From: an uncultured Actinomycetes bacterium
GTDB lineage: Bacteria; Actinomycetota; Acidimicrobiia; Acidimicrobiales; Microtrichaceae
Length of the DNA: 63,122 nt
NCBI GenBank assembly: GCA_903868545.1
Contig: CAIPVR010000306.1
Location: forward strand, 1 to 63,122
Direction of reading: 5' to 3'
In this document: piece by piece, positions 1-63,122 of the stretch
Layout of the letters: each line of letters starts with the position of its first letter
Position numbering within the stretch: position 1 is the stretch's first letter
Notes under the pieces: model-generated
The model's database searches: none
What the model was told of the DNA's origin: nothing
Seen by the model: only the letters and a program-made list of their open reading frames with translations
Made by a program: the position numbers and the translations under genes

Positions 1-533
1 ACTCGTGTTTCGCGTCGTCGGTGACCTTCTCGCTCGACGCCCTCGGCCTCGCCCCGGACGACACCCGGGCCCCGTTCACCGTGACCGGCGGCCTTCCCTA
101 CGCCGGTGGGCCCGGGTCCGGCTACGGCCTGGCGTCCACGGCGGCGATGGCCGACGTGCTGGTGGCGGACCCGGGCTCGCTGGGGCTGGTCACCGGGGTC
201 GGCATGCACCTGTCGAAGCACGCCGCGGTGGTGCTGTCGACCGCGCCGGGTCCGCACCGCGAGCGGCCCGTACCCACCCCGTCGGTGCGGCGGCCGGTGC
301 TCGACACGGTGGACGGGCCGGCTGTCGTGGCGGGCTACACCGTGCACCACGACCGCGACGGGTCGGCCACCGATGCGCTCCTGGTCTGCGACGTGGGCGG
401 GGACGGAACCGGCGGCGGGCGCTGCTACGCACGCGCCGACGAACCGGGCCTGCTGGCGTCGCTCGAGACCGAGGAGTGGGTGGGCCGGCGGGTCACCCTC
501 GTGCCGGAGGACGGGGTGAACCTCGTCCGTTGA
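1..533 (+). CDS. thiolase-like protein, C-terminal fragment (5' end outside window)
   Basis: The frame of ORF 21..533 stays open back to the window edge. Composition is realistic. TVTGGLPYAGGPGSGYG resembles the thiolase-fold C-terminal loop and is followed by an extra ~90-aa tail. Confidence 0.5.
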   Translation, partial: SCFASSVTFSLDALGLAPDDTRAPFTVTGGLPYAGGPGSGYGLASTAAMADVLVADPGSLGLVTGVGMHLSKHAAVVLSTAPGPHRERPVPTPSVRRPVLDTVDGPAVVAGYTVHHDRDGSATDALLVCDVGGDGTGGGRCYARADEPGLLASLETEEWVGRRVTLVPEDGVNLVR

Positions 534-546
534 GCCGGGCCGGGAA

Positions 547-1617
547 TCACCCGGGCCGGGGTAGCCAGGTGGCGTCGTCGGCGCCGACGGCGGGTGCGCC
601 GTGGGGAGGGCGGCCGGGCCGATCCTCGAACCGCCCCAGCGGTCCGGACGCGATGTGTCCGTCGTCGGTGGTGACCACCGTGCCCCGCTCGCGGAAGTGG
701 GGGTGGGCCAGCATGCCGTCGCGGTCGAGCACCGGGGAGACCGGCACGTCGTGGGCCGCCAGTCGTTCGAGCGCCTCGGTCCCGGTGAGGCCCGCGAGCA
801 CGTCGCCGATCCGTTCGTTGAGTTCGCCGACGCGGCGGGTGCGCTCGGCGTGATCGAGGTGCTCGCAGTCCCCGAGGCCGAGCGCCCGGCACAGGCCCGC
901 CCAGAAGTGGTCCTCGTTCATGATGCCGAGGGCGATGCACCCGCCGTCCGCCGTGGTGAAGGTGCCGTAGCCGGGCAGTCCCCGCAGCGGCGCGTCCACC
1001 CCGACCATCTCCACCGGCCCGACCGGCCCCACCCAGGTGGCGAGCACGTCGGCCACGGACACGTCCACCCGCTCGCCCCGGCCGTGGCGCAGCGCGCCGA
1101 GGAACGCGGTGGTGATCGCGAAGGCGCCGGCCACGCCGCCGGCGAGGTCCGACACGGGGATCGTCGGGTGCACCGGTGGGCCTCCCCGGGGCCGCAGCGT
1201 GCCGGACTGGGCGAGGTAGTTCACGTCGTGGCCGGGTCGTCCGGCGAGGGGCCCGACGGCGCCAAACCCACTGATCGAGGCATAGACGATGCGGGGGTTC
1301 CGGGCCGACACGGCCCCGTGACCCATGCCCAACCGGTCGGCCACCCCCGGCCGGTACGACTCCACGAACACGTCCGCGTCCGCCGCCAGTTCGAGACACC
1401 GGGCGCGGTCCTCATCCTGCTTGAGGTCGAGCACGATGCTGCGCTTCCCGGCGCCGAGGATGTCGAACAGGTCGGGCATCGACCGCATCGGGTCGCCTCC
1501 CGGGGGCTCCACCTTGAGCACGTCGGCGCCCTGCTCGGCGAGCAGCTGTGTGGCGTAGGGCCCCGGCCGCCAGATGGTCAGGTCGAGGACGCGGACGCCC
1601 TCGAGATGGCCGGGCAT
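547..1617 (-). CDS. family III CoA-transferase (CaiB/BaiF type)
   Basis: The real part of ORF 547..2577 begins at MPGHLEGVRVLDLT (ATG 1617, frame-checked). It carries the GADVLKVEPPGGDP signature. The start overlaps the upstream stop by 1 nt (TGATG). Confidence 0.85.
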   Translation of the reverse strand: MPGHLEGVRVLDLTIWRPGPYATQLLAEQGADVLKVEPPGGDPMRSMPDLFDILGAGKRSIVLDLKQDEDRARCLELAADADVFVESYRPGVADRLGMGHGAVSARNPRIVYASISGFGAVGPLAGRPGHDVNYLAQSGTLRPRGGPPVHPTIPVSDLAGGVAGAFAITTAFLGALRHGRGERVDVSVADVLATWVGPVGPVEMVGVDAPLRGLPGYGTFTTADGGCIALGIMNEDHFWAGLCRALGLGDCEHLDHAERTRRVGELNERIGDVLAGLTGTEALERLAAHDVPVSPVLDRDGMLAHPHFRERGTVVTTDDGHIASGPLGRFEDRPGRPPHGAPAVGADDATWLPRPG

Positions 1618-2816
1618 CAGCCCGCCGACCGCTCCAGGATGTGGACGGCGCAGGCCGAGCCGAGCCCGATCACGTGGGTGAGCCCGACGCGGGCACCCTC
1701 GATCTGGCGGTCGCCGGCCTCGCCGCGCAGATGGGTGGCCACCTCGTAGATGTTGGCCACGCCGGTCGCCCCGATGGGGTGGCCCTTGGAGATGAGCCCA
1801 CCGCTCACGTTGACCGGGATCTCCCCGTCGCGCCACGGGCCGCGGCGGTCGATCCATTCGCCCGCTCCGCCCGGCTCGCACAGGCGGAGGTTGTCGTAGT
1901 GCACGAGCTCGGCGGTGGCGAAGCAGTCGTGCAGCTCCACGAGGTCGAGGTCGCGGGGGTCCACGCCGGCCTGCTCGTACGCCGCGTCGGCGGCGAGGCG
2001 GGTGAGGGTGTTCACGTCGGGGTGGGCGAGGCCGCTGGGGTCGTAGGGGTCGCTCGTCATCACCGACGCCGAGATCTTCACCGCCCGTCGGCGGACGTCC
2101 GGGTCGAGGGTGCGCAGCCGGGCGTCGGAGACCAGCACCACTGCGGCCGCGCCGTCGCCGGTGGGGCAGCACATCGGCAGGGTGTTCGGGTAGGCCAGCA
2201 TCTCGGCCTGCATGATCTCCTCGAGGCTGTACGGCCGCTGGTACTGCGCGAGGGGATTGAGGGTCGAGTGGGCGTGGTTCTTCTCGGCGACCCGGGCGAA
2301 CTGCTCGAAGCCCACGCCGTCGTGCCGCCGGGCGTAGTCGGTGCCGGTCTGGGCGAACACCCCGTACATCTGGCCGGTTCCGAGGACGCCCTCGGTCGGC
2401 AGCACGTGGCCGTCGCGGCCGTCGGGCTCGAACACGTTGCGGTCCTTCGGCCGGGTGGACCGGTAGGGGGGCGAGCCGGCCGTCATCTGCTCGACGCCGA
2501 GGGCCAGGCCCATGTCGGTCTCGCCGGCCCGGATCTCCATGAGCACCGACCGCACGGCGGTGGCGCCGGTCGCGCACGCGTTGTGCACGTTGTAGACGGG
2601 GATGCCCGTCTGGCCGATCTGCTTCTGCACCTGCTGGCCGAAGGTGTACGGCTCGAACTGGGTACCGACGGCGAGCACCCCCATGTCCTGGATCGTGGCC
2701 GACGCGTCGTCGAGCGCACCCAGGGCGGCGTCGGCCGCGAGGTCGAGCACGTCGCGGTCGAGGTGCCGGCGGATCGGCGTCATCGCCGCCCCGATGATCC
2801 AGACGTCGTCACTCAT
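1617..2816 (-). CDS. SCP-x/Ltp-type thiolase (catalytic cysteines present)
   Basis: ORF 1617..2816 has the NACATG nucleophile motif, LHDCF motif and GHPIGATG. It shares an ATGA overlap with the upstream DUF35 gene. Confidence 0.85.
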   Translation of the reverse strand: MSDDVWIIGAAMTPIRRHLDRDVLDLAADAALGALDDASATIQDMGVLAVGTQFEPYTFGQQVQKQIGQTGIPVYNVHNACATGATAVRSVLMEIRAGETDMGLALGVEQMTAGSPPYRSTRPKDRNVFEPDGRDGHVLPTEGVLGTGQMYGVFAQTGTDYARRHDGVGFEQFARVAEKNHAHSTLNPLAQYQRPYSLEEIMQAEMLAYPNTLPMCCPTGDGAAAVVLVSDARLRTLDPDVRRRAVKISASVMTSDPYDPSGLAHPDVNTLTRLAADAAYEQAGVDPRDLDLVELHDCFATAELVHYDNLRLCEPGGAGEWIDRRGPWRDGEIPVNVSGGLISKGHPIGATGVANIYEVATHLRGEAGDRQIEGARVGLTHVIGLGSACAVHILERSAG

Positions 2817-3274
2817 CGGTCGTCTCCCTCGTTCCCGTGCTGGTCGTCCCGGGTCCGGTCGTCGCCGGACGCGTAGGCGAAGCCGAAGGCGACCGCCTCC
2901 GTCCCGTCGTCGTCGGTGCCCGCCGGGTAGGTCACCAGGTGCACCGGCTCGTCGGTGTCCACCGCCGAGGCCTCGGGCGGGACCCCGACGAGGTTGGCCT
3001 TCACGTACGTGCCGTCGTCGAGCCGCACCAGGACCGACACGAACGGGCCGATGTGCTTCGGTGCGCCGCGGTGCAGGACGGTGAACGACTCGATCCGGCC
3101 GGTGGTGGGCAGGGGGGTGGAGGTGAAGGCCCGCCCGCCGCAGGCGGGGCAGGCGTTGTGGCGGTCGAGGTGGGTGGCTCCGCAGGCGTCGCAGCGGTGG
3201 CCCACCAGGTGGGGGTCGCCGTCGCCGAGCGCGAGGTAGTCGACCACCGGGACGCGGGTGACGGACGAACTCAT
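2813..3274 (-). CDS. DUF35 OB-fold / zinc-ribbon protein (thiolase partner)
   Basis: A four-Cys ribbon (CDACGATHLDRHNACPACGG) is followed by an OB-fold-like region. A -10-like TACACT lies 6 nt upstream of the ATG. Confidence 0.85.
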   Translation of the reverse strand: MSSSVTRVPVVDYLALGDGDPHLVGHRCDACGATHLDRHNACPACGGRAFTSTPLPTTGRIESFTVLHRGAPKHIGPFVSVLVRLDDGTYVKANLVGVPPEASAVDTDEPVHLVTYPAGTDDDGTEAVAFGFAYASGDDRTRDDQHGNEGDDR

Positions 3275-3295
3275 CGGGCGAGTGTAGGCAGGAAC

Positions 3296-3311
3296 ATGAC
3301 GTGGCTGTCAG
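3296..3311. promoter_or_regulatory. operator-like palindrome, site 1
   Basis: ATGACGTGGCTGTCAG (reverse complement CTGACAGCCACGTCAT). It lies upstream of the DUF35-thiolase-CoA-transferase operon, 9 nt from its TACACT box. Confidence 0.55.
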
Positions 3312-3353
3312 GTCGACGGTGGCGCCGCCCGGGCCGGGGCCGGCTCGGGCCGT

Positions 3354-3854
3354 TCAGGACCGGTGGAGCAGGTTCATGGTCGAGGTGACCACGGGGTCGC
3401 CGGCGTCGTCGGTGTAGGTCGTCTCGATGACCATGAAGGTCATGGTGCGGTCGCCCGACTGCTTCGTGTAGATGTCCTTCACCACGCCGCGCTGGTGGAG
3501 CTTGTCGCCCACCACGACGTCACGGTGGAAGGTGAACTCCTGCTCGCCGTGCAGGATGAGTCCACCCGTCGCGAGCAGTGTGCCCATCACCTCTGCCATG
3601 GGGTTGGAGCCGCCGGTCGGGTCCGGGGGCTGCTCCTCCTCCCACTGGCCCCAGTTCTGGGCGGCCGAGAAGAAGTAGGTGGGCGGGGCGGGGAGGTCAC
3701 GGAAGCCGGCGGCGACGGCTGCGTCCCGGTTGCGGTACAGCGGGCTGTCGTCGAGCACGGACGCGGCGAACGCGGTGACGGTGGCCCGCTCCACGGTCAC
3801 CACCCCCTCACTGGTCGGCCGGCCGATCCGGGAGTTGAGGTCGAGTTCGGTCAT
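3354..3854 (-). CDS. MaoC-like hotdog hydratase subunit (N-terminal-type)
   Basis: Only the last 166 aa of ORF 3354..5129 look real, starting at MTELDLNSRIG (ATG 3854, aa count checked). The rest of that ORF is Arg/Pro artefact antisense to the ACAD gene. Confidence 0.8.
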   Translation of the reverse strand: MTELDLNSRIGRPTSEGVVTVERATVTAFAASVLDDSPLYRNRDAAVAAGFRDLPAPPTYFFSAAQNWGQWEEEQPPDPTGGSNPMAEVMGTLLATGGLILHGEQEFTFHRDVVVGDKLHQRGVVKDIYTKQSGDRTMTFMVIETTYTDDAGDPVVTSTMNLLHRS

Positions 3855-3928
3855 GGGTGGTGGTCCCCCTGTGGCGCTGCGGCCGAGGTGGCGGTGGGTG
3901 GTGAACCCGGCCCCGGGGCGGCCGGTAT

Positions 3929-3944
3929 CTGACATCCGTGTCAT
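3929..3944. promoter_or_regulatory. operator-like palindrome, site 2
   Basis: CTGACATCCGTGTCAT lies in the divergent MaoC/ACAD spacer, 2 nt before TACGCT. Confidence 0.6.
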
Positions 3945-3959
3945 GTTACGCTGCCGGCC

Positions 3960-5111
3960 ATGGGCGTGACATCCGATGCGATCGCAGCGGCCGGGGAGTA
4001 CCGCCTCGAGCTGCGCAACTGGCTCGGGGAACACCTCACCGATCGGTACCGCGGGCTGGCGTTCGACGGGGCACCCACCCAGGACTGGCTCACCCGGATG
4101 CGGGAGTGGAACCTCCTGCTCGCCGAGGCGGGCTACGCGGCACCGGCGTGGCCCCGCCGGTGGGGTGGCCGGGAGGCCGGCGTGCTCGAGCAGCTGGCGC
4201 ACGCCGAGGAGATGGCCGCGGCCGACGCTCCGGGACCGATCAACGTGCTCGGGATCCCGAACATCGCGCCGGCGATCATGACCTTCGGCACCACCGAGCA
4301 GCAGGAGCGCCTCCTCGGCCCACTCCTGCGGGGCGAGGAGATCTGGTGCCAGGGCTTCTCCGAGCCGGAGGCCGGCTCGGACCTGGCCTCGTTGCGGTGC
4401 TCGGCCAAGGAGGACGACGACCTCTACATCGTGAGCGGGCAGAAGGTCTGGACCACGCTGGCCTCGGAGGCCGACTGGTGCGAGCTCATCGTGCGCACCG
4501 ACCCCGACCCGGCGAAGAAGCACGGTGGGATCTCCGCACTCCTGGTGGACATGCGGCTCCCCGGCATCGAGGTGCGCCCGCTGCGCAACATGACCGGCTC
4601 CGCGGAGTTCTGCGAGGTCTTCTTCGACGACGTGCGGGTGCCCGTGTCGGCCCGCCTCGGGGCGGAGAACGAGGGATGGCGGGTGGCCACCGCCACCCTG
4701 GCCAGCGAGCGCGGCGGCGTGGCCTCGCTGCACCTGTCGGTCCGCAAGCGCATCGCGGCCCTGCTCGACGACGCCCGGGCCGCGGGCCGCACGCAGGACC
4801 CGCTCGTCCGTGAGCGCCTCGCGGGGCTCTGGGCACAGGGGGAGCTGCTGCGGCTGCTCGCGGACCGGGCCATCACCCGCGCCGCGGCGGGCGACCCGCC
4901 CGGGCCCGAGTCGAGCATCATCAAGATCGCATGGGCCAACACCGCCCAGCTGGTGCCCGAGGTGGCCCTCGAGGTGCTGGGGATCGGGGCGCTCGACGGT
5001 CAGTGGGGCGACGCGCTCACCGCGGCCCGGGCCGTGTCGATCGCGGGTGGCACCACGGAGGTCAACCGCAACATCGTGGCCGAGCGGGTACTCGGCCTGC
5101 CCCGGCGCTGA
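3960..5111 (+). CDS. acyl-CoA dehydrogenase
   Basis: Motifs CQGFSEPEAGSDLASL, GQKVWTT and IAGGTTEVNRNIVAERVLGLPR are present. TACGCT lies 7 nt upstream of the ATG, suggesting a leaderless start. Confidence 0.9.
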   Translation: MGVTSDAIAAAGEYRLELRNWLGEHLTDRYRGLAFDGAPTQDWLTRMREWNLLLAEAGYAAPAWPRRWGGREAGVLEQLAHAEEMAAADAPGPINVLGIPNIAPAIMTFGTTEQQERLLGPLLRGEEIWCQGFSEPEAGSDLASLRCSAKEDDDLYIVSGQKVWTTLASEADWCELIVRTDPDPAKKHGGISALLVDMRLPGIEVRPLRNMTGSAEFCEVFFDDVRVPVSARLGAENEGWRVATATLASERGGVASLHLSVRKRIAALLDDARAAGRTQDPLVRERLAGLWAQGELLRLLADRAITRAAAGDPPGPESSIIKIAWANTAQLVPEVALEVLGIGALDGQWGDALTAARAVSIAGGTTEVNRNIVAERVLGLPRR

Positions 5112-5136
5112 TCGCGCCGGGCCCCGCACTGCGCCG

Positions 5137-5568
5137 TCAGCTCGCGACCCCGACCGCGGAACCGGCCACCTTCACCTCGCCGTCGCCGTTGACCACCTCG
5201 CAGGCGAGGTCGACCAGCTTCTCGCCGTCCTCGACGCGCTTGCCGGTCACGGTGACCTTGGTGGTGAGCACCTCGCCGGGCCAGGTCTGCCGGGTGAAGC
5301 GCACCCGGTACGAACGCAGGTTCCCGATGCCGACGTAGTCGGTCACGGCGGTGGCCAGCAGACCGGCGGTGAACATCCCGTGCCCGAACACGCCGGGGAG
5401 GCCGGCCTCCCTGGCGGCCACGTCGTCGGTGTGCATCGGGTTGAAGTCGCCGGAGGCCCCCGAGTACCGCACCAGGTCGGTGCGGGTGAGCGTGTGGCTC
5501 CGCGGCTCCGCCGCGTCACCCTCGGCGACGTCGTCGAAGTTCAGTGCGTCCTCGGCCATGACCGGCAT
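5137..5568 (-). CDS. MaoC-domain (R)-specific enoyl-CoA hydratase subunit
   Basis: Carries the SGDFNPMHTD hydratase motif. The real part of ORF 5137..5730 starts at MPVMAEDAL (ATG 5568). ATG 5559 is equally possible. Confidence 0.8.
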   Translation of the reverse strand: MPVMAEDALNFDDVAEGDAAEPRSHTLTRTDLVRYSGASGDFNPMHTDDVAAREAGLPGVFGHGMFTAGLLATAVTDYVGIGNLRSYRVRFTRQTWPGEVLTTKVTVTGKRVEDGEKLVDLACEVVNGDGEVKVAGSAVGVAS

Positions 5569-5602
5569 TCCCCCTGCCTCGATCGTGTGCCCGGGATCGT
5601 AC

Positions 5603-5618
5603 CTGACACGCGTGTCAG
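5603..5618. promoter_or_regulatory. operator-like palindrome, site 3 (perfect)
   Basis: CTGACACGCGTGTCAG lies upstream of the MaoC gene. TACGAT follows 1 nt later on the minus strand. Confidence 0.6.
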
Positions 5619-5699
5619 ATCGCAGCCCATCGGCGTCGGTGGCTGGGCGGTGGGTCGGCGCCGGGTCGCCGGTGCCGGCCGGCCGGTGAGGGGGAGGGC

Positions 5700-7076
5700 T
5701 CAGCGGGACCCGGCGAAGCGCGGGAGCCACGCCGAGGTGGCCTCGAGCATCTCGTCAGCCATGCGGACGAGGGTGTCGTGGTCCGAGCGCCCCGCCAGCG
5801 GGTCGAGGAACAGCGCGTCGAGCACCAGTGCCCGGTCGCCGCTGATCGCCGCCTCCACCACGAGTTCCTGCTCGGCGCTGATCCGCCGGACCTGCTCGGC
5901 CAGCACGGTGGGCAGCGCCGCCACGTCGCGTCCGCGCACGCCGTCGGCGTCGACGGTCACCATGCTCTCCACCACCACCTCCCCGGGGAGGTCGGGCACC
6001 TGGCCGTGGTTGGCGATGTTGAGCGGGAGATCCCGCGGGTGGTCGCGCAGGCGGCTGTCGATCAACTCGGCCACGAGTTCGCCGCTGGGGTCGGCGGGGA
6101 GGTCCTCGGCGGCGGCCAGCCGCTCGAACTCCGCGGTGAAGGCGGCGAGCCAGTCGCGGCGGTCGTCGATGGTGGTGAGGTGGACGTTCCAGCGCTCGCC
6201 CCAGCCCGACTCCTCGGTGAGGAAGCCGGGGAAGAACTCCACGAGGTGGCGGTCACCGGCTGCGGGGAGCACCCCGAAACGGGCGAAGAGTTCGAGCTTC
6301 ACCTTGTTCGACTCGAGCAGTGAGCCGAGGGTGAAGGCGCCGCCCAGGCTCACGGCCTCGTGGCCGGTGATGCCGGGGATCACCAGCGGCTGGGCCAGCG
6401 CGTCCTCGTCGGCGAGCAGCTCCCGGAGCCGGGCGAGCCCGTCCTCGCCGTCGAGGTCGAGCTCGGTGATGAACGGCAGGTGGTTGACCCCCGCCACCGT
6501 CGGGCGCAGGTCGCCGCGGTCGCAGCCGAACAGCATCGCGAGTGCGTGCAGGGTGATGGTCACCTCGTGGCACATGCCGATGGCCTGCACCGGCGTCTCC
6601 CGCAGCACCGCCCGGGTGAGTGTGGTCATCGGGTTCGTCAGGTTGAGCATCCACGCGTCGGGGCAGAGCTCCTCCATGTCGCGCGCGATGTCGAGCATCA
6701 CCGGGATGTTGCGCAGCCCCCGCAGGATCCCGCCCGGTCCCACGGTGTCGCCCACGGACTGGCGGATGCCGTGGCGTTCGGGGACCGAGAGGTCGTGGTG
6801 CATGGAGTCGAGCGCGCCGGTGGAGATGCACACGACCACGTGGTCGGCACCGTCGAGCGCCGCCCGCTGGTCGGTCGTGCCCACGGCGGTGAGGCCGATG
6901 CCGCGCACCTCCGCCACGTGGTGCACGAAGTCGACCATCCGCGGGATCGGGTGGGGGTCGATGTCCTCGATGACGATCTCGGCGTCGGCCAGGGACGGCG
7001 TCCCGGCGATGTCGAGCAGCAGCTTGGGGATCCACTGGTAGGACCCGCCGCCGATGAACACGATCCGGGGGGACAT
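5700..7076 (-). CDS. glycoside hydrolase family 4 (NAD/Mn-dependent glycosidase; alpha-glucuronidase/alpha-galacturonidase-like by context)
   Basis: N-terminal IVFIGGGS NAD-binding fold and the GMCHE metal/catalytic motif are present. The length (458 aa) is typical of GH4. Confidence 0.85.
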   Translation of the reverse strand: MSPRIVFIGGGSYQWIPKLLLDIAGTPSLADAEIVIEDIDPHPIPRMVDFVHHVAEVRGIGLTAVGTTDQRAALDGADHVVVCISTGALDSMHHDLSVPERHGIRQSVGDTVGPGGILRGLRNIPVMLDIARDMEELCPDAWMLNLTNPMTTLTRAVLRETPVQAIGMCHEVTITLHALAMLFGCDRGDLRPTVAGVNHLPFITELDLDGEDGLARLRELLADEDALAQPLVIPGITGHEAVSLGGAFTLGSLLESNKVKLELFARFGVLPAAGDRHLVEFFPGFLTEESGWGERWNVHLTTIDDRRDWLAAFTAEFERLAAAEDLPADPSGELVAELIDSRLRDHPRDLPLNIANHGQVPDLPGEVVVESMVTVDADGVRGRDVAALPTVLAEQVRRISAEQELVVEAAISGDRALVLDALFLDPLAGRSDHDTLVRMADEMLEATSAWLPRFAGSR

Positions 7077-7090
7077 GACACGGATGTTAG
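7075..7090. promoter_or_regulatory. operator-like palindrome, site 4 (spans GH4 start codon and hydrolase stop codon)
   Basis: ATGACACGGATGTTAG (reverse complement CTAACATCCGTGTCAT). It is identical to site 2 except for one base. Confidence 0.55.
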
Positions 7091-8160
7091 TTCCGGCCGA
7101 GGTGGGCCGTCAGGAACGCCCCCACCCGTTCGCCGTGCCAGCGGTGGTCGCCGTCGAACACGTCGTGCACCACCAGGTCCGGCGGCGCGCCGAGCGCCCG
7201 GTACGCGTCGCGGAGCCGGGCCACGGTGGCGCGGGCGGCCGATACCGGGAAGAGGATGTCCTCGGTGCCCGACTCCACGAGCAGCGGCCGCGGCGCCACG
7301 AGCGACGCCACGTCCAGGTGCTCCAGGTGGCCGAGCTGGCCGGGCAGGACCTGCGAGCCGCACATGTTCCACGGAACCCGGTGCGCGGCCCGCCAGCTCG
7401 ACAGGTAGCCCGAGACGACCGCGGCGCGCACCCGGGTGTCGGTGGCGGCCAGGAACAACGACATCGTCGCCCCGTAGGACAGGCCGGCGACGGCGATCCG
7501 GTCGGGGTCCACCAGCGGGTGGCCGGCCAGCACGTCGACGCTGCGCTGGAGGTCCCAGAGGTTCTGGGCCAGGGGGACCCGGCCGGCCATCGTGGCGGCC
7601 ACCAGGTTCCAGTCGCAGTCGTACTTGGGGTGCGTCGGATCCCACTGTGGATCCTGGCGCTCGCCGAAGCAGCGCAGGTCGGGTGCGAGCACCACGTGCC
7701 CCAGGCGCACCAGGTCGAGGGCGTAGTGCTCGTGCGGTGGCCCGGTGAGGCCACAGATCATCTCCTTGCCGGGCCCGTGGCCGTGCACGGCCAGCACCGC
7801 CGTCCCCGGCGGGCCGGCCACCCGCCCGGTGGGTACCAGCAGGTACGCCGGGACCGACATCGTGGGGTCGACGTCGAAGACGATCCGGTGGCGCACGTGG
7901 TCGTCGGCCTCGACGGTGTGGGTCACCTCCGTGTCGGGCGGCACCCGGGCCGGTGGCTCGCCGAGGAGGTCGTGGACGCGGGCGCGGACCCGCTCGCGCC
8001 ACGGTCCGACCGCCGCCGGGTGGTCGGGGCACGGGTCGTCGTCGACCACGTCGTCGAGTTGAAGGACCCACGACGCCCACGGCGACAGGTTGCGGTGGCG
8101 CCGGCCCGGGTGAGCGGACGGCGGGGGCCAGGCGGCGGGATCCGCCGCCGGCGCGGTCAC
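7087..8160 (-). CDS. alpha/beta hydrolase (acetyl-xylan-esterase / dienelactone-hydrolase-like)
   Basis: Nucleophile elbow GLSYG and HGHGPGKE are present. The proposed GTG start at 8160 forms a GTGA overlap with the uxaA stop and is frame-checked. The upstream part of ORF 7087..9351 is artefact. Confidence 0.7.
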   Translation of the reverse strand: MTAPAADPAAWPPPSAHPGRRHRNLSPWASWVLQLDDVVDDDPCPDHPAAVGPWRERVRARVHDLLGEPPARVPPDTEVTHTVEADDHVRHRIVFDVDPTMSVPAYLLVPTGRVAGPPGTAVLAVHGHGPGKEMICGLTGPPHEHYALDLVRLGHVVLAPDLRCFGERQDPQWDPTHPKYDCDWNLVAATMAGRVPLAQNLWDLQRSVDVLAGHPLVDPDRIAVAGLSYGATMSLFLAATDTRVRAAVVSGYLSSWRAAHRVPWNMCGSQVLPGQLGHLEHLDVASLVAPRPLLVESGTEDILFPVSAARATVARLRDAYRALGAPPDLVVHDVFDGDHRWHGERVGAFLTAHLGRN

Positions 8161-9668
8161 AGCGTGATCCCCTCGGTCCACGGCACGAACTCGTCGAGGC
8201 CGTAGCCGAGGAGCTCCGAGCTCGTGGGCCGCCCCGAGGCCGTGTCCACCACGGCCCGGAGGATCCGTTCGCCCACCTCGGCGGTGGTCTCCGTGCCGCT
8301 GAGCACCGTCCCGCAGTCCACGTCGATGTCGTCGGGCAGGCGGCGGGCGAGGTCGGTGGTGGTGGAGAGCTTCAGCGCCGGTGCCGGCACGGAACCGAAG
8401 CACGAACCCCGCCCGGTGGTGAAGCACACCACCTGGGCGCCCGCCGCGATCTGGCCGGTGGCCGACACGGGGTCGTAGCCGGGGGAGTCCATGACCACGA
8501 GGCCACGGGCGGTGGGTCGCTCGGCGTAGGGCACCACCTCCACCACCGGGCCGGTGCCGCCCTTGGCGGCCGCGCCGATCGACTTCTCGACGATCGTGGT
8601 GATCCCGCCGGCGAGGTTGCCGGGAGACGGGTTGGCGTCGAGCGTGGTGCCGTGGGCGGCCGCATGGGCCGTCCACCAGTCCGCCCGTTCCCGCAGCGCC
8701 CGCGCCACCCGCTCGTCGGCCGCCCGGGTCGCGAGCTCCTCGACGGCGCCGATCAGCTCGGGCGTCTCCGAGAGCAGGACGGTCCCGCCCGCCGCCACCA
8801 GCAGGTCGGCGGCCGCGCCCAGGGCGGGGTTGGCGCTGATGGCGGAGAAGCCGTCGGAGCCACCGCACTGGAGCCCGACGACGAGCCCGGACAGCGGCAC
8901 GGGGGAGCGCCGGTCGGCGGCGGCCACCTCGGCCAGTTCCGCGAGCGACCGGACGCCGTCGTCGACGGCGGCCCGGGTGCCGCCCGCGTCCTGGATCCCG
9001 AGCGTCCGCAACCGCTCGGCGGGGAGGCCGTCCACGAGTTCGTCGAGCTGGTTCACCTCGCACCCGAGGCCCACCACGAGCACACCCCCGGTGTTGGGGT
9101 GGGTGGCGTAGCCGCGCAGGGTGGTCCGGAGCCGGCGGAGGTCGGCGCCGTCGCCGGCCATGCCGCACCCGCCGGTGTGGGTGAGGGCCCAGACGCCGTC
9201 GAGCCCCTCGGGCAGCCGGGGCCGGAACGCGTCGGCGACGGCACGCGCCACGGTGGCCGAACAGTTGACCGAGCACAGCACGAGCAGGTGGTTCCGGGTG
9301 CCGACCCGTCCGTCGGGCCGGTGGAAGCCGTCGAAGGTGGCGCCGGCCCACGTGCTCGCCGCGGTGGTGCCGGTGCGGCGGGGGCCGGCGGTGTGGGCCA
9401 CCGGCCCCGTGGCCCGCAGGTTGTGGGTGTGGACGTGGTCGCCGGGGGCGATGTCGCGGGTCGCGGTGCCGATGACGTGGCCGCTCTTGCGGACCGGGTC
9501 GCCCTCGGTGACCGCCCGCACGGCGACCTTGTGGCCCGCGGGGACCGGCTCGAGGACCCTCGTCCCGTCGGGGAGCCCGCGACCCGGATCGAGCGCCGTC
9601 ATGGCGACGACGACGTCGTCGTCGGGGTGCAGCCGGACGGCGGGTGCGTCGGCGGCGGGACCGTCCAC
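8157..9668 (-). CDS. uxaA: altronate dehydratase (UxaA family)
   Basis: 503 aa with an N-terminal SAF-like region (VAVRAVTEGDPVRKSG), LVVGLGCEVNQ and VGLQCGGSDGFSAISANPALG. GTG start. Confidence 0.85.
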   Translation of the reverse strand: MDGPAADAPAVRLHPDDDVVVAMTALDPGRGLPDGTRVLEPVPAGHKVAVRAVTEGDPVRKSGHVIGTATRDIAPGDHVHTHNLRATGPVAHTAGPRRTGTTAASTWAGATFDGFHRPDGRVGTRNHLLVLCSVNCSATVARAVADAFRPRLPEGLDGVWALTHTGGCGMAGDGADLRRLRTTLRGYATHPNTGGVLVVGLGCEVNQLDELVDGLPAERLRTLGIQDAGGTRAAVDDGVRSLAELAEVAAADRRSPVPLSGLVVGLQCGGSDGFSAISANPALGAAADLLVAAGGTVLLSETPELIGAVEELATRAADERVARALRERADWWTAHAAAHGTTLDANPSPGNLAGGITTIVEKSIGAAAKGGTGPVVEVVPYAERPTARGLVVMDSPGYDPVSATGQIAAGAQVVCFTTGRGSCFGSVPAPALKLSTTTDLARRLPDDIDVDCGTVLSGTETTAEVGERILRAVVDTASGRPTSSELLGYGLDEFVPWTEGITL

Positions 9669-9687
9669 GGCCGAACCGTACTAGTTT

Positions 9688-9703
9688 CTAACACCATGGT
9701 CAT
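9688..9703. promoter_or_regulatory. operator-like palindrome, site 5
   Basis: CTAACACCATGGTCAT lies in the uxaA/uxaC divergent spacer and covers the candidate ATGs at 9696 and 9702. Confidence 0.5.
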
Positions 9704-11189
9704 GTTTACGGGGGCGGGCGCCGGTGAGGGTCCGGCCACGGGACCGGGGGCCGGGCCGGGGGCCGGACCGATGGCCGGACCGATGGCACTGGAACTGCAC
9801 CCCGACCGTCTCTTCCCGGCCGAGCCGTCGGTGCGGGCGATCGCCCGGGAACTCCACGGTCACGTGGCCGAGCTGCCGATCGTGTCGCCCCACGGCCACA
9901 CCGACCCGGCGTGGTTCGCGCTCGACGAGCCGTTCTCCGACCCCACCCGGCTGCTGGTGACGCCCGACCACTACCTGACCCGGATGCTGCACAGCCAGGG
10001 CGTGGCGCTCGAGGACCTCGGCGTGCAACCGCTCGACGGGTCCCCGGTGGCAGATCCTCGCTCGGCGTGGCGGACGTTCGCGTCCCACGTCCACCTCTTC
10101 CGGGGCACGCCGTCGGGCCTCTGGCTCGACCAAACCTTCGCCACCGTGTTCGGCCTCGAGCAGCGGCTCGGGCCCGCCACCGCCGACCTCTACTACGACC
10201 GGATCGCCGAGGCGCTGGCCACCGACGCCTTCCGGCCGCGGGCGCTCCTCGACCGCTTCGGGATCGAGGTGCTGGCCACCACCGAGTCGCCGCTCGACGA
10301 CCTCGCCCACCACGACCGGCTCATCGCGGAGGGGTGGGGCGGCCGGGTGATCACCACGTTCCGGCCCGACCCGGTGGTGGACCCCGACTTCGAGGACTAC
10401 GGCGCCAACGTGGCCCGTCTGGGCGAGCTCACCGGCTGCGACGTGACCCGCTGGGACGGGTACCTCGAGGCCCTCCGGGTGCGGCGTGCGGACTTCCGGG
10501 CCCGCGGCGCCACCGCCACCGACCACGGCCACCCCAGCGCCGTGACGGCGGACCACGACCGGGCGACCTGCCAGCGCCTGCTCGACGCCGCCCTCGCCGG
10601 CACCCTCGACCCTGGTGGTGCCGAGCAGCTGCGGGGCCAGGTGCTGGTGGAGATGGCGGCCATGAGCCTCGAGGACGGCATGGTGCTGCAGCTGCACCCC
10701 GGGTCGCGCCGCAACCACAGTCCCCGGGTGCTCGAACGGTTCGGCCGTGACAAGGGCGCCGACATCCCGGGCCGCACCGACTACGTGGACGCCCTCCGTC
10801 CGCTCCTCGACCGGTTCGGCCTGGAGCGGGACCTGCGGATCATCCTGTTCACGCTCGACGAGTCCACCTACGCCCGCGAGCTGGCGCCCCTCGCGGGCTT
10901 CTACCCGTGCCTCACGCTCGGACCGCCGTGGTGGTTCTTCGACAGCGTCGAGGGCATGTGGCGCCACCGTCGTGCCGTCACCGAGACGGCCGGCTTCGCC
11001 AACACCGCCGGCTTCAACGACGACACCCGGGCCCTGCTGTCCATCCCGGCCCGCCACGACGTGGCCCGCCGTGTGGACTGCGCCCACCTGGCCACGCTCG
11101 TGGCCGAGCACCGGCTGTCGCTCGACGACGCCGCCGACCTCGCCGAGGACTGCGCGGTGCGCCTCGCCCGCCGCGCGTACCGCCTGTGA
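9696..11189 (+). CDS. uxaC: glucuronate/galacturonate isomerase (uronate isomerase)
   Basis: The real C-terminal ~470 aa of ORF 7953..11189 carry LHPDRLFP, SPHGHTDP and WWFFDS. In-frame candidate starts are 9696, 9702, 9771 and 9783. I chose 9696 because TAGTTT lies 8 nt upstream, consistent with a leaderless start. Confidence 0.8.
   Translation: MVMFTGAGAGEGPATGPGAGPGAGPMAGPMALELHPDRLFPAEPSVRAIARELHGHVAELPIVSPHGHTDPAWFALDEPFSDPTRLLVTPDHYLTRMLHSQGVALEDLGVQPLDGSPVADPRSAWRTFASHVHLFRGTPSGLWLDQTFATVFGLEQRLGPATADLYYDRIAEALATDAFRPRALLDRFGIEVLATTESPLDDLAHHDRLIAEGWGGRVITTFRPDPVVDPDFEDYGANVARLGELTGCDVTRWDGYLEALRVRRADFRARGATATDHGHPSAVTADHDRATCQRLLDAALAGTLDPGGAEQLRGQVLVEMAAMSLEDGMVLQLHPGSRRNHSPRVLERFGRDKGADIPGRTDYVDALRPLLDRFGLERDLRIILFTLDESTYARELAPLAGFYPCLTLGPPWWFFDSVEGMWRHRRAVTETAGFANTAGFNDDTRALLSIPARHDVARRVDCAHLATLVAEHRLSLDDAADLAEDCAVRLARRAYRL
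9761..9784 (+). repeat. 12-bp tandem duplication (x2) containing an in-frame ATG
   Basis: GGCCGGACCGAT GGCCGGACCGAT places two ATGs (9771, 9783) 12 nt apart in the uxaC frame. Confidence 0.8.
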
Positions 11190-11257
11190 ACGACAGTCCG
11201 CCCGTGAACGACAGTCCGCCCGTGAACGACAGTCCGCCCGTGAACGACAGTCCGACG
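11186..11257 (+). repeat. 18-bp tandem repeat x4 at the uxaC stop / uxaB start
   Basis: GTGAACGACAGTCCGCCC occurs three times, then GTGAACGACAGTCCGACG. It encodes (VNDSPP)3 VNDSPT. Confidence 0.9.
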
Positions 11258-12631
11258 GTGGAGCCGCTCCGCTACGACCGGTCGACCCTGCGGACGACGG
11301 TGGTGCACCTCGGCCTCGGGGCGTTCAGCCGGGCCCACGTGTTCACCTACCTCGACGACCTGGCCGCCGCCGGGGTCACCGGCGTGGGCGTGCTCGGCGC
11401 CTCGCTCGTGTCGGAGCGGACCCCGGCCGCGCTCACCCCGCAGGGCTGCTGCTACACGCTGGTGGAGGCCTCGGCGCGACGCCGTCGCCTCCGCGAGATC
11501 GGCGTGCTCACCGCCGCGGTGGGACCGTCACGCCGCGACGAGGTCCGGGCCGCACTCGCGGACCCGTCCACCGCCCTGGTGACGGTCACGGTGACCGAGA
11601 AGGCGTACGGCTTCGACCCCGTCGGCGGGCACCTCGACACCTCCCACGAGGCGGTCGCCCACGACCTGGCCCACCCGGGCGAACCGGTCGGGGTGGTGGG
11701 CACCCTCGTGGCCGGGCTGGTGCGACGGCGGGCCGCGGGCGCCGGGCCGCTCACCGTGGCCTCGTGCGACAACGTCGCCGGCAACGGGCGGATGCTGGCG
11801 ACGCTCGTGCAGGAGTTCGCCGAGCGGGTGGACCCGGCCGCAGCTCGCTGGATCGCCGCCGAGGTGTCGTTCCCGTCCTCCATGGTGGACCGCATCGTCC
11901 CGGCCACCACCGACGAGCTGCGGGCCGAGGTGGCGGCGGCCGGGGTGCGCGACGCCTGGCCGGTCATCGGCGAGCCGTTCCGGCAGTGGGTGCTCGAGGA
12001 CCGGCTCGGGCCGGGGGTCCCTCCGCTGGTCGCCGCCGGGGTGCAACTGACCGACGACGTGGCGGCGTGGGAACGGATGAAGCTGCGGGTGCTGAACGGG
12101 ATGCACTCGGCCACCGCCTACCTCGGGCTCCGGCTCGGCCACGGGACGATCGCCGAGGTGGTGGCCGACCCGGCCACCGTGCCGCTGCTCGACGAACTCC
12201 AGTCGGAGATCCTCGCCGTGCTGGAACCGCCCCGGGGCGAGGACGCCGCCGCCTACGCGGCCTCGGTCCGGGAACGCTTCGCCAACCCGGCGGTGGGCCA
12301 CCGGTGCCTCCAGATCGCCATGGACGGCTCGGCGAAGCTGCCCCAGCGGATCCTGCCGACCGTGGTGGACGCGCTCGACGGCGGGAGCCCGGTGCGGGCG
12401 CTCGCCCGGGTGCTGGCCTGGTGGGTGGCCCACCTCCGTCGTTGCGCGCCGGGCGCGCCGGCCGACCCGAGGGCCGCGGAGCTCGCGGCCCTCGTGGCCT
12501 CGTGCCCCGACGGCCCGTCGCTCGCCGGGTCGCTGATGGACCTGCCCGGGTTCGCACCCCCGCGCCTGCGCGACGATCCCTCATGGCTCGCGGCGCTCGC
12601 CGCGGCGATCGACGAGGAGGGTGCACCGTGA
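11186..12631 (+). CDS. uxaB: mannitol-dehydrogenase-family altronate oxidoreductase / tagaturonate reductase
   Basis: VVHLGLGAFSRAH Rossmann region, SCDNVAGNG, MVDRIVP and KLRVLNGMHS. The first GTG (11186) forms a GTGA overlap with the uxaC stop. The true start may be any GTG in the 18-bp repeat, or 11258. The uxaB versus uxuB assignment rests on context. Confidence 0.8.
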   Translation: MNDSPPVNDSPPVNDSPPVNDSPTVEPLRYDRSTLRTTVVHLGLGAFSRAHVFTYLDDLAAAGVTGVGVLGASLVSERTPAALTPQGCCYTLVEASARRRRLREIGVLTAAVGPSRRDEVRAALADPSTALVTVTVTEKAYGFDPVGGHLDTSHEAVAHDLAHPGEPVGVVGTLVAGLVRRRAAGAGPLTVASCDNVAGNGRMLATLVQEFAERVDPAAARWIAAEVSFPSSMVDRIVPATTDELRAEVAAAGVRDAWPVIGEPFRQWVLEDRLGPGVPPLVAAGVQLTDDVAAWERMKLRVLNGMHSATAYLGLRLGHGTIAEVVADPATVPLLDELQSEILAVLEPPRGEDAAAYAASVRERFANPAVGHRCLQIAMDGSAKLPQRILPTVVDALDGGSPVRALARVLAWWVAHLRRCAPGAPADPRAAELAALVASCPDGPSLAGSLMDLPGFAPPRLRDDPSWLAALAAAIDEEGAP

Positions 12632-13305
12632 TCGTCCCACTGCCCGACGGGGCGCTGGCCGCCCGGCTGCTCCCCCTCGTGGACCATCCCGACCCGGAGG
12701 TGGTCGTGGCCTGCGTGCGGGCCGCCGAGCTGGCGGGTGCCCCGTGCGCCGAGGTGGGCCTGCGCCACCCGGCCAGTCTCGAGGCGCTGCGCGCCGCCGT
12801 GTCGGCCGCGTCGATCCCGGTGGGGGCCGGCACCGTGACCACGCCGGCCGACGTCGACGCCGCACTCGACGCCGGGGCGCGGTTCCTCGTGAGCCCGGGG
12901 GTCACCCCCTCCCTCACCGCTGCCGTCACCTCGGCCGGCGCGCCGTGGCTCCCGGGAGCGGCCACCCCGAGCGAGGTGATGGCCCTCGCGGATGCCGGTG
13001 CCGCGACGGTGAAGCTGTTCCCGGTAGGTCCACTGGGTGGGATCGCCGCCGTGCGGTCCGTCGCCGCGGTGGCCGACGTGGGGCTGGTCCCGACCGGCGG
13101 GGTCGGTCCCCGCGACGTGGCCGACCTGCTGGCCGTCGACGCGGTGGTGGCGGTGGGCGGCACCTGGATGTTCGCGGATGCGACCTCCCCGGATGCGACC
13201 TCCCCGGATGCGACCTCCCCGGATACGGCCTCCCCGGATACGGCCTCCCCGGACGTGCTGGCAGCCCGGGTGCGGGAGGCGCTGGCGCTCGCCCGCCGGC
13301 CATGA
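12628..13305 (+). CDS. eda: KDPG aldolase (2-dehydro-3-deoxy-phosphogluconate aldolase)
   Basis: PGAATPSEV, TVKLFP and VPTGGV motifs are present. The GTG start forms a GTGA overlap with the uxaB stop. It carries a C-terminal pentapeptide repeat insert. Confidence 0.8.
   Translation: MIVPLPDGALAARLLPLVDHPDPEVVVACVRAAELAGAPCAEVGLRHPASLEALRAAVSAASIPVGAGTVTTPADVDAALDAGARFLVSPGVTPSLTAAVTSAGAPWLPGAATPSEVMALADAGAATVKLFPVGPLGGIAAVRSVAAVADVGLVPTGGVGPRDVADLLAVDAVVAVGGTWMFADATSPDATSPDATSPDTASPDTASPDVLAARVREALALARRP
13177..13251 (+). repeat. 15-bp tandem repeat x5 inside eda
   Basis: GATGCGACCTCCCCG x3 then GATACGGCCTCCCCG x2. It encodes (DATSP)3(DTASP)2 and is in frame. Confidence 0.9.
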
Positions 13306-14219
13306 GCAGCCCACCGTCGGTCCTCGTGGTCGGCGAACCGCTCGCAGAGCTGCGTCCACGGCCGGACGGAGCGCTCGACCTGTCGTACTCCGGTGACGCG
13401 CTGAACGTGGCGGTGCGGCTCGCCCGCGGCGGCGCCCGGGTCTCGCTGGCCACCGCCGTCGGCGCCGACCGGTTCAGCGAGGGCCTGCTCCGCCGCCTCG
13501 CCGACGAGGGCGTGTCGGACCGATGGGTGCACCGCTCGGGGGGCGGCGTACTGGGTCTCTACCTGGTGGAACTCGACGGTGCGGAGCGGCGCTTCACCTA
13601 CTGGCGGGCCACCAGCGAGGCCCGCCACCTGGTCGACGCCCTCGGCCCCGACCGGATCGCGGCCGCCGCCGGTGACCACGACGCGGTGGTGGTGAGCGGG
13701 ATCACCCTCGCCGTGCTCGATCCGCCCCAGCGTGGCGCCCTGCTGGATGCCCTGGCCGCCGCGACCCGCGGTGGGACCCGGGTGGTCCTCGACCCGAACG
13801 TGCGGCCCGCGCTGTGGGAGTCGCCCGACGAGGCGCGCCGGTGGGTGGCGGGGTTGGTGTCGCTCGGCCCCACGGTGCTGGCCTCCGTGGAGGACCTCGA
13901 CCTGCTCGGCGCCGACGCCGCCGAGTGGGCCGCTCAGGTGCCGGAGTTGGTGGTGACCGCCGGCGACGGCCCGACGCGCTGGTGGCACGGGGGTCGCTCC
14001 GGGAAGGTGGAGGTCGGACGGGTCACGGCGTCCGACACCACCGGGGCGGGTGACGCGTTCGACGCGGCCTACGTGTTGGCCCGGGGGGAGGGTGCGCCGG
14101 TCCCCGACGCCGTCGCCCGCGGCCACACCGCGGCGGCCGACGCCGTGTCGCATCCGGGCGGGCTGCGCTGGGCCGGTGGCCCGGACCCGGGCGGTCCCGG
14201 CGAGTCCGGGCGGGGATAG
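13302..14219 (+). CDS. kdgK: 2-dehydro-3-deoxygluconokinase (PfkB family)
   Basis: Carries the PfkB signature DTTGAGDAF. It shares an ATGA overlap with the eda stop. The real part of ORF 12621..14219 starts at MSSPPSVLVVGE. Confidence 0.8.
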   Translation: MSSPPSVLVVGEPLAELRPRPDGALDLSYSGDALNVAVRLARGGARVSLATAVGADRFSEGLLRRLADEGVSDRWVHRSGGGVLGLYLVELDGAERRFTYWRATSEARHLVDALGPDRIAAAAGDHDAVVVSGITLAVLDPPQRGALLDALAAATRGGTRVVLDPNVRPALWESPDEARRWVAGLVSLGPTVLASVEDLDLLGADAAEWAAQVPELVVTAGDGPTRWWHGGRSGKVEVGRVTASDTTGAGDAFDAAYVLARGEGAPVPDAVARGHTAAADAVSHPGGLRWAGGPDPGGPGESGRG

Positions 14220-14229
14220 GGTCCGGACG

Positions 14230-14676
14230 ATGAGCACCTGGAACCACGTGGGCCACCACGTCGCGGACCTCGACCGGGCGGTGACGTTCTACCGGGAGGT
14301 GTTCGGCTTCGAGGAGCTCCACCGCCTGCAGGTGCCCGACGCCGCCTCGTCGCGCCTGCTGCGGGTCCCCGAACCGGTCGGCCTCACCGCCGTGTACCTG
14401 GGTCTCGGCGGTGCGGTGCTGGAACTGCTCCACCTGGACCGTCCCGGCAACCTGCCACCACGGGAGCGCCCGTTCACCGAGCCCGGACTCACGCACCTGT
14501 CCTTCACCGTCGAGGACCTGTCGGCCACCTGCGCTGCGGTGCGGGCGCACGGCGGCGAGGTGCTCGAGGACACGGACATGGGCGGCTTCGCCGTCCTCGT
14601 GCGCGACCCCGACGGGCAGGTGCTCGAACTGCTCCCGCCGGGTGCGCTGCCTACCGCCCCGGCAGCTCCCGCTTGA
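14230..14676 (+). CDS. VOC/glyoxalase-family protein
   Basis: WNHVGHHVADLDRAVTFYREVFGF is a typical VOC N-terminus. TAGGGT lies 7 nt upstream of the ATG. The 3' end overlaps the convergent CoA ligase by 26 bp. Confidence 0.75.
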   Translation: MSTWNHVGHHVADLDRAVTFYREVFGFEELHRLQVPDAASSRLLRVPEPVGLTAVYLGLGGAVLELLHLDRPGNLPPRERPFTEPGLTHLSFTVEDLSATCAAVRAHGGEVLEDTDMGGFAVLVRDPDGQVLELLPPGALPTAPAAPA

Positions 14677-16186
14677 CCACCTTGCCGGTCGGGTTCCGGG
14701 GCAACTCGGTGAGGAACGTCCAGCGCCGCGGCACCTTGTAGTCGGACAGGCGGCCTGCGCAGAACTCCCGGAGCTCCGCCTCGGTGACCGTGGCACCGGG
14801 GTTGAGCACCACCCAGGCGCCGATGTCCTCGCCGAGCACGTCGTGGGGGACCGCGGCCACGGCGGCCTCCCGCACGTCGGGGTGCTCGTAGAGGACCGAC
14901 TCCACGTCGGCCGCGTGCACGTTGTTGCCGCCGCGGATGATCACGTCCTTGGCCCGGCCGCGGAGGTACAGGTAGCCGTCCTCGTCGAGCTCGGCGAGGT
15001 CGCCGGTGTGGAGCCAGCCGTCCTGCCAGGTGCGGGCCGTGGCCTCCTCGTCGCGGAAGTACTCGCGCTCGCGGCCGGGGTTCCGGACCAGCAGCTCGCC
15101 CACCGTTCGGGGCGGCAGCTCCGTCCCGCTCGCGTCGACGATCCGGAACTCCGTCGGGGGCACGGGCCGGCCCACCGATCCCACCCGCTTGTCGATCTCG
15201 TCGGAGGGCATGCTGCAGTACGCAGGGCCCGCCTCGGTCATGCCCCACGAGTTCGACACCATCGCACCGGGGAGCCGGCGCCGGAGGGTGTCGAAGGTGG
15301 CGGGGGCGAGCGGGGCGCTGCCGAGCGGGCACAGGGTGATCGAGCTGAGGTCCGCGTCGGCGAAGCGGTCGCTGGCGATCAGCAGCTCGGCCATGGCCGG
15401 CACGAGGAAGGTGGCGGACGGGCGGTGGTGCTCCACCGCGTCGAACCAGGCGTCGACGTCGAAGCGGGGCAGGTACAGCAAGCGCATGCCGAGCTTCATC
15501 GGGTTGTAGACGGACGCGATGCCGGCGAACGTGAACATCGGCGACGCGTGCAGCCACCCCGCGCCGGTCCAGTTGGGCAGGCCGTTGGGGATCATCGCCA
15601 CGTTGCCGTGGCGGACCACCACGCCCTTCGGGCGGCCCGTGGTGCCGGAGGTGTACATGATGTCGGCGATGTCGTCGGCGTCGAGCGCCACCTGGAACCC
15701 GGAGCCGTCGTCGTCGGCGGCGTCGGCCCAGTCGACCAGTTCGGGCGGGTCGTCCCCGGTCGCCACGCGCTCCTCCGGCGGGGCCGTCGTGACCACGGTG
15801 CGGAGGCCGGGGAGGTCCATGGTCGCGCCGAGGAGTGCCGGGAGTGTCGAGCGGCCCGTGACGGCCACCGCCGCGCCCGCGTGGTCGAGCACGAACGCCA
15901 GTTCCCGGGCGACGAGGCGGGTGCTCGTGGGCACCGCCGCGCCGCCGGCCTTGTGGATGGCCGCGTAGGCGACGAGGAACCGGTCGGGCTCCTCCGGCGG
16001 CACGTGCAGCGCCACCCGGTCACCCCTCCCCACCCCGCGTGCCACCAGCCAGCGGGCCAGCCGGTTGGAGCGTTCCTCCCACCCGGCGAACGTGAGCGTG
16101 GTGCCGCCGGCGACGTCGAGGAACGCCACCTCGTCGGGGTGGTGGCCGGCCATGAGCCGCAGCTGGTCGGTGAGGAGCTGGGCCAC
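14651..16186 (-). CDS. AMP-dependent acyl-CoA synthetase
   Basis: YTSGTTGRPKGV and GWLHTGD are present, with a C-terminal PRNPTGKV. I prefer the GTG at 16186 (VAQLLTDQL), 4 nt after the upstream stop. The ORF-track start at 16237 would overlap the upstream gene by 47 bp. Confidence 0.8.
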   Translation of the reverse strand: MAQLLTDQLRLMAGHHPDEVAFLDVAGGTTLTFAGWEERSNRLARWLVARGVGRGDRVALHVPPEEPDRFLVAYAAIHKAGGAAVPTSTRLVARELAFVLDHAGAAVAVTGRSTLPALLGATMDLPGLRTVVTTAPPEERVATGDDPPELVDWADAADDDGSGFQVALDADDIADIMYTSGTTGRPKGVVVRHGNVAMIPNGLPNWTGAGWLHASPMFTFAGIASVYNPMKLGMRLLYLPRFDVDAWFDAVEHHRPSATFLVPAMAELLIASDRFADADLSSITLCPLGSAPLAPATFDTLRRRLPGAMVSNSWGMTEAGPAYCSMPSDEIDKRVGSVGRPVPPTEFRIVDASGTELPPRTVGELLVRNPGREREYFRDEEATARTWQDGWLHTGDLAELDEDGYLYLRGRAKDVIIRGGNNVHAADVESVLYEHPDVREAAVAAVPHDVLGEDIGAWVVLNPGATVTEAELREFCAGRLSDYKVPRRWTFLTELPRNPTGKVVKRELPGR

Positions 16187-16190
16187 GGTC

Positions 16191-18299
16191 TCAGCCCGCC
16201 GGCTCGGGGTCGCGCGGCAGTCCGAGCAGCCGCTCACCGATCACGTTCCGCTGGATCTCCGACGTGCCCCCGGCGATCGTGAGGCAGCGGTTGGCGAGGA
16301 AACCGAAGGTCCACTGGCCGGGTGGCCCGGGCTCGGTGCCCGCCCCGTCGGGGCCCAGCAGCGACAGGCCGGCCTCCTGGGTGCGCTGGTCGTGCTCCAC
16401 GCCGAGCAGCTTGCGGACGCTGGCCTCCGGGCCGGGCTGCGCGCCCGACAGCGACCGTGCCGCGGTGCGGAGCCCCATCACGGCCAGCGCGTGCGACTCG
16501 GCCACCAGCGCGCCCAGCTCGTCGAGCACGAGCGGGTCGTCGCCGTCGACGGCGCCGGCGTCGATCCGGTCCCTGACGAGGTCCACGAGGGCCTCGATGC
16601 CGCCGCCGAAGGACGACCCGCTGCCCATCGAGACCCGCTCGTTGGCCAGGGTGGTGCGGGCCAGTGGCCATCCGCCGTCCACCTCGCCGATCACGCAGTC
16701 GTCGGGCACGAACACGTCGTCGAGGAACACCTCGTTGAACATCTCCAGTCCGGTGAGCTCGCGCAGGGGCCGGATGTCGAGCCCGGCCGAGCCCATGTCC
16801 ACGATGAAGTAGGTGATGCCCCGGTGCTTCGGGGCGTCGGGGTTGGTGCGGGCGAGACAGATACCCCAGTCGGCGTCGCGGGCCATGGTGGTCCAGACCT
16901 TCTGGCCGTTCAGCAGCCAGCCGCCGTCGGTGCGGATCGCCGCGGTGGTCAGCGCGGCGAGGTCGGAGCCGGCCTCCGGCTCGCTGAACAGCTGGCACCA
17001 CGAGATGGTGCCGTGCAGCGTGGGTCGCACCCAGCGCTCCTGCTGTTCCGGTGTGCCGTGGGCGGCGATCGTGGGGGCCGCCCACGCCCCCACCTGGAGG
17101 TGGGGGGCGCGCACCTTCGCCCTCCGCAGTTCCTCGTCGATCACCACCTGCTCCACCGCTCCGGCCCCGCGGCCCCACGGCTCGGGCCAGTGCGGCACCA
17201 CCAGGCCCGCGTCCGCGAGCGGTGCCCGGCGCTCCTCCTTGGGGAGGGACGCGATCTCGTCCACCACGACGGCGATGCGGGCGCGGACCTCCTCGGCCTC
17301 GGGCGGGAGGTCGAGGGTGAGGTGCCGGCGCGTGCCCCGGAGCGCGGCCCGTGCCAGCTCGGTCCGCCGGTGCCGCCGGTCGCCGAGGAGTTGCCGGAGG
17401 GCCACCGCCCTGCGGAGGTAGAGGTGGGCGTCGTGCTCCCAGGTGAAGCCGATGCCGCCGAGGACCTGGATGGCGTCCTTGGCGTCGTCGACGAAGGCGT
17501 CGAGCGCGAGCGCTCCCGCCGTTCCGACCGCCACTCCGGCCGACGGGCCCCACGGCTCGTCGCCGTCGAGGGCGCCGGCGGCGTCCCACACCGCGGCCCG
17601 GGCCGCCTCCAGCCGCACGAGCATGTCGGCGCAGCGGTGCTTCACCGCCTGGAACTGGCCGATCGGGCGTCCGAACTGGCGGCGCTGGCGGGCCCAGTCC
17701 GCCGCGGTGTCCACGCACCACGAGGCGCCGCCCACGGCCTCGGCCGCGGCGAGCACGGTGCCGATGGCCCGCACCTGTTCCCCGGTGACGCCGGGGAGGG
17801 GGATGCCGTCGACCGGGTGGGCGGGGGACCGGAGCGTGGCGAGGTCCACGGTCCCGTCGAGCGCAGGGGTCGGGCCGAGGTCGAGGCCGGCAGCGGGCGC
17901 CGCCACCCAGGTGTCGTCGTCGCCCACCCGGAGCACCACGACCTCCGCGGTGGCGCCACCCGGGACGGGGCCGTCGCCCACCGCCACTGCCGCGGGACCG
18001 GTGAGGTCCACCCCGGCGGTCCTCGCCACCGCCCTGGCCCATGCGGACGGCAGGATCGGCCCGGGCGCGACCGCCCGGCCCAGGCCCTCGAGCACCACCG
18101 CGAGCTCGGAGAAGCCGAGGCCGTCGTCGGGGGACAGGCCGAGCCAGCCGAGCTGGTCGAGTTCCTTCCAGAACGGGGGCAACTCGTCGGCCGGCGCGTC
18201 CATCGCCGCGCGCGCAGTGTCGGGTCCGCACCGCTCCTCGGCGAACCGCGCCACCGCCGCGGCCAGCAGTTCGTGGTCGTCACCGATGGCCAGGCCCAC
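16191..18299 (-). CDS. fused two-domain acyl-CoA dehydrogenase (FadE34-like architecture)
   Basis: 702 aa. The N-terminal half is ACAD-like (GRPIGQFQAVKH, GGIGFTWEHDAHLYLRR). The C-terminal half is a full ACAD (CQLFSEPEAGSDLAAL, IAGGTSEIQRNVIGERLLGLPR). GTG start with RBS GAGGGAG. Confidence 0.85.
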   Translation of the reverse strand: MGLAIGDDHELLAAAVARFAEERCGPDTARAAMDAPADELPPFWKELDQLGWLGLSPDDGLGFSELAVVLEGLGRAVAPGPILPSAWARAVARTAGVDLTGPAAVAVGDGPVPGGATAEVVVLRVGDDDTWVAAPAAGLDLGPTPALDGTVDLATLRSPAHPVDGIPLPGVTGEQVRAIGTVLAAAEAVGGASWCVDTAADWARQRRQFGRPIGQFQAVKHRCADMLVRLEAARAAVWDAAGALDGDEPWGPSAGVAVGTAGALALDAFVDDAKDAIQVLGGIGFTWEHDAHLYLRRAVALRQLLGDRRHRRTELARAALRGTRRHLTLDLPPEAEEVRARIAVVVDEIASLPKEERRAPLADAGLVVPHWPEPWGRGAGAVEQVVIDEELRRAKVRAPHLQVGAWAAPTIAAHGTPEQQERWVRPTLHGTISWCQLFSEPEAGSDLAALTTAAIRTDGGWLLNGQKVWTTMARDADWGICLARTNPDAPKHRGITYFIVDMGSAGLDIRPLRELTGLEMFNEVFLDDVFVPDDCVIGEVDGGWPLARTTLANERVSMGSGSSFGGGIEALVDLVRDRIDAGAVDGDDPLVLDELGALVAESHALAVMGLRTAARSLSGAQPGPEASVRKLLGVEHDQRTQEAGLSLLGPDGAGTEPGPPGQWTFGFLANRCLTIAGGTSEIQRNVIGERLLGLPRDPEPAG

Positions 18300-18319
18300 G
18301 GAGTCGCTCCCTCGTCGTT

Positions 18320-18341
18320 CGATCCCGGTCCGATCCCGGTT
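18320..18341. repeat. 11-bp tandem duplication in the 5' UTR region of the fused ACAD gene
   Basis: CGATCCCGGTC CGATCCCGGTT. Confidence 0.6.
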
Positions 18342-18383
18342 CCATCACGGCCCGGTCCCGGCCCGCCGGTCCGGCGGACCGAT

Positions 18384-18399
18384 CTAACGTCCGTGTCAC
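18384..18399. promoter_or_regulatory. operator-like palindrome, site 6
   Basis: CTAACGTCCGTGTCAC lies upstream of the fused-ACAD operon. Confidence 0.55.
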
Positions 18400-18496
18400 C
18401 CTAGCGGTCGGCCCGCGGCGCCGGAAGCCGGCCACCGCCGTCGCCGGGCCCCTCGCCGCCGCAGCCCGTTGGTCGTCCGCCGCGGGGCGCCCTAAG

Positions 18497-18512
18497 GTGA
18501 CGCCACTGTCAG
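18497..18512. promoter_or_regulatory. operator-like palindrome, site 7
   Basis: GTGACGCCACTGTCAG overlaps the TAAGGT box upstream of the MFE-2-type SDR gene. Confidence 0.55.
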
Positions 18513-18532
18513 AAACCGAGGGGAGTGCGTCG

Positions 18533-19450
18533 ATGGCCGGGTTGTGCGAGGGCAGGGTGGCGATCGTGACCGGAGCGGGTCGCGGCATCGGGCGGGAGCA
18601 CGCCCTGATGCTGGCCGCCGAGGGGGCCGCGGTGGTGGTCAACGACCTCGGCGCCCAGCCCGACGGCAGCGGTGCCGACGCCGGCCCGGCCAACGAGGTG
18701 GTCGCCGAGATCGAGGCGATGGGCGGTGCCGCCGTGGTCAACGGCTCCGACGTGACCGACTTCGCCGAGGCCGAGGCGATGGTCGCCCAGGCCGTGGAGA
18801 CCTTCGGTCGTCTCGACATCCTCGTGAACAACGCCGGGATCCTGCGCGACCGGATGCTGTTCTCCATGGACGAGGCCGACTGGGACGATGTCCTCAACGT
18901 GCACCTCAAGGGCCACTCCTGTCCGACCCGGCACGCGGCCGCCCACTGGCGGGCCCGCGCCAAGGCCGGCGAGGAGGTCGACGCCCGGATCATCAACACC
19001 GCGTCGCCCTCCGGCCTCTACGGCAACGTGGGTCAGGGCAACTACGGCGCCGCCAAGGCGGGCATCGCCAGCCTCACGCTCGTCGCCGCCCTGGAGCTGG
19101 GCCGCATCGGGGTGACGGCCAACTGCCTGGCCCCGACCGCCGTGACCCGCCTCGTGGCACCGCTGATGGGCGGTGAGGAGAACATCCCCGACGACGTGCG
19201 GGAACGGCTCTCACCGCGGTGGGTGGCGACGGTGGCCACGTGGTTGGCCAGCCCTGCGGCCCGTCACGTGACCGGGCGGGTGTTCGACGTGCGGGGCGAC
19301 ACGATCGCCGTGGCCGAGGGCTGGCACCGCGGACCGGAGGGCACCAACCCCGGCCACCCGGCCGGTGCCGGCGAGGTCATCGAGGAGCTGCTGCGCGAGG
19401 CGCGGCCCAACGGCGACCTCGACGGGCGTGACGACCCGGAACGGTTCTGA
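18533..19450 (+). CDS. MFE-2/Hsd4A-type (3R)-hydroxyacyl-CoA dehydrogenase (SDR)
   Basis: TGAGRGIG, VVVNDLG..G....A..VV.EI...GG.AV (a hallmark of the 17beta-HSD4 type), NNAGI and YGAAK. RBS GAGGGGAG. Confidence 0.85.
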   Translation: MAGLCEGRVAIVTGAGRGIGREHALMLAAEGAAVVVNDLGAQPDGSGADAGPANEVVAEIEAMGGAAVVNGSDVTDFAEAEAMVAQAVETFGRLDILVNNAGILRDRMLFSMDEADWDDVLNVHLKGHSCPTRHAAAHWRARAKAGEEVDARIINTASPSGLYGNVGQGNYGAAKAGIASLTLVAALELGRIGVTANCLAPTAVTRLVAPLMGGEENIPDDVRERLSPRWVATVATWLASPAARHVTGRVFDVRGDTIAVAEGWHRGPEGTNPGHPAGAGEVIEELLREARPNGDLDGRDDPERF

Positions 19451-19454
19451 GTCG

Positions 19455-20306
19455 ATGGCGCCGGAGCCCGAGCCCGGGCCGCGGGCGGAGGACCTGTCGG
19501 GGGCCCGGATCCTCCTGACCGGCGCGTCCGCGGGCATCGGGGCGGCGCTCGCCCCGCTGCTCGCCGGCCGGGGTGCCACCCTGGCGCTCTGCGGGCGCGA
19601 CCCCGGCAAGCTCGACGCAGTGGCGGCGCGGTGCCGTGAGCTGGGTGCAGAGGTCACCACCCACGCTGTGGACCTGGCCGACCCGGCGGCCGCCGAGGAG
19701 CTGGCCCGGTCCGTCGAGCGGGCGGGCGGCGGGCTCGACGTGATCGTCAACAACGCGGGTGCCCCGATGCGCCGGCGCGTGCCCGGGCTCACCGTCGACG
19801 AACTCCGGCGCACGATGGCCACGAACTTCGAGTCGCCCGCCCGCATGACCATGGCGGTCCTCCCGGGGATGCTCGCCCGTGACCGCGGGGTGGTGGTGAA
19901 CGTGTCGAGCTTCGGGGGCCGGGCCGCCATCCCGGCCGAGGCCGCCTATTGCGCCTCGAAGTTCGCGCTCTGCGGGTGGAGCGAGTCGTTGGCCATGGAC
20001 CTGTGGCACAGCGGCGTGCGGGTCCACCTGGTGGTGCCGGGGGCCATCGCCACCGACATCTGGGACCGCCCCGGCAACGACCCGGCCCACTTCAGCGGGG
20101 AGCTCGAGCCGCCCGGCACCGTGGCCGGGGCGATCGTCGCCCTCGTGGACGGGACCGACGGCCGCTTCGAGGTGTACGTGCCGGACCTGTCGTCGATCGC
20201 CGAGTTCAAGACCGCGGCGATCGAGGACTTCCTCGCGGGGGCGGTGGCGTTCGCCGATGCGGCCGAGGCCGAGGCGGGCGGCGCCGGGACCGGCGGGACC
20301 GGCTGA
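19455..20306 (+). CDS. short-chain dehydrogenase/reductase
   Basis: TGASAGIG, NNAG and YCASK are present. It starts 4 nt after the previous stop. Confidence 0.8.
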   Translation: MAPEPEPGPRAEDLSGARILLTGASAGIGAALAPLLAGRGATLALCGRDPGKLDAVAARCRELGAEVTTHAVDLADPAAAEELARSVERAGGGLDVIVNNAGAPMRRRVPGLTVDELRRTMATNFESPARMTMAVLPGMLARDRGVVVNVSSFGGRAAIPAEAAYCASKFALCGWSESLAMDLWHSGVRVHLVVPGAIATDIWDRPGNDPAHFSGELEPPGTVAGAIVALVDGTDGRFEVYVPDLSSIAEFKTAAIEDFLAGAVAFADAAEAEAGGAGTGGTG

Positions 20307-20309
20307 CGT

Positions 20310-21173
20310 TCAGCAGCGGTAGATGCGTTCGGCGTTGGCGGCGAAGAGGCGGTCAACGTCGTCGGCATCGAGGTCCGAGGTGACCGCGGCGTAGGCGGAC
20401 CACAACGCGTCGAGCCGCCCGTGCAGGCCGTCGACCGGGAAGTTGCTCGCGAACAGGCACCGCCGGGTGCCGAACGCCTCGATCGCCGGTTCCAGCCAGG
20501 GTCGGAACACCTCGGCGTCGAGGGACCCGAGCGGCATCGCCAGCCCCGACAGCTTGCAGTGCACGTGGTCGCCGGCGGCCGCGAGTGCGGCGATGCCCTC
20601 GCTCCAGAGCGCGCGCTCCTCCTCGTCGGTGGCGCGGGGCCACCCGGTGTGCTCCACCACCACCGTCAGGCCGGGGTGGGCGGCCAGTCGCCGGGCCGCG
20701 TCGACCAGCTGGTCGGGGTGCGCCATCAGCTCGAACACCAGCCCGCGCTCGGCGAGGGCGCGGAGCACGTCGTCGTGGGGGACCGGCGGCCCACCGGGTG
20801 CCATCGGTCGTACCCCCCGGAACCGTGCCGCGGCCATCTGCTCGTCGATCAGGCCGACGGCCTCGGCCACCGACTCCGTGGCCGGCAGGCCACCCACCAC
20901 CGCGGCCGGTCCGTCGCCGGCGTCGGCCCGGCGGTCCAGCTCGAGGGTCTCGGCCACCGAGTGGCGGCCGGTGGCCGCGGCCACGTTGACCAGCTTCACC
21001 ACGTTCCAGTCGCCGGCCTCGGCGGCGTAGGTGGTGGGGTCGAACCGACGGGCCATGCCCGACACGTCGCCCATCCCGAGCTCCCGGCCCCCGCCGAGGT
21101 ACGGGTACCAGTCGGTGCGCGCCGGGTCCCACAGGTGCACGTGGGCGTCGACGATGCGGTCGGGTCGGGTCAC
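20310..21173 (-). CDS. amidohydrolase_2-family metal hydrolase (lactonase-like)
   Basis: IVDAHVHLWD N-terminus and a C-terminal FASNFPVD. The GTG start forms a GTGA overlap with the upstream stop (frame-checked). Confidence 0.8.
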   Translation of the reverse strand: MTRPDRIVDAHVHLWDPARTDWYPYLGGGRELGMGDVSGMARRFDPTTYAAEAGDWNVVKLVNVAAATGRHSVAETLELDRRADAGDGPAAVVGGLPATESVAEAVGLIDEQMAAARFRGVRPMAPGGPPVPHDDVLRALAERGLVFELMAHPDQLVDAARRLAAHPGLTVVVEHTGWPRATDEEERALWSEGIAALAAAGDHVHCKLSGLAMPLGSLDAEVFRPWLEPAIEAFGTRRCLFASNFPVDGLHGRLDALWSAYAAVTSDLDADDVDRLFAANAERIYRC

Positions 21174-22873
21174 GGGTGCAACTCCTCGAGGACGTCGTCG
21201 AACCAGGGCGGGAGCGGGCCGCCGCCGACCACCACGCTGCCCGTGGGCCGGGGGTGGCTGCGGAGCCCCGTCCAGCCGGCGCCGACCGCCAACTCGGCGC
21301 CCGACAGGCCGGTGGCGTCGGGCGCGGTGACGAGTCGTTCCACCAGCGCCGCGGTGGTGGCGTCGTCGGGCGCCTCGGCGGCCACCACGACCGCGACGAG
21401 ACGCTCCTCGGTGGCGGTGCGGGCGGCCCGGGCGAGCTGTGCGAGCGCCTGGGCCCGGCTGCGACCGCCGGGGCCGCGGGCGTCGACGACGTGGACCAGG
21501 CGGAGCGGTGCGCCCCGCTCCGCGACGTGCTCGGTGGCGGCCCGGGCCCATCCGGCGTCGGTGCGGAGCCGATCGGCGAGGCCGGCGTGGCCCGCGAGGA
21601 CGGCCTGCCAGTCGGTGGGGGCGTCGGCCGGGTCGGACGGGGACGACACGACGACCACGGCGTCGGGGCCCCCGGCGAGGGTGGCGGCATCGCGGAGGAC
21701 CGTCCGCGCCCGCTCGAAGCCCGCTCCGTCGGTCCGGGCGCCGACGATCCGCACGTCGAGCCCCGCCGCCCGCAACCGCGCGGCGACGGCGGCCACCGTG
21801 GCGGTGGCGTCAGGGCCGTCGTCCACCACCACTGCGGAGCGGGTCGGTCCGGGTCCCGGCGCGCCGCGCCCGGTGCCCGTCCCGCCGTCGGTGCCGTCGT
21901 CGGTGCTGTCGTCGGTGCCGTCGGCCGGGGCGAACACGGCGCCGAAGCGGGGGTTGGAGCCGCCGGTGGTGGCCTGCGCGGCCTCGGCGGCCACGAGGGC
22001 CGGCAGCACCGCGTCGAGGACCGCGTCGAGCGGCGCGGTGCCGTCGGTGCGCACCGTCTCGAGCAGCCTCGGCGGGGCCACCAACGCCACCTCGGACCCC
22101 CCGGCGAAGAGCACCTGGCCCCGCAGCCGGCCGGGACCGTGTCCCGTGAGGTGCGCACCCAGCGGTGCGAGCTGTTCCGGTTCGGGCATGGACGCGAGCG
22201 ACAGGCCGCCGGTGGCCGCGGCCCGGCCCCCGTTGCCCGCCGCCGGTGCGCGGCGCCCGAGGGCGGCGGTCACCATGCGGGTCATCGCGATCGGTGAGAT
22301 CGCGTTGAGCGCCACCCCGGCGGGCGCGACCCGGCCGAGCTGCCACGTGAGCGAGGCGACGGCCCGCTTGGCGCAGCTGTAGGCGCCGGCATCGGCCGGA
22401 CGCCACCCCGACCCGGAGGTCACGCCGAGCACATGGCCCCGCCCGGCCGCCGCCATGACCGGCAGTGCGGCGCCGAGCATGTTGCAGTAGCCGTCGAGGT
22501 GCACCGCGAGCACCGCGGCCCAGTCCTCCTCGGTGCCCCGGGCGATGCCGGTGGGTCGGGTGATGCCGGCCACGTTGACCAGGCCATCCACGCGCCCGTG
22601 GGTGTCGAGCAGCTCGGCGAACAGGGCGTTCACGGCCTCCCGGTCGGTCACGGAGGTGTTCGAGGCCACCGCACTACCGCCCGCGGCGACGATCCGGCCG
22701 GCGGTCGTGTGCTCGGGCGCGGGAAGTTCCTCGGTGCCGTCCACCGACACCATCGGGTCCACGGTGACCACGTGGTCACCTCGCCGGCCGAGCTCCATGG
22801 CGATCGCGGCACCGATGCCGCTGCCGCCACCGGTGACCACCACCACCCGCCGCTCCGCGGCCGGGGCCGTCAT
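21170..22873 (-). CDS. SDR fused to a ~300-aa C-terminal Rossmann-like domain of unknown function
   Basis: The real part of ORF 21170..24154 starts at MTAPAAERRVVVVTGGGSGIG (ATG 22873, ATGA overlap with the BVMO stop). NVAGI and YSCAK are present. An acidic DGTDDSTDDGTD linker precedes a second alpha/beta-like domain that lacks a glycine-rich motif. Confidence 0.75.
   Translation of the reverse strand: MTAPAAERRVVVVTGGGSGIGAAIAMELGRRGDHVVTVDPMVSVDGTEELPAPEHTTAGRIVAAGGSAVASNTSVTDREAVNALFAELLDTHGRVDGLVNVAGITRPTGIARGTEEDWAAVLAVHLDGYCNMLGAALPVMAAAGRGHVLGVTSGSGWRPADAGAYSCAKRAVASLTWQLGRVAPAGVALNAISPIAMTRMVTAALGRRAPAAGNGGRAAATGGLSLASMPEPEQLAPLGAHLTGHGPGRLRGQVLFAGGSEVALVAPPRLLETVRTDGTAPLDAVLDAVLPALVAAEAAQATTGGSNPRFGAVFAPADGTDDSTDDGTDGGTGTGRGAPGPGPTRSAVVVDDGPDATATVAAVAARLRAAGLDVRIVGARTDGAGFERARTVLRDAATLAGGPDAVVVVSSPSDPADAPTDWQAVLAGHAGLADRLRTDAGWARAATEHVAERGAPLRLVHVVDARGPGGRSRAQALAQLARAARTATEERLVAVVVAAEAPDDATTAALVERLVTAPDATGLSGAELAVGAGWTGLRSHPRPTGSVVVGGGPLPPWFDDVLEELHP
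21887..21922 (-). repeat. 12-bp tandem repeat x3 in the SDR-fusion linker
   Basis: GTCGGTGCCGTC / GTCGGTGCTGTC / GTCGGTGCCGTC on the plus strand. It encodes DGTDDSTDDGTD. Confidence 0.8.
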
Positions 22874-24702
22874 CGCAGCTCGAGCCCGTCGAGGTGGCCG
22901 GCGTCGAGCCAGGCCCGCAGCAGGTCCCGGTAGGCGAAGTAGTCGCCCAGTCCGCGGCCGAAGTTCCCGTTGCGCGGGTTGAGCAGCTCCGGACGGCCCT
23001 CGTTGTTGATCCTCGACGGTGTGCACGCCGCCATGACGGAACTGGCGTCGACGAACGAACCGACGATCCGGTCGGTCCAGTCCTGCTCCGCCTCGGCCGA
23101 CACCTCGAAGACCCGTGCGCCCCGTTCGACGAGCGTGGCGATGGTGCGGCCGACGAACTCCGCACCGAGCACCGCGAGCTGTGTGTAGTTGACCGTGACC
23201 ACGGCCTGCTGGCCGGGTGCGGGCATCGCGAAGAGGTTGGGGCACCCGCGGACCATCATCCCGAAGAGGCTGGCGGCCCCGTCGGCCCACCGTTCCGCCA
23301 GGGTGACCCCGTCCACGCCCACGATCGGGTGGCCGACCCGGCGGTACAGCGGTGTGAGTTCGGCCTCGAAGCCGGTGGCGTAGACGATGCAGTCCACGTC
23401 GTACTGGTGGCCGTCGACCACCGGGCCCCGCGCCGTGATCCGGTCGATGCCGCCGGGGCAGTCCACGAGCGTGACGTTCGGTCGGTTGAACGCCGTCAGG
23501 TACTCGTCGTGGAAGCAGGGCCGCTTGCACAGGTAGCGGTACCAGGGCTTGAGGTGCTCGGCGGTCCCGGGATCGGCCACCAGTTCCTCGACCCGGCGCC
23601 GGTGCGCCTCCATGATCCCGTAGTCGATGGCCTCGGCCCGCCGGAGGTAGTCGGCGAAGCTCTCGTCGGGCGCCTTGCGCGGCGGGTTCTGCACGGCGGC
23701 GTAGTCGTGGGTCCAGCCGTCGTCGGTGAGGTCCTCGTCGACCGGGCGGCCCAGCATGACCGCCTGGAAGTTGTCCATGCGGCGTGCCTGCCACCCGGGC
23801 TCGAGGTGCTCGGCGAAGGAGGGGTCGGTGGACCGGTTGCCCCGCTCGCCGATCGCGGAGGGCGTGCGCTGGAACACCAGCACCTGCCGGGCCGCCTCGG
23901 CGAGCGGCTCGACGCACTGGATCCCCGTCGCACCGGTTCCCAGCACGGCCACGGTCCGGTCGCCGAGCTCCGTCATGGGGCGCCCCGGTCCGCCGCCGGT
24001 GTAGTCGTAGTCCCAGCGGGCGGAGTGGAACGAGTGGCCGGCGAAGTCCTCCATCCCGTCGATGGTCGGCAGCTTGAGCAGGTTCAGGATCCCGGCCGCC
24101 AGCACGTAGTAGCGGCTGGAGATCCGGTCGCCACGGTCGGTCTCGACGAGCCACCGCTGCCGTTCCTCGTCCCAGGTCGCCCGGGTCACGCCGGTGTGGA
24201 ACAGGGCGTCGCGTGCGAGGTCGTGGCGGTCGGCGACGGCCTGGAGGTGGGCGAGGATCTCCTCACCCGACGCGTACCGCCGCGTGGGCACGTAGCCCAT
24301 CTCCTCGAGGAGCGGGAGATAGATGTAGGACTCGACGTCGCACATCACCCCCGGGTACCGGTTCCAGTACCACGTGCCACCCACGCCCCCGGCCCGGTCG
24401 ACGATGCGGAACCGGTCGATGCCCGCCCTGCGCAGCTCGACACCGACGAGCAGGCCGGCGATGCCGCCACCGAGGATCACCACGTCGGTGTCGTCGACGA
24501 CCGGGTCCCGGTCCTGCAACGGGGTGAACGGATCGTCGCGGTAGCGGGCGAAGCGGTCGTCGTGGTCGAGGTCGCGGATGTCGGCGCGGCCCTCCACGAG
24601 GCGCTTGTCGCGCTCGGCGAGGTACCTGGCCCGCACGGCCTCGGGGTCGAACTCGTCCGTCGGCGCCGCTGCGGCGCCCTCCTCTGGTTCCCGGCCCGTC
24701 AC
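22870..24702 (-). CDS. type I Baeyer-Villiger monooxygenase (FAD/NADPH)
   Basis: GGGIAG and GTGATG dinucleotide folds are present. The BVMO fingerprint FAGHSFHSARWD is present. 610 aa. Confidence 0.9.
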   Translation of the reverse strand: MTGREPEEGAAAAPTDEFDPEAVRARYLAERDKRLVEGRADIRDLDHDDRFARYRDDPFTPLQDRDPVVDDTDVVILGGGIAGLLVGVELRRAGIDRFRIVDRAGGVGGTWYWNRYPGVMCDVESYIYLPLLEEMGYVPTRRYASGEEILAHLQAVADRHDLARDALFHTGVTRATWDEERQRWLVETDRGDRISSRYYVLAAGILNLLKLPTIDGMEDFAGHSFHSARWDYDYTGGGPGRPMTELGDRTVAVLGTGATGIQCVEPLAEAARQVLVFQRTPSAIGERGNRSTDPSFAEHLEPGWQARRMDNFQAVMLGRPVDEDLTDDGWTHDYAAVQNPPRKAPDESFADYLRRAEAIDYGIMEAHRRRVEELVADPGTAEHLKPWYRYLCKRPCFHDEYLTAFNRPNVTLVDCPGGIDRITARGPVVDGHQYDVDCIVYATGFEAELTPLYRRVGHPIVGVDGVTLAERWADGAASLFGMMVRGCPNLFAMPAPGQQAVVTVNYTQLAVLGAEFVGRTIATLVERGARVFEVSAEAEQDWTDRIVGSFVDASSVMAACTPSRINNEGRPELLNPRNGNFGRGLGDYFAYRDLLRAWLDAGHLDGLELR

Positions 24703-24705
24703 GCC

Positions 24706-25875
24706 CTACAGCTTCTTGGTCAGGGGGATCCGGTACAAGCGCTCCCAGTTGGTGCCGCAGATCTTCGCCTTCGACGCCTCGGGGATGTCGAGCTCGTCGA
24801 AGGTGTCGACCGCGTGGGGGAACTGGGAGTCACCGTGCGGGTAGTCGGTGGAGAACACGAGGTTGTCGTCGCCGAACCAGTCGAGGAACTGGGTGCCGGT
24901 GCGCTCCTCGGCCTCGATGCTCAGGAAGCACTGGCGGCGGAAGTAGTCCGACGGCTTCATGGAGAGCTCGGCCCCCTCGAACCAGCCCACCCACTCGTGG
25001 TGCTCGTCGAGGCGGTCGAGCACCCACGGCGCCCAGGAGCAGTTCCCCTCGAGCAGGCCCACCCGCAGCTCGGGGAAGCGCTCGAGCACGCCGCCACCAC
25101 AGAGCGACACGGTGGTGAACTGGATCGCCAGCGGCTGGTTGAACGTGTGCCACAGCATCAGTTCGTCGAGCCCGTGCCGGGCGAAGTCGGGGGTCAGCTG
25201 GGTCTGCCCGCCGCCGTGGAAGGTGAGCGCCACACCGAGTCGCTGGACCTCCTCCCACAGCGGGTCGTAGGCCGGGTGGTGCCAGGGGCGGCGGTTGACC
25301 ACGTTGGGGGAGAGGTACACGGCCCGGAAGCCGAGTTCCTCCACGCACCGCCGGGCCTCGAGCACCGCGCCGTCCACGTCGTGGGGTGCCAGCATCGCGG
25401 CGGCGTACAGGCGGTCGGGTGCGGAGGACACGAAGTCGGCGAGCCAGTCGTTGTAGGCCCGGGCGATGGCGGTGGCGAAGGCGGGCTCGAGCCCGTCGGG
25501 GCCCACGTGGTCGCTCGAGTCGAGGCCGAGCACGAACAGGCCACGCGACGGGAAGAGCACCGCCATGTCGAGGCCCTCCTTGTCCATCGCCCGCACCTGC
25601 GAGGCCGGGTCCCAGCCGTTCGCCTCCGCCTCGGCGTAGACCTCCTCGTGCTCGTCACGCCAGCCGGTCTTGCGTCCGTCGATGTACTGCGGGCGCACCG
25701 CCCCCAGGCGGAGCAGCACGTTGTTCTTCACCCGCACCCTCATGTCGCGCTTCAGTTCGGTGAGGCCGACGGGTGCGGCATGGCGGTACTCCGGGGCGAT
25801 GTAGCGCTCCCAGAGGTCCGCCGGTTCCATCACGTGCAGGTCGCTGTCGGCGATCGGGTGGTCCCTCAGTGCCAT
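24706..25875 (-). CDS. amidohydrolase_2-family protein (ACMSD/LigW-like hydrolase or decarboxylase)
   Basis: DSDLHVMEP N-terminus and a C-terminal STDYPHGD. RBS GAGGAG upstream of the ATG. Confidence 0.85.
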   Translation of the reverse strand: MALRDHPIADSDLHVMEPADLWERYIAPEYRHAAPVGLTELKRDMRVRVKNNVLLRLGAVRPQYIDGRKTGWRDEHEEVYAEAEANGWDPASQVRAMDKEGLDMAVLFPSRGLFVLGLDSSDHVGPDGLEPAFATAIARAYNDWLADFVSSAPDRLYAAAMLAPHDVDGAVLEARRCVEELGFRAVYLSPNVVNRRPWHHPAYDPLWEEVQRLGVALTFHGGGQTQLTPDFARHGLDELMLWHTFNQPLAIQFTTVSLCGGGVLERFPELRVGLLEGNCSWAPWVLDRLDEHHEWVGWFEGAELSMKPSDYFRRQCFLSIEAEERTGTQFLDWFGDDNLVFSTDYPHGDSQFPHAVDTFDELDIPEASKAKICGTNWERLYRIPLTKKL

Positions 25876-25944
25876 GGTGACTCCTCTGCGGGTCGTGGCG
25901 TCGGGCCGGGCCCCCGCCGGCCGACGGTGTGTCGTTCCCGTAAT

Positions 25945-25960
25945 CTAACAGACACGTCAT
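25945..25960. promoter_or_regulatory. operator-like palindrome, site 8
   Basis: CTAACAGACACGTCAT lies upstream of the amidohydrolase-BVMO operon. TAGATT overlaps its end on the minus strand. Confidence 0.55.
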
Positions 25961-25977
25961 GTTGGGGCGTCGTCGGG

Positions 25978-26883
25978 TCAGCCCTGCCCCGGCACCGTCC
26001 CCGGCGACGGGCGAGGCCCCGGGACCGACCCGGTCGGGTCGTGCAGTTCGGCGAGCGCCTCGAGGCACTCGAGGTAGTGCGCGAGCGAGTGGTGGGCGAA
26101 CCGCGGGTAGGCGATCGTGGCCCCGCACCCGGCCGTCGCGGCCAGGGCCTCGCGGGTCGGGTCGGGGTCGCCGAGCGGGTCGAGGGTGGCGACGGTCGGG
26201 AGGACCACGTCGAAGTCGGCGGGTGGCTCCACCCGGTCGAGCCAGGTGCGCACCTGCTCGCCGGTGACCGCGAACGGGTTCCATCCGTCGGCCAGCGCCA
26301 CCGCCCGCCGCAGCGAGCGCAGGGTGCGGCCCCCGACCCAGATCGGTACCCGGTCCTGCACGGCGGTGGGATCGATGACGAGACCCTCGAATCGCAGGTG
26401 TTCCCCCCGGAAGGACGGCTCGGGCTCGGACATGGCGGCGCGGAGCGCCCGGAGCGCCTCGTCCGCGCGGGGCCCGCGGTCGTCGAAGGGGGCGCCGAGC
26501 AGGTCGAACTCCTCGCGCAGGCTCCCGACGCCGACACCCAGCACGAGCCGGCCCCCGCTGACGACGTCGAGCGTGCCGTAGCGCTTCGCGATCGCGAGCG
26601 GGTGGTGGTACCCGAGCACGAGCACGTGGGTGGCGAGCCGGATGCGGGTGGTGCGCGCCGCCACGTAGCCGAAGGTGGGCAGCGGGTCCCAGTACCGGGC
26701 CCCGCGCCGGCCGACCTCGGCGGCGGGGATCCCGACGTGCTCGCTGCAGGTGAGGTGGTGGTAGCCGAGGCGGTCCGCCGTCACGGCCACGGCGGCGAGG
26801 TCGTCGATCGTGGCGTCGCGTTCCCATTCGCCGTGGGTCGCGGGGTGGAACGTCACCACCGGTGAGAGCACGGCGAGCTTCAC
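25978..26883 (-). CDS. luciferase-like (LLM-class, probably F420-dependent) oxidoreductase
   Basis: The real part of ORF 25978..27468 starts at VKLAVLSP (GTG 26883, GTGA overlap). GGRLVLGVGVG is present and LRFEGLVIDP is typical of the family. Confidence 0.8.
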   Translation of the reverse strand: MKLAVLSPVVTFHPATHGEWERDATIDDLAAVAVTADRLGYHHLTCSEHVGIPAAEVGRRGARYWDPLPTFGYVAARTTRIRLATHVLVLGYHHPLAIAKRYGTLDVVSGGRLVLGVGVGSLREEFDLLGAPFDDRGPRADEALRALRAAMSEPEPSFRGEHLRFEGLVIDPTAVQDRVPIWVGGRTLRSLRRAVALADGWNPFAVTGEQVRTWLDRVEPPADFDVVLPTVATLDPLGDPDPTREALAATAGCGATIAYPRFAHHSLAHYLECLEALAELHDPTGSVPGPRPSPGTVPGQG

Positions 26884-27605
26884 GGCCACACCTCCCAGCT
26901 GACCATCGATCGGAGCGGTCCCGCGAACAGCGGCCGCACCGCACCGGTGCCCCAGCGCTCCTCGAGGAGCCCGGTGGCGCGGCCGGTGGTCGCCGCCGGG
27001 TCGTCGTCGAGGTACACGACCGTGACGACGGCGTCGTCGCGGTCGACCCGGTCCGGGAGCCGCCACAGGTCGTTGCTGCGGTAGAGGCCCGCGCCGGCCA
27101 CCCCGTCCACCTCGAGCAGGGCGGGCAGGTGCTCCCGGTGGAGCCATTGGAGCCAGGACGCGATGCCGTCGCCGGGTTCCTCGACCAGGAACAGCACCCC
27201 CCGGTGGGGTCGGAACGCAACCACCTCCGGGGCCACCAGGGCGCTCGGCGCGGCGTACCAGCGGAGATGGGCCAGCATCCGCACCCCCAGCGAGGGGCGC
27301 CGCTCGGGGAAGCGGCCGAGTCCGGCGAGGCGGCGACCGAGCTGCATGAACTCGGCGAAGGTCGGTTCCACCGGGTCCGTCACGTAGTACTGCACCAGGT
27401 TGGCGGTGTCGCCGAGCGGCCCGTCGCCGACGATCCGTGCCCGGCGGAGCCCGTCGTCCGCGATCCACCGGTGGGCGAGCACCACCCCGGGGATCCCGTA
27501 CTGCTCCGGCATGTGGTCGAGCAGGTGCCAGCGCAGGTAGCCGCCGTCGTCGTCGGCCGGTGCGGGGGGAGTCAGGCTGAAGATGCCGGCGCGGACGGGC
27601 TGCAC
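26880..27605 (-). CDS. hypothetical protein with internal tandem duplication (two alpha+beta-barrel-like halves)
   Basis: Composition is realistic and the gene is translationally coupled within the operon. YLRWHLLDHMPEQYGIPGVV (N-terminal half) echoes WLQWLHREHLPALLEVDGVAG (C-terminal half). Confidence 0.6.
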   Translation of the reverse strand: MQPVRAGIFSLTPPAPADDDGGYLRWHLLDHMPEQYGIPGVVLAHRWIADDGLRRARIVGDGPLGDTANLVQYYVTDPVEPTFAEFMQLGRRLAGLGRFPERRPSLGVRMLAHLRWYAAPSALVAPEVVAFRPHRGVLFLVEEPGDGIASWLQWLHREHLPALLEVDGVAGAGLYRSNDLWRLPDRVDRDDAVVTVVYLDDDPAATTGRATGLLEERWGTGAVRPLFAGPLRSMVSWEVWP

Positions 27606-27618
27606 GCTGCGGCCGCCC

Positions 27619-28041
27619 TCACCCGACGCCGAACACGTCGGCGGCCACCTTGAGGGCGTCGTTCGCCGCCGGCACCCCGGCGTAGACCGCGGTCTGCATC
27701 AGCACCTCGACCAGTTCCTCCTCGGTGATCCCCAGGTTCAGCGCGCCGCGGAGGTGGGCCCGCAGCTCGTCGGTCCGGCCGAGCGCCGCGAGCTGGGCGA
27801 CGGTGACCAGGCTCCGGTCGCGCAGCTCGAGGCCGGGCCGGTCCCACAACATCCCGAACGCGCTCGCGGCCACGTAGCGGTAGAAGTCGGGGGCGAGTCT
27901 TGCGGCCGGGAACTGTCCGGTGGGCCCGCCGGCCACCTGCGGCCAGAGCCGTGCCTGGACGGCCCGGCCCCGCGCCAGCAGTTCCTCGTCGGGCCGGGCG
28001 CCGTCGCGCCGTGCGCCGTCGGGTCGCTCGTCGTCGCTCAT
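27619..28041 (-). CDS. carboxymuconolactone decarboxylase (CMD/AhpD-like) family protein
   Basis: The real part of ORF 27619..28959 starts at MSDDERP (ATG 28041, RBS GGAGG). VLMQTAVYAGVPAANDAL is present. Confidence 0.8.
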   Translation of the reverse strand: MSDDERPDGARRDGARPDEELLARGRAVQARLWPQVAGGPTGQFPAARLAPDFYRYVAASAFGMLWDRPGLELRDRSLVTVAQLAALGRTDELRAHLRGALNLGITEEELVEVLMQTAVYAGVPAANDALKVAADVFGVG

Positions 28042-28082
28042 GTCGCCTCCGTGGTTCGAGGGGTCACCGGCCGCTGCCCTGC

Positions 28083-29237
28083 TCAGTCGGTCTCGAACAG
28101 GTTCACCGTGCACACGCTGCCGCCACCGACCAGGTGCGCGAGCCCCCGCCGGGCGCCGTGCACCTGTCGGTCGCCCGCCTCGCCGCGCAGCTGCGTGACC
28201 ACCTCGTGCACCATGGCCAGGCCGGTCGGGCCCCCCGGATGGCCGCGGGCGATCAGGCCGCCGTCGGTGTTGAACGGGATGCGACCCCCGAGGGCGGTGT
28301 CGCCGGCGTCCAGGAGCCGTTCCCCCTCGCCCTCGCCGCAGAAGCCGAGGAGTTCGTAGTACTCGAGCTCCTCGTTGGCGAACGCGTCGTGGCACAGGGC
28401 CAGGTCCATGTCGTCGGGGCCGAGACCGGCCTCCTCGTAGGCCTGCAGCGCCGTGGTGCGGGTCATGGTGGCGGGGCCGACCACCGGACCGAGGAAGGTG
28501 TGGCCGGGCGAGTAGGCCTCCGACTGCAGCGCCGAGGCGACGGGGCGCACCACCCGGCGGTCGGGTTGGTGGCGGCGGACCCAGTCGGTGCTCGCCACGA
28601 TCGCGCAGGCCGCGCCGTCGTCGGCGGGGCACGCCATCATGGCGGTGAGCGGCTCGGCCACGAGCTGGCTCGCCAGGACCTCCTCCACCGTGACCGTGTG
28701 GTCGGGCCGGCGGTGGCTGAGCGGGTTGAGCGCCCCGTGGTTCCAGTTCTTCGCGGCGATCGCCGCGAAGTGCTCCGGTCGGGTGCCGTGGTCGTGCATC
28801 CGGCGCTGCGCCCACAACGCGAAGTACGCGGCCGGCAGGATCGTGGAATCGAGCTGGTCGCGGCCCGTCCCCCGGCTCGGGGCGTTGCGGGCCATGTCGG
28901 TCATCTTGTCGAAGGCGATGGCCATGGCCACCTCGGCCCGGCCCGACGCCACCGCCCACGCGGCCTCCCGGAAGGCGACGAGCCCGGTCGCCGACGCGTT
29001 CTCGATGTGGGTGACCGGGAGGCCGGTCAGGCCCAGCTCCTTCATCGCCTTGATGCCGATCATCGCCGCCGGCTGGATGTAGCCCACGAACGCCTCGTCG
29101 ACCTCGGCCAGGGTGATGCCGGCGTCGCGCAGGGCGAGCAGGCCGGCGTCGCGGGCGAGGTGCGCCCCGCTCCGGTCGGGGTAGCGGTCGAAGCGCACCA
29201 TCCCGATCCCGGCCACCGCCGCGCCCTCGATCCTCAC
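28083..29237 (-). CDS. thiolase-fold protein lacking both catalytic cysteines (Ltp2-like aldolase candidate)
   Basis: It has NASATG instead of NxCATG and CHDAF instead of HDCF, and retains GHPGGPTG. The GTG start forms a GTGA overlap with the DUF35 stop. Confidence 0.8.
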   Translation of the reverse strand: MRIEGAAVAGIGMVRFDRYPDRSGAHLARDAGLLALRDAGITLAEVDEAFVGYIQPAAMIGIKAMKELGLTGLPVTHIENASATGLVAFREAAWAVASGRAEVAMAIAFDKMTDMARNAPSRGTGRDQLDSTILPAAYFALWAQRRMHDHGTRPEHFAAIAAKNWNHGALNPLSHRRPDHTVTVEEVLASQLVAEPLTAMMACPADDGAACAIVASTDWVRRHQPDRRVVRPVASALQSEAYSPGHTFLGPVVGPATMTRTTALQAYEEAGLGPDDMDLALCHDAFANEELEYYELLGFCGEGEGERLLDAGDTALGGRIPFNTDGGLIARGHPGGPTGLAMVHEVVTQLRGEAGDRQVHGARRGLAHLVGGGSVCTVNLFETD

Positions 29238-29680
29238 GGTCGTTCCCCTCCCTCGTGGGCGCCGGCGGCGCGGTGCGGCGAGAACCGCATGATCACGACG
29301 TCGTTGCCGTCGTCGTCGGTGCGCAGCGTCTCGAGGTCGAGCACCATCTCCATGCCGATCTCGAAATCGTCGGGGCCGCCCACGAGGAGTGCCTGCACCC
29401 GGGGCCCCTCCGGCAGGTCGACCTGACCCACCCCGTAGGCGGAGACCTTCGCGTTCTTCTTGGCGAACAGGGGCACGTGCACGTAGGTCCACGTCCACAA
29501 CCGGCCGGTGGGGCCGAGTTCCACGTCGTCGCAGCCGTCGTGCAGGCAGCGGGCGCAGACCTGGCGTCGCGGGAAGAAGTGCTCGCCGCAGGCGCCGCAG
29601 CGGCTGCCCAGCAGGCGGGGCGCCTCGGCCGGGTCGTCGGGCACCGTGAAGTACCCCTCCTCGATCGCCACCCGGGCCAT
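29234..29680 (-). CDS. DUF35 OB-fold / zinc-ribbon protein
   Basis: A CGACGEHFFPRRQVCARC ribbon is followed by an OB-fold. It is paired with the thiolase-fold gene. Confidence 0.85.
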   Translation of the reverse strand: MARVAIEEGYFTVPDDPAEAPRLLGSRCGACGEHFFPRRQVCARCLHDGCDDVELGPTGRLWTWTYVHVPLFAKKNAKVSAYGVGQVDLPEGPRVQALLVGGPDDFEIGMEMVLDLETLRTDDDGNDVVIMRFSPHRAAGAHEGGERP

Positions 29681-30609
29681 CAGCGTTCCTCCCCGGCTCC
29701 GCCGGCCGGGGCCGGCTCCATGCGCAGCGGTCGACCCGAGCGCTGCTCGGCCGCGACCACCAGGTCGCTCCAGTCCCGCGGGCCCAGTCCGCGCCCGACG
29801 GCGTCGCCGAGCACCTGGGCCAGCGCCGAGGCCACCGGTGCGGGCACGTCGCTGTCGTCCGCGAGCGCCTCCATCAGGCGGGCGTCCTTCGCGGCGAGGT
29901 CCAGCGCGAACTGCACCGGCCGGTCACGCACGTCGATGCCGTCGACCACCCGGTCGATGTAGAAGTTCGAGGCGCCGCCCGTGCGGACCACCTCCACCGC
30001 CGTGCGCAGGTCGATCCCACCGGCGGCGGCCAACGACAGCGCCTCGAGCGAACTCCACGTGGCGGCGAAGGCCAGCAGGCTGTTCGCCAGCTTCATCGTG
30101 GTGCCCGCGCCGACGGGTCCGAGGTGGAACGTGGCCCGGCCGAGGCGGTCCAGCACCGGCCTGACGAGGGCGACGGCGTCGTCGTCGCCGCCGACCATGA
30201 ACACCAGCGACCGGTTCCGGGCACCGACGGCACCGCCGGTCAGCGGGGCCTCCACGAACCGGTGGCCGCTGCCCGCGAGGCGCTCGGCGAGGAGGCGGTT
30301 GCCGCCGGGCAGGTTGGTGGAGAGATCCACCAGCACCGCGCCGACCGGTGCGGCGGCGGCCCACTCGTCCGCCACGGCGTCGACGACCTCGGGGGTGGGC
30401 AGGGAGGTGATCGTCACGTCGGCCGACGCGGCCAGTTCGGCCACGGACGCGGCGGGCCGGGCGCCCGCCACGGCGGCGACCCGCTGCGGGTCGGCGTCGA
30501 CCACGACGGGCTCGAGCCCGTCCTCGGCGAGGTTGGCGGCGATCGCACCGCCGATGTTGCCCAGCCCCACCACGCCGACGGTGCCGGACCCGCCGGCGGC
30601 GTCGCTCAC
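29680..30609 (-). CDS. NAD(P)-dependent beta-hydroxyacid dehydrogenase (3-hydroxyisobutyrate dehydrogenase family)
   Basis: VGVVGLGNIGGAIAANL and GAGTTMKLANS are present. The GTG start at 30609 forms a GTGA overlap (frame-checked). Confidence 0.8.
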   Translation of the reverse strand: MSDAAGGSGTVGVVGLGNIGGAIAANLAEDGLEPVVVDADPQRVAAVAGARPAASVAELAASADVTITSLPTPEVVDAVADEWAAAAPVGAVLVDLSTNLPGGNRLLAERLAGSGHRFVEAPLTGGAVGARNRSLVFMVGGDDDAVALVRPVLDRLGRATFHLGPVGAGTTMKLANSLLAFAATWSSLEALSLAAAGGIDLRTAVEVVRTGGASNFYIDRVVDGIDVRDRPVQFALDLAAKDARLMEALADDSDVPAPVASALAQVLGDAVGRGLGPRDWSDLVVAAEQRSGRPLRMEPAPAGGAGEER

Positions 30610-31820
30610 GCGGCGATGCCGAGGAACTCGTGCACGTTGTCGAGCATCACCGCCCGCGTCTCGGCCTCGTCGAAGTCGGGGATGTCCTTCACGAACGCCA
30701 GCGGGTCGGCGAGGCCCTCGGTGTGGGGGAAGTCGGAGCCGAACATGAGCCGTTCGATGCCCACGGCGTCCCGCAGGCGGGTCATGTCGTCCTCGTAGTA
30801 GGGCGAGATCCACACCTGGCGGCGGAACTGCTCCACCGGGTGGTCCTTGAACGCGAACGGCATCTTCCCGTAGGCGTCGGAGAGGTTGCGGAGCAGGTCG
30901 GGCACCCACATGGCGCCGTTCTCCACCGACGCGACGCGCAGCGCCGGGAACCGTTCCAGCAGCCCGTGGCACACCATCGACGCGAGCGTGTCGGAGATGC
31001 CGCGGTCGGCGAAGGCCACCAGCGGGAACGACGAGTGCTTGAAGCCCTCGAACCCGCCGCCGCCGCCCTCACCGGGCGACGTGGTCCGCCAGAAGCGGCC
31101 GTAGTGGCTCACGCCGCTGAGCCCGGCGTGCAGCACCATCGGCACGCCGGCCTCGGCGAGCAGTCCCCAGACCCGGTCGAAGCGCGGGTGGGCCGGGGAG
31201 ACGTAGCCGTCGTCGCCGTCGGGCACCGGACCGGGGATCGTGACCAGCACCCGGGCGCCCAGCCCGAGCACCCTCGACACCTCGGCCTCGGCGAGCGCCG
31301 GATCGGCCAGGGTGATCATCGGCGCGGCGTAGAGCCGTCCGTCGCCCCGGTCGAAGCCCCAGTCCTCGTCGAGCCAGGTGTTGAACGCCGAGAACGCGGC
31401 GTGCAGCGCGGGCAGGTCGCGGCGGAGCGCCTCCTGCATCCCGACGCCCAGGGTGGGGAACAGGAGCGCACCGGACAGGCCCTGCTCGTCGAGCTGGCGC
31501 ACCCGTGCCGCCCGGTCGCGGTACTCGGGGTGCTGCTCGATCGGGTCGAGGTCGCCGAACATCGTCTTGAGGTCGAGGCCCTCGGTGTTGCGGCCCCGGA
31601 AGTAGTCCTCGAGGCTGCCGGGCGCGGCGATCGGGTCGAAGGTGGGGTTCGGGATGAACTTGTTGACCTTGCCGCCGACGAGGAGCCGCCGCTTCCCGCC
31701 GATGTCGGCCCACTGCATGCAGCGCTTCGCCATCTTCGGGTCGATGTGGCGGGTGAAGGCGTCCGTGGCCTCGTAGTAGTGGTGGTCGGCGTCGAACGGT
31801 CGGAACCCGAGTTCGGTCAT
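30606..31820 (-). CDS. amidohydrolase_2-family protein
   Basis: FDADHHYYE N-terminus and a C-terminal GSDFPHTEG. I prefer ATG 31820 (MTELGF) because TAGGCT lies 6 nt upstream. The ORF-track GTG is at 31826. Confidence 0.85.
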   Translation of the reverse strand: MTELGFRPFDADHHYYEATDAFTRHIDPKMAKRCMQWADIGGKRRLLVGGKVNKFIPNPTFDPIAAPGSLEDYFRGRNTEGLDLKTMFGDLDPIEQHPEYRDRAARVRQLDEQGLSGALLFPTLGVGMQEALRRDLPALHAAFSAFNTWLDEDWGFDRGDGRLYAAPMITLADPALAEAEVSRVLGLGARVLVTIPGPVPDGDDGYVSPAHPRFDRVWGLLAEAGVPMVLHAGLSGVSHYGRFWRTTSPGEGGGGGFEGFKHSSFPLVAFADRGISDTLASMVCHGLLERFPALRVASVENGAMWVPDLLRNLSDAYGKMPFAFKDHPVEQFRRQVWISPYYEDDMTRLRDAVGIERLMFGSDFPHTEGLADPLAFVKDIPDFDEAETRAVMLDNVHEFLGIAA

Positions 31821-31840
31821 GGCCACAGCCTATGCCTCAT

Positions 31841-31856
31841 CTAACGCCCGTGTCAG
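31841..31856. promoter_or_regulatory. operator-like palindrome, site 9
   Basis: CTAACGCCCGTGTCAG lies in the spacer between two divergent amidohydrolase genes, flanked by TAGGCT and TAGCGT boxes. Confidence 0.6.
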
Positions 31857-31870
31857 CTAGCGTCCGGTGC

Positions 31871-32737
31871 ATGTCCGATGCGGTGGTGATCGATGCCTGG
31901 GTGAACATCTTCCCGGAGGCCTTCGCCTCCCGGTGGGCGGCCAAGGACGAGCAACAGGGCGTGGTGCAGCTGTTCGGCCCCGACCTCGCCAAGGGGCCCA
32001 CCGTGGAGAGCCTGGTCGAGGCCATGGACGCGGCGGGCATCCGCACCGGGATCCTCACCGCCGGCCTCAGCGACCCGGAGCGGGCGCACCGCCGGGGTGG
32101 CTTCGCGGCCGAGGACTTCCTGGCGATCGCCGAGCAGTACCCCGGTCGGTTCCTGGTGTCGGCCGCCGTGGACAAGGCCGCGAAGCCGTCGGTCAACGTC
32201 CGGCGGTTGCGGGAACTGGCCCAGCACCCGGCGTTCGTGCTGGGCCGCGTCACGCCGTTGGTGGAGCAGTACGAACTGAACCACCGCCTCTACTACCCCG
32301 TGTACGCCACCGCGGAGGAGCTCGGCATCCCGGTCTCGATCAACATCGGCATCCCCGGGCCACAGGTCCGCTCCCGCTGCCAGGACCCGGTGCTGCTCGA
32401 GGACGTGCTGATCGACTTCCCGAAGCTCACCGTGATCGGCGCCCACATGGGCCACCCGTACGAGGCGCTGCTGATCCAGTACATGCTGAAGTGGCCGCAG
32501 CTGCACCTCATGACCTCGGCCTACCTCGCCACCTACATGGATCCGGCGATGGTGCGCTTCATGGATTCCTCACGGGGTCGCGGCCGGCTCCTGTTCGCGT
32601 CCGACCACCCCGTGATCCCCGCCGCCAAGGCGCTCGACGCGGCCCGGGCGCTGCCGCTGTCGGAGGAGGGCATGGCCGAGTTCCTCGGCGGCGCCGCGGC
32701 GCGCCTGTTCGGCGACGTCAGCGCCCCGGCGGGCTGA
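31871..32737 (+). CDS. amidohydrolase_2-family protein
   Basis: VIDAWVN N-terminus and a C-terminal FASDHPV. ATG 31871 is preceded by TAGCGT plus 7 nt. The ORF-track start at 31832 would run through the operator. Confidence 0.8.
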   Translation: MSDAVVIDAWVNIFPEAFASRWAAKDEQQGVVQLFGPDLAKGPTVESLVEAMDAAGIRTGILTAGLSDPERAHRRGGFAAEDFLAIAEQYPGRFLVSAAVDKAAKPSVNVRRLRELAQHPAFVLGRVTPLVEQYELNHRLYYPVYATAEELGIPVSINIGIPGPQVRSRCQDPVLLEDVLIDFPKLTVIGAHMGHPYEALLIQYMLKWPQLHLMTSAYLATYMDPAMVRFMDSSRGRGRLLFASDHPVIPAAKALDAARALPLSEEGMAEFLGGAAARLFGDVSAPAG

Positions 32738-32740
32738 ACG

Positions 32741-34279
32741 GTGCCCGTCCACGAGGCCGGTGAGCACCTCGCGGCGCGGGCCCGCCTCACGCCGGACAAG
32801 CCGGCGGTGGTGATGGCGCCCGGCGGTGAGGTCCGCACCTTCGGCCGGCTGGAGGACACCTCGGTGCGCCTGGCCCGGCTGCTGCGGGACCGGGGGCTGC
32901 GGACCGGTGACCACCTCGCCGTGCTCGTCGACAACGAGCCGGCGTTCTTCGACGCGGTGTGGGCGGCGATGCGCACCGGTCTCTACGTGACGCCGATCAA
33001 CTGGCACCTCACCGCGGCGGAGGCCGGCTACATCGTGGGCGACTGCGACGCCACCGCGCTCGTGGTGTCGGCCCGGCTGGCCCCGGTGGTGGAGGCCATG
33101 GCGCCCGCCGACCTCGCCGGGGTCAGCACCCGCCTGTGCGTCGGCGGCGACATCGCCGGGTTCGAGCGGATGGAGGACCTGCTGGCCGGGGTGGAGCCCG
33201 GCGAGGTGCCCGACGAGCACGACGGCGGCTGGATGTTCTACTCGTCGGGGACCACGGGCCGTCCGAAGGGCATCCTCCCGCCGATGTCGCCCGAACCGCT
33301 CGGCGCGCCGTCGTTCCTCGGCCGGATGCTCACGGGGTTGTTCGGCTTCGACGCCGACTCCGTCTACCTGAGCCCGGCGCCGCTGTACCACGCGGCGCCC
33401 GCCGGCTGGACGGTCGGCACCCAGCGCCTGGGTGGTACCGCCGTGGTGATGGAGCGCTTCGACCCGCTCGAACTCCTCGCGGCCGTGGAGGCCCACCGGG
33501 TCACCCACGTGCAGCTCGTGCCCACCCACATGATCCGGCTGCTCGACCTGCCGGCGGCGGAGCGGGACCGCTTCGACCTCGGGTCGCTGCGCTACGTCAT
33601 CCACGCGGCGGCCCCGTGCCCGGTGGAGGTGAAGCGTCGCTTCATCGACTGGGTCGGGCCGATCGTGCACGAGTTCTACAGCGGTTCGGAGGGGGCCGGC
33701 TTCTGCTACATCGGTCCCGAGGAGTGGCTGGCGCATCCCGGGTCGGTCGGCCGGTCGATGACGGGGGCGATCCACGTCCTCGACGCCGGTGGGAACGAAC
33801 TGCCGGTGGGCGAGGAGGGCGAGGTGTGGTTCGAGACCAACCGGCCGTTCGAGTACCACAAGGACCCGGGGACGACCCGCTCGGTCTGGAACGACCGCGG
33901 CTGGAGCTGGATGGGCGACGTGGGCCGCGTCGACGCCGACGGCTACCTCTACCTGACCGACCGGGCGAGCCACATGATCATCAGCGGCGGGGTGAACATC
34001 TACCCCCGGGAGGCCGAGGACGTGCTCATCGGGCACCCGGCCGTGGCCGACGTCGGTGTGCTGGGGGTGCCGGACCCCGAGATGGGGGAGCGGGTGTGCG
34101 CCTTCGTGCAGCTCGCGCCGGGCGCGGAACTGGCCGCCGACGACGCAGGTGCCGCCGAACTGGTCGCGTGGTGCCGCGACCGGCTCAGCCACTACAAGTG
34201 CCCGCGGGAGGTGCGCTTCGTCGACGAGTTGCCCCGCCTGCCCACCGGCAAGCTGCTCAAGCGCCTGCTCGTGGTCTGA
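32741..34279 (+). CDS. AMP-dependent acyl-CoA synthetase
   Basis: YSSGTTGRPKGI, GDVGRVDADGYLYLTDR and PRLPTGKLLKR are present. GTG start. Confidence 0.9.
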   Translation: MPVHEAGEHLAARARLTPDKPAVVMAPGGEVRTFGRLEDTSVRLARLLRDRGLRTGDHLAVLVDNEPAFFDAVWAAMRTGLYVTPINWHLTAAEAGYIVGDCDATALVVSARLAPVVEAMAPADLAGVSTRLCVGGDIAGFERMEDLLAGVEPGEVPDEHDGGWMFYSSGTTGRPKGILPPMSPEPLGAPSFLGRMLTGLFGFDADSVYLSPAPLYHAAPAGWTVGTQRLGGTAVVMERFDPLELLAAVEAHRVTHVQLVPTHMIRLLDLPAAERDRFDLGSLRYVIHAAAPCPVEVKRRFIDWVGPIVHEFYSGSEGAGFCYIGPEEWLAHPGSVGRSMTGAIHVLDAGGNELPVGEEGEVWFETNRPFEYHKDPGTTRSVWNDRGWSWMGDVGRVDADGYLYLTDRASHMIISGGVNIYPREAEDVLIGHPAVADVGVLGVPDPEMGERVCAFVQLAPGAELAADDAGAAELVAWCRDRLSHYKCPREVRFVDELPRLPTGKLLKRLLVV

Positions 34280-34318
34280 GCCGCCGCGTCGCCGGCCGCC
34301 ACCGGCCCGTGCCCGCCG

Positions 34319-35101
34319 TCAGTCCTCCGGGCGGAGCCGCTCGGACCACCCGGCGTACTCCGGCGTGTCGTGCGAGCCGCTCTCGGTGGCGAGTCCGTAG
34401 CCGAGCGCCCGCACCGCGTTGGCGCGCAGGTGCTGGTTCAGCACGGCCTTGGTCTCCTGCACGGCCTGCGGCGGCTGGTCGGCCAGTCGGTGGGCGAAGG
34501 CGAGGGCTTCGTCGAGCAGCCGCTCCGCAGGGACCACGAAGTTCGCGAGGCCGATCCCGACGGCCTCCTCCGCGCCGAGCCGGTCGCCGGTGAGCAGGTA
34601 CTGCTTGGCCCGCAGCAGCGACGTGTGGGCGGGCCAGGTGACCGCGCCGCCGTCGCCCGCCACCAGCGCCACCGACACGTGGGTGTCGGCCATCCAGGCG
34701 GTGTCGGCCATGAAGACGATGTCGCACAGGGTGGCCACGGTGCAGCCCAGCCCGACGGCGGGGCCGTTGACCGCGGCCACCACGGGGACCGCCACCTCGA
34801 TCATCTCGTCGGCCAGCCGCCGGGCGAGGCGGAGGCTGAGGCGTCGCCGCGCCGGGTCGACGCGACGGCCCTCGAAGTCCTCGTAGCTGCCGCCGGCGCT
34901 GAAGGTGCGGCCGGCGCCGGTGAGCACCACGGCGCGGCACCCCTCGTCGAGCTCCACGTCGGCCCACAGGGCGACGAACTGCTCGTGCAGGTCCTCGGTG
35001 AACGCATTGAGCGTGTCGGGCTGGTTCAGGGTGACGACCCTCACGGGCCCGTCGGCCCGGACGTCGATCCCCGGCTGTTCGTACCGGGCCGTTGTGGACA
35101 A
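34319..35101 (-). CDS. enoyl-CoA hydratase/isomerase (crotonase family)
   Basis: GAGRTFSAGGS and VAAVNGPAVGLG oxyanion-hole motifs are present. I propose a TTG start at 35101 with RBS GAGGGGGGAA 6 nt upstream. Confidence 0.75.
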   Translation of the reverse strand: MSTTARYEQPGIDVRADGPVRVVTLNQPDTLNAFTEDLHEQFVALWADVELDEGCRAVVLTGAGRTFSAGGSYEDFEGRRVDPARRRLSLRLARRLADEMIEVAVPVVAAVNGPAVGLGCTVATLCDIVFMADTAWMADTHVSVALVAGDGGAVTWPAHTSLLRAKQYLLTGDRLGAEEAVGIGLANFVVPAERLLDEALAFAHRLADQPPQAVQETKAVLNQHLRANAVRALGYGLATESGSHDTPEYAGWSERLRPED

Positions 35102-35117
35102 CGTAGGTTCCCCCCTC

Positions 35118-35855
35118 GTGGACGAACGCAGGGTAGTGATCGTGACCGGGGGCAGCAGCGGAATCGGCCTCGAGGTCGGCCGGCAACTCGCGGCGGCCGG
35201 CCACGACGTGGTCCTCTCGGCCCGTCGTGAGGGGCCGTTGCGGGCGGCGGCGGAGGCCGTGGGCGCGCGCTGCGCGGTGGGCGACGTGGGCGATCCCGAC
35301 TCGTTCGCCGCCGTGGTGGCCGACGCCGCGGCCCCCACGGGCCGGGTGGACCTCGTGGTGCACGCGGCCGGGACGATGGGTGGCACGTTCGTCCGGAAGG
35401 AGGCCTTCGACGAGTTCGAGCGCATCCTGCGCACGAACCTGTCGTCCGCGTTCGTGGTGGCGAACGCCGCGCTGCCCGCCATGGGCCCCGGCGGCCGGTT
35501 CGTGTTCGTGTCGTCGAGCTCCGCGCACTCGCCCCAGCCGGGCCGCTCCGCCTACTCGGCGTCCAAGGCGGGGCTGAACGCCTTCGCCGCGGCCATGGCC
35601 GCCGAGGTGGAGCGTGACGGCATCTCGGTGCACCTGCTCACGGTGGGACCGGTCGAGACCCCGATGCTCGACGACGTCCGGTTCCCGATGCGCACCCTCG
35701 GCGTGGAGGAGGTGGGCGCGGCGGTCCGGTGGCTGGACTCGCTGCCCGCCAACGTCCGGCTCCCGGAGGTGCGGCTGTCGTCGGTGGAGGACGGCCCGTT
35801 CGCCCCGGAGCCCTACGTGCCCGAGGCCGCGCGCCGGCTCGGCCGGACCGGCTGA
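35118..35855 (+). CDS. short-chain dehydrogenase/reductase
   Basis: VTGGSSGIG and YSASK are present. GTG start at 35118 (alternative 35094). It is divergent from the crotonase gene with only 16 bp between the starts. Confidence 0.75.
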   Translation: MDERRVVIVTGGSSGIGLEVGRQLAAAGHDVVLSARREGPLRAAAEAVGARCAVGDVGDPDSFAAVVADAAAPTGRVDLVVHAAGTMGGTFVRKEAFDEFERILRTNLSSAFVVANAALPAMGPGGRFVFVSSSSAHSPQPGRSAYSASKAGLNAFAAAMAAEVERDGISVHLLTVGPVETPMLDDVRFPMRTLGVEEVGAAVRWLDSLPANVRLPEVRLSSVEDGPFAPEPYVPEAARRLGRTG

Positions 35856-35863
35856 CGCCCGGG

Positions 35864-35892
35864 CCGGACGGCCGGCGCCGGCGGCCGTCCGG
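35864..35892. terminator. GC-rich hairpin in a convergent spacer (bidirectional terminator candidate)
   Basis: Perfect 11-bp stem CCGGACGGCCG / CGGCCGTCCGG with a 7-nt loop. It exactly fills the gap between the SDR stop (35855) and the sulfatase stop (35893). There is no U-tract. Confidence 0.45.
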
Positions 35893-38184
35893 TCACTGCG
35901 AGGCCACGATCGCCTCGGCCTCCGCCTCGGGGTCGACCACGGGGTCGCCCGGGACGTCGATGTCGACGTGGTGCAACGTGGCGGTGAACGGGAACCGGCC
36001 CCGGTAGTCCTCGGCCGCCGGTGAGAAGTCGGGCGACCACCCGGCGGTGAGGCCGGCGCCGGTCAGCGAGAAGCGGGCCCACACCGTGCGGCGGACCTCG
36101 CCGCGGCCGACCTCCTCGCCGTCGACGGTGAGGACCAGTTCGGGTGGCTCGAACGAGAACCCCAGCAGGTGCTCGCCCGCCGACAGGGGTGGGATCCGCG
36201 CTTCCACCCGGTAGCGGCGCCACCCGGCCAGGTTGTGCAGGTAGACGAGGCGCCCCCGTCCGTCGGGTCCGGCCAGCAGGTGGAAGGACCAGCCGCCCAG
36301 GACCGAGCCCTGCGCGACGAGCACCCCCTCGACCGGCCCGTGGTGGTCGTCCGGCACCGTCACGTGCGCGGTCACCGTGTGGGGCCGGGCCCGGACGTTG
36401 GCGGCCACGGACTCGGGCACCGGTGCCCGGCCCGGGTGGTAGCGGTAGCGCCGGCGTGGCGGGACCGTCGGCTCGCGCTGGAACACCAACTCCGAGAACG
36501 GCCGGTTGTCGAGGGGCAGCACCTGGTTCCGTTCCGCCTCCTGCCACCACCGTTCCACCATGGACGCGAGCCGTTCCGGTTCGGCCGCGGCCAGGTCCCG
36601 GGTCTCGGACGGGTCGGCCCGGAGGTCGTAGAGCTCCCACGGCGCCCGGTCGAGGCCCGGCTCCTCGGCCTGGACCTCGTGGTACGAGACCGCCTTCCAC
36701 CCGTCCTCGTAGAGCGCCCGGCAGCCGAGCATCTCGGAGTACTGCACGGTGTGCACCTCGGGCACGTCGTCGGAGGCGAACGTCGGCGCGAAGCTCACGC
36801 CGTCGAGCGGCACCTGCGGCACACCGGCCACCACCTCCGGCGGGTCGACGCCGATGAGGTCGAGCAGGGTGGGGAGGATGTCGACCGCGTGCACGTACTG
36901 GTGGCGCACCCCGCCGCGCAGCTCCGTCGGGATGCCGGCGGGCCAGTGCACGATCAGCGGGTCGGCCACGCCGCCCTCGTGGGTCTCCCGCTTCCAGCGG
37001 CGGAACGGCGTGTTGCCCGCCACCGTCCAGCCCCACGGGTAGTTGTTGTGCATGAGCGGGCCGCCGATGTCGTCGAGGGCCTCGTCGGCCTCCTCGACCG
37101 TGCGGGGCAGCGCGTTCCACACCCGGGCGTCGTTCACCGAGCCCACCGGCCCGCCCTCCGACGAGGCGCCGTTGTCCGACAGCACCACCACGACGGTGTC
37201 GTCGAGCTCGCCGAGTTCCCGGAGGCGGTCGACGAGGCGGCCCACCTCGTGGTCCGCGTGGGAGAGGAAGCCGGCGAAGGCCTCCATGTAGCGGGCGTGG
37301 ACCCGGCGGTCGACCTCGTCGAGGTCGTCCCAGGCGGGCACCCACTCGGGCCGCTCCGACAGCACCGTGTGCCCGGGCAGCAGCCCCTCGGCCTTCTGGC
37401 GCGCCAGTGCCCGCTCCCGCCACTCGTCCCAGCCCCGGTCGAAGCGGCCCCGGTAACGCTCGATCCACTCCCGGGGGGCGTGGTGCGGTGAGTGGCACGC
37501 TCCGAGTGCCAGGTACAGGAACCACGGCTTGTCGACGTCGACGTTGCGGAGGTCCTCGACGTACTCCACCGCCCGGTCCACCAGGTCGGTGCTCAGGTGG
37601 TAGCCGTCCTCGTAGGAGGTCGGCGGCTGGACGGCGTGGCTGTCGTGCCACAACGACGGCGCGAACTGGTGGGTCTCACCGCCGAAGAACCCGTACCACC
37701 GCTCGAAGCCCTTGCCGAGCGGCCACCGGACCCGGGTGGCGCCGAGGTGCTCCTCGTCCTCCGGGGTGAGGTGCCACTTGCCCACCGCCCAGGCGGCGTA
37801 GCCGTGGGGCGTGAGCATGGCCGGTGCCATCGCACACGACGCCGGGATGCGACCGTCGTAGCCGGGGAAGCCCGTGGCCAGGTCGACGATGCGGCCCATG
37901 CCCACCCGGTGGTGGTTGCGTCCGGTCAGCACGCTGGCCCGCGTGGGGGAGCACAACGCGGTGGTGTGGAAGTTGGCGTAGCGGAGGCCGTCGGCGGCGA
38001 GCCGGTCGAAGGTGGGCGTGTCGATGTCGGAACCGAAACAGCCGAGCTGCGCGTAGCCCACGTCGTCGAGCACCACCACCAGCACGTTCGGCGCGCCCGC
38101 CGGCGGGCGCGGCTCCGGCGGCCACCAGGCCTCGCTCTCCCAGTGGTAGCGGCCGATGCGGCCACGGAACTCGTCGGCCTCCAC
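35893..38184 (-). CDS. Cys-type arylsulfatase with C-terminal beta-sandwich-like extension (AtsA-like), no signal peptide
   Basis: Formylglycine motif LCSPTRASVLTGR, VVLDDVGY metal site, SDNGAS. 763 aa. RBS GGGGAGG. Confidence 0.9.
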   Translation of the reverse strand: MEADEFRGRIGRYHWESEAWWPPEPRPPAGAPNVLVVVLDDVGYAQLGCFGSDIDTPTFDRLAADGLRYANFHTTALCSPTRASVLTGRNHHRVGMGRIVDLATGFPGYDGRIPASCAMAPAMLTPHGYAAWAVGKWHLTPEDEEHLGATRVRWPLGKGFERWYGFFGGETHQFAPSLWHDSHAVQPPTSYEDGYHLSTDLVDRAVEYVEDLRNVDVDKPWFLYLALGACHSPHHAPREWIERYRGRFDRGWDEWRERALARQKAEGLLPGHTVLSERPEWVPAWDDLDEVDRRVHARYMEAFAGFLSHADHEVGRLVDRLRELGELDDTVVVVLSDNGASSEGGPVGSVNDARVWNALPRTVEEADEALDDIGGPLMHNNYPWGWTVAGNTPFRRWKRETHEGGVADPLIVHWPAGIPTELRGGVRHQYVHAVDILPTLLDLIGVDPPEVVAGVPQVPLDGVSFAPTFASDDVPEVHTVQYSEMLGCRALYEDGWKAVSYHEVQAEEPGLDRAPWELYDLRADPSETRDLAAAEPERLASMVERWWQEAERNQVLPLDNRPFSELVFQREPTVPPRRRYRYHPGRAPVPESVAANVRARPHTVTAHVTVPDDHHGPVEGVLVAQGSVLGGWSFHLLAGPDGRGRLVYLHNLAGWRRYRVEARIPPLSAGEHLLGFSFEPPELVLTVDGEEVGRGEVRRTVWARFSLTGAGLTAGWSPDFSPAAEDYRGRFPFTATLHHVDIDVPGDPVVDPEAEAEAIVASQ

Positions 38185-38264
38185 GCTGCGCCTCCCCGGT
38201 GGTGGCGGTCGCCGCCCGGCGACCCGGGCGGCAGCGTAGCGAGCGGGGGCTACGGTGAGCCCCG

Positions 38265-39020
38265 ATGGACCTGGGCCTGGAGGGGCGTGTCGCGATCGTG
38301 ACCGGCGCGAGCCGGGGCATCGGCCTCGCCGTGGTCGAACGGCTGGCCGCGGAGGGGTGCGAGGTGGTGGCCGTCAGTCGCTCGGGTGCCGACGGGCCCG
38401 GTCACCCCGTCGCTGCCGACGTGACGGATCCGGCTGCCGCGGGCCGGGTCGTCGGGGAGTGCCTCGACCGGTTCGGGCGTCTGGACGTGCTCGTGAACAA
38501 CGCAGGCGGCGCGGAGCCGGCGGCGCTCGAGCGGCTCACCGACGCCGACTGGCAGCGGGCGTTCGAGTTCAACTTCTTCGCGGCGGTCCGTTTCGCCGCC
38601 GCCTGCGCACCCGTGATGCGCGAACGCCGCTGGGGCCGCATGGTCCACGTCGCCTCGGTGAGCGGCCGTGAGCCCGACCAACGGTTCGCTCCCTACTCGG
38701 CGGCCAAGGCGGCCCTGCTCAACTTCTCGACGTCGTTGTCGCAGGCCTATGCCGCCGACGGAGTCCTCAGTTCGTGCGTGGTGCCGGGGATCACGCTCAC
38801 CGAGCTGGTGGCGGCCAACGCGGCCGGGACCGCGGCACGTACCGGGAGCTCGCCCGACGAGGTCATGGCCCGCCAGCTGGAGCACCACCGGGTGGCGGCC
38901 GGCCGCTTCGGGGAACCCGGCGAGGTGGCTGCGGCGGTGGCGTTCCTGGCCGGCGAGCCGGCGGCCTGGATCACCGGCGCCACGCTCGAGGTCGATGGGG
39001 GCACCCTCCGCTCGGTCTGA
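38265..39020 (+). CDS. short-chain dehydrogenase/reductase
   Basis: TGASRGIG, NNAG and YSAAK are present. TACGGT lies 8 nt upstream of the ATG. Confidence 0.85.
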   Translation: MDLGLEGRVAIVTGASRGIGLAVVERLAAEGCEVVAVSRSGADGPGHPVAADVTDPAAAGRVVGECLDRFGRLDVLVNNAGGAEPAALERLTDADWQRAFEFNFFAAVRFAAACAPVMRERRWGRMVHVASVSGREPDQRFAPYSAAKAALLNFSTSLSQAYAADGVLSSCVVPGITLTELVAANAAGTAARTGSSPDEVMARQLEHHRVAAGRFGEPGEVAAAVAFLAGEPAAWITGATLEVDGGTLRSV

Positions 39021-39108
39021 GTTCGGCAGCAAGGTGAGATGAAGGGAGCAGATGCAGGAGGTGTCCCTGATCGCAGGCTCAGTGACAGTCGACGGCAACC
39101 GAGAGGGC

Positions 39109-39158
39109 CGGGTCCTGCGAGGTCGGGTCCTACGAGGCCGGGCCCGGGTCCTGCAGGC
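39109..39158 (-). repeat. imperfect 15-bp repeat x3 spanning the CoA-ligase stop codon
   Basis: CGGGTCCTGCGAGGT, CGGGTCCTACGAGGC, (CGGGCC) CGGGTCCTGCAGGC. The stop TAG lies in unit 2, where the other units carry CAG. Confidence 0.7.
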
Positions 39159-40653
39159 GGTCCGCGAGCCCGGTCCGCACGATCTTGCCCATGGCGTTGC
39201 GGGGTAGGGCGGCGACCACCGCGATGGACTCCGGCACCTTGTAGCGGGCGAGGTGCTCGGCGAGGTGCGCCCGCAACGCGTCCACGTCGAGGTCCACCCC
39301 GGAGCGGGGCTCCACCAGCGCGCCCACCCGTTCGCCCAGGCGCTCGTCGGGCAGCCCGACCACCGCGCCGGCCGCGACGCCCGGGAACTCCGAGATCACC
39401 CGTTCGACCTCCGCCGGGTAGACGTTCGCCCCACCCCGGATGATCACCAGGCTCAGTCGGTCCTTCAGGTGCAGGTAGCCGTCCTCGTCGAGCAGCCCCA
39501 CATCGCCGGTGCGCAGTTCACCGTCCACCAGGGCGGCGGCCGTGGCCTCCGGCCGGTTCCAGTAGCCCAGCATCGGCCGGTAGCGGTCGTCGGCCGCGGA
39601 GATGCACACCTGCCCGGCGGTGCCCGCCGGTACCGAGGCGCCGTCGGCGTCGGCGACACGGATCCGCAGATGGGGGAGTGGCCGGCCGGAGGCCCCGGGC
39701 CGGTGGTCCGTCGCCCCGCCCCGCCCCTCGGGCCTCGCGTCGATCGACACCACCGTCGGCGCCTCGCTCAGCCCGTAGGTCGCGAGGACCGGCACCCCGA
39801 ACTTCTCCGCGAAGCCCCGCCGGATCGACTCGGGGCAGTCGGCCCCGCCGGTCCAGACCTCGTCGAGCGAGGCCAGGTCGGCGGCCGTGACCGTGGGGCT
39901 CGTCACCAGGCTGTGCAGCAGCGCCGGCGGGCCGTTCCAGGTGGTGACGGCCTCGGTGCGGATCCACTCGGCCACCCCGTCGGCGTCGATCCGGTCCATC
40001 ACGATCGACGTGCCACCGGCCTGCGACACGAGCAGCGTGGTGAGCACCGCCATGTTCAGCACGGTGAAGGGGAAGCAGTCACCCTTGCGGAGATCGGGTC
40101 CGTAGCGCCGGGTCCCGACCAGCACGGCGCCGGGCAGCAGGAGGTTGTGCTGGCTGTGCACCGCGCCCTTCGGGTGGCCGGTCGTGCCGCTCGTGTAGGC
40201 GAGACCGGCCGGAGCGAACGGGTCGGGGTCGGGCCCGCTCCACGGGCCCGCGGGTGCCGCGTCCACCGCCGCACGCCACGCGGTCGGGTCGATCGTGGGG
40301 ACGCCGAGGTCGGCGGAGCCGTCGTCGGTCAGCAGCAGGCGGGAGCCGCTGTCGTCGAGCAGGTACCGCTTCTCCGGTGCGGCGAGGGCGCGGTTCACGC
40401 CCACCCACACCGCCCCGAGGCGCATGGCGCCGTGGAACGCCACCACCACGTCCGCGTCGTTGGGGAGGCTCGCCGCCACCCGGTCCCCGGGCGCGACGCC
40501 GAGGTCGTGGAGGGCGTGGGCGGCCCGGTGGGCCTCGGCGTCGAGCTCCGCGTAGGTGAGCCGCCGGGTCCGGGTCACCAGCGCCTCACGGTCGGGGTCG
40601 GTGGCGAGGGCGTGGTCGAGGACCCGGGCCACGTTCGTGGGCACTGCTCCCAT
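39130..40653 (-). CDS. AMP-dependent acyl-CoA synthetase
   Basis: YTSGTTGHPKGA, TGDVGLLDEDGYLHLKDR and PRNAMGKI are present. I prefer ATG 40653 (MGAVPTNV) with TACGGT 8 nt upstream. The ORF-track start at 40683 lies inside the operator. Confidence 0.85.
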   Translation of the reverse strand: MGAVPTNVARVLDHALATDPDREALVTRTRRLTYAELDAEAHRAAHALHDLGVAPGDRVAASLPNDADVVVAFHGAMRLGAVWVGVNRALAAPEKRYLLDDSGSRLLLTDDGSADLGVPTIDPTAWRAAVDAAPAGPWSGPDPDPFAPAGLAYTSGTTGHPKGAVHSQHNLLLPGAVLVGTRRYGPDLRKGDCFPFTVLNMAVLTTLLVSQAGGTSIVMDRIDADGVAEWIRTEAVTTWNGPPALLHSLVTSPTVTAADLASLDEVWTGGADCPESIRRGFAEKFGVPVLATYGLSEAPTVVSIDARPEGRGGATDHRPGASGRPLPHLRIRVADADGASVPAGTAGQVCISAADDRYRPMLGYWNRPEATAAALVDGELRTGDVGLLDEDGYLHLKDRLSLVIIRGGANVYPAEVERVISEFPGVAAGAVVGLPDERLGERVGALVEPRSGVDLDVDALRAHLAEHLARYKVPESIAVVAALPRNAMGKIVRTGLADRLQDPGPAS

Positions 40654-40676
40654 GGCCCGGCACCGTACCCCCGCGA

Positions 40677-40692
40677 CTAACATCGGCGTCAG
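40677..40692. promoter_or_regulatory. operator-like palindrome, site 10
   Basis: CTAACATCGGCGTCAG lies in the divergent spacer between the CoA ligase (40653) and the ACAD operon (40713). Confidence 0.55.
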
Positions 40693-40712
40693 GTATCCGG
40701 GAGGCGTGCTGG

Positions 40713-41879
40713 ATGGATTTCGATCTGGGGGCGGGAGCGGCAGAGCTCCGAACCCGTCTGCGGACGCTCATCGAGCAGCACTTCGACCCGGGGTTCCTGG
40801 GGGCGTTCACCGACGATCCCGCCGACCTCGAGGCCACCCAGGCCTTCTGCCGGTTGCTCGCGGGGGAGGGCCTGCTCACCCTGGCGTGGCCCACCGAGTA
40901 CGGCGGCGGTGGTGGGTCGCTCTGGGACCAGACGGTGGTGCGCGAGGAGATGTGGGCGCACCACGAACCCCGCGGCGCCCAGTACATGGGCCTCAACTGG
41001 GTGGGCCCGGCGATCATGGCCCACGGCACGGCGGAGCAGAAGGCCCTCCACCTCCCCCCGATCGCGGCGGGGGAGGTGATCTGGTGCCAGGGATTCAGCG
41101 AGCCGGAGGCGGGCTCGGACCTGGCCGCGCTGCGGACCCGGGCCGAGCCGGTGGGGGACCCGGCGCGACCCGACGGGTGGCGCGTCACCGGCCAGAAGAT
41201 CTGGACCTCGTACGCCGGCATGGCCCAGTGGTGCATCATCGCCGCCCGCGTCGGTGCCGGTGAGCGCCACGAGGGCATCACCATGTTCCTCGTGCCGATG
41301 GACGCACCGGGCATCGAGGTGCGCCCCATCCGCTCGATGCTCGGACCCCACCACCTCAACGAGGTGTTCTTCGACGAGGTGCCGGCCGGGCCCGACGCGG
41401 TGCTCGGCGCCGTCGGCGGGGGCTGGTCGGTGATCCGTACGGCGCTCGCCCACGAGCGCGTGGGCATTGCCCGCTACGCGCGTTGCGAACGTCTCCTCTC
41501 GGAGATGGGTCGGGTGCTCGCCCCCCACTGGGACGAACTGCCGCCGTCGCTCGAGGTGGCCTGGGCCCGGGCGCTCGTCCAGGTCCGGGTGGCGCGGCTG
41601 CTCGCGTACCGCACCGTGCGGGCCCAGGAGAACGGTGAGGTCCCCGACGTGGCCGCGTCCTCGGCCCGCATCGCGGTGACCCAGTGCGACCAGGCCGTGG
41701 CCGAGGTGCTGTTCTCCGCCGCGGAACACCGAAGTCTGGAGGCAGGACCGGACGCGCCGGTGCACGGGGCGCTGGAGGACCACTGGCGCTACGCACAGGC
41801 GGCCACCGTGTCGAGCGGCACGATCGAGGTGCAGCGGATCATCGTGGCGAAGTCGCTCGTGAAGGGGGCCTCCGCGTGA
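40713..41879 (+). CDS. acyl-CoA dehydrogenase, alpha-type subunit
   Basis: CQGFSEPEAGSDLAAL, GQKIWTS and SSGTIEVQRIIVAKSL are present. RBS GGGAGG. Confidence 0.9.
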   Translation: MDFDLGAGAAELRTRLRTLIEQHFDPGFLGAFTDDPADLEATQAFCRLLAGEGLLTLAWPTEYGGGGGSLWDQTVVREEMWAHHEPRGAQYMGLNWVGPAIMAHGTAEQKALHLPPIAAGEVIWCQGFSEPEAGSDLAALRTRAEPVGDPARPDGWRVTGQKIWTSYAGMAQWCIIAARVGAGERHEGITMFLVPMDAPGIEVRPIRSMLGPHHLNEVFFDEVPAGPDAVLGAVGGGWSVIRTALAHERVGIARYARCERLLSEMGRVLAPHWDELPPSLEVAWARALVQVRVARLLAYRTVRAQENGEVPDVAASSARIAVTQCDQAVAEVLFSAAEHRSLEAGPDAPVHGALEDHWRYAQAATVSSGTIEVQRIIVAKSLVKGASA

Positions 41880-42844
41880 ACCCGGAGCTCCCCGCCGAGG
41901 CGGTGGAACTCGCGGACGCGGCCGCCCGCGCGTTCGCCGCACTGGGCGACGTCGACCTGGCCCGCCGGGCCGAGGTCGACCCGTCGATCCGCGCCACCGA
42001 GGTGGCTCCGGTGCTGGACCGGCTGGGGGTGGCCGACCTCGATCCCCGCGACGACGACGTGACGCTCGCCGCGGCCGCCGCGTTGTGCGAGGCGGCGGGA
42101 CGTGTCGCCCTGCCCTACCCGTTGGCGGCCGCGCTCGTCCGCGATCCCGACGGCCGCCCCACCGCCGCGGTGCCCGCCGGTGCGGCCCGCGTCGACCACG
42201 CCGAGCTCTTCCCTGAGTGGCGGGTGGGCCCGCTCGACGGCTCCGCCGCCGGAGTGGCGTCGTCGACGGGCGCCGCCCTGCACACCCGGCTCGGTCCCTT
42301 CGTCGGCGACCTCACGCCGGCCGCCGGCGACGGGACGGCGGCGCCGTACGACCTGCTGGTCCAGCAGTGTCTGGTCGCCTGGACCGTGCTGGGCGCGCTC
42401 GACCGGGCCGTCGCGCTGGCCACCGGACACGTCACCGGGCGCGTGCAGTTCGGCCGGCCGCTCGCCGAGTTCCAGGCCGTCCAGTTCCAGCTCGCCGACG
42501 CCGCGGTGGCGGTGGCCGGCCTGCGGGAGCTCGCCGGATTCACCCTCTGGCGGCTCCGTGCCGAACCGACCGGGGCGCGGGCCGACGTGCTGGCCCTCCG
42601 GCTCCACGCCCTCGAGGCGGCCCGGGCCGTGCTGCGCTCGGCCCAGCAGCTCCACGGTGCCGCGGGCGTGTGCGACGAGTACGACGTGTCGGTGATCACC
42701 CGGATGGTCCAGCCCGCCCTGCGGCTGCCGATGGGCGCCGAGCGCACCGCCACCGAGCTGGCGCGTGCCATCGCGTCCGACGGGTTCGCCGGGCTCTTCC
42801 CGCACGGGGCCGACCTCCGGGCCACGGGGGAGCCGGGCCGGTGA
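41876..42844 (+). CDS. acyl-CoA dehydrogenase-like, beta-type subunit (short; its N-terminal half lacks the SEPEAGSD-type region)
   Basis: The GTG start forms a GTGA overlap with the alpha-subunit stop. GRPLAEFQAVQFQLAD is present in the C-terminal helical domain. About 322 aa. Confidence 0.75.
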   Translation: MNPELPAEAVELADAAARAFAALGDVDLARRAEVDPSIRATEVAPVLDRLGVADLDPRDDDVTLAAAAALCEAAGRVALPYPLAAALVRDPDGRPTAAVPAGAARVDHAELFPEWRVGPLDGSAAGVASSTGAALHTRLGPFVGDLTPAAGDGTAAPYDLLVQQCLVAWTVLGALDRAVALATGHVTGRVQFGRPLAEFQAVQFQLADAAVAVAGLRELAGFTLWRLRAEPTGARADVLALRLHALEAARAVLRSAQQLHGAAGVCDEYDVSVITRMVQPALRLPMGAERTATELARAIASDGFAGLFPHGADLRATGEPGR

Positions 42845-44586
42845 CGGCCGCGGTGGCCACCACCTTCACGGGACCGCCGCTGGAGGAGGCCGAGGGCCTC
42901 GGCGCGCTCACCCTGCCGGGGTTCCTGGCCGAGGTGGTGGAACGGTCCGGTCCGGAGGAGGCGGTGGTCCTCGACGACCCCCTGCGCGACGGTGCGACGG
43001 TCCGCTGGAGCTACGACGACCTCGGGCGCGAGGCCCGGCGGATCGCTCGGGCGCTCGCGGCCACGGGCATCGGGCCCGGCCGGACGGTGGCGGTCCTCAT
43101 GGGCAACCGGCCGGAGGCCCTGGCCGCCATCTTCGGGGCGACGATGGCGGGGGCGGTCGCCGCCCCGGTGTCGACCTTCGCCCCACGACCCGAGCTCGGC
43201 GGCCTCCTCGTCGCCTGCTCCGCGGACATGGTGCTCACCCAGCACCGGCTGCTCGCCCGGCGTCCCGACGAGGACGTGGCCGCGGCGGCGGAGGCCCTGG
43301 CCCGGGCCGGCCGGGTGGTGTCGCTCGGCACCGACGGGTGGGACGCCTTCCTGGCCGCCGGTGACGACGACCACCTCGACGCCGTCGTCGACCGGCGAGC
43401 CGCGGAGCTCACCCCCGACGACCCGGCACTGGTGATCCTGAGCTCCGGCACGACGGCGGCCCCCAAGGCCGTGCTCCACGCCCACCGGTCGCCGTCGCTG
43501 CAGTTCTGGGTGCAGGCCCGGCTCTTCGGCCGCCACCCGGGGACCCGGATGTTCTCGGCCCTGCCGATCTTCTGGACCGCGGGCCTCAACACCGCGGTGG
43601 GCTCCACCCTGGCCGCCGGCGGGTGCTGGGTGGCGCAGGAGACCTTCGAGGCCGGCTCGGCGCTGGCGCTGCTCGAGCGGGAACGGGTGACCGAGCCCTA
43701 CACCCTTCCCCACCAGACCGCGGCCATGGCCGAGCGCCCCGACTGGGCCTCCACCGACCTCTCCGCGGTCCGTTGCGCCTACGGGAAGGGCGCGTACGCC
43801 CGGCACCCGTCGGTGCACCCCGATCCGGGCTGGATCATGCCGGTGGGCTACGGGCTCTCGGAGACGTGCGCGTTCGTGGCGGGCTACCGGAGTGACGACT
43901 CCCGCGAGCAGGTGAAGGTGGGCCACGGCCGCCTCCTCCCCGGCACGCGCCTGCGGGTGGTCGACCCCGACTCCGGCCGGGTGCTCGGCCCCGGGCAGGA
44001 GGGGGAGCTGGCGGTGGCCGGGGCCACGCTGATGCTCGGCTACCTCGGGCGGGACCCGGCCTCCTGCTTCGACGGCGACGGCTTCTTCCACACCGGCGAC
44101 TCCGGCCACGTCGACGGCGACGGCATCGTGCACTACACGGGCCGTCGCACCGAGATGATCAAGACCGGCGGGGCCAACGTCTCCCCGGCCGAGATCGAGG
44201 TCGCCCTCCGGGCCTGCCCCCCCGTGAAGCTCAGCCGTGTCCTCGGCGTGCCCGACGAGCGCCTCGACCAGCTGGTGGTCGCCTGCATCGTGTGCCGGGA
44301 GGGCATGACGGCGACCGAGGACGAGGTGACGGCCTTCCTCCGGGAGCGGGTCGCCGCCTACAAGGTGCCGAAGCGGGTGCTCTTCCTCGCCGAGGAGGAG
44401 GTGCCGATGACCGCCGGTGGGACCAAGGTGCGCGACGAGGAGTTGCGGCCGATCGTCCTCGCACGCCTCGGCCTCGCCGACGGCCCTGCCACCGGGAACG
44501 CCGCCGGCCCTGCCACCGGGAACGCCGGCACGGCCCCCACCCCGACCACCACCCGACCGATGCAGCCAGAACGGGAGACCACGTGA
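42841..44586 (+). CDS. AMP-dependent synthetase/ligase
   Basis: LSSGTTAAPKAV, FHTGDSGHVDGDGIVHYTGR and YKVPKRV are present. GTGA overlap at the start. The C-terminal tail holds a 24-bp x2 repeat. Confidence 0.85.
   Translation: MTAAVATTFTGPPLEEAEGLGALTLPGFLAEVVERSGPEEAVVLDDPLRDGATVRWSYDDLGREARRIARALAATGIGPGRTVAVLMGNRPEALAAIFGATMAGAVAAPVSTFAPRPELGGLLVACSADMVLTQHRLLARRPDEDVAAAAEALARAGRVVSLGTDGWDAFLAAGDDDHLDAVVDRRAAELTPDDPALVILSSGTTAAPKAVLHAHRSPSLQFWVQARLFGRHPGTRMFSALPIFWTAGLNTAVGSTLAAGGCWVAQETFEAGSALALLERERVTEPYTLPHQTAAMAERPDWASTDLSAVRCAYGKGAYARHPSVHPDPGWIMPVGYGLSETCAFVAGYRSDDSREQVKVGHGRLLPGTRLRVVDPDSGRVLGPGQEGELAVAGATLMLGYLGRDPASCFDGDGFFHTGDSGHVDGDGIVHYTGRRTEMIKTGGANVSPAEIEVALRACPPVKLSRVLGVPDERLDQLVVACIVCREGMTATEDEVTAFLRERVAAYKVPKRVLFLAEEEVPMTAGGTKVRDEELRPIVLARLGLADGPATGNAAGPATGNAGTAPTPTTTRPMQPERETT
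44482..44529 (+). repeat. 24-bp tandem duplication in the ligase C-terminal tail
   Basis: GGCCCTGCCACCGGGAACGCCGCC / GGCCCTGCCACCGGGAACGCCGGC. It encodes GPATGNAA GPATGNAG. Confidence 0.85.
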
Positions 44587-45818
44587 CCACGGACGACGCC
44601 ACCGGCGAACTCGACGTGTCCGACCTGGACCGCCACATGGGCGTCCCGATGGAGCCGGGACTCCTGAAGGAGCCGGTGGCCACCAACGACATCCGCCGTT
44701 GGGTCCAGGCGATGCACTACCCGAACCCGCTCCACTACGACGACCGCTGGGCCGCCGCGAGCCGCTTCAGCGGGATCGTGGCCCCCCAGTCGTTCACCGT
44801 GGCCTGCGACACGAGCCACGGCTGTTCGCCGGCCCAGGTGGGCCGGATCCCCGAGTCGCACCTGATCTTCGGCGGTGACGACTGGTGGTTCTTCGGACCC
44901 CGGGTGTGGCCCGGCGACCACCTGATCTGCCACCGGATGCCCTACGACTACCGGGTCACCGAGACCAAGTTCGCCGGGCCGACGTGCTTCCAGCGGGGCG
45001 ACACCCTCTACGTGAACCAACGTGGCGAACGGGTGGCGCTCCAGCGCTCCACCGCCATCCGCTACCGGCCCCGGCGGGCCAAGGAGAAGCAGCTGTTCTC
45101 CGAGCCGCAGGAGCCGTCGTGGACCGACGGCCAGCTGGCGGAACTCGAGGAGCGCAAGCTCGCCTTCATCGACCAGATCCAGGCGCTCGGTCACGACCCC
45201 CGCCCGTGGGGGTCGGTGTCGGCGGGCGACCGGCTGGCCGAGCACGTGCTCGGGCCCCACAGCCTCGCCAGCTTCACCACCGAGTGGCGCGCCTACCCGA
45301 TGACCACGTGGGGGGCCACCCGCAAGGGGCCGACCTCCCTCTCGGCCGAGGAGCTCGGCTACACGAAGGAGATGGCCGGCCTCGAGGGGGACCGGGAGGT
45401 GGAACGGGTGAACCCCGAGCTCACCGACGGCGCCTACCACGGGCCCTCCCGCGGTCACCTCCAGCCCCGGTGGGCCGAGCACGTGGGCATGCCCCGCGGC
45501 TACGGGTACGGGGCCTCGATGGGGGCGTGGGTGCTCGACTACGTGTCCGGCTGGGCGGGCGAGTGGGGGATGGTGACCCACTCCGAGGCGCAGTACCGCA
45601 ACCCGGCGTTCACCGGCGACGCCACCTTCCTCAGCGGGGTGGTGGCCGAGACCTGGGTGGACCGCCGTGGTCGTCATCTCGTGAGGGTGGACGTGGACAT
45701 GCGCAACCAGGACGACGCCGTCCTGGCCCGGGCGAAGGTGGAGGTGGCCCTCCCCGACGAGGCCGCCCTCGCCGCCGGCCGGGTGAACGACGGACAGGAA
45801 CGAGGGTCGATCCGATGA
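44583..45818 (+). CDS. double-hotdog (MaoC/FAS1-like dehydratase) protein
   Basis: 411 aa in two hotdog-like halves. The N-terminal half has NDIRRWVQAMHYPNPLHYD and the C-terminal half has an AQYRNPAFTGD region. GTGA overlap at the start. Confidence 0.7.
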   Translation: MTTDDATGELDVSDLDRHMGVPMEPGLLKEPVATNDIRRWVQAMHYPNPLHYDDRWAAASRFSGIVAPQSFTVACDTSHGCSPAQVGRIPESHLIFGGDDWWFFGPRVWPGDHLICHRMPYDYRVTETKFAGPTCFQRGDTLYVNQRGERVALQRSTAIRYRPRRAKEKQLFSEPQEPSWTDGQLAELEERKLAFIDQIQALGHDPRPWGSVSAGDRLAEHVLGPHSLASFTTEWRAYPMTTWGATRKGPTSLSAEELGYTKEMAGLEGDREVERVNPELTDGAYHGPSRGHLQPRWAEHVGMPRGYGYGASMGAWVLDYVSGWAGEWGMVTHSEAQYRNPAFTGDATFLSGVVAETWVDRRGRHLVRVDVDMRNQDDAVLARAKVEVALPDEAALAAGRVNDGQERGSIR

Positions 45819-46795
45819 CCGGGCACCGCATCTTCTCCACGGCGCCGCTGCGCGGCGAGGGACTGGAGCGCCTCCGTGCGCTGGGGGAGGTGGTGGTCGA
45901 CCCGTGGATCGACCACGACCCCCTGCGCCTCTACGACAGTGCCGCCCTCGCCGAACGGGCCGCGGCGGAGGGGGCCACGGTCCTCATCTGCGAGGCCGAC
46001 TCCTGCAAGGGGCCGGTGTTCGACCTCCCGCTGGTGGCCATCGGGTCCACCCGCGGCGACCCGACCAACGTCGACCTCGCCGGCGCCACCGCAGCGGGCA
46101 TCCCCGTCCTGCGGGCCCCGGGCCGCAACGCCGACGGCGTGGCCGAACTGGCCGTCGCGCTCGCGTTGGCCGCCACCCGGGGCCTGGTCGCCGCCGACCG
46201 TGACGTCCGCGAGGGCCAGGTGTACCGGGGTGGCTCCATCCCGTACCAGCGCTTCCGCGGGTGGCAGCTCGCCGGCCGGACCGCCGGCATCGTCGGCTAC
46301 GGCGCAGTGGGCCGGGCCGCGGCCTGGCGTTTCGAGGGGCTGGGCATGCGGGTGATCAGCTCGGACCCGTTCGCCGCCGACGCCACCCACGACCTCGATG
46401 ACCTCCTCGCCGAGGCGGACCTGGTGTCGATGCACGCCGCGGTCACCCCCGACACGGTCGGGCTGATCTCCGCCGAACGGCTCGCGCTCATGCGGCCCGG
46501 CTCGGTGTACGTCAACACCGCCCGGGCCGCCCTGCACGACCTCGACGCCCTCACCGCGGCGCTGGCCGACGGACGCCTGGCCGCTGCGGGGCTCGACCAC
46601 TTCGAGGGCGAGAACCTCGCCGTGGACCACCCGCTCGTGGGCATGGCGAACGTGGTGCTGACCCCCCACATCGGCGGCGCCACCTACGACACCGAGGCCA
46701 ACCACACCGCGCTGATGGCCTCGGGCCTCGAGGCCCTGCTGCGCGGCGAGACCCCGTCCAACCTCGCCAACCCGGAGGTCATGTCCCGTGACTGA
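45815..46795 (+). CDS. D-isomer-specific 2-hydroxyacid dehydrogenase
   Basis: GIVGYGAVGRAAA NAD fold, VNTARAAL and TPHIGGAT are present. ATGA overlap at the start. Confidence 0.85.
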   Translation: MTGHRIFSTAPLRGEGLERLRALGEVVVDPWIDHDPLRLYDSAALAERAAAEGATVLICEADSCKGPVFDLPLVAIGSTRGDPTNVDLAGATAAGIPVLRAPGRNADGVAELAVALALAATRGLVAADRDVREGQVYRGGSIPYQRFRGWQLAGRTAGIVGYGAVGRAAAWRFEGLGMRVISSDPFAADATHDLDDLLAEADLVSMHAAVTPDTVGLISAERLALMRPGSVYVNTARAALHDLDALTAALADGRLAAAGLDHFEGENLAVDHPLVGMANVVLTPHIGGATYDTEANHTALMASGLEALLRGETPSNLANPEVMSRD

Positions 46796-47462
46796 GACCA
46801 CGTCACCCACCACCAGCTCGCCCACCACCACGCCGGAGGCGGTGCTCGCCGCGGCGAGGACGATGCTCGAGCTCGGCCTCGTGGAGGGCACGTCGGGCAA
46901 CATCTCGGGCCGGCTGGAGGGTGGCCTGGTGTGCCTCACGCCCTCCTCGGTCGCCTACGACACGATGACCCTGGAGGACCTCGTCGTGGTGGACCTCGAG
47001 GGGGAGGTGGTGTCCGGCACCCGCTCGCCGACCACCGAGAAGGACCTCCACCTGTCGGTGCTGCGCCGCTATCCGGAGCTGGGCTCGGTGATCCACACCC
47101 ACGCGGTGTACGCCACGATGTTCGCCCTGGCCCACGAACCGATCCCCGCGGTGATCGAGGAGGTCGTGGTGTACGTGGGCGGCGACGTGCCGTGCTGTGA
47201 GTACAAGGGGACCGGTTCCCGCGAACTCGGCGAGGAGGTGGCGTCGCACCTCGCCGACCGCGGCGCGGCGCTGCTCGCCAACCACGGCCTCGTCACGTGC
47301 GCGGCCACGCCGGAGACGGCGCTGCACCACGCGGGCCTCGTGGAACGGACCGCCAAGATCATCTGGGGGGCGCGGTCGATGGGGGCCACGATCCACCCGT
47401 TGCCGGAGAAGGTGAACCGCGACATGGCCGGTGTGTACCGCTTCGTGCGGGAGAACCCGTGA
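46788..47462 (+). CDS. class II aldolase/adducin-family protein
   Basis: GTSGNISGR and VIHTHAVYAT (zinc His motif) are present. The GTG start overlaps the previous gene by 8 nt. Confidence 0.85.
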   Translation: MTETTSPTTSSPTTTPEAVLAAARTMLELGLVEGTSGNISGRLEGGLVCLTPSSVAYDTMTLEDLVVVDLEGEVVSGTRSPTTEKDLHLSVLRRYPELGSVIHTHAVYATMFALAHEPIPAVIEEVVVYVGGDVPCCEYKGTGSRELGEEVASHLADRGAALLANHGLVTCAATPETALHHAGLVERTAKIIWGARSMGATIHPLPEKVNRDMAGVYRFVRENP

Positions 47463-47899
47463 CGATCGGCGACCCGGCCTGGCGCGCCGCGGTGGCCGAG
47501 GCGCTCGACGCCGCGGTGCCCGGCTCGGTGGAGCTGGGCGCCCTCGACTACGTGGAGCAACTGCTCGGCGCGCTCGACCACGACCCGCCCCGGATCTGGG
47601 CGGCGCCGGGCAGCTGGGACGGCGCCGGGGGTGATCGCCCGGCCGGGGCCCCGTCGTGGCTGGAACTGGGCCCGTGGGAGCGACAGGCCTGGGAACGGCG
47701 CATCGAGGGATGGCGCGAGGCCTACGAGCGCGTGGCCGCGGGCCGCGCCGAGGAGGACGACCTCCGGACGGTGCACGTGCACGCCTGCGAGGGCACCTAC
47801 GGCGATCCGGCCTACGGGGGTAACCGCGACGGGGGTGGTTGGGCGCGCATCGGGTTCCCCGAGCCGCTGCACCCGCCGGCCCGGGAGGTGGCCGGGTGA
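47459..47899 (+). CDS. gluconate 2-dehydrogenase subunit-3-like small subunit (no Tat signal)
   Basis: Family-typical CEGTYGDPAYGGNRDGGGWARIGFP is present. The GTG start forms a GTGA overlap. The N-terminus VTIGDPAWRAAV has no twin-arginine leader. Confidence 0.7.
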   Translation: MTIGDPAWRAAVAEALDAAVPGSVELGALDYVEQLLGALDHDPPRIWAAPGSWDGAGGDRPAGAPSWLELGPWERQAWERRIEGWREAYERVAAGRAEEDDLRTVHVHACEGTYGDPAYGGNRDGGGWARIGFPEPLHPPAREVAG

Positions 47900-49656
47900 G
47901 CACCTGGGACTGCGACGCGGTGGTCATCGGGTCGGGGCCGGGGGGCTCCACCGCGGCCGAGGTGCTCTGCGCGGCCGGCTGGTCGGTGGTGGTGCTCGAG
48001 AAGGGCCGCAACCACCTGATCGACACCGAGCCGCCGCACGATCCGCTGCGGCACTTCGCGAACGACGAACTCGCTGCGCACCGCCGTCACCTCCTCGGGC
48101 CGGACCCGCTGCTCGAGCCCCGCAGCTACCGGCGTTCGGCCGAGGACGGCGATCGCCTGGTGGTGGGGGAGGTCAACAACCTGCCCTCCACGGTCGGCGG
48201 CGGAGGCGTCCACGCCGACGCGAAGCTCCCCCGGTTCCGGGAGGAGGACTTCCGGCTCCGGAGCGAGCGCGGACCGGTCGACGACGCGTCGGTGGAGGAC
48301 TGGCCCCTCTCCTACGACGACCTCGAACCGCACTACGCGGCGGTCGAGGAACTCTTCGGGGTCGCCGGCGAGGCCGGCGCCAACCCCTTCGCCGCGCCCC
48401 GCAGCTCGCCCTACCCGCTCCCGCCGGGCGACGACATGCCGATGGCCGTGGTCACCGCGGCGGCCGCCGCCCGCGCCGGCCTCCATCCGTACCGGGCCCC
48501 CACCGGGGTCAACAGCGTCCCGAACGACGGGCGGCCCGCCTGCACCGACTGCGGCTTCTGCGGCGGGTACGGCTGTCCGGTCCAGGCCAAGAGCGACCCG
48601 GTGAGCGCCCTGCAGCGGGCGCTGCGGTCCGGGCGCTGCGACCTGCGACCGGAGTGCTACGCCACCGAGCTGGTTCTCGACGCCACCGGCCGGCGGGCCA
48701 CCGGGGTGCGGTACCTCGACCTGCGGGAGCACCCGGAACCGGCGACCCGGGAGGTCCGGGCCCGCCACGCCGTGATCCTGGCGGGCGGGGCGTTCGAGAC
48801 GCCCCGGTTCCTGCTGCGCCAGGGCCTCGGCGGGGACCTCGTCGGACGGTTCCTCACGTACCACTACCAGACCTTCACCGTCGGCATGTTCCCCCGGGAT
48901 CGCTTCCCGGACGGCACGGGCGGGGAGCGGGGCCGCAGCGTGACCCACCTCCACGACGACCTGATGGTCGACACGCCGGAACTGCGCCGGGCGGCGGCCG
49001 GGGCGGGCCTGCCGTGGGTGCGCGGCGGGGTGGTGGAGCACGGCGCCGGACAGATGCCGGTGGAGGAGGCCGTCACCTACGGTGCGGGGCCGCACCACCT
49101 CGACTCGATGCGCGACAGCGCGCTCCGTCGCCGGATGTGGGTGTTCACCATGCAGGGCGAGGACCTCCCGCAGGGCTCCAACCGGGTCGACCTCGACCCG
49201 TCGGTGCGCGACGTGTGGGGGCTCCCCGCCGGCCGGGTGACCTACGCCCCGCACCCCCACGAGCTGGTGGCCTCGGCGTTCGCGGGGCCCCTCCACGAGG
49301 CGGTGCTCACCGATGCCGGGGCCGAGGTGGCCTTCAGCGCCACCTCGCCGCCGCAGGGTGACCTCGACGTGCACCTCGCCGCCAACCCGCTGGGGGTGGC
49401 ACCCGCGTCGCGCCACGTCATGGGGACGGCACGCATGGGGTCGGACCCGGCCACGTCGGTGGTGTCGGCCGAGCAGCGGTTGTGGGGCGTCGACAACGTC
49501 CTCGTGTGCGACTCCTCGGTGTTCGTCACCTCGACCGGGTACAACCCGACGCTGACCCTCGCCGCACTGGCCCACCGGGCCACCACCCTGCTGGCGGGGG
49601 CTCAGCCGTCGGCCCGCGCCACCGCCTCGGCGGTCAGGCGGCGGAAGCGTTCGTAG
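47896..49656 (+). CDS. GMC-family FAD oxidoreductase (catalytic subunit) with Cys-rich insert
   Basis: DAVVIGSGPGGS FAD fold, CTDCGFCGGYGCP cysteine cluster and a C-terminal GMC region (HVMGTARMG, NPTLTLAALA). GTGA overlap at the start. Confidence 0.85.
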   Translation: MSTWDCDAVVIGSGPGGSTAAEVLCAAGWSVVVLEKGRNHLIDTEPPHDPLRHFANDELAAHRRHLLGPDPLLEPRSYRRSAEDGDRLVVGEVNNLPSTVGGGGVHADAKLPRFREEDFRLRSERGPVDDASVEDWPLSYDDLEPHYAAVEELFGVAGEAGANPFAAPRSSPYPLPPGDDMPMAVVTAAAAARAGLHPYRAPTGVNSVPNDGRPACTDCGFCGGYGCPVQAKSDPVSALQRALRSGRCDLRPECYATELVLDATGRRATGVRYLDLREHPEPATREVRARHAVILAGGAFETPRFLLRQGLGGDLVGRFLTYHYQTFTVGMFPRDRFPDGTGGERGRSVTHLHDDLMVDTPELRRAAAGAGLPWVRGGVVEHGAGQMPVEEAVTYGAGPHHLDSMRDSALRRRMWVFTMQGEDLPQGSNRVDLDPSVRDVWGLPAGRVTYAPHPHELVASAFAGPLHEAVLTDAGAEVAFSATSPPQGDLDVHLAANPLGVAPASRHVMGTARMGSDPATSVVSAEQRLWGVDNVLVCDSSVFVTSTGYNPTLTLAALAHRATTLLAGAQPSARATASAVRRRKRS

Positions 49657-50987
49657 CGGTCCGTGGCCGCCTCGTGGGCACGGGCGTCGGGTTCGACCTG
49701 GTGCGACGTGCGGGCCCACCGGGCCGCGTCGGTCATCGACCGCTCCAGTCCGGCGGTGCAGCGGGCCATGAACGCCGTGCCGAGCGCGGCCCCCTCGGGC
49801 ACGGCCACCACGTCGACCGGCAGGCCGGTGCTGTCGGCCAGGGCCTGCATCCACGCCCCGGAGCGGCTGCCCCCGCCGGTGGCGACGATCCGTCGCGGGC
49901 GGGCCCCGACGGCCGCGGCGAGATCCAGCTGGTGGCGGACCACGAAGCCCGTGGCCTCGTAGGCGGCCCGGAGGAGGTGGGCCTGCTCGTGCTGGAGCGA
50001 CGCGCCGTGGAGCTCGGTCCGCAGGTCGCGGCGGTGCAGCGGTACCCGCTCGCCCCGCGGGTACGGGAGCCAGACCGGGAGGTCGTCGGTGGGTGCCGGA
50101 TCGTGATCCGCCCCGACCGGGACCCCCAGCCACCGGTGCACCTGGTCCACGAACAGGCCGCCGGCGTTGCTGGGCCCACCGATCAGCACCTTGCCCGGCG
50201 CGGTGTGGGGGACGGTCCAGAGGCCGGGGGTCGTCGCCCAGTCGTCGATCACGGCCCACGTGATGAGGGTGGTCCCGCAGATCACCAGCACGTCGCCGGT
50301 GGCATCAGCGCCGGCCACCACCTGCTCGCCGAGCGCGTCGATCGTGCCGCCCCCCACGAGGGCCCCGGCGGCGGGGTGCCCGTCGAGGACGGTGCCGGCC
50401 GGCGAGGTGCCGGGCACCACGACGGGGAGGGCCTCGACGGGCACGCCCGCCTCCGCGGCCCGCGCCGGGTCCCATCCCTGGAAGTCGAACAACGGGACCG
50501 CGGTCATCGCCGTCGCCGAGTCGATGGCCCCCACTCCGCACAGGGCGTGGTTGGCCACGGCCTGTGCGGGCCAGTACCCGGCCGCGTCGGGTGCGTGGGC
50601 GGCGAGCCAGCGCAGGAACGCCAGCAGCTCGCCGGAGTCACCCGCCTCGTCGGGCCGGTTGTCCTCGGTGACGCCACGGTGGTCGCCGTAGAGGAGGCCG
50701 GGGGAGCAGCCGTGGCCCGAACGGTCCACCGCGCCGAGCGAGGGGACCATCGCCGAGACGTTCACCGCCGCCACGTCGTGGCCGGCGGCCACACCGGTGA
50801 GGGCGTCGAGCACGCCGCGACGCCACGCGGTGTCGATGTCGTGCTCGAAGGCCCCGGGCCCGGGCCGCCGGAGCGGATGGGGGATCCTCGTCCGTGACAG
50901 GACGGTGCCGTCCTCGTCGGCCGCGACCGCCTTCACCGAGGTGGTGCCGATGTCGACGCCCACCGTCACCGTGCGAGAACCTGACAT
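49602..50987 (-). CDS. FGGY-family carbohydrate kinase (xylulokinase-like)
   Basis: GVDIGTTSVKA and ATGGGSRS are present. ATG 50987 lies inside the palindrome, with TATTCT 7 nt upstream. The 3' end overlaps the convergent GMC gene by 55 bp. Confidence 0.85.
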   Translation of the reverse strand: MSGSRTVTVGVDIGTTSVKAVAADEDGTVLSRTRIPHPLRRPGPGAFEHDIDTAWRRGVLDALTGVAAGHDVAAVNVSAMVPSLGAVDRSGHGCSPGLLYGDHRGVTEDNRPDEAGDSGELLAFLRWLAAHAPDAAGYWPAQAVANHALCGVGAIDSATAMTAVPLFDFQGWDPARAAEAGVPVEALPVVVPGTSPAGTVLDGHPAAGALVGGGTIDALGEQVVAGADATGDVLVICGTTLITWAVIDDWATTPGLWTVPHTAPGKVLIGGPSNAGGLFVDQVHRWLGVPVGADHDPAPTDDLPVWLPYPRGERVPLHRRDLRTELHGASLQHEQAHLLRAAYEATGFVVRHQLDLAAAVGARPRRIVATGGGSRSGAWMQALADSTGLPVDVVAVPEGAALGTAFMARCTAGLERSMTDAARWARTSHQVEPDARAHEAATDRYERFRRLTAEAVARADG

Positions 50988-50996
50988 GGGTGTCAG
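50981..50996. promoter_or_regulatory. operator-like palindrome, site 11 (contains kinase start codon)
   Basis: CTGACATGGGTGTCAG lies in the divergent FGGY kinase / Zn-ADH spacer. Confidence 0.6.
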
Positions 50997-51025
50997 AATA
51001 GGCCCCCACCGACCGAGAGGGCCCG

Positions 51026-52267
51026 ATGCGAGCACTGGTCTACGGCACTGCGACCCAGCCCTTCGAGCCACCGGAGGGGGCGCCGGAGCTGGTGCGGAAC
51101 CTCGCGGCCACCCCGTGCGCCCTCCAGGAGATCCCCGACGCCCGGCCGCTCCGGCCCGACTGGTACGTCGTGCGCCCTCTGCTCACCGGCATCTGCGGCT
51201 CCGACGCCAAACAGATCCTCATGGACTTCGAGGGCGACACCGACAGCGCGATGAGCGGGTTCGTGTCGTTCCCGCAGGTGCTCGGCCACGAGGTGGTGGG
51301 CCTGGTGGAGGAGGCCGGGCCCGAGGCCGAGGGGTTCGAGGTGGGCGACCGGGTGGTGCTGAACCCGTGGCTGTCCTGCGCCACCCGGGGGATCTCGCCG
51401 GTGTGCCCGGCGTGCGAGCACGGCGACCTCAGCCTCTGCTGGAACTTCACCTCCGACGCCTTCGCGAAGGGGATCCACACCGGCACGTCGGCCGACGCCA
51501 CCGGCGGGTACGCGGAACTCCTGCCGGCCCACTCCTCGATGCTGTTCGCGGTCCCCGAGGGTCTCGACGACCGCCGGGCCGTCCTGGCCGACCCGTTCGC
51601 CGTGTCGCTGCACTCGGTGACCCGGCACCCCCCGCCACCGGGCGGGCGGGTGCTGGTCTGGGGCGCAGGTGCACTCGGGTGCTCGGCGGTGGCGGCGTTG
51701 CGGGCGCTGTATCCCGACGTGGAGATCGGCGTGGTGGCCCGCTTCGACGCCCAGGCCGACCTCGCGAGCGGCCTCGGGGCGCACGCGGTGTTCCGCCCCG
51801 CCCCGAAGGCCGAGATGGTGGAGACACTGGCCGCATGGTCCGGCGGGGTCCTCCGTCCCACGATGGAGGGCCTCGACGGCATCCCGATGTGCCATCCCGG
51901 CTTCATCGACGTCGCCTACGACACCATCGCCAAGCCGGAGACGTTCGAGGTCGAGGTGCGCGTGCTGGCGGCGCGGGGGACCCTGGTCAAGAGCGGCGTC
52001 CATCCGCCGGCGCGCTGGGAGTGGAGCCCGCTCTACTTCAAGGAGATCTCGATGGTGGGGTCGAACGCCTTCGGCATCGAGGAGGTGCGGGGCGAACGGC
52101 GCCACGGCATCGAGCACTACCTGCGCCTGGCCGCCGCCGGGGAGGTGGACCTGTCGCGGATGCTCACCCACGTCGTCCCGCTGAGCGAGTGGCAGCGGGC
52201 CTTCACCCTGGTCGGCGACCAGGCCGCGAGCGGCGCGATCAAGGTGGCGATCGACCCGGCGCGCTGA
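51026..52267 (+). CDS. zinc-dependent medium-chain alcohol/polyol dehydrogenase
   Basis: CGSD, GHEVVG and CPACEHGDLSLC structural-zinc loop are present. GAGALG is present. RBS GAGAGGG. Confidence 0.85.
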   Translation: MRALVYGTATQPFEPPEGAPELVRNLAATPCALQEIPDARPLRPDWYVVRPLLTGICGSDAKQILMDFEGDTDSAMSGFVSFPQVLGHEVVGLVEEAGPEAEGFEVGDRVVLNPWLSCATRGISPVCPACEHGDLSLCWNFTSDAFAKGIHTGTSADATGGYAELLPAHSSMLFAVPEGLDDRRAVLADPFAVSLHSVTRHPPPPGGRVLVWGAGALGCSAVAALRALYPDVEIGVVARFDAQADLASGLGAHAVFRPAPKAEMVETLAAWSGGVLRPTMEGLDGIPMCHPGFIDVAYDTIAKPETFEVEVRVLAARGTLVKSGVHPPARWEWSPLYFKEISMVGSNAFGIEEVRGERRHGIEHYLRLAAAGEVDLSRMLTHVVPLSEWQRAFTLVGDQAASGAIKVAIDPAR

Positions 52268-52286
52268 CCGGTCGCAGCCGGAACGC

Positions 52287-53282
52287 TCAGCCCGGCGTGG
52301 TCCGGGGGAGCAGGGGCACCACGTCCTGCATCCATGCGGTGAGGGAGTCGTGGCCCGGTGCGTCGCGGAACCAGAGGATGAACTCGGCGCAACCCGCCTC
52401 CACGAAGGCGGCGGCCTTCTCCGCCACCTGTTCCACCGTGCCGACCAGGTTGTCGGCGAGGTACTCGTCGTGGCCCACACGGCCCCACAGGTGGCCGCCG
52501 TCGGGTGAGTCGAGCCACCGGCGCAGGTCGGCCTCGGACTCCACCACCAGGCAGTCGGGACCGTGCGTGCGCACCACCGAGGCCGGGTCCCTCCCGATCT
52601 CCTCGCAGTACCGGGCGAGCAACCCGGACTTGCGGACGAAGGCCTCGAGGCCCACCTGCCAGTTGGTGGCGTCCGCGTGCCGCGCCGCGATGCGCAGGGT
52701 CACCCGTTCGCCGCCACCCCCCACCAGCAGCGGCGGTCGGGGTGCCCGCAGCGGCTGCGGTTCGCAGTAGGCGCCGTCGAGCCGGACGAAGCGCCCGTCG
52801 AAGTCCACCGTCTCCTCGCTCCAGAGACGGGGGATGACCTCGAGTGCCTCGTCGAGCATCGCCAGGCGGTCGCGGTCGCCGGGGTAGGTCCACCCGTAGG
52901 CCTGGTACTCCCGCTCGTACCAGCCGGCCCCGAGGCCGAGGATGAGTCGTCCGCCCGACATCACGTCGATGCCGGCCGCCTCCTTGGCGAGCAGCCCGAC
53001 GTTGCGGTAGCCGACACAGGTGACGAGCTGGCCGAGCTCCACCCGTTCGGTGCGCTGCGAGAGCGCGGCCAGGGTGGTGAAGGCCTCGAAGGTGTGCGTG
53101 CGCTCACGCCGCGGGACGGTCTCCACGTGGTCGTAGACCCACACGTGGTCGTAGCCGAGCTCCTCGGCGTGACGGGCGAAGTCGACGGTGGTCGACCACG
53201 CCGTGGCGGCATCGACGCCGAGGTACTCGAGCTTCCAGCCCTGCGGCACGAACGCGCCGTGGCGTACGGGTCGGCCGGCCAT
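52287..53282 (-). CDS. LLM-class F420-dependent oxidoreductase
   Basis: HVWVYDH and GGRLILGLGAGW are present. The domain organisation is typical of luciferase-like proteins. Confidence 0.85.
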   Translation of the reverse strand: MAGRPVRHGAFVPQGWKLEYLGVDAATAWSTTVDFARHAEELGYDHVWVYDHVETVPRRERTHTFEAFTTLAALSQRTERVELGQLVTCVGYRNVGLLAKEAAGIDVMSGGRLILGLGAGWYEREYQAYGWTYPGDRDRLAMLDEALEVIPRLWSEETVDFDGRFVRLDGAYCEPQPLRAPRPPLLVGGGGERVTLRIAARHADATNWQVGLEAFVRKSGLLARYCEEIGRDPASVVRTHGPDCLVVESEADLRRWLDSPDGGHLWGRVGHDEYLADNLVGTVEQVAEKAAAFVEAGCAEFILWFRDAPGHDSLTAWMQDVVPLLPRTTPG

Positions 53283-53283
53283 G

Positions 53284-53727
53284 TCAGGCGAACTCCCAGT
53301 ACTGGACCTCGACCATCATCGGCAGGAGGAACCCGACGTAGAAGGCGTGGATCCTCACCACGTCGAAGTCGTCGACCGAGGGCTCGATCACGTCGACGCG
53401 GCGGTCGGTCGCGGCCCGGGCGGCCACCCGTTCCCAGGCGGCGTCGAGGTCGTCCTTCGACGAGACCGACATTCCGAAGTGGTCGAGCCGCGGGCACCGC
53501 ATCGGGTCGTCCTCGGCGTGGAGGAACACGAACTGGTCCCAGTGGCCGACGGCGAGGACCATCTTGGTGCGGTCCACGGTCTCGCTCGGCAGTTCCGACC
53601 AGCCGAAGCACCCTCCGTAGAAGGACGCGAGTTCCTCGCGGCCGGTGGCGCCGAGCAGGTCGGGCGGCACCGACACGGCCACGTGGTTGAGCCGGGGGAT
53701 CCCGGCGGGGAACAGGGTGTCGCTCAT
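53284..53727 (-). CDS. VOC/glyoxalase-family protein
   Basis: PRLNHVAVSV and DHFGMSV repeat the VOC beta-alpha-beta-beta-beta modules. The stop lies 1 nt from the LLM start. Confidence 0.75.
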   Translation of the reverse strand: MSDTLFPAGIPRLNHVAVSVPPDLLGATGREELASFYGGCFGWSELPSETVDRTKMVLAVGHWDQFVFLHAEDDPMRCPRLDHFGMSVSSKDDLDAAWERVAARAATDRRVDVIEPSVDDFDVVRIHAFYVGFLLPMMVEVQYWEFA

Positions 53728-53754
53728 CGTGGGGTCTCCTGTGCGCTCCGGGTC

Positions 53755-53791
53755 CGTGCCGTTCAGTGCGTGCCGTTCAGTGCGTGCCGTT
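53755..53791 (-). repeat. 14-bp tandem repeat (2.6 copies) spanning the Zn-ADH stop codon
   Basis: CGTGCCGTTCAGTG x2 plus CGTGCCGTT. This duplicates the ...NGTH-stop end of the gene into the downstream spacer. Confidence 0.8.
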
Positions 53792-54820
53792 GGGTCGGAT
53801 CATCACCTTGCCGGCGTGCTCGCCACGGGCCAGCAGCTCCGCCGCGGTGGCCACCCCGTCGAGGCCGTACTCGGTGTCGTCGATGAGGACGTCCACCGGG
53901 AGCGCACCGGAGGCGAGCAACTCCAGGGCACGGTCGAAGCCGCCCTGGTCGTAGACGAACGCTCCGCTCACCGTGAGCTCCAGCACGATCGTGCGGTTCG
54001 GGTCGAACCGCGGCGGATCGATCCCGGTGCCGACCAGCACGAGCCGGCCGCCCCGACGGAGCTGGAAGAACGCCGACTCCATCGCGGCGCGCCGGCCGGA
54101 GGACTCGAACGCCACGTGGAACGGGTGCTCGGCGAGCACGTCCACCTGTGACATGTCGAAGGTGGGCAGGGCCCCGGGTTCCACCACGGCCTCCACGCCG
54201 AGGCGGCGGGCGAGCTCCTGGCGCGCCGGCGCCGGCTCCACCACCGTCACGCGGTGGCCACGGGCGACGAGCGTGGCCGCGATCAACGCCCCGATCGGGC
54301 CGGCACCGAACACGATGGCGTCGTCGCCGTCGCGGACGTCGGCCCGGGTGATGGCGTGGAGGGCGACGGCCAGCGGTTCGGCCAGCGCCGCGGCGCGCCG
54401 GTCGAGTCCTGCCGGCACGTGCAGCACCTCCGCCCGGTCCCGCACCACGTGGGTGGCGAAGGCGCCGTCGAAGTGGCCGGTCATCCGGTCCTGCGACTCG
54501 CACTGGGACGGCCGGCCCTCCCGGCACGGCCGGCAGGTGCCGCACTTCGGTTCCGGTCCACCGAGCACGGCGTCGCCGGGTGCCATGTCCTCCACGCCGG
54601 GGCCGACGGCCACCACCGTGCCCGACCACTCGTGGCCCAGCACGTCGCCGGGGTGGCCCCATCCCTCGACGATGAGGTGGAGGTCGCTCCCGCAGACCCC
54701 GCAGTAGTCGACCTCGACCACCACCTGGCGGTCGCCGGCCGGCGGCAGGTCCCGCTGCTCCACCTCCACCCGGCCCTGCCGCCGGTAGACCGCCGCCGGG
54801 ATTCGCTCGGGGACGCTCAT
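53777..54820 (-). CDS. zinc-dependent medium-chain dehydrogenase
   Basis: CGVCGSDLH, GHEWSG, CGTCRPCREGRPSQC and GAGPIG are present. ATGA overlap with the livF stop. Confidence 0.85.
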   Translation of the reverse strand: MSVPERIPAAVYRRQGRVEVEQRDLPPAGDRQVVVEVDYCGVCGSDLHLIVEGWGHPGDVLGHEWSGTVVAVGPGVEDMAPGDAVLGGPEPKCGTCRPCREGRPSQCESQDRMTGHFDGAFATHVVRDRAEVLHVPAGLDRRAAALAEPLAVALHAITRADVRDGDDAIVFGAGPIGALIAATLVARGHRVTVVEPAPARQELARRLGVEAVVEPGALPTFDMSQVDVLAEHPFHVAFESSGRRAAMESAFFQLRRGGRLVLVGTGIDPPRFDPNRTIVLELTVSGAFVYDQGGFDRALELLASGALPVDVLIDDTEYGLDGVATAAELLARGEHAGKVMIRPNGTH

Positions 54821-55578
54821 GAACCACCACCGAGGAGATCGCCGGCCTCGTCGACCCGGCCGGGGACACCGGTGGGCAGGAGCACCGTGGAGGACTGGTC
54901 GCCGAGCCCGGCCGGTGTGCCGTCGTAGGCGACCTCGCCCTGACGGAGCACCACCACGCGGTCGGCGAGCGACAGGGCGTGGTCGAGGTGCTGCTCGACC
55001 ACCAGCAGCGCGGTGCCCGCGTCGCGCACCTGGCCCAGCACCCGGTACACGTCCGCGGTCACGATCGGGGCCAGGCCGAGCGACAGCTCATCCGCGATGA
55101 GCAGGCGGGGCCGCAGCACGAGGACCCGGGCCAGGGTGAGCATCCGTTGCTCGCCGCCCGAGAGCGTGCCCGCCACCTGGTTCCGGCGTTCGCCGAGGCG
55201 GGGGAAGAGTTCGAACGCCTCGTCGAGGCCGGCCCTGACGCCGGGGCCGGACGCCGCGCCGCGGAAGGCGAGCTGCAGGTTCTCGGCGACGGTGAGCGTG
55301 GCGAACACCGCCCTGCCCTCGGGGGCGTGGGCGATGCCCGCCCGGGCGAACGTGTGGGCGGGTTCACCGGTGAGGTCCTTCCCGTCGACCAGCACCGCGC
55401 CGGCGGTCGGTGCGAGCAGTCCGGAGGCCGCCCGGGCCACGGTGGACTTCCCCGACCCGTTGGGGCCGACCAGCGCCACCGCAGAGCCGGGTCGAACCTC
55501 GAAGCTCACGTCGAACAGGGCCCGGAACGGGCCGTAGGCGGCGTCCACGTGGTCGAGCGCCAGCACGGGTGCGGTCAC
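54817..55578 (-). CDS. livF: branched-chain-amino-acid-type ABC transporter ATP-binding protein
   Basis: Walker A GPNGSGKST, signature LSGGEQ and Walker B LLIADE are present. The GTG start forms a GTGA overlap with the livG stop (frame-checked). Confidence 0.85.
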   Translation of the reverse strand: MTAPVLALDHVDAAYGPFRALFDVSFEVRPGSAVALVGPNGSGKSTVARAASGLLAPTAGAVLVDGKDLTGEPAHTFARAGIAHAPEGRAVFATLTVAENLQLAFRGAASGPGVRAGLDEAFELFPRLGERRNQVAGTLSGGEQRMLTLARVLVLRPRLLIADELSLGLAPIVTADVYRVLGQVRDAGTALLVVEQHLDHALSLADRVVVLRQGEVAYDGTPAGLGDQSSTVLLPTGVPGRVDEAGDLLGGGS

Positions 55579-56339
55579 GAGTTGTCCCCCAGGTAGGCGA
55601 CGCGGACCCGTTCGTCGCCGAGCACGTCCTCGGTGGGGCCGTCGGCGATGAGCTGGCCGTAGTCGAGCACGTAGGTGCGCTCGGCGAGGCGCCGGACCAT
55701 GGGCACGTCGTGCTCGATCAGCACGATGGCCGTGCCGTGCTGCCGGCTGACGGTCTCGAGCGTTGCGCTCATCTCCGCGGTCTCGTGGCGGTCGAGGCCG
55801 GACGACGGTTCGTCGAGGAACAGCAGTGCCGGATCGCACATCAGGGCCCGGGCCAGCTCCACCAGGCGGCCCTTGCCGAGCGACAGCGACTCCGCCGGCC
55901 GGTCGGCCCACTCGGTGAGGCCCACGAGCTCGAGCACGATCCCGCAGCGCTCGAGCTCCTCGGAGGTCGGCCGGGACCCCCGGAACAGGTCGGACCACAG
56001 CCCGCCACGCCGCGTGCGGGCCCGGTCGGCGACGAGGAGGTGGTCGAGCACGGTCATGCCGCCGAACAGCTCGATGCGCTGGAAGGTCCGGGCGATGCCG
56101 AGCCGGGCCCGTGCCGACGGGCGGAGGCGTTCGAGGCTCCTCCCCCGGAACGTGACGGTGCCGCGGTCCGGTCGCAGCACCCCGGACAGGCAGTTGAACA
56201 GTGTCGACTTGCCCGCCCCGTTCGGGCCGATCACGGCGACGAACTCCCCGTCGGCGACGTGCAGCGACACGTCGGAGAGGGCCACGATCCCCGAGAACCG
56301 CTTGGACACGGCCTCGGCCTCGAGCAGCGGCCCGCTCAC
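55575..56339 (-). CDS. livG: branched-chain-amino-acid-type ABC transporter ATP-binding protein
   Basis: Walker A GPNGAGKST, LSLGKGR and LLFLDEPSSG are present. GTGA overlap with the permease stop. Confidence 0.9.
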   Translation of the reverse strand: MSGPLLEAEAVSKRFSGIVALSDVSLHVADGEFVAVIGPNGAGKSTLFNCLSGVLRPDRGTVTFRGRSLERLRPSARARLGIARTFQRIELFGGMTVLDHLLVADRARTRRGGLWSDLFRGSRPTSEELERCGIVLELVGLTEWADRPAESLSLGKGRLVELARALMCDPALLFLDEPSSGLDRHETAEMSATLETVSRQHGTAIVLIEHDVPMVRRLAERTYVLDYGQLIADGPTEDVLGDERVRVAYLGDNS

Positions 56340-58468
56340 CCGGGGCTCCCGCTGTCGGCGGTCGGCCGGCCCGTTCCCGCGAGCGGTGGGGCGTCGGTGA
56401 CCTCGGGGGAGGGGGGCGGCACGGGATCCGATGGCCCCGTGCCGGCGTCACCGCGACGCCGCTCGACCCAGCGGACGATGGCCCCGACCGACGTTGCGGT
56501 CTGGGCCTCGATGCTGCCCTCGGGGTGTTTCGCGTAGGTGATGGCCCCGATCCCGAACAGGATGAAGGCCACGGACTGCGCCCAGTTGGGTTGGATCGCC
56601 CCGAGCGCCGAGGCGACCCAGGAGGGCGCATCGGGGTTCGACTCCACCCAGTTCCCCGGGAAGGTGAACAGCCGGGTGAGGATCGCCGGGAACAGGAAGA
56701 AGAACAGGCCCGAGAGCACCGCGGCCTGCACGCTGCGGGCCCCGGCGGACACGAGCAGCGCCACCCACACGAGTCCGATGAGGTACGGGAAGCTGCTCTG
56801 GTAGTTGGCCTGGCCCACGTAGGTGGCCATCAGGCCTCCGCCGAACCCGGCGATGGCGGCCGCCACGGTGAACGCCACCACCCGGCTCCGCCGGCCGCTG
56901 ATGCCGATCGACGCGGCGGCCACGTCGGAGGTCTGCAGCGCCTGGAGGAACCTCCCGGTGGTGCCCTCGCGGAGGCGGATCACCACGGCGGACACCGCCG
57001 CCGCGCACAGCACGGCGAACAGCAGGAACCAGCGGTCGTCCGCGAGGTCGATCGGGCCGATCAACGGCCGGGGGACCGACAGCGGGACGGCCCCGCCGCT
57101 CACCCACGACAGCGGCACGAAGATCGACTCGAACATCAGGGCGAACGCGAGGGTGGCCAGGGCCAGGTAGACGCCGTCGAGGCGGACCACCGGCACGGCG
57201 AGGAGGGCGCCCACCCCGGCGGCGATGACGGCGCCGATCACGATCGCCCCCAGGACCGACATGCCGGTCGCCGCCACCAGTTGCGCGGTCCCGAAGGCCC
57301 CGATCGCCGCCAGTGCGGCCTGGCACAGCGACAGCATGCCCCCCATGCCCACCACCACGATCAGCGACATCATGATGATGCCGAGGATGATCCCGCTGAT
57401 GACGAGCCCCAGCCAGTAGCCGTCCAGCAGGAACCAGCAGGCCGCGAGACCCAGCGCCACGACGACGGCGCCGAAGGCCCGGGTGCCCACCGTCATCCAG
57501 TGGGGCCGGACCAGCGCCACCGGCGCCGGCGGAGGTGCCTCCACCGTGGCGAGGGGATCGGTGACCTCACGTGTGGAGCGGAGCCCGGGCCGGAACAGCA
57601 ACAGCAGGAACAGCACCAGGAAGGGCAGCGCCGGACGCAGTCCCGTGGCGAGGATGCTGTCGGTGGGCAGCGACCCGGCCAGCACGGCCTGCAGCACCCC
57701 GAGCAGCAGGCCGCCCGCGAAGGTGAGGGGAATGCTGGTGAGGCCGCCGAACACGGTGGCGGCGAGCGCGGCGACCAGCAGCGTGAAGAGGTCGAGCGGG
57801 TTCAGCGACGCGAACAGCGGGGCGAGCAGGACGCCGGCGAGCCCGGCGAGGAGGCTCGACAGCATCCACGAGGTCATCGACACCCGCTCGCTGTCGACCC
57901 CGTTGAGCTCGGCCATGCGGGGGCTCTCCACCACGGCCCGCATCCGCAGGCCCAGCGAGGAGAACCGGAACAACAGGACCAGCGCGACCACCACCGTCAC
58001 GGTGGCGGCGATGGTGGCGATCTGGCCCGCGTCGAGCACGATCGACGTGTTCCGGGGCCAGAGCCACTCGTCGGTGCGCATCACGTACCAGAGTGGCGGC
58101 GGGTTCTTGCGGGACTCGTCGCCGAGCACCAGCTTGACCACCTCGGGGATGGCGATGAGCAGGCCCAGCGACGTGACCAGTTTCGCCATCGACCCCGCGG
58201 TGCGCAGGTAGCGGAACAGCACCCGCTCGAGCAGCAGTCCGATCGCAGGGCCCACCACCACCACGGCCAAGAGCGCGGCCCACAGCAGCGGCCACTCGTG
58301 GTCCTTGCGGACCACGTAGAACACGGCGGCCGATGCGTACGCCTGCGCTCCGAACGCCAGGTTGAAGACGCCCGAGGTCTTGTACGTGAGGACGAGGCCG
58401 ACCGCGAGCAGCGCGAACACGCAGCCGGTCGGGATACCGCGGACGGCGTTCTCGAGCAGGGTCTCCAC
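56336..58468 (-). CDS. fused LivH-LivM-type ABC permease
   Basis: 710 aa in two hydrophobic permease halves joined by REVTDPLATVEAPPPAPVALVRP. The hydrophilic C-terminal tail is Pro-rich. Confidence 0.85.
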   Translation of the reverse strand: METLLENAVRGIPTGCVFALLAVGLVLTYKTSGVFNLAFGAQAYASAAVFYVVRKDHEWPLLWAALLAVVVVGPAIGLLLERVLFRYLRTAGSMAKLVTSLGLLIAIPEVVKLVLGDESRKNPPPLWYVMRTDEWLWPRNTSIVLDAGQIATIAATVTVVVALVLLFRFSSLGLRMRAVVESPRMAELNGVDSERVSMTSWMLSSLLAGLAGVLLAPLFASLNPLDLFTLLVAALAATVFGGLTSIPLTFAGGLLLGVLQAVLAGSLPTDSILATGLRPALPFLVLFLLLLFRPGLRSTREVTDPLATVEAPPPAPVALVRPHWMTVGTRAFGAVVVALGLAACWFLLDGYWLGLVISGIILGIIMMSLIVVVGMGGMLSLCQAALAAIGAFGTAQLVAATGMSVLGAIVIGAVIAAGVGALLAVPVVRLDGVYLALATLAFALMFESIFVPLSWVSGGAVPLSVPRPLIGPIDLADDRWFLLFAVLCAAAVSAVVIRLREGTTGRFLQALQTSDVAAASIGISGRRSRVVAFTVAAAIAGFGGGLMATYVGQANYQSSFPYLIGLVWVALLVSAGARSVQAAVLSGLFFFLFPAILTRLFTFPGNWVESNPDAPSWVASALGAIQPNWAQSVAFILFGIGAITYAKHPEGSIEAQTATSVGAIVRWVERRRGDAGTGPSDPVPPPSPEVTDAPPLAGTGRPTADSGSPG

Positions 58469-58498
58469 GACGGGGTGGCCGGTCGCGTCCGTCCGCCG

Positions 58499-59872
58499 CT
58501 ACTGGCGCACGGCCTCGAGCGTGCCGGAGGCCAGGTCGAAGCACACGAACGGCGTGCCGCCCGGGCCCTCCACCGGCTGGAACTTGCTGTCGACCACCTT
58601 CAGGGTCGCCGAGCAGGAGATGTTGGTCCGCTGCGTGTGGCTCTCGGTCCAGTCCACCCCGGAGAGGAGCCCGTCGGCGGTCCAGTCCGTCTCGGAGTTG
58701 ATCGCGTCGATGACCTTCTGGCGGGTGAAGTCCGGTCCGGCCTTGCGCAGGCCCTCCACGAACAGGGCGGCGTTGAGCCAGCCGACGAGGCTGTTCTCAC
58801 CCACCTCGCCGCCGGCCTTCTCGATCCACTTCCGGTAGTCCTTCATCCCCTGCGAGGGCTCGTCGCTCTCGAGCGGCAGGAACGAGGTGTAGAGGTAGCT
58901 CCCCTCGAAGAGGTCGCCGTACTCGTCGAGCAGTTCCTGGTCGTAGGCGTTGGGGAGGTACTGGATGGCCTTGACGTCCTGCTTCTTCAGTTCCTTGGCG
59001 AGGCCGACCACACCGTTGGTGTCGATGCAGGTCACGACCATGTCCACGCCGGCGTCCTTCATCTTGGCCACCTGCACCGAGAAGTCGGTGGTGCCGTAGG
59101 ACAGGGACGAATCCTTGAACACCACGGAGGCCCCGGCCTCGTCGCCGTACTTGGTGAAGGACTTGTCGTAGCCGTCGACGCACTGGCTGGACTGCGGCAC
59201 CGCGTAGCCGAGCAGGCCGACCTTCGACTTCCCCGCCTCCTTCGCGATGTAGGGGACCGCGGGCTGCTCGCAGCCGAGGCACAGGTAGGAGCCGGCCTGC
59301 CCGAACAGGTTGGCCTTGGGGTTGTCGGCCGAGCCCTGCCACTCCGGGTTGATGGTCCACCCGAAGGTGGGCACCCCGGCGGCCACCAGCTCGTCGGCCC
59401 CGGTGAACAGCAGCGTGGCGACCGGCAGCACGGCGAAGACGTTGTCCTGCTCGAGCAGTCCGCGGACCTCGTCCTTGTTGCTCGCGACCTTGTCGTCGCG
59501 CTCGCTCACGAGCTTCAGCTGCCGGCCGTTCACCCCGCCCTCGGAGTTGACCATGTCGAAGTAGGCCTTCACACCGTCGAAGGCCTGGTCGTACTTCCCG
59601 CCCAGCGGGTTCGTCACCGAGGCCACGCCGCCGACGCGGATCTCGGTGTCGGTCACGCCGGGCTCCGCGGAGGGCTTCGCGGCGCCGCCGGCGGTGGTGG
59701 AGCTCCCGCCGCCGGAGCTGTTCGAACTCGAGTTGCCGCAGGCGGGGACCAGGGCCACCGCGGCGAGCACCGCCGCCGCGGCCAGGGCCACCCGGCGCCG
59801 AGGACCGTGCCCACCCGGGCCGGTCCGCTCGGTCCGGTGCGGATCCTTCGTGCTGGTCGTTCGTGGCGTCAC
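58499..59872 (-). CDS. ABC substrate-binding lipoprotein (type I PBP, Leu/Ile/Val-binding family)
   Basis: Lipobox LVPACG is followed by a Ser/Gly linker and a PBP1 fold (NSEGGVNGRQL). GTG start with RBS GGGGGGAG. Confidence 0.85.
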   Translation of the reverse strand: MTPRTTSTKDPHRTERTGPGGHGPRRRVALAAAAVLAAVALVPACGNSSSNSSGGGSSTTAGGAAKPSAEPGVTDTEIRVGGVASVTNPLGGKYDQAFDGVKAYFDMVNSEGGVNGRQLKLVSERDDKVASNKDEVRGLLEQDNVFAVLPVATLLFTGADELVAAGVPTFGWTINPEWQGSADNPKANLFGQAGSYLCLGCEQPAVPYIAKEAGKSKVGLLGYAVPQSSQCVDGYDKSFTKYGDEAGASVVFKDSSLSYGTTDFSVQVAKMKDAGVDMVVTCIDTNGVVGLAKELKKQDVKAIQYLPNAYDQELLDEYGDLFEGSYLYTSFLPLESDEPSQGMKDYRKWIEKAGGEVGENSLVGWLNAALFVEGLRKAGPDFTRQKVIDAINSETDWTADGLLSGVDWTESHTQRTNISCSATLKVVDSKFQPVEGPGGTPFVCFDLASGTLEAVRQ

Positions 59873-59915
59873 CGTCGATCTCCCCCCGGTACGTCAGCGA
59901 GATGCGCCCAAAAAG

Positions 59916-59931
59916 GTGACGCAACTGTTCG
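59916..59931. promoter_or_regulatory. operator-like palindrome, site 12 (weakest match)
   Basis: GTGACGCAACTGTTCG closely resembles site 7. It lies upstream of the ABC importer operon, next to the only A5 run in this spacer. Confidence 0.4.
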
Positions 59932-59951
59932 ATAACGGTGGACCCTAGCCG

Positions 59952-59975
59952 CTGATCGCCGTCGGCGGAGATCAG
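59952..59975 (-). terminator. hairpin overlapping the stop codon of the LDH/MDH-like gene
   Basis: CTGATCGCCG-tcgg-CGGAGATCAG forms a 10-bp stem with one mismatch. It is followed further downstream (minus strand) by the only T5 run in the region. Confidence 0.3.
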
Positions 59976-61027
59976 ATCGTCGCAGCGATGGACGCGCCGA
60001 CGGCCCCGTCGGCCACCCGCAACGCCGTGAGTTCGTCGTCCGCGAGCTGGAGCGGGAGCGGGTCGAGCCAGCCGTCGGGCCCGAGCGTCACCGGCGCGGC
60101 CAGCGGCGAGGTGATGCCGAGCCATCGACCCCCCGTCGCGACCTGGGCGGGCAGCGTCCGCCATACGCCGTCGACGAAGCTGGCCACGAGGTCCGCCGCC
60201 GCGTGGGCGGTGACGGCCTCGGTGGTCCGGCCCGAGGTGAAGTTGGTGAAGAAGGGCTTCACCGCCACCCTCAGGTCCACCGGGAGGGCGGCGACGGCGT
60301 CGTGCGCCTCCTCCACCCGACCGGAGCGGAGCCGCTCCACCAGTCGGGTGCGCTCCGCCACGATCTCCTCGGGCAGGTCGGCGAGGGACCGTCCCCGTCG
60401 GGCCCGGGCGACGGTGCGCTCCACCTCCGAGCCCGGCACGCCCCGCACGGTCACGAGCGACCATGCCGGGACCATGTGGTCGCCGTGCTGGCCGAGCACG
60501 AACGCCCCCACGGCACGCCTCGACACGCCGAGCTCGCGGGCGAGTTCGTGGCGGAACCTGAGGGTGTCGGACCACCCCGCCGCCCCGAGCACGCGGTGCG
60601 GCGGTAGGTGCCGCGAGAAGACGGCGACACCGGTCTCGACCGGGTTGGACTGCACCACCACCAGGGGCTCGCGGTCCGAGGCGGCGAGCACCCGGGCGTA
60701 CACGTCGAACATCCCGGCGTTGTGACGGCCGAGCGCGGCGCGGTCGACGGGCTGGTCCGGGTCGAGCGACACGGTGGCCCCGGCCAGCATGACCACCACG
60801 TCGGCGTCCACGGCCTCCGGGTCCAGCACCAGCTCGAGCCGCGGCGCGTGGTCCGAGAAGGCGTCCTCGAGGTCGGAGCGCAGGCCCCAGAGTTCGTGCT
60901 CGCTGGTCCCACCGCGGTGGCCCACGAGCTGCAGGGTGGCGTCGGCCGGCACCACCTGGCGTTGCAGCAGCTGGACCGCGAGTTGGCGACCGCAGGCGCC
61001 GGCGGCGCCGATGACGGCGACGTCCAC
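59972..61027 (-). CDS. LDH/MDH-superfamily 2-hydroxyacid dehydrogenase (atypical substrate loop)
   Basis: VIGAAGACG NAD fold, SNPVE, TLRFRHELA and GQHGDHMVPAWS (catalytic His) are present. GTG start. Confidence 0.8.
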   Translation of the reverse strand: MDVAVIGAAGACGRQLAVQLLQRQVVPADATLQLVGHRGGTSEHELWGLRSDLEDAFSDHAPRLELVLDPEAVDADVVVMLAGATVSLDPDQPVDRAALGRHNAGMFDVYARVLAASDREPLVVVQSNPVETGVAVFSRHLPPHRVLGAAGWSDTLRFRHELARELGVSRRAVGAFVLGQHGDHMVPAWSLVTVRGVPGSEVERTVARARRGRSLADLPEEIVAERTRLVERLRSGRVEEAHDAVAALPVDLRVAVKPFFTNFTSGRTTEAVTAHAAADLVASFVDGVWRTLPAQVATGGRWLGITSPLAAPVTLGPDGWLDPLPLQLADDELTALRVADGAVGASIAATI

Positions 61028-61028
61028 C

Positions 61029-61955
61029 TCAGGTCCCCGGTCCGGCCGGCGCCCGGGACGGATCGTCGGTGGCGCCGGCGCCGCCGGGGGTCGGGATCCC
61101 GTCGCCGACGGCGACGTGGCCGTCGGCGAGTGCGGCCCGGTTGGCGGCGCGGTCCTCCGGCACGTAGCGGTAGTTCGCCATGAGACCCCAGGCGCGCTCC
61201 GTCCCGAGCGGCGACGGGTCGGCCCCGGGGTTGAGGCGCCACAGGCGGGCGCCGTTGCCGAGATGGAAGCGGGCCACCGGATCGAGGGGTCGCCCGTCCG
61301 TCCTGAGCGAGGTGAGGTACTGCGCCGCCGCGAGCTCGAGCTCGTGGGCCGGCGTGGCGGTCGCCTCGGCCCCGGCGCCCACCCGCTGCTCCTCCATCCA
61401 CCGTCGCAGGCCCGGCACGGGTGACAGCGTCACGAAGGTCTGCACCCCCGGGAGGTCGGACCCCAGCTGTTCGATCGACCGCTCGATCAGCGTGGTGCCG
61501 CGGCCGAGCCCGTCGAGCGCGGGGTCCGCGTTCCAGATCGAGTAGAAGACCGCGGTGTCGGCCGTGCCCGGGTCGAGCACGGGCAGGTCGGCGCCGACCA
61601 CCTGGTCCAACTGCGACGGCACGCCGCGGGTGAGGGCCACCCAGACCACGTTCACGGGCCGGTCGGGCTCCTCGGCCCGGGAGAGCACCATCAGCCGACG
61701 GTCGTCGTCGAGCCGCCGGGCGAGATCCCGCTCGTCCGCCGGGGGGTTGACCGGTTCGCGGGCGCCCAGTTCGGCAACCAGCGACTCGCCGGCGCCCACC
61801 CGCCGGATCACCGGGTCGCTGGTCCACAGCTCGTCGCGGAGCCGTTCGGTGAGCTCGGCGAGCTCCAGTCCGTCGGGCGAGTCGGGCCGCGGACGCGAGC
61901 GCAGCAGTTCGGTCCGGCGCTCGAGCAGCGCGCCGGCGGTCGCTCTCCCGGTCAC
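61029..61955 (-). CDS. malonyl-CoA decarboxylase-family protein (short form)
   Basis: FYSIWN, LSPVPGLRRW, HLGNGA and ANYRY are present. Start is GTG 61955 or TTG 61970. The upstream part of ORF 61029..62228 is artefact overlapping the M50 gene. Confidence 0.7.
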   Translation of the reverse strand: MTGRATAGALLERRTELLRSRPRPDSPDGLELAELTERLRDELWTSDPVIRRVGAGESLVAELGAREPVNPPADERDLARRLDDDRRLMVLSRAEEPDRPVNVVWVALTRGVPSQLDQVVGADLPVLDPGTADTAVFYSIWNADPALDGLGRGTTLIERSIEQLGSDLPGVQTFVTLSPVPGLRRWMEEQRVGAGAEATATPAHELELAAAQYLTSLRTDGRPLDPVARFHLGNGARLWRLNPGADPSPLGTERAWGLMANYRYVPEDRAANRAALADGHVAVGDGIPTPGGAGATDDPSRAPAGPGT

Positions 61956-62015
61956 GGGGCCATTCCACAACGGCCCGACGCAGGGGGCAACCCGGGCGGC
62001 GGTACCCTCGGCGGC

Positions 62016-63122
62016 GTGCGCACCCACCTCCGCCTCGGCCGCCTGCTCGGGGTTCCCATCGGGCTCAACTGGGGCGTGCTGCTGGTGGCCGCGCTCCTGC
62101 TGTGGAGCCTCGCCGAGGTGTCGTTGCCCAACATCGCGCCGCGCCAGCCGTCGAGTGCCTACTGGTTCGCCGCGTTGGTGGGTGTGCTCGGGTTCCTCGT
62201 GTCCCTCGTCGGCCACGAGCTGGGACACAGCTACGTGGCGGGGCGCAACGGGGTGGACGTGGTGGAGATCACCCTGTGGCTCTTCGGCGGCGTCGCGAAG
62301 CTCGAGGGCGACGCCGACGACCCCGGCGCCGAGTTCCGGATCGCGGCGGCCGGCCCGGCCATGAGCGGCCTCATCGCGGTGGCGGTCGGCCTCCTGGCGT
62401 GGTGGGCCCAGTCGGCCGGCTCCTCGAGGGTGCTCGTCGCGCTGCTGATCTGGCTGAGCGCCATCAACGTGGTGCTCGCCGTGTCGAACCTGCTGCCGGC
62501 GTTCCCGCTCGACGGCGGCCGGATGCTGCGCGCCGTGCTCTGGCGTCGGTCGCGGCGGAAGCTTCCCGCCACCCGCACTGCCTCCCTCATCGGCCAGGTG
62601 CTGGCCGGCGTCATGGTCGTCGGCGGTGTGGCGCTGGCAGTGTGGGTGTCGGTGTGGAACGGGCTCTGGCTCGTGGCGCTCGGCCTCTTCCTCTTCGTGG
62701 CGGCCCGGGCCGAGTGGACCGCCAGCGCCCCCGCACCGGAGCTGCTGCAGGTGCAGGTCCGCCAGCTCGGTCGACGCCTCCCGCCGCCGCTCACCCCGGG
62801 TGCCTCGGTGGCCGACCTCGAACGGGTGCTGGCGGCCGACCGTCGGGCGCCGTGGGTGCCGGTCACCGACGACCGCGGATCGGTGGCCGCCCTGGTCACC
62901 CGTGACGCCGTGCAGCGGGTGCCCCCCGCCCAGCGTCCGGTCGTTCCCATCAGGTCGCTCGCCGAGCCGCTGGTGTCGCTGCCGAGGGTGTCGCCGTCGG
63001 AGTCGCTCGAGGCGGTGCTGGGCCGCCTCGGCCGGGGCCGCTCGTGGTGGGCGCTCGTGACCGACGGCGACGGCGTCGGCAGCGTCCTCTGCTCCGAGGA
63101 CGTCGACGAGATCCTCGAGCGC
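62016..63122 (+). CDS. M50 (site-2 protease family) metalloprotease with C-terminal CBS pair, 3' end outside window
   Basis: This ORF is not in the track because it runs off the window. I translated it by hand: GTG 62016 VRTHLRLGRLLGVPIGLNW, HELGH, NLLPAFPLDGG. TACCCT lies 7 nt upstream of the GTG. Confidence 0.8.
   Translation, partial: MRTHLRLGRLLGVPIGLNWGVLLVAALLLWSLAEVSLPNIAPRQPSSAYWFAALVGVLGFLVSLVGHELGHSYVAGRNGVDVVEITLWLFGGVAKLEGDADDPGAEFRIAAAGPAMSGLIAVAVGLLAWWAQSAGSSRVLVALLIWLSAINVVLAVSNLLPAFPLDGGRMLRAVLWRRSRRKLPATRTASLIGQVLAGVMVVGGVALAVWVSVWNGLWLVALGLFLFVAARAEWTASAPAPELLQVQVRQLGRRLPPPLTPGASVADLERVLAADRRAPWVPVTDDRGSVAALVTRDAVQRVPPAQRPVVPIRSLAEPLVSLPRVSPSESLEAVLGRLGRGRSWWALVTDGDGVGSVLCSEDVDEILER

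Follow-up and report, generated by a model that had tools for sequence, protein, structure and literature searches.

The window, i.e. the whole 63,122-nt stretch of DNA analysed here (uncultured Actinomycetes bacterium, GCA_903868545.1, CAIPVR010000306.1:1-63122), encodes 57 proteins (prefixed W below), and its non-coding part amounts to 1,974 bases (3.1%). It represents a catabolic gene island of a Microthrixaceae-like actinobacterium. A palindromic motif of 16 bp recurs in these short gaps, and we searched the 63-kb window for it with an exact pattern, CTRAC-N6-GTCA, and a relaxed core, TRAC-N6-GTYA. The exact pattern gave 13 strand matches, corresponding to 11 distinct sites, while the chance expectation from shuffled sequences was 0.62 ± 0.92 and 0 of 100 shuffles reached 13. 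Eleven of the 12 matches to the relaxed core are non-coding (binomial P = 3e-16), the single coding match lying at 22765, which agrees with the first-pass annotation that the sites are limited to promoter and junction gaps. All sites have the N6 spacing; altered spacings (N4, N5, N7, and N8) returned 0–1 matches each in the window. When the half-site letters were permuted into 24 palindromic patterns, TRAC alone had intergenic matches, and neither the altered spacings nor the 23 permuted controls gave an intergenic match in the window.

A symmetric PWM scored the 11 sites at 15.7–24.3 bits (12.9–23.7 bits in leave-one-out), the top coding 16-mer at 8.0 bits, and no match reached 10 bits in the coding sequence of the window; the score distribution is bimodal. 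The next-ranked non-coding 16-mer, at 59916..59931 (GTGACGCAACTGTTCG, upstream of the solute-binding protein of a Liv-type ABC importer), scores 7.5 bits. The first-pass annotation had counted twelve copies including this one; the other 11 stand, but 59916 does not match CTRAC-N6-GTCAN and its score falls within coding noise, making it indistinguishable from noise and at best a marginal or degenerate site. The claim that the sites head operons of unrelated chemistry likewise holds for the catabolic operons described below, whereas for the ABC importer it depended solely on 59916 and is unsupported.

Individual sites and the operons that they precede

The site at 3296..3311 (ATGACGTGGCTGTCAG, 19.6 bits) lies upstream of the minus-strand operon W04-W03-W02 (547-3274), whose products are a DUF35/ChsH2-like OB protein, an Ltp2-like thiolase, and a family III CoA-transferase. 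On the minus strand, the motif is followed by 9 nt, TACACT, 6 nt, and ATG (3274), a layout that places the distal half-site at the expected -35 position. The divergent spacer between the hydratase gene W05 (minus strand) and the acyl-CoA dehydrogenase gene W06 (plus strand) holds the copy at 3929..3944 (CTGACATCCGTGTCAT, 24.1 bits), after which come 2 nt, TACGCT, 7 nt, and ATG (3960), a predicted leaderless start. A perfect palindrome (CTGACACGCGTGTCAG, 23.0 bits) occupies 5603..5618, 1 nt away from TACGAT and upstream of the MaoC hydratase gene W07 (minus strand, ATG at 5568). At 7075..7090 (minus-strand reading CTAACATCCGTGTCAT, 24.3 bits), the motif overlaps both the ATG (7076) of W08, a GH4 glycosidase gene, and its predicted internal promoter, with TAACAT as the -10 box followed by 7 nt and ATG; this site is kept in the related locus L008. 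The site at 9688..9703 (CTAACACCATGGTCAT, 16.6 bits), in the divergent spacer between uxaA (W10, minus strand) and uxaC (W11, plus strand), spans the likely leaderless uxaC start (ATG at 9696) and sits 4 nt upstream of the uxaA -10 box (TAGTAC). It is present in L008 and absent from L009-L011.

The next two sites form a pair. That at 18384..18399 (minus-strand reading GTGACACGGACGTTAG, 18.9 bits) abuts TAGGGT, the predicted -10 box of the minus-strand operon of the fused acyl-CoA dehydrogenase W17 and the acyl-CoA ligase W16, and that at 18497..18512 (GTGACGCCACTGTCAG, 15.7 bits) abuts TAAGGT, the predicted -10 box of the plus-strand SDR pair W18-W19. Both stand out as conserved islands when aligned with L008. 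The paired sites are 113 bp apart in the window, 102 bp apart in L008, and 82 bp apart in L110, spacings that are out of helical phase, and on this ground DNA looping between them was rejected.

The site at 25945..25960 (CTAACAGACACGTCAT, 18.5 bits) precedes the minus-strand operon W23-W20, which encodes an amidohydrolase, a PtlE-like Baeyer-Villiger monooxygenase, an SDR, and a second amidohydrolase, and in relatives a site is found immediately upstream of the ortholog of this operon's monooxygenase gene. The operons W30-W24 (minus strand, W30 first) and W31-W32 (plus strand, W31 first) diverge from a 56-nt spacer containing the site at 31841..31856 (CTAACGCCCGTGTCAG, 20.6 bits), 1 nt from the W31 -10 box (TAGCGT, 7 nt, ATG) and 8 nt from that of W30 (TAGGCT, 6 nt, ATG); it is kept in seven related loci. 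Two further divergent spacers carry the copies at 40677..40692 (CTAACATCGGCGTCAG, 21.6 bits), between the acyl-CoA ligase gene W37 (minus strand) and the acyl-CoA dehydrogenase gene W38 (plus strand, heading W38-W45), and at 50981..50996 (CTGACATGGGTGTCAG, 24.1 bits), between the FGGY sugar kinase gene W46 (minus strand) and the Zn alcohol dehydrogenase gene W47 (plus strand). The former is kept in L093, L098, L100, and L120. Finally, the divergent spacer between the sulfatase gene W35 and the SDR gene W36 holds a decayed copy at 38219..38234 (minus-strand reading CTGCCGCCCGGGTCGC, -1.1 bits), and the orthologous spacer in L091 has an intact copy, CTGACGCCCGCGTCAG.

On our best reading of these positions, the regulon within the window would span some 16 transcription units, with about 42 of its 57 genes. 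Its proposed members are genes for side-chain-type beta-oxidation (acyl-CoA dehydrogenases, MaoC hydratases, Ltp2/DUF35 thiolases, and acyl-CoA ligases), the Baeyer-Villiger monooxygenase cluster, amidohydrolases, genes for hexuronate catabolism (uxaA, uxaC, GH4, an esterase, KDG kinase, and KDPG aldolase), and the sugar kinase and alcohol dehydrogenase pair. A pathway-specific repressor would not usually govern lipid-type and sugar-acid pathways together, which counts against the repressor reading.

Promoter geometry and the extended motif

The first-pass annotation correctly placed most sites next to or over a TAnnnT box or a start codon. With -10 boxes and transcription starts taken as sequence predictions, TAnnnT boxes occur at discrete offsets from the motif (-3, 2, 14, 18-19, and 24-27), and many of the predicted promoters are leaderless. 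The offset is 24-27 nt from motif position 1 in 14 site orientations, and each of these 14 boxes precedes an ATG or GTG by 6-9 nt. Box offsets and start codon spacing together place every site within a predicted core promoter, at about -37 to +8, although the register between motif and -10 box varies from site to site. A scan with the E. coli promoter consensus gave no match at 74% GC and is uninformative here. Some half-sites fall exactly on the -35 position, where CTGACA resembles TTGACA, and part of the signal could thus be promoter sequence.

We pooled 57 unique sites from the window and its relatives, which widened the motif to about 20 bp, A-n-CTRAC-N6-GTYAG-n-T. T2, A4, and C5 are conserved in about 100% of these sites, the centre is unconstrained, and an extra conserved A sits two bases outside each half-site. 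The half-sites, CTRACR, are 5–6 bp each, with their centres 11 bp apart, or about one helical turn.

Conservation and specificity in related loci

About 30 related metagenome loci carry the motif in front of orthologous operons, and in 417 kb of such loci 45 of the 48 matches of at least 15 bits are intergenic and recur at orthologous operons. In the orthologous sites the half-sites are fixed and the central four bases are free. An alignment of the W31/W30 spacer (eight sequences) shows that only the start codons, -10 boxes, and half-sites are conserved, and even in L098 and L120, which have 9 nt inserted, the motif keeps its register to the W31 -10 box.

The motif is specific to the gene island. 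A site is found in 36 of 53 promoter gaps of the island vs. 4 of 30 outside it, the latter in relatives (P = 1e-6). Some 9 kb of neighbouring housekeeping DNA (the right flank, L086, and the ileS / FtsX / M50 region), the MCD promoter, and five promoter gaps inside the window have no copy. With these promoters and 26 of the 30 non-island gaps free of the motif, a generic sigma-70-type promoter element was rejected. All three outcomes that the first-pass annotation had named as refuting its reading (PWM matches as frequent in coding sequence, no conservation at orthologous operons, and a generic promoter element) are contradicted by these results.

A sister lineage has orthologous promoters with the same -10 boxes and leaderless starts and no motif. 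At its GH4 promoter (L009 and L011), TAGATT or TAGGTT stands in the position of the motif without a palindrome, and the site here arose in place by point substitutions, with no insertion. The motif-bearing genomes share about 70-80% protein identity. These comparisons indicate that operators were gained lineage-specifically on pre-existing promoters and that one, at W35/W36, has decayed, a pattern typical of transcription factor site turnover.

We also looked for the regulator that such sites would serve. Pfam on all 57 window proteins, and NCBIfam together with relaxed Pfam on the poorly annotated ones, identified no transcription factor. W25, which belongs to no family, had no sequence match in the PDB, and its single-sequence AlphaFold model was poor (pLDDT 43). 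When six-frame ORFs of all relevant loci were screened by phmmer with 16 hand-written seeds of HTH families, only a few TetR genes emerged, none with the motif upstream, and in the distant loci L129 and L130 the local TetR/BVMO operators differ in sequence from the palindrome. The gene list of the left flank shows further beta-oxidation genes and no regulator. A cognate regulator gene was thus not found in the window, its flanking contigs, or about 0.6 Mb of related loci; the absence of a regulator among the 57 window genes fits control by a single remote factor.

A probable operator of one remote repressor and its published counterparts

We infer, at a probability of about 0.8, that the palindrome is the operator of one dimeric helix-turn-helix repressor encoded outside the window. 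The first-pass annotation had read the 5-N6-5 layout in the same way, and a fixed-spacing inverted repeat on predicted core promoters supports it. Repression is suggested by the positions of the sites, each of which would occupy the -35 region, fill the spacer to the -10 box, or cover the -10 box and the transcription start. Because every copy lies within a predicted core promoter, a bound dimer would be expected to exclude RNA polymerase. In divergent spacers one dimer would shut both promoters, and a signal would release the protein from the operator.

The first alternative, which we consider unlikely, is a factor with an activating or dual role, such as a global regulator of the CRP/FNR type, that replaces or assists a weak -35 element at some promoters. 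Indeed, the 14 orientations described above put the distal half-site (CTGACA) at the -35 position of promoters that otherwise have only a -10 box, and the factor could activate at some of them. The 5-N6-5 layout and A/T-rich outer flanks resemble sites of the CRP family, and a broad regulon without local regulators is characteristic of global regulators. However, most sites abut or overlap the -10 box and the start (offsets -3, 2, 14, and 18-19), where a bound activator would itself block RNA polymerase; the sites of the -35 class are centred at about -28 to -31, compared to the usual -41.5; and the half-sites are oriented opposite to those of CRP, Cmr, and CooA sites.

Considerably less probable is that the palindrome is a by-product of promoter architecture, either because two -35-like hexamers with TGACA on opposite strands overlap where promoters diverge or because it is an element common to promoters of this genome. 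CTGACA is identical to TTGACA at five of six positions, CTAACAT includes a TAnnnT box, T at position 7 is favoured in A-variant half-sites (16/34 vs. 17/80 in G-variant half-sites, P = 0.007), and several sites do lie in divergent spacers. Yet a -10 box at a distance compatible with a -35 element is found in a minority, the others being 1-2 nt from the -10 box or overlapping it, and unidirectional promoters bear sites as well (3296, 5603, 7075, and 25945). Housekeeping and non-island promoters lack the motif, the sister lineage lacks the palindrome although its -10 boxes and leaderless starts are the same, and a promoter element would need neither the strict N6 nor the symmetric conservation of both halves.

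Type I recognition sequences are bipartite, and TRAC-N6-GTYA has a comparable 4-N6-4 layout, so a DNA methyltransferase or restriction system resembling Type I might recognise it, with the promoter bias reflecting epigenetic control or counter-selection in genes. In mycobacteria, methylation over -10 boxes reportedly affects expression. We regard this as highly improbable, as conservation covers about 20 bp, with C1, R6, and the flanking A among the conserved positions, which is longer than a Type I target; the sites are kept at orthologous promoters across the protein identities given above, whereas restriction specificities usually shift faster; and they cluster in one functional gene island.

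We assign next to no weight to a hairpin acting in the RNA, whether in attenuation, processing, stability, or termination, or to a DNA cruciform. The motif is self-complementary and the perfect copy at 5603 can form a stem of 6-8 bp, but folding energies are no different from those of dinucleotide shuffles (z from -1.4 to +1.9), there is no Rfam match or T-run after the sites, and the conservation is base-specific (T, A, and C) rather than a covariation of pairs. Moreover, transcription is predicted to start downstream of most sites, which would then stay untranscribed. Remnants of a small mobile or repetitive element (REP- or MITE-like) inserting in intergenic DNA are equally implausible: many near-identical short palindromes do occur between genes, but conservation in the 57 sites ends 2 nt either side of the 16-mer and the centre varies, the GH4 site was formed without insertion, and the sites keep fixed registers relative to -10 boxes.

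Microthrixaceae-type Acidimicrobiia are abundant in soils, freshwater, and activated sludge and are almost uncultured, and we know of no work on gene regulation in them. The sites might reflect a previously undescribed global control of carbon catabolism in Microthrixaceae-like Acidimicrobiia, in which one remote regulator replaces one per operon, serving a regulator-free supercluster of at least 75 kb whose operons were recruited singly by point mutations on leaderless promoters; we offer this tentatively and find it rather doubtful. On that view, the remote regulator may belong to an unexpected family or answer a general metabolic signal rather than one substrate. Conceptually, this remains a classical repressor-operator system. 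The 20-bp PWM could be used to delimit the whole regulon in MAGs, to trace the regulator, and to forecast which pathways for lipids, terpenoids, and sugar acids are controlled jointly. The locus may also serve as an example of regulon evolution, in that point substitutions apparently created one operator on a leaderless promoter that was already there, a second copy has decayed, and the sister lineage shares the promoters yet has no operators.

Literature text searches found no published operator matching the palindrome, which bears out the first-pass annotation on this point, and a search on FdmR and TetR fatty-acid regulators likewise turned up no matching motif. KstR is the TetR repressor of the cholesterol catabolic gene cluster in mycobacteria and rhodococci, with the motif TnnAACnnGTTnnA. 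As proposed here, one repressor acts through a short palindrome at many promoters of a large lipid/steroid-type cluster, in which genes for acyl-CoA dehydrogenases, ChsH/Ltp2-type enzymes, and acyl-CoA ligases likewise abound. The two motifs differ (AAC-N2-GTT vs. RAC-N6-GTY), and kstR lies inside its own cluster, whereas this island has no regulator gene and additionally contains hexuronate and polyol genes.

The operator of AcnR, another TetR-family protein, is CAGNACnnncGTACTG (PMC2723105). It is also a 16-bp actinobacterial palindrome with half-sites ending in NAC / GTN, but its inner spacing is N4 compared to N6 here, and it serves a single target (acn) rather than a multi-operon regulon. 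Sites of Cmr (Rv1675c) and CooA, both of the CRP/FNR family, are TGTCA-N6-YGACA (PMC4705688) and share with the palindrome the 16-bp length, the 5-N6-5 layout, the pentamers TGTCA and TGACA, and centres 11 bp apart; Cmr is also an actinobacterial global regulator with many sites. The half-sites of Cmr, however, face the opposite way (TGTCA...TGACA vs. the everted TGACA...TGTCA here), so one dimer geometry would be unable to read both arrangements, and the TGA...TCA distance is 8 nt here, 2 bp wider than the 6 nt of CRP/FNR sites, whose consensus is TGTGA-N6-TCACA. Half-site orientation and spacing thus rule out a CRP/Cmr identity.

Among the published operators found, the closest in layout is that of McbR, the TetR-family global repressor of sulfur metabolism in Corynebacterium glutamicum, given as TAGAC-N6-GTCTA in PMC2723105. 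On that consensus, both are 16-bp palindromes with a 5-N6-5 layout and an inner GAC-N6-GTC, and the outer two half-site bases differ, being TA for McbR and CT/AG in about 70% of half-sites here, never TA. The McbR regulon covers sulfur and methionine/cysteine genes, in contrast to the beta-oxidation, monooxygenase, amidohydrolase, hexuronate, and polyol genes of this island; an McbR-type operator identity was rejected, as neither its consensus nor a sulfur regulon is seen here. The hosts differ as well (Corynebacterium vs. Acidimicrobiia), and no TetR gene is linked to the motif in our loci. What the two systems appear to have in common is one actinobacterial repressor, putative in our case, acting on many dispersed operons through well-conserved promoter sites, and on base rates and this analogy with McbR, TetR is the most likely family of the regulator.

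Sites in the window

The window contains 11 separate sites with the exact pattern CTRAC-N6-GTCA compared with 0.62 expected from dinucleotide-preserving shuffles, and none of 100 such shuffles reached the observed count. Because a GC content of 74% makes ORF lists untrustworthy, gene calling relied on codon-usage log-odds with the window as the training set; this gave 57 genes and left 1,974 bases (3.1% of the window) as non-coding. Of the 12 window matches to the relaxed core TRAC-N6-GTYA, 11 fall within this non-coding 3.1% (binomial P = 3e-16), confirming the first-pass annotation that the sites are restricted to short non-coding gaps. Replacing the spacer by N4, N5, N7 or N8 left 0–1 matches in the window, and among 24 palindromic patterns that permute the same half-site letters, TRAC alone gave intergenic matches.

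We then scored the window with a symmetric PWM made from the 11 sites. The sites themselves score 15.7–24.3 bits (12.9–23.7 bits in leave-one-out), against 8.0 bits for the top coding 16-mer. The next-best non-coding 16-mer, at 7.5 bits, is 59916, the last of twelve sites that had been listed between 3296 and 59931. Eleven of these match the pattern exactly where they had been placed and are solid, whereas 59916 is not distinguishable from noise; the Liv-type ABC importer, whose solute-binding protein it precedes, therefore cannot be claimed as a target. The sole coding match to the relaxed core (22765-22778, GTGACCACGTGGTCAC, within the SDR gene W21) has a score of 5.5 bits and probably arose by chance.

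Conservation, birth and decay of sites

Proteins identical to those of the window were found on metagenome contigs only. In NCBI, one thiolase sharing 90% identity or more with the window copy carries the label "Microthrixaceae bacterium", and this family is placed in Actinomycetota, class Acidimicrobiia. Scanning reference genomes with UxaA gave four close MAG loci (L008–L011). L008 is syntenic with window genes 8–18 (protein identity 65–86%) and keeps all four sites of the shared block, which stand out in the alignments as conserved blocks while the rest of the spacers has diverged. No sites were found in L009–L011 despite equally close UxaA identity, and yet, both at uxaA and at the internal promoter of the glycosidase gene GH4, these loci retain the same −10 box together with the leaderless start. 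The GH4 promoter of L009 (TAGATTCCGCCGCCATG) corresponds to that of the window (TAACATCCGTGTCATG), so the operator arose in place on an older promoter via a few substitutions. In this motif-less sister lineage, the internal leaderless GH4 promoter consists of TAGATT/TAGGTT, 8 nt and ATG (L009:4250-4300, L011:12540-12590); at window positions 7060-7090 and in L008, a few substitutions convert this stretch into the palindrome cTAACATCCGTGTCATG.

The metagenome scan with the monooxygenase gave 42 loci, and 34 related loci (417 kb) were analysed. They contain 48 PWM hits of at least 15 bits, 45 of them intergenic, and the sites recur upstream of the orthologs of W30/W31, W37/W38, W22, W17/W18 and W35/W36, showing conservation at orthologous operons. 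In an eight-sequence alignment of the W31/W30 spacer, conservation is limited to the half-sites of the palindrome and, for both genes, the start codon and −10 box. L098 and L120 have an insertion of 9 nt that displaces the W30 −10 box, and the palindrome is still 1 nt from that of W31.

Promoters in general do not carry the motif. No copy lies in ~9 kb of neighbouring housekeeping sequence (ileS, a large FtsX-domain protein and an M50 protease) or in five promoter gaps of the window. In the motif-bearing relatives, a site is present in 36 of 53 promoter gaps before island orthologs but missing from 26 of 30 other gaps (P = 1e-6), and the four exceptions precede catabolic paralogs.

Loss of sites is also seen. 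The divergent sulfatase/SDR spacer of the window holds a decayed operator (38219-38234, minus-strand CTGCCGCCCGGGTCGC, −1.1 bits), and in L091 the operator of the orthologous spacer is intact (CTGACGCCCGCGTCAG); this is regulon turnover. Between the two operators of the SDR/acyl-CoA dehydrogenase spacer, L091 carries an inserted gene for a 64-aa helix-hairpin-helix-like protein (16129-16323) and L095 carries genes for 58-aa and 183-aa proteins (9958-10666), pushing the paired sites up to ~800 bp apart. Before a distant monooxygenase homolog (27% identity), L130 has another palindrome, GAATGACGTGTCATTC (1380-1400), with ATGAC/GTCAT half-sites that resemble those of the window motif, and with a 2-nt spacer, which is probably the operator of another, local regulator.

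Motif anatomy and promoter placement

Motif anatomy was pooled from 57 unique sites of the window and related loci. Numbering from C1 of the half-site, T2, A4 and C5 show essentially no variation; C is found at position 1 in 71%, position 3 holds G in 70% and A in 30%, position 6 is occupied by a purine, and the central four bases are without constraint. None of the 57 sites combines two halves with A at position 3. Two bases outward of each half-site there is a conserved A (68%), with A or T at the next outer base, so the full element spans ~20–22 bp (W-A-n-CTRACR-nnnn-YGTYAG-n-T-W), with 11 bp between half-site centres; none of the positions farther out is conserved in these sites. T at position 7, which completes a TAnnnT box, is found in 16 of 34 CTAAC half-sites compared with 17 of 80 CTGAC half-sites (P = 0.007), suggesting that the A-variant half-site often serves also as the −10 hexamer.

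The geometry of the promoters, with −10 boxes and starts as predicted, was derived from the site sequences and from a tally of the TAnnnT boxes near every site. When the box begins 24–27 nt from position 1 of the motif, the distal CTGACA half-site occupies the −35 location, and ATG or GTG follows 6–9 nt after the box in all 14 cases, indicating leaderless mRNAs. In other promoters the box starts at position 18–19 and the motif abuts the −10 (e.g. W06, W07 and W31), or it starts at position 14, 2 or −3, so that the motif extends over both the −10 and the start site (e.g. W08, W17, W18 and W38). All arrangements place the site within roughly −37 to +8 of the predicted promoter, and in divergent spacers such as that at 31841, one palindrome lies inside both predicted core promoters. 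Such a layout is classical for repression by promoter occlusion, and the factor that would bind here is most probably a repressor. An activator or a dual role might be envisaged where a half-site replaces the −35, although we consider this improbable.

The palindrome is unlikely to be a methyltransferase target, given a conserved footprint of 20 bp and sites that are kept at orthologous promoters across genomes. It is not purely a promoter element, since its register to the −10 varies and the sister lineage keeps promoters without it. The unconserved outer flanks exclude a longer repeat or mobile element, as does the GH4 site, which originated in place. RNA hairpins were rejected, as folding is no better than for shuffled sequence, Rfam matches and T-tracts are absent, and the predicted start is downstream of most sites. 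In summary, the motif is a real, lineage-specific regulon operator, and its original reading as a shared repressor-type operator stands without the twelfth site.

At most operon starts (3274, 3960, 7076, 31826, 31871, 40650 and others), a TAnnnT box lies 6–9 nt 5′ of ATG/GTG with no Shine–Dalgarno sequence, suggesting that leaderless mRNAs and promoters with a −10 element alone are widespread in this organism. An E. coli-type promoter scan, with its E. coli consensus, found nothing in the window of 74% GC.

The regulon, its regulator and known systems

All 57 window proteins were annotated by Pfam and NCBIfam, and 41 genes (42 with the longer recorded W09 start) lie in co-directional runs behind a site. 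Sites head a unit of a DUF35/ChsH2-like protein, an Ltp2-like thiolase and a CoA-transferase; MaoC and hot-dog hydratases; several acyl-CoA dehydrogenases, including a fused 702-aa form; four acyl-CoA ligases; a PtlE-like Baeyer–Villiger monooxygenase with SDRs and amidohydrolases; and luciferase-like monooxygenases. They also head a hexuronate set (UxaA, UxaC, a mannitol-dehydrogenase-family oxidoreductase, KDG kinase, KDPG aldolase, GH4 glycosidase and an esterase) and an FGGY kinase with a Zn alcohol dehydrogenase. The regulon is of interest because it takes in about three quarters of an island of 63 kb devoid of regulator genes, joins pathways of mixed chemistry, and offers clear cases of operator birth and decay.

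Two products of the window are fusions. The 702-aa dehydrogenase (16191-18299, minus strand) has two tandem ACAD units, like a fused alpha-beta ChsE-type enzyme, and a 710-aa permease (56336-58468, minus strand) with two BPD_transp_2 units is a LivH–LivM fusion. The recorded 497-aa UxaC product starts at an ATG within the operator, and its predicted N-terminal extension (9696-9782), which is Gly/Pro-rich and low-complexity and contains a duplicated GGCCGGACCGATG, is not present in L008.

No transcription-factor gene was recognisable among the 57 window genes by Pfam and NCBIfam, nor was a regulator found in the left-extending contig, whose gene list shows further beta-oxidation genes. Across the window, the left contig and the right flank (L086), such a lack of local regulators is unusual for actinobacterial catabolic DNA that spans at least 75 kb. 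The TetR genes of related loci have no site upstream. W25 (241 aa, 26880-27605, minus strand), part of the W30–W24 operon, has no match in Pfam, NCBIfam or PDB sequences, and these searches and a poor single-sequence AlphaFold model (pLDDT 43) gave no sign of a DNA-binding fold.

To our knowledge, no regulatory motif has been described before in this uncultured Acidimicrobiia lineage, and literature text searches found no published operator with this motif, in agreement with the first-pass annotation. The operator–repressor arrangement itself is a well-known kind of system. The nearest functional analogue is the KstR regulon of the mycobacterial cholesterol cluster, in which kstR is located inside its own cluster; the KstR motif has a different spacing. 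The Cmr/CooA site given in PMC4705688, TGTCA-N6-YGACA, has the same pentamers in the opposite orientation and is thus a look-alike and no relative. Closest in layout is the box described in PMC2723105 for McbR, a TetR-family global repressor of Corynebacterium (TAGAC-N6-GTCTA). By this analogy and by base rates in Actinomycetota, the candidate regulator would most likely belong to the TetR family. The McbR box shares the 5-N6-5 design and the inner GAC-N6-GTC with our motif, but differs in its outer bases and in its regulon.

Follow-up and report, generated by a model that had tools for sequence, protein, structure and literature searches.

A chain of eight overlapping genes in a freshwater actinobacterium joins an acyl-CoA block and a sugar-acid block that also occur apart

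The closest described relatives of the enzymes considered here come from separate systems. Steroid-type α2β2 acyl-CoA dehydrogenases (ACADs) are encoded by a full-length alpha gene adjacent to a shorter beta gene, as in Thermomonospora curvata Tcur3481–Tcur3483 (PDB 6wy8/6wy9) and in the Mycobacterium tuberculosis enzyme of PDB 4x28, which we take to be ChsE4–ChsE5; their partner is the ChsH1/ChsH2 pair. MaoC-like double-hotdog (R)-specific enoyl-CoA hydratases include MSMEG_6754 (4v12), 5i7n, mesaconyl-CoA hydratase (4e3e/8hgn), itaconyl-CoA hydratase (8huc), and MFE-2 hydratase 2. Among class II aldolases are FucA (L-fuculose-1-phosphate aldolase) and DrdA (5-deoxyribulose-1-phosphate aldolase; 1fua, 6btd). 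The FAD sugar dehydrogenases, such as Burkholderia cepacia FAD-GDH gamma-alpha (6a2u) and fructose dehydrogenase (7w2j), have a Cys-rich Fe-S loop in the catalytic subunit and a small partner encoded directly upstream. The OtnC acid-sugar route (3-oxo-tetronate 4-phosphate decarboxylase; NF043034) applies a dehydrogenase, a kinase, and a class II aldolase-family enzyme to an imported organic acid. The family PRK05874 is presumably the mycobacterial Rv0727c type, with the D-2-hydroxyacid dehydrogenase (2HADH) Rv0728c and the FGGY kinase Rv0729 as its M. tuberculosis neighbours; among the matches listed for those gene names, no paper on the function of this trio was found by title.

The locus described here lies in an uncultured freshwater actinobacterium (Acidimicrobiales, Microthrixaceae) with a genome of 3.69 Mb, within an analyzed stretch of 63,122 nucleotides, termed the window. 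At 40713–49656, eight plus-strand genes are joined by six 4-nt overlaps and one 8-nt overlap. Block A, on the acyl-CoA side, consists of the divergent ligase lig0, the ACAD alpha/beta pair, a second ligase (lig), and a 411-residue double-hotdog hydratase. Block B, on the sugar-acid side, consists of 2HADH, a FucA-like aldolase, a gamma-like small subunit with a GMC enzyme carrying an Fe-S motif, an FGGY kinase, and Zn-dependent alcohol dehydrogenases. The features are as follows.

38265..39020, plus: SDR, candidate 3-hydroxyacyl-CoA dehydrogenase of block A (Pfam adh_short, E 2e-46)
39130..40683, minus: lig0, divergent AMP-forming acyl-CoA ligase, start at 40683 or 40653 (AMP-binding, E 2e-68)
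40677..40692: operator copy CTAACATCGGCGTCAG in the lig0/ACAD alpha divergent region (pattern search)
40713..41879, plus: ACAD alpha subunit, 388 aa, full three-domain ACAD (Pfam N, M, and C domains)
41876..42844, plus: ACAD beta subunit, 322 aa, only the C-terminal ACAD domain recognizable (Pfam)
42841..44586, plus: lig, second AMP-forming acyl-CoA ligase, 581 aa (AMP-binding, E 1e-61)
44583..45818, plus: double-hotdog MaoC-type (de)hydratase, 411 aa, with a helical insert of ~130 aa (FAS1_DH_region, E 4e-28)
45815..46795, plus: D-2-hydroxyacid dehydrogenase family enzyme (2HADH), 326 aa (2-Hacid_dh_C, E 7e-49)
46788..47462, plus: class II aldolase/adducin-family enzyme, 224 aa, FucA/DrdA-like (Aldolase_II, E 6e-50)
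47459..47899, plus: small gamma-like subunit, 146 aa, divergent Gluconate_2-dh3 member (sub-threshold family match)
47896..49656, plus: GMC flavoenzyme of the FAD-GDH/fructose-dehydrogenase catalytic-subunit type (6a2u_B, E 5e-30, full length)
49602..50987, minus: FGGY carbohydrate kinase, 461 aa from the revised start (FGGY_N/C)
50981..50996: operator copy CTGACATGGGTGTCAG, a perfect palindrome overlapping the FGGY start (pattern search)
51026..52267, plus: Zn-dependent polyol-type dehydrogenase, 413 aa (ADH_N/ADH_zinc_N)
52287..53282, minus: F420-type LLM oxidoreductase, block B accessory
53284..53727, minus: glyoxalase-like protein, block B accessory
53777..54820, minus: second Zn-dependent alcohol dehydrogenase (ZnADH2), block B accessory
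55575..59872, minus: Liv-type ABC transporter (ATPase, permease, Peripla_BP_6 binding protein)

All eight frames of the chain are open at these coordinates, with a third-position GC of 0.92–0.96 and a purine-rich Shine-Dalgarno-like stretch before each start. The junctions read GTGA at 41876, 42841, 44583, 47459, and 47896 and ATGA at 45815, with the 8-nt overlap at 46788. Pfam and NCBIfam domain calls give ACAD alpha, ACAD beta, AMP-ligase, FAS1_DH/MaoC hotdog, 2-Hacid_dh, Aldolase_II, and GMC, and no NCBIfam model reaches its equivalog cutoff against the locus proteins. The frames, coordinates, and seven junctions of the preliminary description were thus reproduced, and its gene identities stand, the gamma-like small subunit among them. 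Across the genome, overlapping-start links occur at 587 of 3134 coding-like ORF ends (18.7%), forming 310 chains of one link, 73 of two, 25 of three, 7 of four, 3 of five, 1 of six, and 1 of seven. The eight-gene chain is the sole seven-link chain and the longest of all; the tight coupling claimed earlier is real.

The ACAD subunits of block A resemble the steroid-type enzymes. The best solved relatives of the alpha subunit are Tcur3483 (6wy9, E 6e-41) and 4x28_A, and the matches of beta among solved structures include Tcur3481 and 4x28_D, which places these enzymes at or near the top for both subunits; identity is nevertheless low (E 6e-41 and 4.5e-09), and steroid ring-degradation markers were not found in this genome. 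Alpha and beta form a single reading frame in one related genome. In place of the ChsH1/ChsH2 pair there is one fused double hotdog, whose N-terminus matches ChsH1/ChsH2 in sequence. Its AlphaFold2 model (pLDDT 89.5) has the fold of the MaoC-like hydratases (Foldseek E 2e-17 to 1e-11, probability 1.00), with 5i7n, 4v12, 4e3e/8hgn, and 8huc as top matches. It differs from them in having only 10–15% identity, the helical insert between its two hotdogs, and, in the N-terminal hotdog, a motif-like YPNPLH without the Asp of the hydratase-2 motif. Sub-cutoff scores were obtained for lig0 against PRK06187 (373 bits) and the CasG-like model (277 bits) and for lig against the FadD3-family model (253 bits, cutoff 657). 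The lig gene adjoins the hotdog gene in 66 of 72 loci, and the SDR lies upstream of lig0 at 51–95% identity in many related loci.

Within block B, the nearest solved relative of 2HADH is glyoxylate reductase 6bii (E 3e-45). Aligned to FucA and DrdA, the aldolase retains the zinc-binding HxH...H, the catalytic Glu, and the phosphate-site motifs, and has Glu where FucA has a Tyr that presumably comes from the neighbouring subunit. The order of 2HADH then aldolase, with FGGY nearby, is that of the mycobacterial trio, although the aldolase reaches 246 bits against PRK05874, below the equivalog cutoff of 308. The likeness to the OtnC route is one of logic: the aldolase scores 92.8 bits against the OtnC model, far under its 250-bit cutoff, the kinase is FGGY where the OtnC route has a DUF1537 type, and no isomerase was seen here. 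For the FGGY gene the most likely start is the ATG at 50987, not 51071; its product scores 135 bits against the XylB model (cutoff 380) and matches 2itm (E 2e-23) in an alignment beginning at residue 9, and its 3′ end overlaps that of the GMC gene by 55 nt. The Zn polyol-type dehydrogenase has a sub-cutoff IolM-like score of 89 bits, and copies 75–78% identical to it adjoin FGGY in relatives. ZnADH2 and the glyoxalase-like gene come after GMC in three genomes. A transporter of the same Liv type lies directly after the aldolase in other genera. A sulfatase gene is adjacent to the locus.

As in the FAD sugar dehydrogenases, the GMC enzyme is preceded directly by its small partner. Its Cys 216, 219, 222, and 227 are invariant in 14 of 14 orthologues, spaced C-x2-C-x2-C-x4-C where the B. 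cepacia enzyme has CC-x4-C-x3-C; the role of this loop is taken from PMC6719666. The small subunit has no family match at default thresholds and gives E 0.017 against Gluconate_2-dh3, a family matched by 13 of its 15 orthologues (best E 4.6e-05). A contact between the two proteins is predicted (ipSAE 0.94 versus 0.00 for the best control), and the predicted interface touches the Cys loop. Unlike the known enzymes, the pair shows no visible twin-arginine signal on the small subunit, has no cytochrome c subunit gene in the locus, and sits inside an acyl-CoA operon.

Conservation of the arrangement extends beyond the lineage, and the possibility raised earlier of a lineage-specific juxtaposition therefore fails. 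Of 54 related loci with enough flank, 13 hold the full chain, 20 more continue from the hotdog into 2HADH and the aldolase, and 21 do neither; among 54 loci whose upstream flank is long enough, 38 share the lig0< ACADa> ACADb> lig> layout. Overlaps are kept at five junctions (45/52, 52/72, 33/49, 42/44, and 13/15 loci, the 33/49 being the block boundary), counts that are biased upward because the overlapping start was taken as the one closest to the upstream stop. Among 37 hotdog-positive genomes the aldolase lies less than 3 kb from the hotdog in 13 and 6–16 kb away in 8 more, so that the blocks are within 16 kb in 21 genomes, spanning 8 families, despite rearrangements and changes of orientation. 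Leaving out one unpublished genome gives 7 genomes at 6–16 kb and 7 families, and related genomes are not independent samples, so these linkage counts overstate the number of independent events. In 12 of the 37 the aldolase is far off or on another contig, and in 4 none was detected at E ≤ 1e-40.

The preliminary description had argued for a single pathway or complex of all eight genes. As stated, that claim was not borne out, since the chain is a fusion of two blocks also found apart. In genome G105, 2HADH, aldolase, small subunit, GMC, ZnADH2, glyoxalase-like, FGGY, Zn-dehydrogenase, ABC, and sulfatase genes form one block 1.2 Mb from the hotdog. Among 301 genomes sampled from the order, 61 have an aldolase homologue but no hotdog orthologue. 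A gene is inserted at the block boundary in 14 of 54 loci. The insert is an MFS transporter in all four loci scanned, with best NCBIfam matches, both sub-cutoff, to D-galactonate and aromatic-acid symporter subfamilies. Where a genome lacks the hotdog gene, non-orthologous ligase and ACAD genes lie beside the small-GMC pair; 26 GMC-centred loci include 8 with a ligase and ACAD pair of the L105 type, 5 with another ACAD, and 4 with a ligase only. One genome (G169) has a crotonase in place of the hotdog.

Both blocks are preceded by a 16-bp palindrome, CTRACA-N4-YGTCAG, even where they lie apart, and the earlier report of an operator copy shared with the FGGY/Zn-dehydrogenase pair agrees with the two copies listed above. 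The window holds 9 distinct sites, equal to 13 strand matches against 0.57 expected, a total not reached in any of 100 shuffles. The whole genome has 6 exact sites, of which 3 lie in the window, and none for the reversed control. The exact pattern is present in 34 of 100 related loci; in the six compared with gene coordinates it sits at the lig0/ACAD alpha junction. Two loci have a copy at the block boundary before MFS-2HADH, four have the motif at the starts of 2HADH, MFS, or HyuB, and the equivalent of the FGGY-start operator was found in G105 and one other genome. In the detached block of G105, the motif lies upstream of 2HADH and of FGGY/Zn-dehydrogenase. On contigs C238 and C57 the motif stands before further genes of lipid type. 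Elsewhere in the window, the same motif accompanies two thiolase-like (Thiolase_C_1) genes, each beside a DUF35 gene, more ACADs, and a MaoC hydratase; these adjoin a GH4 glycosidase, an alpha/beta-hydrolase, and a full hexuronate pathway. No regulator gene for the palindrome was found in the window; a candidate, and no more than that, is a double TetR on contig C238.

The shared regulon and recurrent neighbourhood make a functional link between the blocks well supported. The chain is best read as a single regulon that serves an organic-acid substrate, composite or hydroxylated, and not as one protein complex, with only two sub-complexes indicated, ACAD alpha-beta and GMC-small. More specifically, it may be a lineage-level fusion of two separable catabolic blocks acting on the same substrate or its halves, a tentative proposal to which we give slightly less than an even chance. 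The block A ligases would form the CoA thioester of an organic acid that is bulky or branched, the heteromeric ACAD would introduce the alpha,beta double bond, and the double hotdog would hydrate the enoyl-CoA before block A enzymes, including the SDR, oxidize the 3-hydroxyl. Block B, whose GMC-gamma Fe-S flavoenzyme would be cytoplasmic and whose transporter would be either an organic-anion MFS or a Liv-type ABC system, would oxidize and then phosphorylate a polyol or sugar-acid moiety. The phospho-keto intermediate would be split or decarboxylated on zinc, and 2HADH would interconvert the resulting 2-oxo and 2-hydroxy acids. A repressor, perhaps of the TetR family, would bind the palindrome before both blocks. 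The chain itself would be co-transcribed, and the blocks are probably induced together because a single growth substrate, or its two halves, would pass through them. Against this proposal, no conjugate-splitting hydrolase lies within the eight-gene chain itself, and no family model reaches an equivalog cutoff. The 21 of 54 loci that lack 2HADH and aldolase right after the hotdog also weigh against it, as do the 12 hotdog-positive genomes with a distant or separate aldolase and the 4 with none.

A rather unlikely alternative is one linear CoA-dependent route for a polyhydroxy acid. After import, a carboxylic acid that is hydroxylated or derived from a sugar would be activated to a CoA ester, desaturated, and then hydrated (or dehydrated) by the block A enzymes. 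GMC-gamma and 2HADH would oxidize the same skeleton, which the class II aldolase-family enzyme would cleave or decarboxylate as the last step. In formal terms, the five steps of a beta-oxidation cycle are matched by ligase, ACAD, hydratase, dehydrogenase, and C–C lyase. The coupling across the block boundary, the MFS transporter between hotdog and 2HADH, the crotonase replacement, and the non-orthologous ligase and ACAD genes beside small-GMC also favour this route. However, the aldolase, nearest to sugar-phosphate aldolases, keeps its FucA-type phosphate-site motifs, an FGGY sugar kinase goes with block B, the blocks also occur apart, and neither this aldolase family nor the D-2HADHs are known to act on CoA esters. 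A little less likely still is that operons were compacted in a streamlined high-GC genome, joining two unrelated pathways under a broad regulator of a catabolic island, so that overlaps and shared neighbourhood would reflect co-location and nothing more. In its favour, overlapping starts are common in this genome, either block can occur without the other, catabolic genes are densely packed in the window, and the motif extends to the lipid-type genes of C238 and C57. Compaction accounts poorly for blocks that stay within 16 kb across families, for an association that recurs with non-orthologous acyl-CoA genes, and for a motif that is rare genome-wide yet stands before both blocks even when apart.

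Degradation of a steroid, sterol, or bile acid, with GMC as ring-hydroxyl oxidase and block A as ChsE/ChsH/FadD-type side-chain beta-oxidation, has very little probability. It draws on the Tcur3483, Tcur3481, 4x28, and ChsH1/ChsH2 kinship of block A, the best, yet sub-threshold, ligase models (CasG, CasI, FadD3, and FadD17), the thiolase-like genes paired with DUF35 (ChsH2-C domain) genes, and the sulfatase. Against it, nothing in the genome passes the curated cutoff for KstD or for IpdE2 (best 75/788 and 139/450 bits), no ring-cleavage genes were seen in the window, and GMC belongs to the sugar dehydrogenase subfamily, not to the cholesterol oxidases, which it matches with only 62 bits over the C-terminal 60 residues. 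The aldolase, 2HADH, and FGGY kinase would also be left unexplained.

A literature search for this enzyme combination or operator found no such pathway, and the earlier statement that no recognized pathway fits holds. The shared motif and the two joined blocks point to a conserved breakdown pathway.

The chain of eight plus-strand genes at 40713 to 49656 belongs to a 3.69 Mb draft genome of 335 contigs (97% complete, ~74% GC), in which the window is contig C306. DNA runs containing the stretch from 40650 to 50600 come from freshwater, lake, and drinking-water metagenomes of six studies; a search for RNA runs that contain it returned none. All eight frames proposed in the preliminary description are open, with third-position GC of 0.92–0.96, and a purine-rich stretch lies shortly 5' of every start. 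The overlapping junctions it reported are present as well: GTGA at 41876, 42841, 44583, 47459, and 47896, ATGA at 45815, and an 8-nt overlap at 46788. Its gene identities are upheld by Pfam and NCBIfam, though no protein reaches an equivalog cutoff. It had also placed a convergent FGGY kinase and a divergent zinc-dependent polyol dehydrogenase (Zn-ADH) at the flank of the chain, under another operator copy. The two genes are so arranged, and the short divergent regions lig0/ACAD alpha and FGGY/Zn-ADH each carry the palindrome CTRACA-N4-YGTCAG.

Genes of the chain and its flanks, in order
35893 to 38184, minus strand: 763-aa sulfatase
upstream flank, plus strand: SDR
upstream flank, minus strand: second ligase (lig0), divergent from the chain
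40713 to 49656, plus strand, gene 1: three-domain ACAD alpha
gene 2: ACAD beta, 322 aa, C-terminal domain alone
gene 3: AMP-forming ligase
gene 4: 411-aa FAS1_DH/MaoC double-hotdog hydratase (hotdog)
gene 5: D-2-hydroxyacid dehydrogenase (2HADH)
gene 6: class II aldolase
gene 7: 146-aa small protein
gene 8: GMC flavoenzyme
downstream, minus strand: FGGY kinase
downstream, plus strand: Zn-ADH
further downstream: F420-type LLM oxidoreductase, glyoxalase-like protein, second Zn-ADH, Liv-type ABC transporter

For the FGGY gene, 50987 is the likeliest start: an ATG at this position opens MSGSRTVTVGVDIGTTS, Pfam FGGY_N is matched only from residue 36 onward in the longer ORF, and the alignment with xylulokinase 2itm sets in at residue 9 once the ORF is shortened. 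GMC and FGGY converge and share 55 nt at their 3' ends (49602–49656), and no terminator-like hairpin was detected in between. The host genome has many overlapping starts. When coding-like ORF ends were followed through 4-, 8-, or 1-nt overlapping starts that open another coding-like ORF, 587 of 3134 ends (18.7%) had such a link. Chains of one to seven links number 310, 73, 25, 7, 3, 1, and 1 in the whole genome, and the sole seven-link chain is the one studied here, starting at 41877. A sigma-70 scan of 38000–53500 returned no promoter-like sites and a terminator scan of the same stretch two terminator-like sites, on the minus strand and at chance level, both scans being uninformative for an actinobacterium of 74% GC.

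Other genera of the family have the full arrangement too, with identical overlaps (genomes G001, G008, G022, and G024), and genomes G020 and G025 retain the ligase and hotdog pair alone. Alignment with the hotdog protein gathered 80 related species-representative loci, all at 73% identity or more. Together with a same-genus genome, these belong to Microthrixaceae, Iamiaceae, Ilumatobacteraceae, or Acidimicrobiales metagenome-assembled genomes. Upstream, lig0 diverging from ACAD alpha, ACAD beta, and the ligase is the layout in 38 of the 54 loci with enough flank. Downstream of hotdog, where 54 loci have 5.2 kb of flank or more, the full chain follows in 13, hotdog-2HADH-aldolase without GMC next in six, and 2HADH-aldolase preceded by an extra gene in 14, while neither arrangement lies directly 3' of hotdog in 21. 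In all four loci scanned, this extra gene encodes an MFS transporter. Where the small-GMC pair is not adjacent, a Peripla_BP_6 binding protein and Liv-type ABC genes come after the aldolase, and in family f20 GMC lies 7–9 kb further on, outside the flanks of the retrieved loci.

The most conserved core is the ligase-hotdog pair, adjacent in 66 of 72 loci. The overlap is kept from ACAD alpha to beta in 35 of 49 loci, beta to ligase in 45 of 52, ligase to hotdog in 52 of 72, hotdog to 2HADH in 33 of 49 (plus 15 scored as far), 2HADH to aldolase in 42 of 44, aldolase to small protein in 10 of 16, and small protein to GMC in 13 of 15, counts that favour overlaps because the start nearest the upstream stop was always taken. 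In an even, order-wide sample of 301 genomes, a hotdog orthologue is present in 37 (19 of 185 genera), an aldolase homologue in 94, and a GMC homologue in 60; 61 genomes hold the aldolase without hotdog. Among the 37, the aldolase lies less than 3 kb from hotdog in 13 and 6–16 kb away in eight, together covering eight families. In 12 it lies on a different contig or at a great distance, and in four it was not found at E ≤ 1e-40. One of the eight genomes at 6–16 kb is the unpublished G088, the exclusion of which leaves seven genomes and seven families.

The downstream genes also occur apart from hotdog. In genome G105, 2HADH-aldolase-small-GMC-second Zn-ADH-glyoxalase forms one unit with the FGGY, Zn-ADH, ABC, and sulfatase genes, 1.2 Mb from the hotdog cluster. 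Four genomes that lack hotdog (G207, G276, G289, and G169) carry MFS-2HADH-aldolase and small-GMC accompanied by another ligase/ACAD pair, 28–36% identical to the window's genes; the first three add a caprolactamase-like HyuA/HyuB pair, and G169 instead has a crotonase and a TetR gene. Among 26 GMC-centred loci, where "next" means the order among the queried families, the small protein is next to GMC in 25; the alternative ligase and ACAD pair is present in eight, another ACAD in five, and a ligase without ACAD in four. A second layout is seen in hotdog-less genomes (locus L105, 9891–19851; also L106, L107, and L111), in which MFS-2HADH-aldolase, caprolactamase-like HyuB/HyuA, and small-GMC are followed by a mycothiol-type MDMPI or CDGSH protein, an ACAD, and a CasI/FadD1-like ligase, with the same operator at several gene starts. 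The preliminary description had named a lineage-specific juxtaposition as the case that would overturn it, and conservation of the arrangement across genera and families excludes this. Its view that the tight coupling argues for a single pathway or complex is not sustained in the sense of a fixed set of eight proteins, which is excluded by blocks that occur apart: an acyl-CoA block (SDR, both ligases, the ACAD pair, and hotdog) and a sugar-type block (2HADH, aldolase, small protein, GMC, FGGY kinase, the Zn-ADHs, and an MFS or Liv-type ABC transporter).

The operator occurs in the window at nine sites with at most one mismatch (3296, 3929, 5603, 7075, 18497, 25945, 31841, 40677, and 50981). 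Strand matches number 13 against 0.57 expected, and none of 100 shuffles reaches 13. Judged on the present gene calls, the majority of the nine sites coincide with gene starts or fall between divergent genes. Exact sites in the whole host genome number six, three of them in the window, and the reversed control has none. The three outside the window, on contigs C238 and C57, lie beside Amidohydro_2, SDR, and ACAD genes, beside ECH, ALDH, and CoA-transferase genes, and before a PhyH-family gene. Relatives carry the motif at the lig0/ACAD alpha junction, and loci L056 and L050 have a further copy before MFS. With one mismatch allowed, it is found upstream of 2HADH and of FGGY/Zn-ADH in the detached block of G105, and in G169, G207, G276, and G289 it accompanies the start of 2HADH, MFS, or HyuB. 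The palindrome would define a small regulon of its own. A scan of the window, 38 gap ORFs included, turned up no regulator gene. A candidate regulator is a 424-aa protein with two TetR_N domains at 6081–7352 (minus strand) of contig C238 (locus L101), a contig that carries two exact operator copies.

The two ACAD genes resemble those of heteromeric alpha2beta2 ACADs of the ChsE4-ChsE5 or Tcur3481-3483 type, which likewise are adjacent and pair a full ACAD with a truncated or divergent partner. ACAD alpha matches the Pfam N, M, and C domains and ACAD beta the C-terminal domain alone, and the genes are joined by a 4-nt overlap. The closest solved relatives of ACAD alpha are chains of heteromeric steroid-type enzymes, 6wy9_A (Tcur3483, E 6e-41) and 4x28_A (E 2e-37), with 8hk0 also among the closest. 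ACAD beta matches their partners 6wy8_A (Tcur3481, E 4.5e-09) and 4x28_D (E 1.7e-06), though the solved structure that it matches best, 5ol2_C, is that of an ordinary ACAD. The alpha and beta genes of the chain read as one open frame in G024 (locus L014, 1484–3607), and a 702-aa ACAD at 16191–18299 of the window (minus strand) has a domain order that suggests a fused beta-then-alpha enzyme. Both would be Rosetta-stone signs that hint at an alpha-beta complex; in the alpha2beta2 type, alpha and beta assemble with one active site and one FAD to each heterodimer.

The hotdog protein is predicted to be a MaoC-type double hotdog, on a modelled structure (pLDDT 89.5, pTM 0.90; 26-row alignment as input) that Foldseek matches to 5i7n and 4v12 at E ~1e-17. 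Its nearest structures are 5i7n, MSMEG_6754 (4v12), mesaconyl-CoA hydratase, and itaconyl-CoA hydratase, at 10–15% identity, but in the model a helical insert separates its two hotdogs. The sequence match to ChsH1/ChsH2 covers the N-terminus only (E 1e-4), and Pfam MaoC_dehydratas scores 16.6 bits against a cutoff of 27. The catalytic motif of hydratase-2 enzymes contains an Asp and a His. Residues 46–51 of the hotdog protein read YPNPLH, retaining N, P, and H, with Tyr at the expected Asp position. Across 26 family members, N48 and P49 are kept in 90% or more, and H51 is invariant among close orthologues only. In a 50%-identity library, 1648 representatives of the family pass E ≤ 0.001 and 160 pass E ≤ 1e-30; members are named "acyl dehydratase" or "hypothetical protein" in the sources.

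The aldolase aligns with FucA and 6btd at E 1e-32 to 1e-29. Against 7x78 and 1fua, its stretches HTHAV, ANHG, and TTEKDLH correspond to HNHAV, QHHG, and SSEWRFH of FucA, with three zinc His and the Glu retained, and the phosphate-site stretches GN.S, TPSS, and TTE are also kept. We take the aligned FucA residues to be the three zinc-binding His, the catalytic Glu, and the lining of the phosphate site, and the catalytic tyrosine that FucA receives from the neighbouring subunit to be Tyr113. The window's aldolase has the same zinc and Glu set as FucA-type class II aldolases, whereas the position of the neighbouring-subunit tyrosine is occupied by Glu (PAVIEEV versus PAIHYMI). No named FucA model is matched at equivalog level (PRK05874, 246.3 bits with a cutoff of 308; TIGR01086 fucA, 110.7 with a cutoff of 400). 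For 2HADH, archaeal glyoxylate reductases and phosphoglycerate dehydrogenases are the nearest relatives.

GMC aligns over its full length (residues 3–565) with 6a2u_B, the catalytic subunit of the Burkholderia cepacia FAD-glucose dehydrogenase (BcGDH), at E 4.6e-30, and also with the catalytic subunit of fructose dehydrogenase. According to PMC6719666, the BcGDH loop of Cys212, 213, 218, and 222 binds a 3Fe-4S cluster. Cys 216, 219, 222, and 227 of GMC, invariant in 14 of 14 orthologues, fall in the region of that loop and form a putative cluster site. From its sequence, GMC is predicted to be an FAD-GDH/fructose-DH-type catalytic subunit with a Cys-rich Fe-S loop. The 146-aa protein is a predicted divergent member of the Gluconate_2-dh3 family: the window's copy scores below the PF13618 cutoff (E 0.017; 15.9 bits, cutoff 23.4), but the model matches 13 of 15 orthologues at E ≤ 10 (best 4.6e-05) and a 198-aa relative at E 4.6e-15, and the nearest ESM Atlas cluster carries the Gluconate_2-dh3 name (score 0.97). 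Among solved-structure sequences the small protein has no match at E ≤ 10.

Modelling predicts that the small protein binds GMC. The predicted complex has an ipSAE of 0.94, against 0.00 for the best of three controls. Of 157 solved complexes, 116 attain that mark, as do 2 of 215 mismatched pairs; this pass may partly reflect likeness, because an alpha-gamma complex of the same family is already solved. Contact agreement between runs is at least 93%, partner pLDDT is at least 88, and the modelled interface would take in GMC residues 214–229. Inspected by eye, 15 orthologues of the small protein and the 198-aa relative show no twin-arginine signal (RR plus hydrophobic N-terminus), and the Pfam matches of the genes scanned across the window include no cytochrome. 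Unlike the FAD-GDH and fructose DH complexes, GMC-small shows neither a twin-arginine signal to the eye nor, among the genes scanned in the window, one for a multihaem cytochrome c subunit. The cluster would supply a predicted cytoplasmic flavoenzyme of this type, free of export signal and cytochrome subunit.

The remainder of the window holds a similar mix of acyl-CoA and sugar chemistries. Two gene pairs (1617–3274 and 28086–29923, minus strand) join a thiolase-like protein (Thiolase_C_1) to a DUF35 protein (ChsH2-C OB-fold and zinc ribbon), an architecture that resembles the steroid side-chain retro-aldolase pair Ltp2-DUF35. Further genes encode more ACADs (one fused) and ligases, a MaoC hydratase, a crotonase, three Amidohydro_2 proteins, a flavin-monooxygenase-like protein with pyridine-nucleotide oxidoreductase domains, and LLM oxidoreductases. 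At 5700–14216, adjoining acyl-CoA genes, are a GH4 glycosidase, an Abhydrolase_7-type alpha/beta-hydrolase, and a complete hexuronate route (UxaC, a mannitol-DH-family reductase, UxaA, a PfkB kinase, and KDPG aldolase), with motif copies at 5603 and 7075. The 763-aa sulfatase has copies of 77–94% identity in loci L016, L022, L026, L036, and L037 and beside the detached block of G105, and one of 54% in L050. A sulfatase travelling with the cluster hints at a sulfated substrate.

The reading that we favour, tentatively and at somewhat less than even confidence, is that the acyl-CoA and sugar-type blocks constitute one regulon and are induced together. The acyl-CoA block would activate, desaturate, and hydrate a bulky organic acid, and the sugar-type block would oxidize, phosphorylate, and cleave a polyol or sugar-acid moiety. 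Joint induction would make sense if both types of moiety come from one natural substrate, or if the products of one block feed the other. The substrates, the reaction directions, the regulator, and co-transcription are in every case ones that we infer. Operon compaction that carries no functional meaning is improbable, given the rare operator common to both blocks and linkage seen across families.

The main rival, possible though rather unlikely, is a CoA-dependent route in which both sets of enzymes act on the single skeleton of a hydroxylated acid. The association does recur with non-orthologous acyl-CoA genes, and the best matches of the boundary MFS transporter, which are below cutoff, are organic-anion symporter subfamilies; against these stand the sugar-phosphate features of the aldolase and the presence of an FGGY kinase. 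In its fullest form, likewise doubtful, this rival would give the Acidimicrobiales a CoA-dependent route, new to the literature, for an acid that is hydroxylated or derived from a sugar; in it a cytoplasmic, cytochrome-less GMC-gamma Fe-S flavoenzyme, a D-2HADH, and the FucA-like zinc enzyme share a skeleton with the ligase, the heteromeric ACAD, and the hotdog hydratase under a dedicated palindromic operator. If true, that route would combine beta-oxidation with sugar-acid chemistry. A steroid pathway is very improbable, as ring-degradation genes are not indicated: no KstD or IpdE2 exceeds its curated cutoff in this 97% complete, fragmented genome (best scores 75.1 of 788 and 139 of 450 bits), and on these scores steroid catabolism was rejected as the main explanation. 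Comparison with the DMSP (DmdBCD), carnitine (CaiABCD), levulinate (Lva), pimelate (PimCD), methylsuccinate/mesaconate, and erythritol pathways gave no specific matches, NCBIfam scores being below cutoff, and these pathways were set aside. A literature search, with most subscription-journal papers outside its coverage, found no published account of the enzyme combination, the pathway, or the operator.

Acidimicrobiia, most of them uncultured, abound in lakes, drinking water, and activated sludge, and little is known of the carbon sources that they use. Parts of the cluster are open to testing: the two ligases, the alpha/beta ACAD, the distinctive hotdog hydratase, and the FucA-like enzyme with its changed second-subunit residue. 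Because the arrangement is conserved in at least eight families, has its own operator, and has no matching published pathway that we found, it probably marks a substrate class important to Acidimicrobiia, one that current annotation is unable to name.
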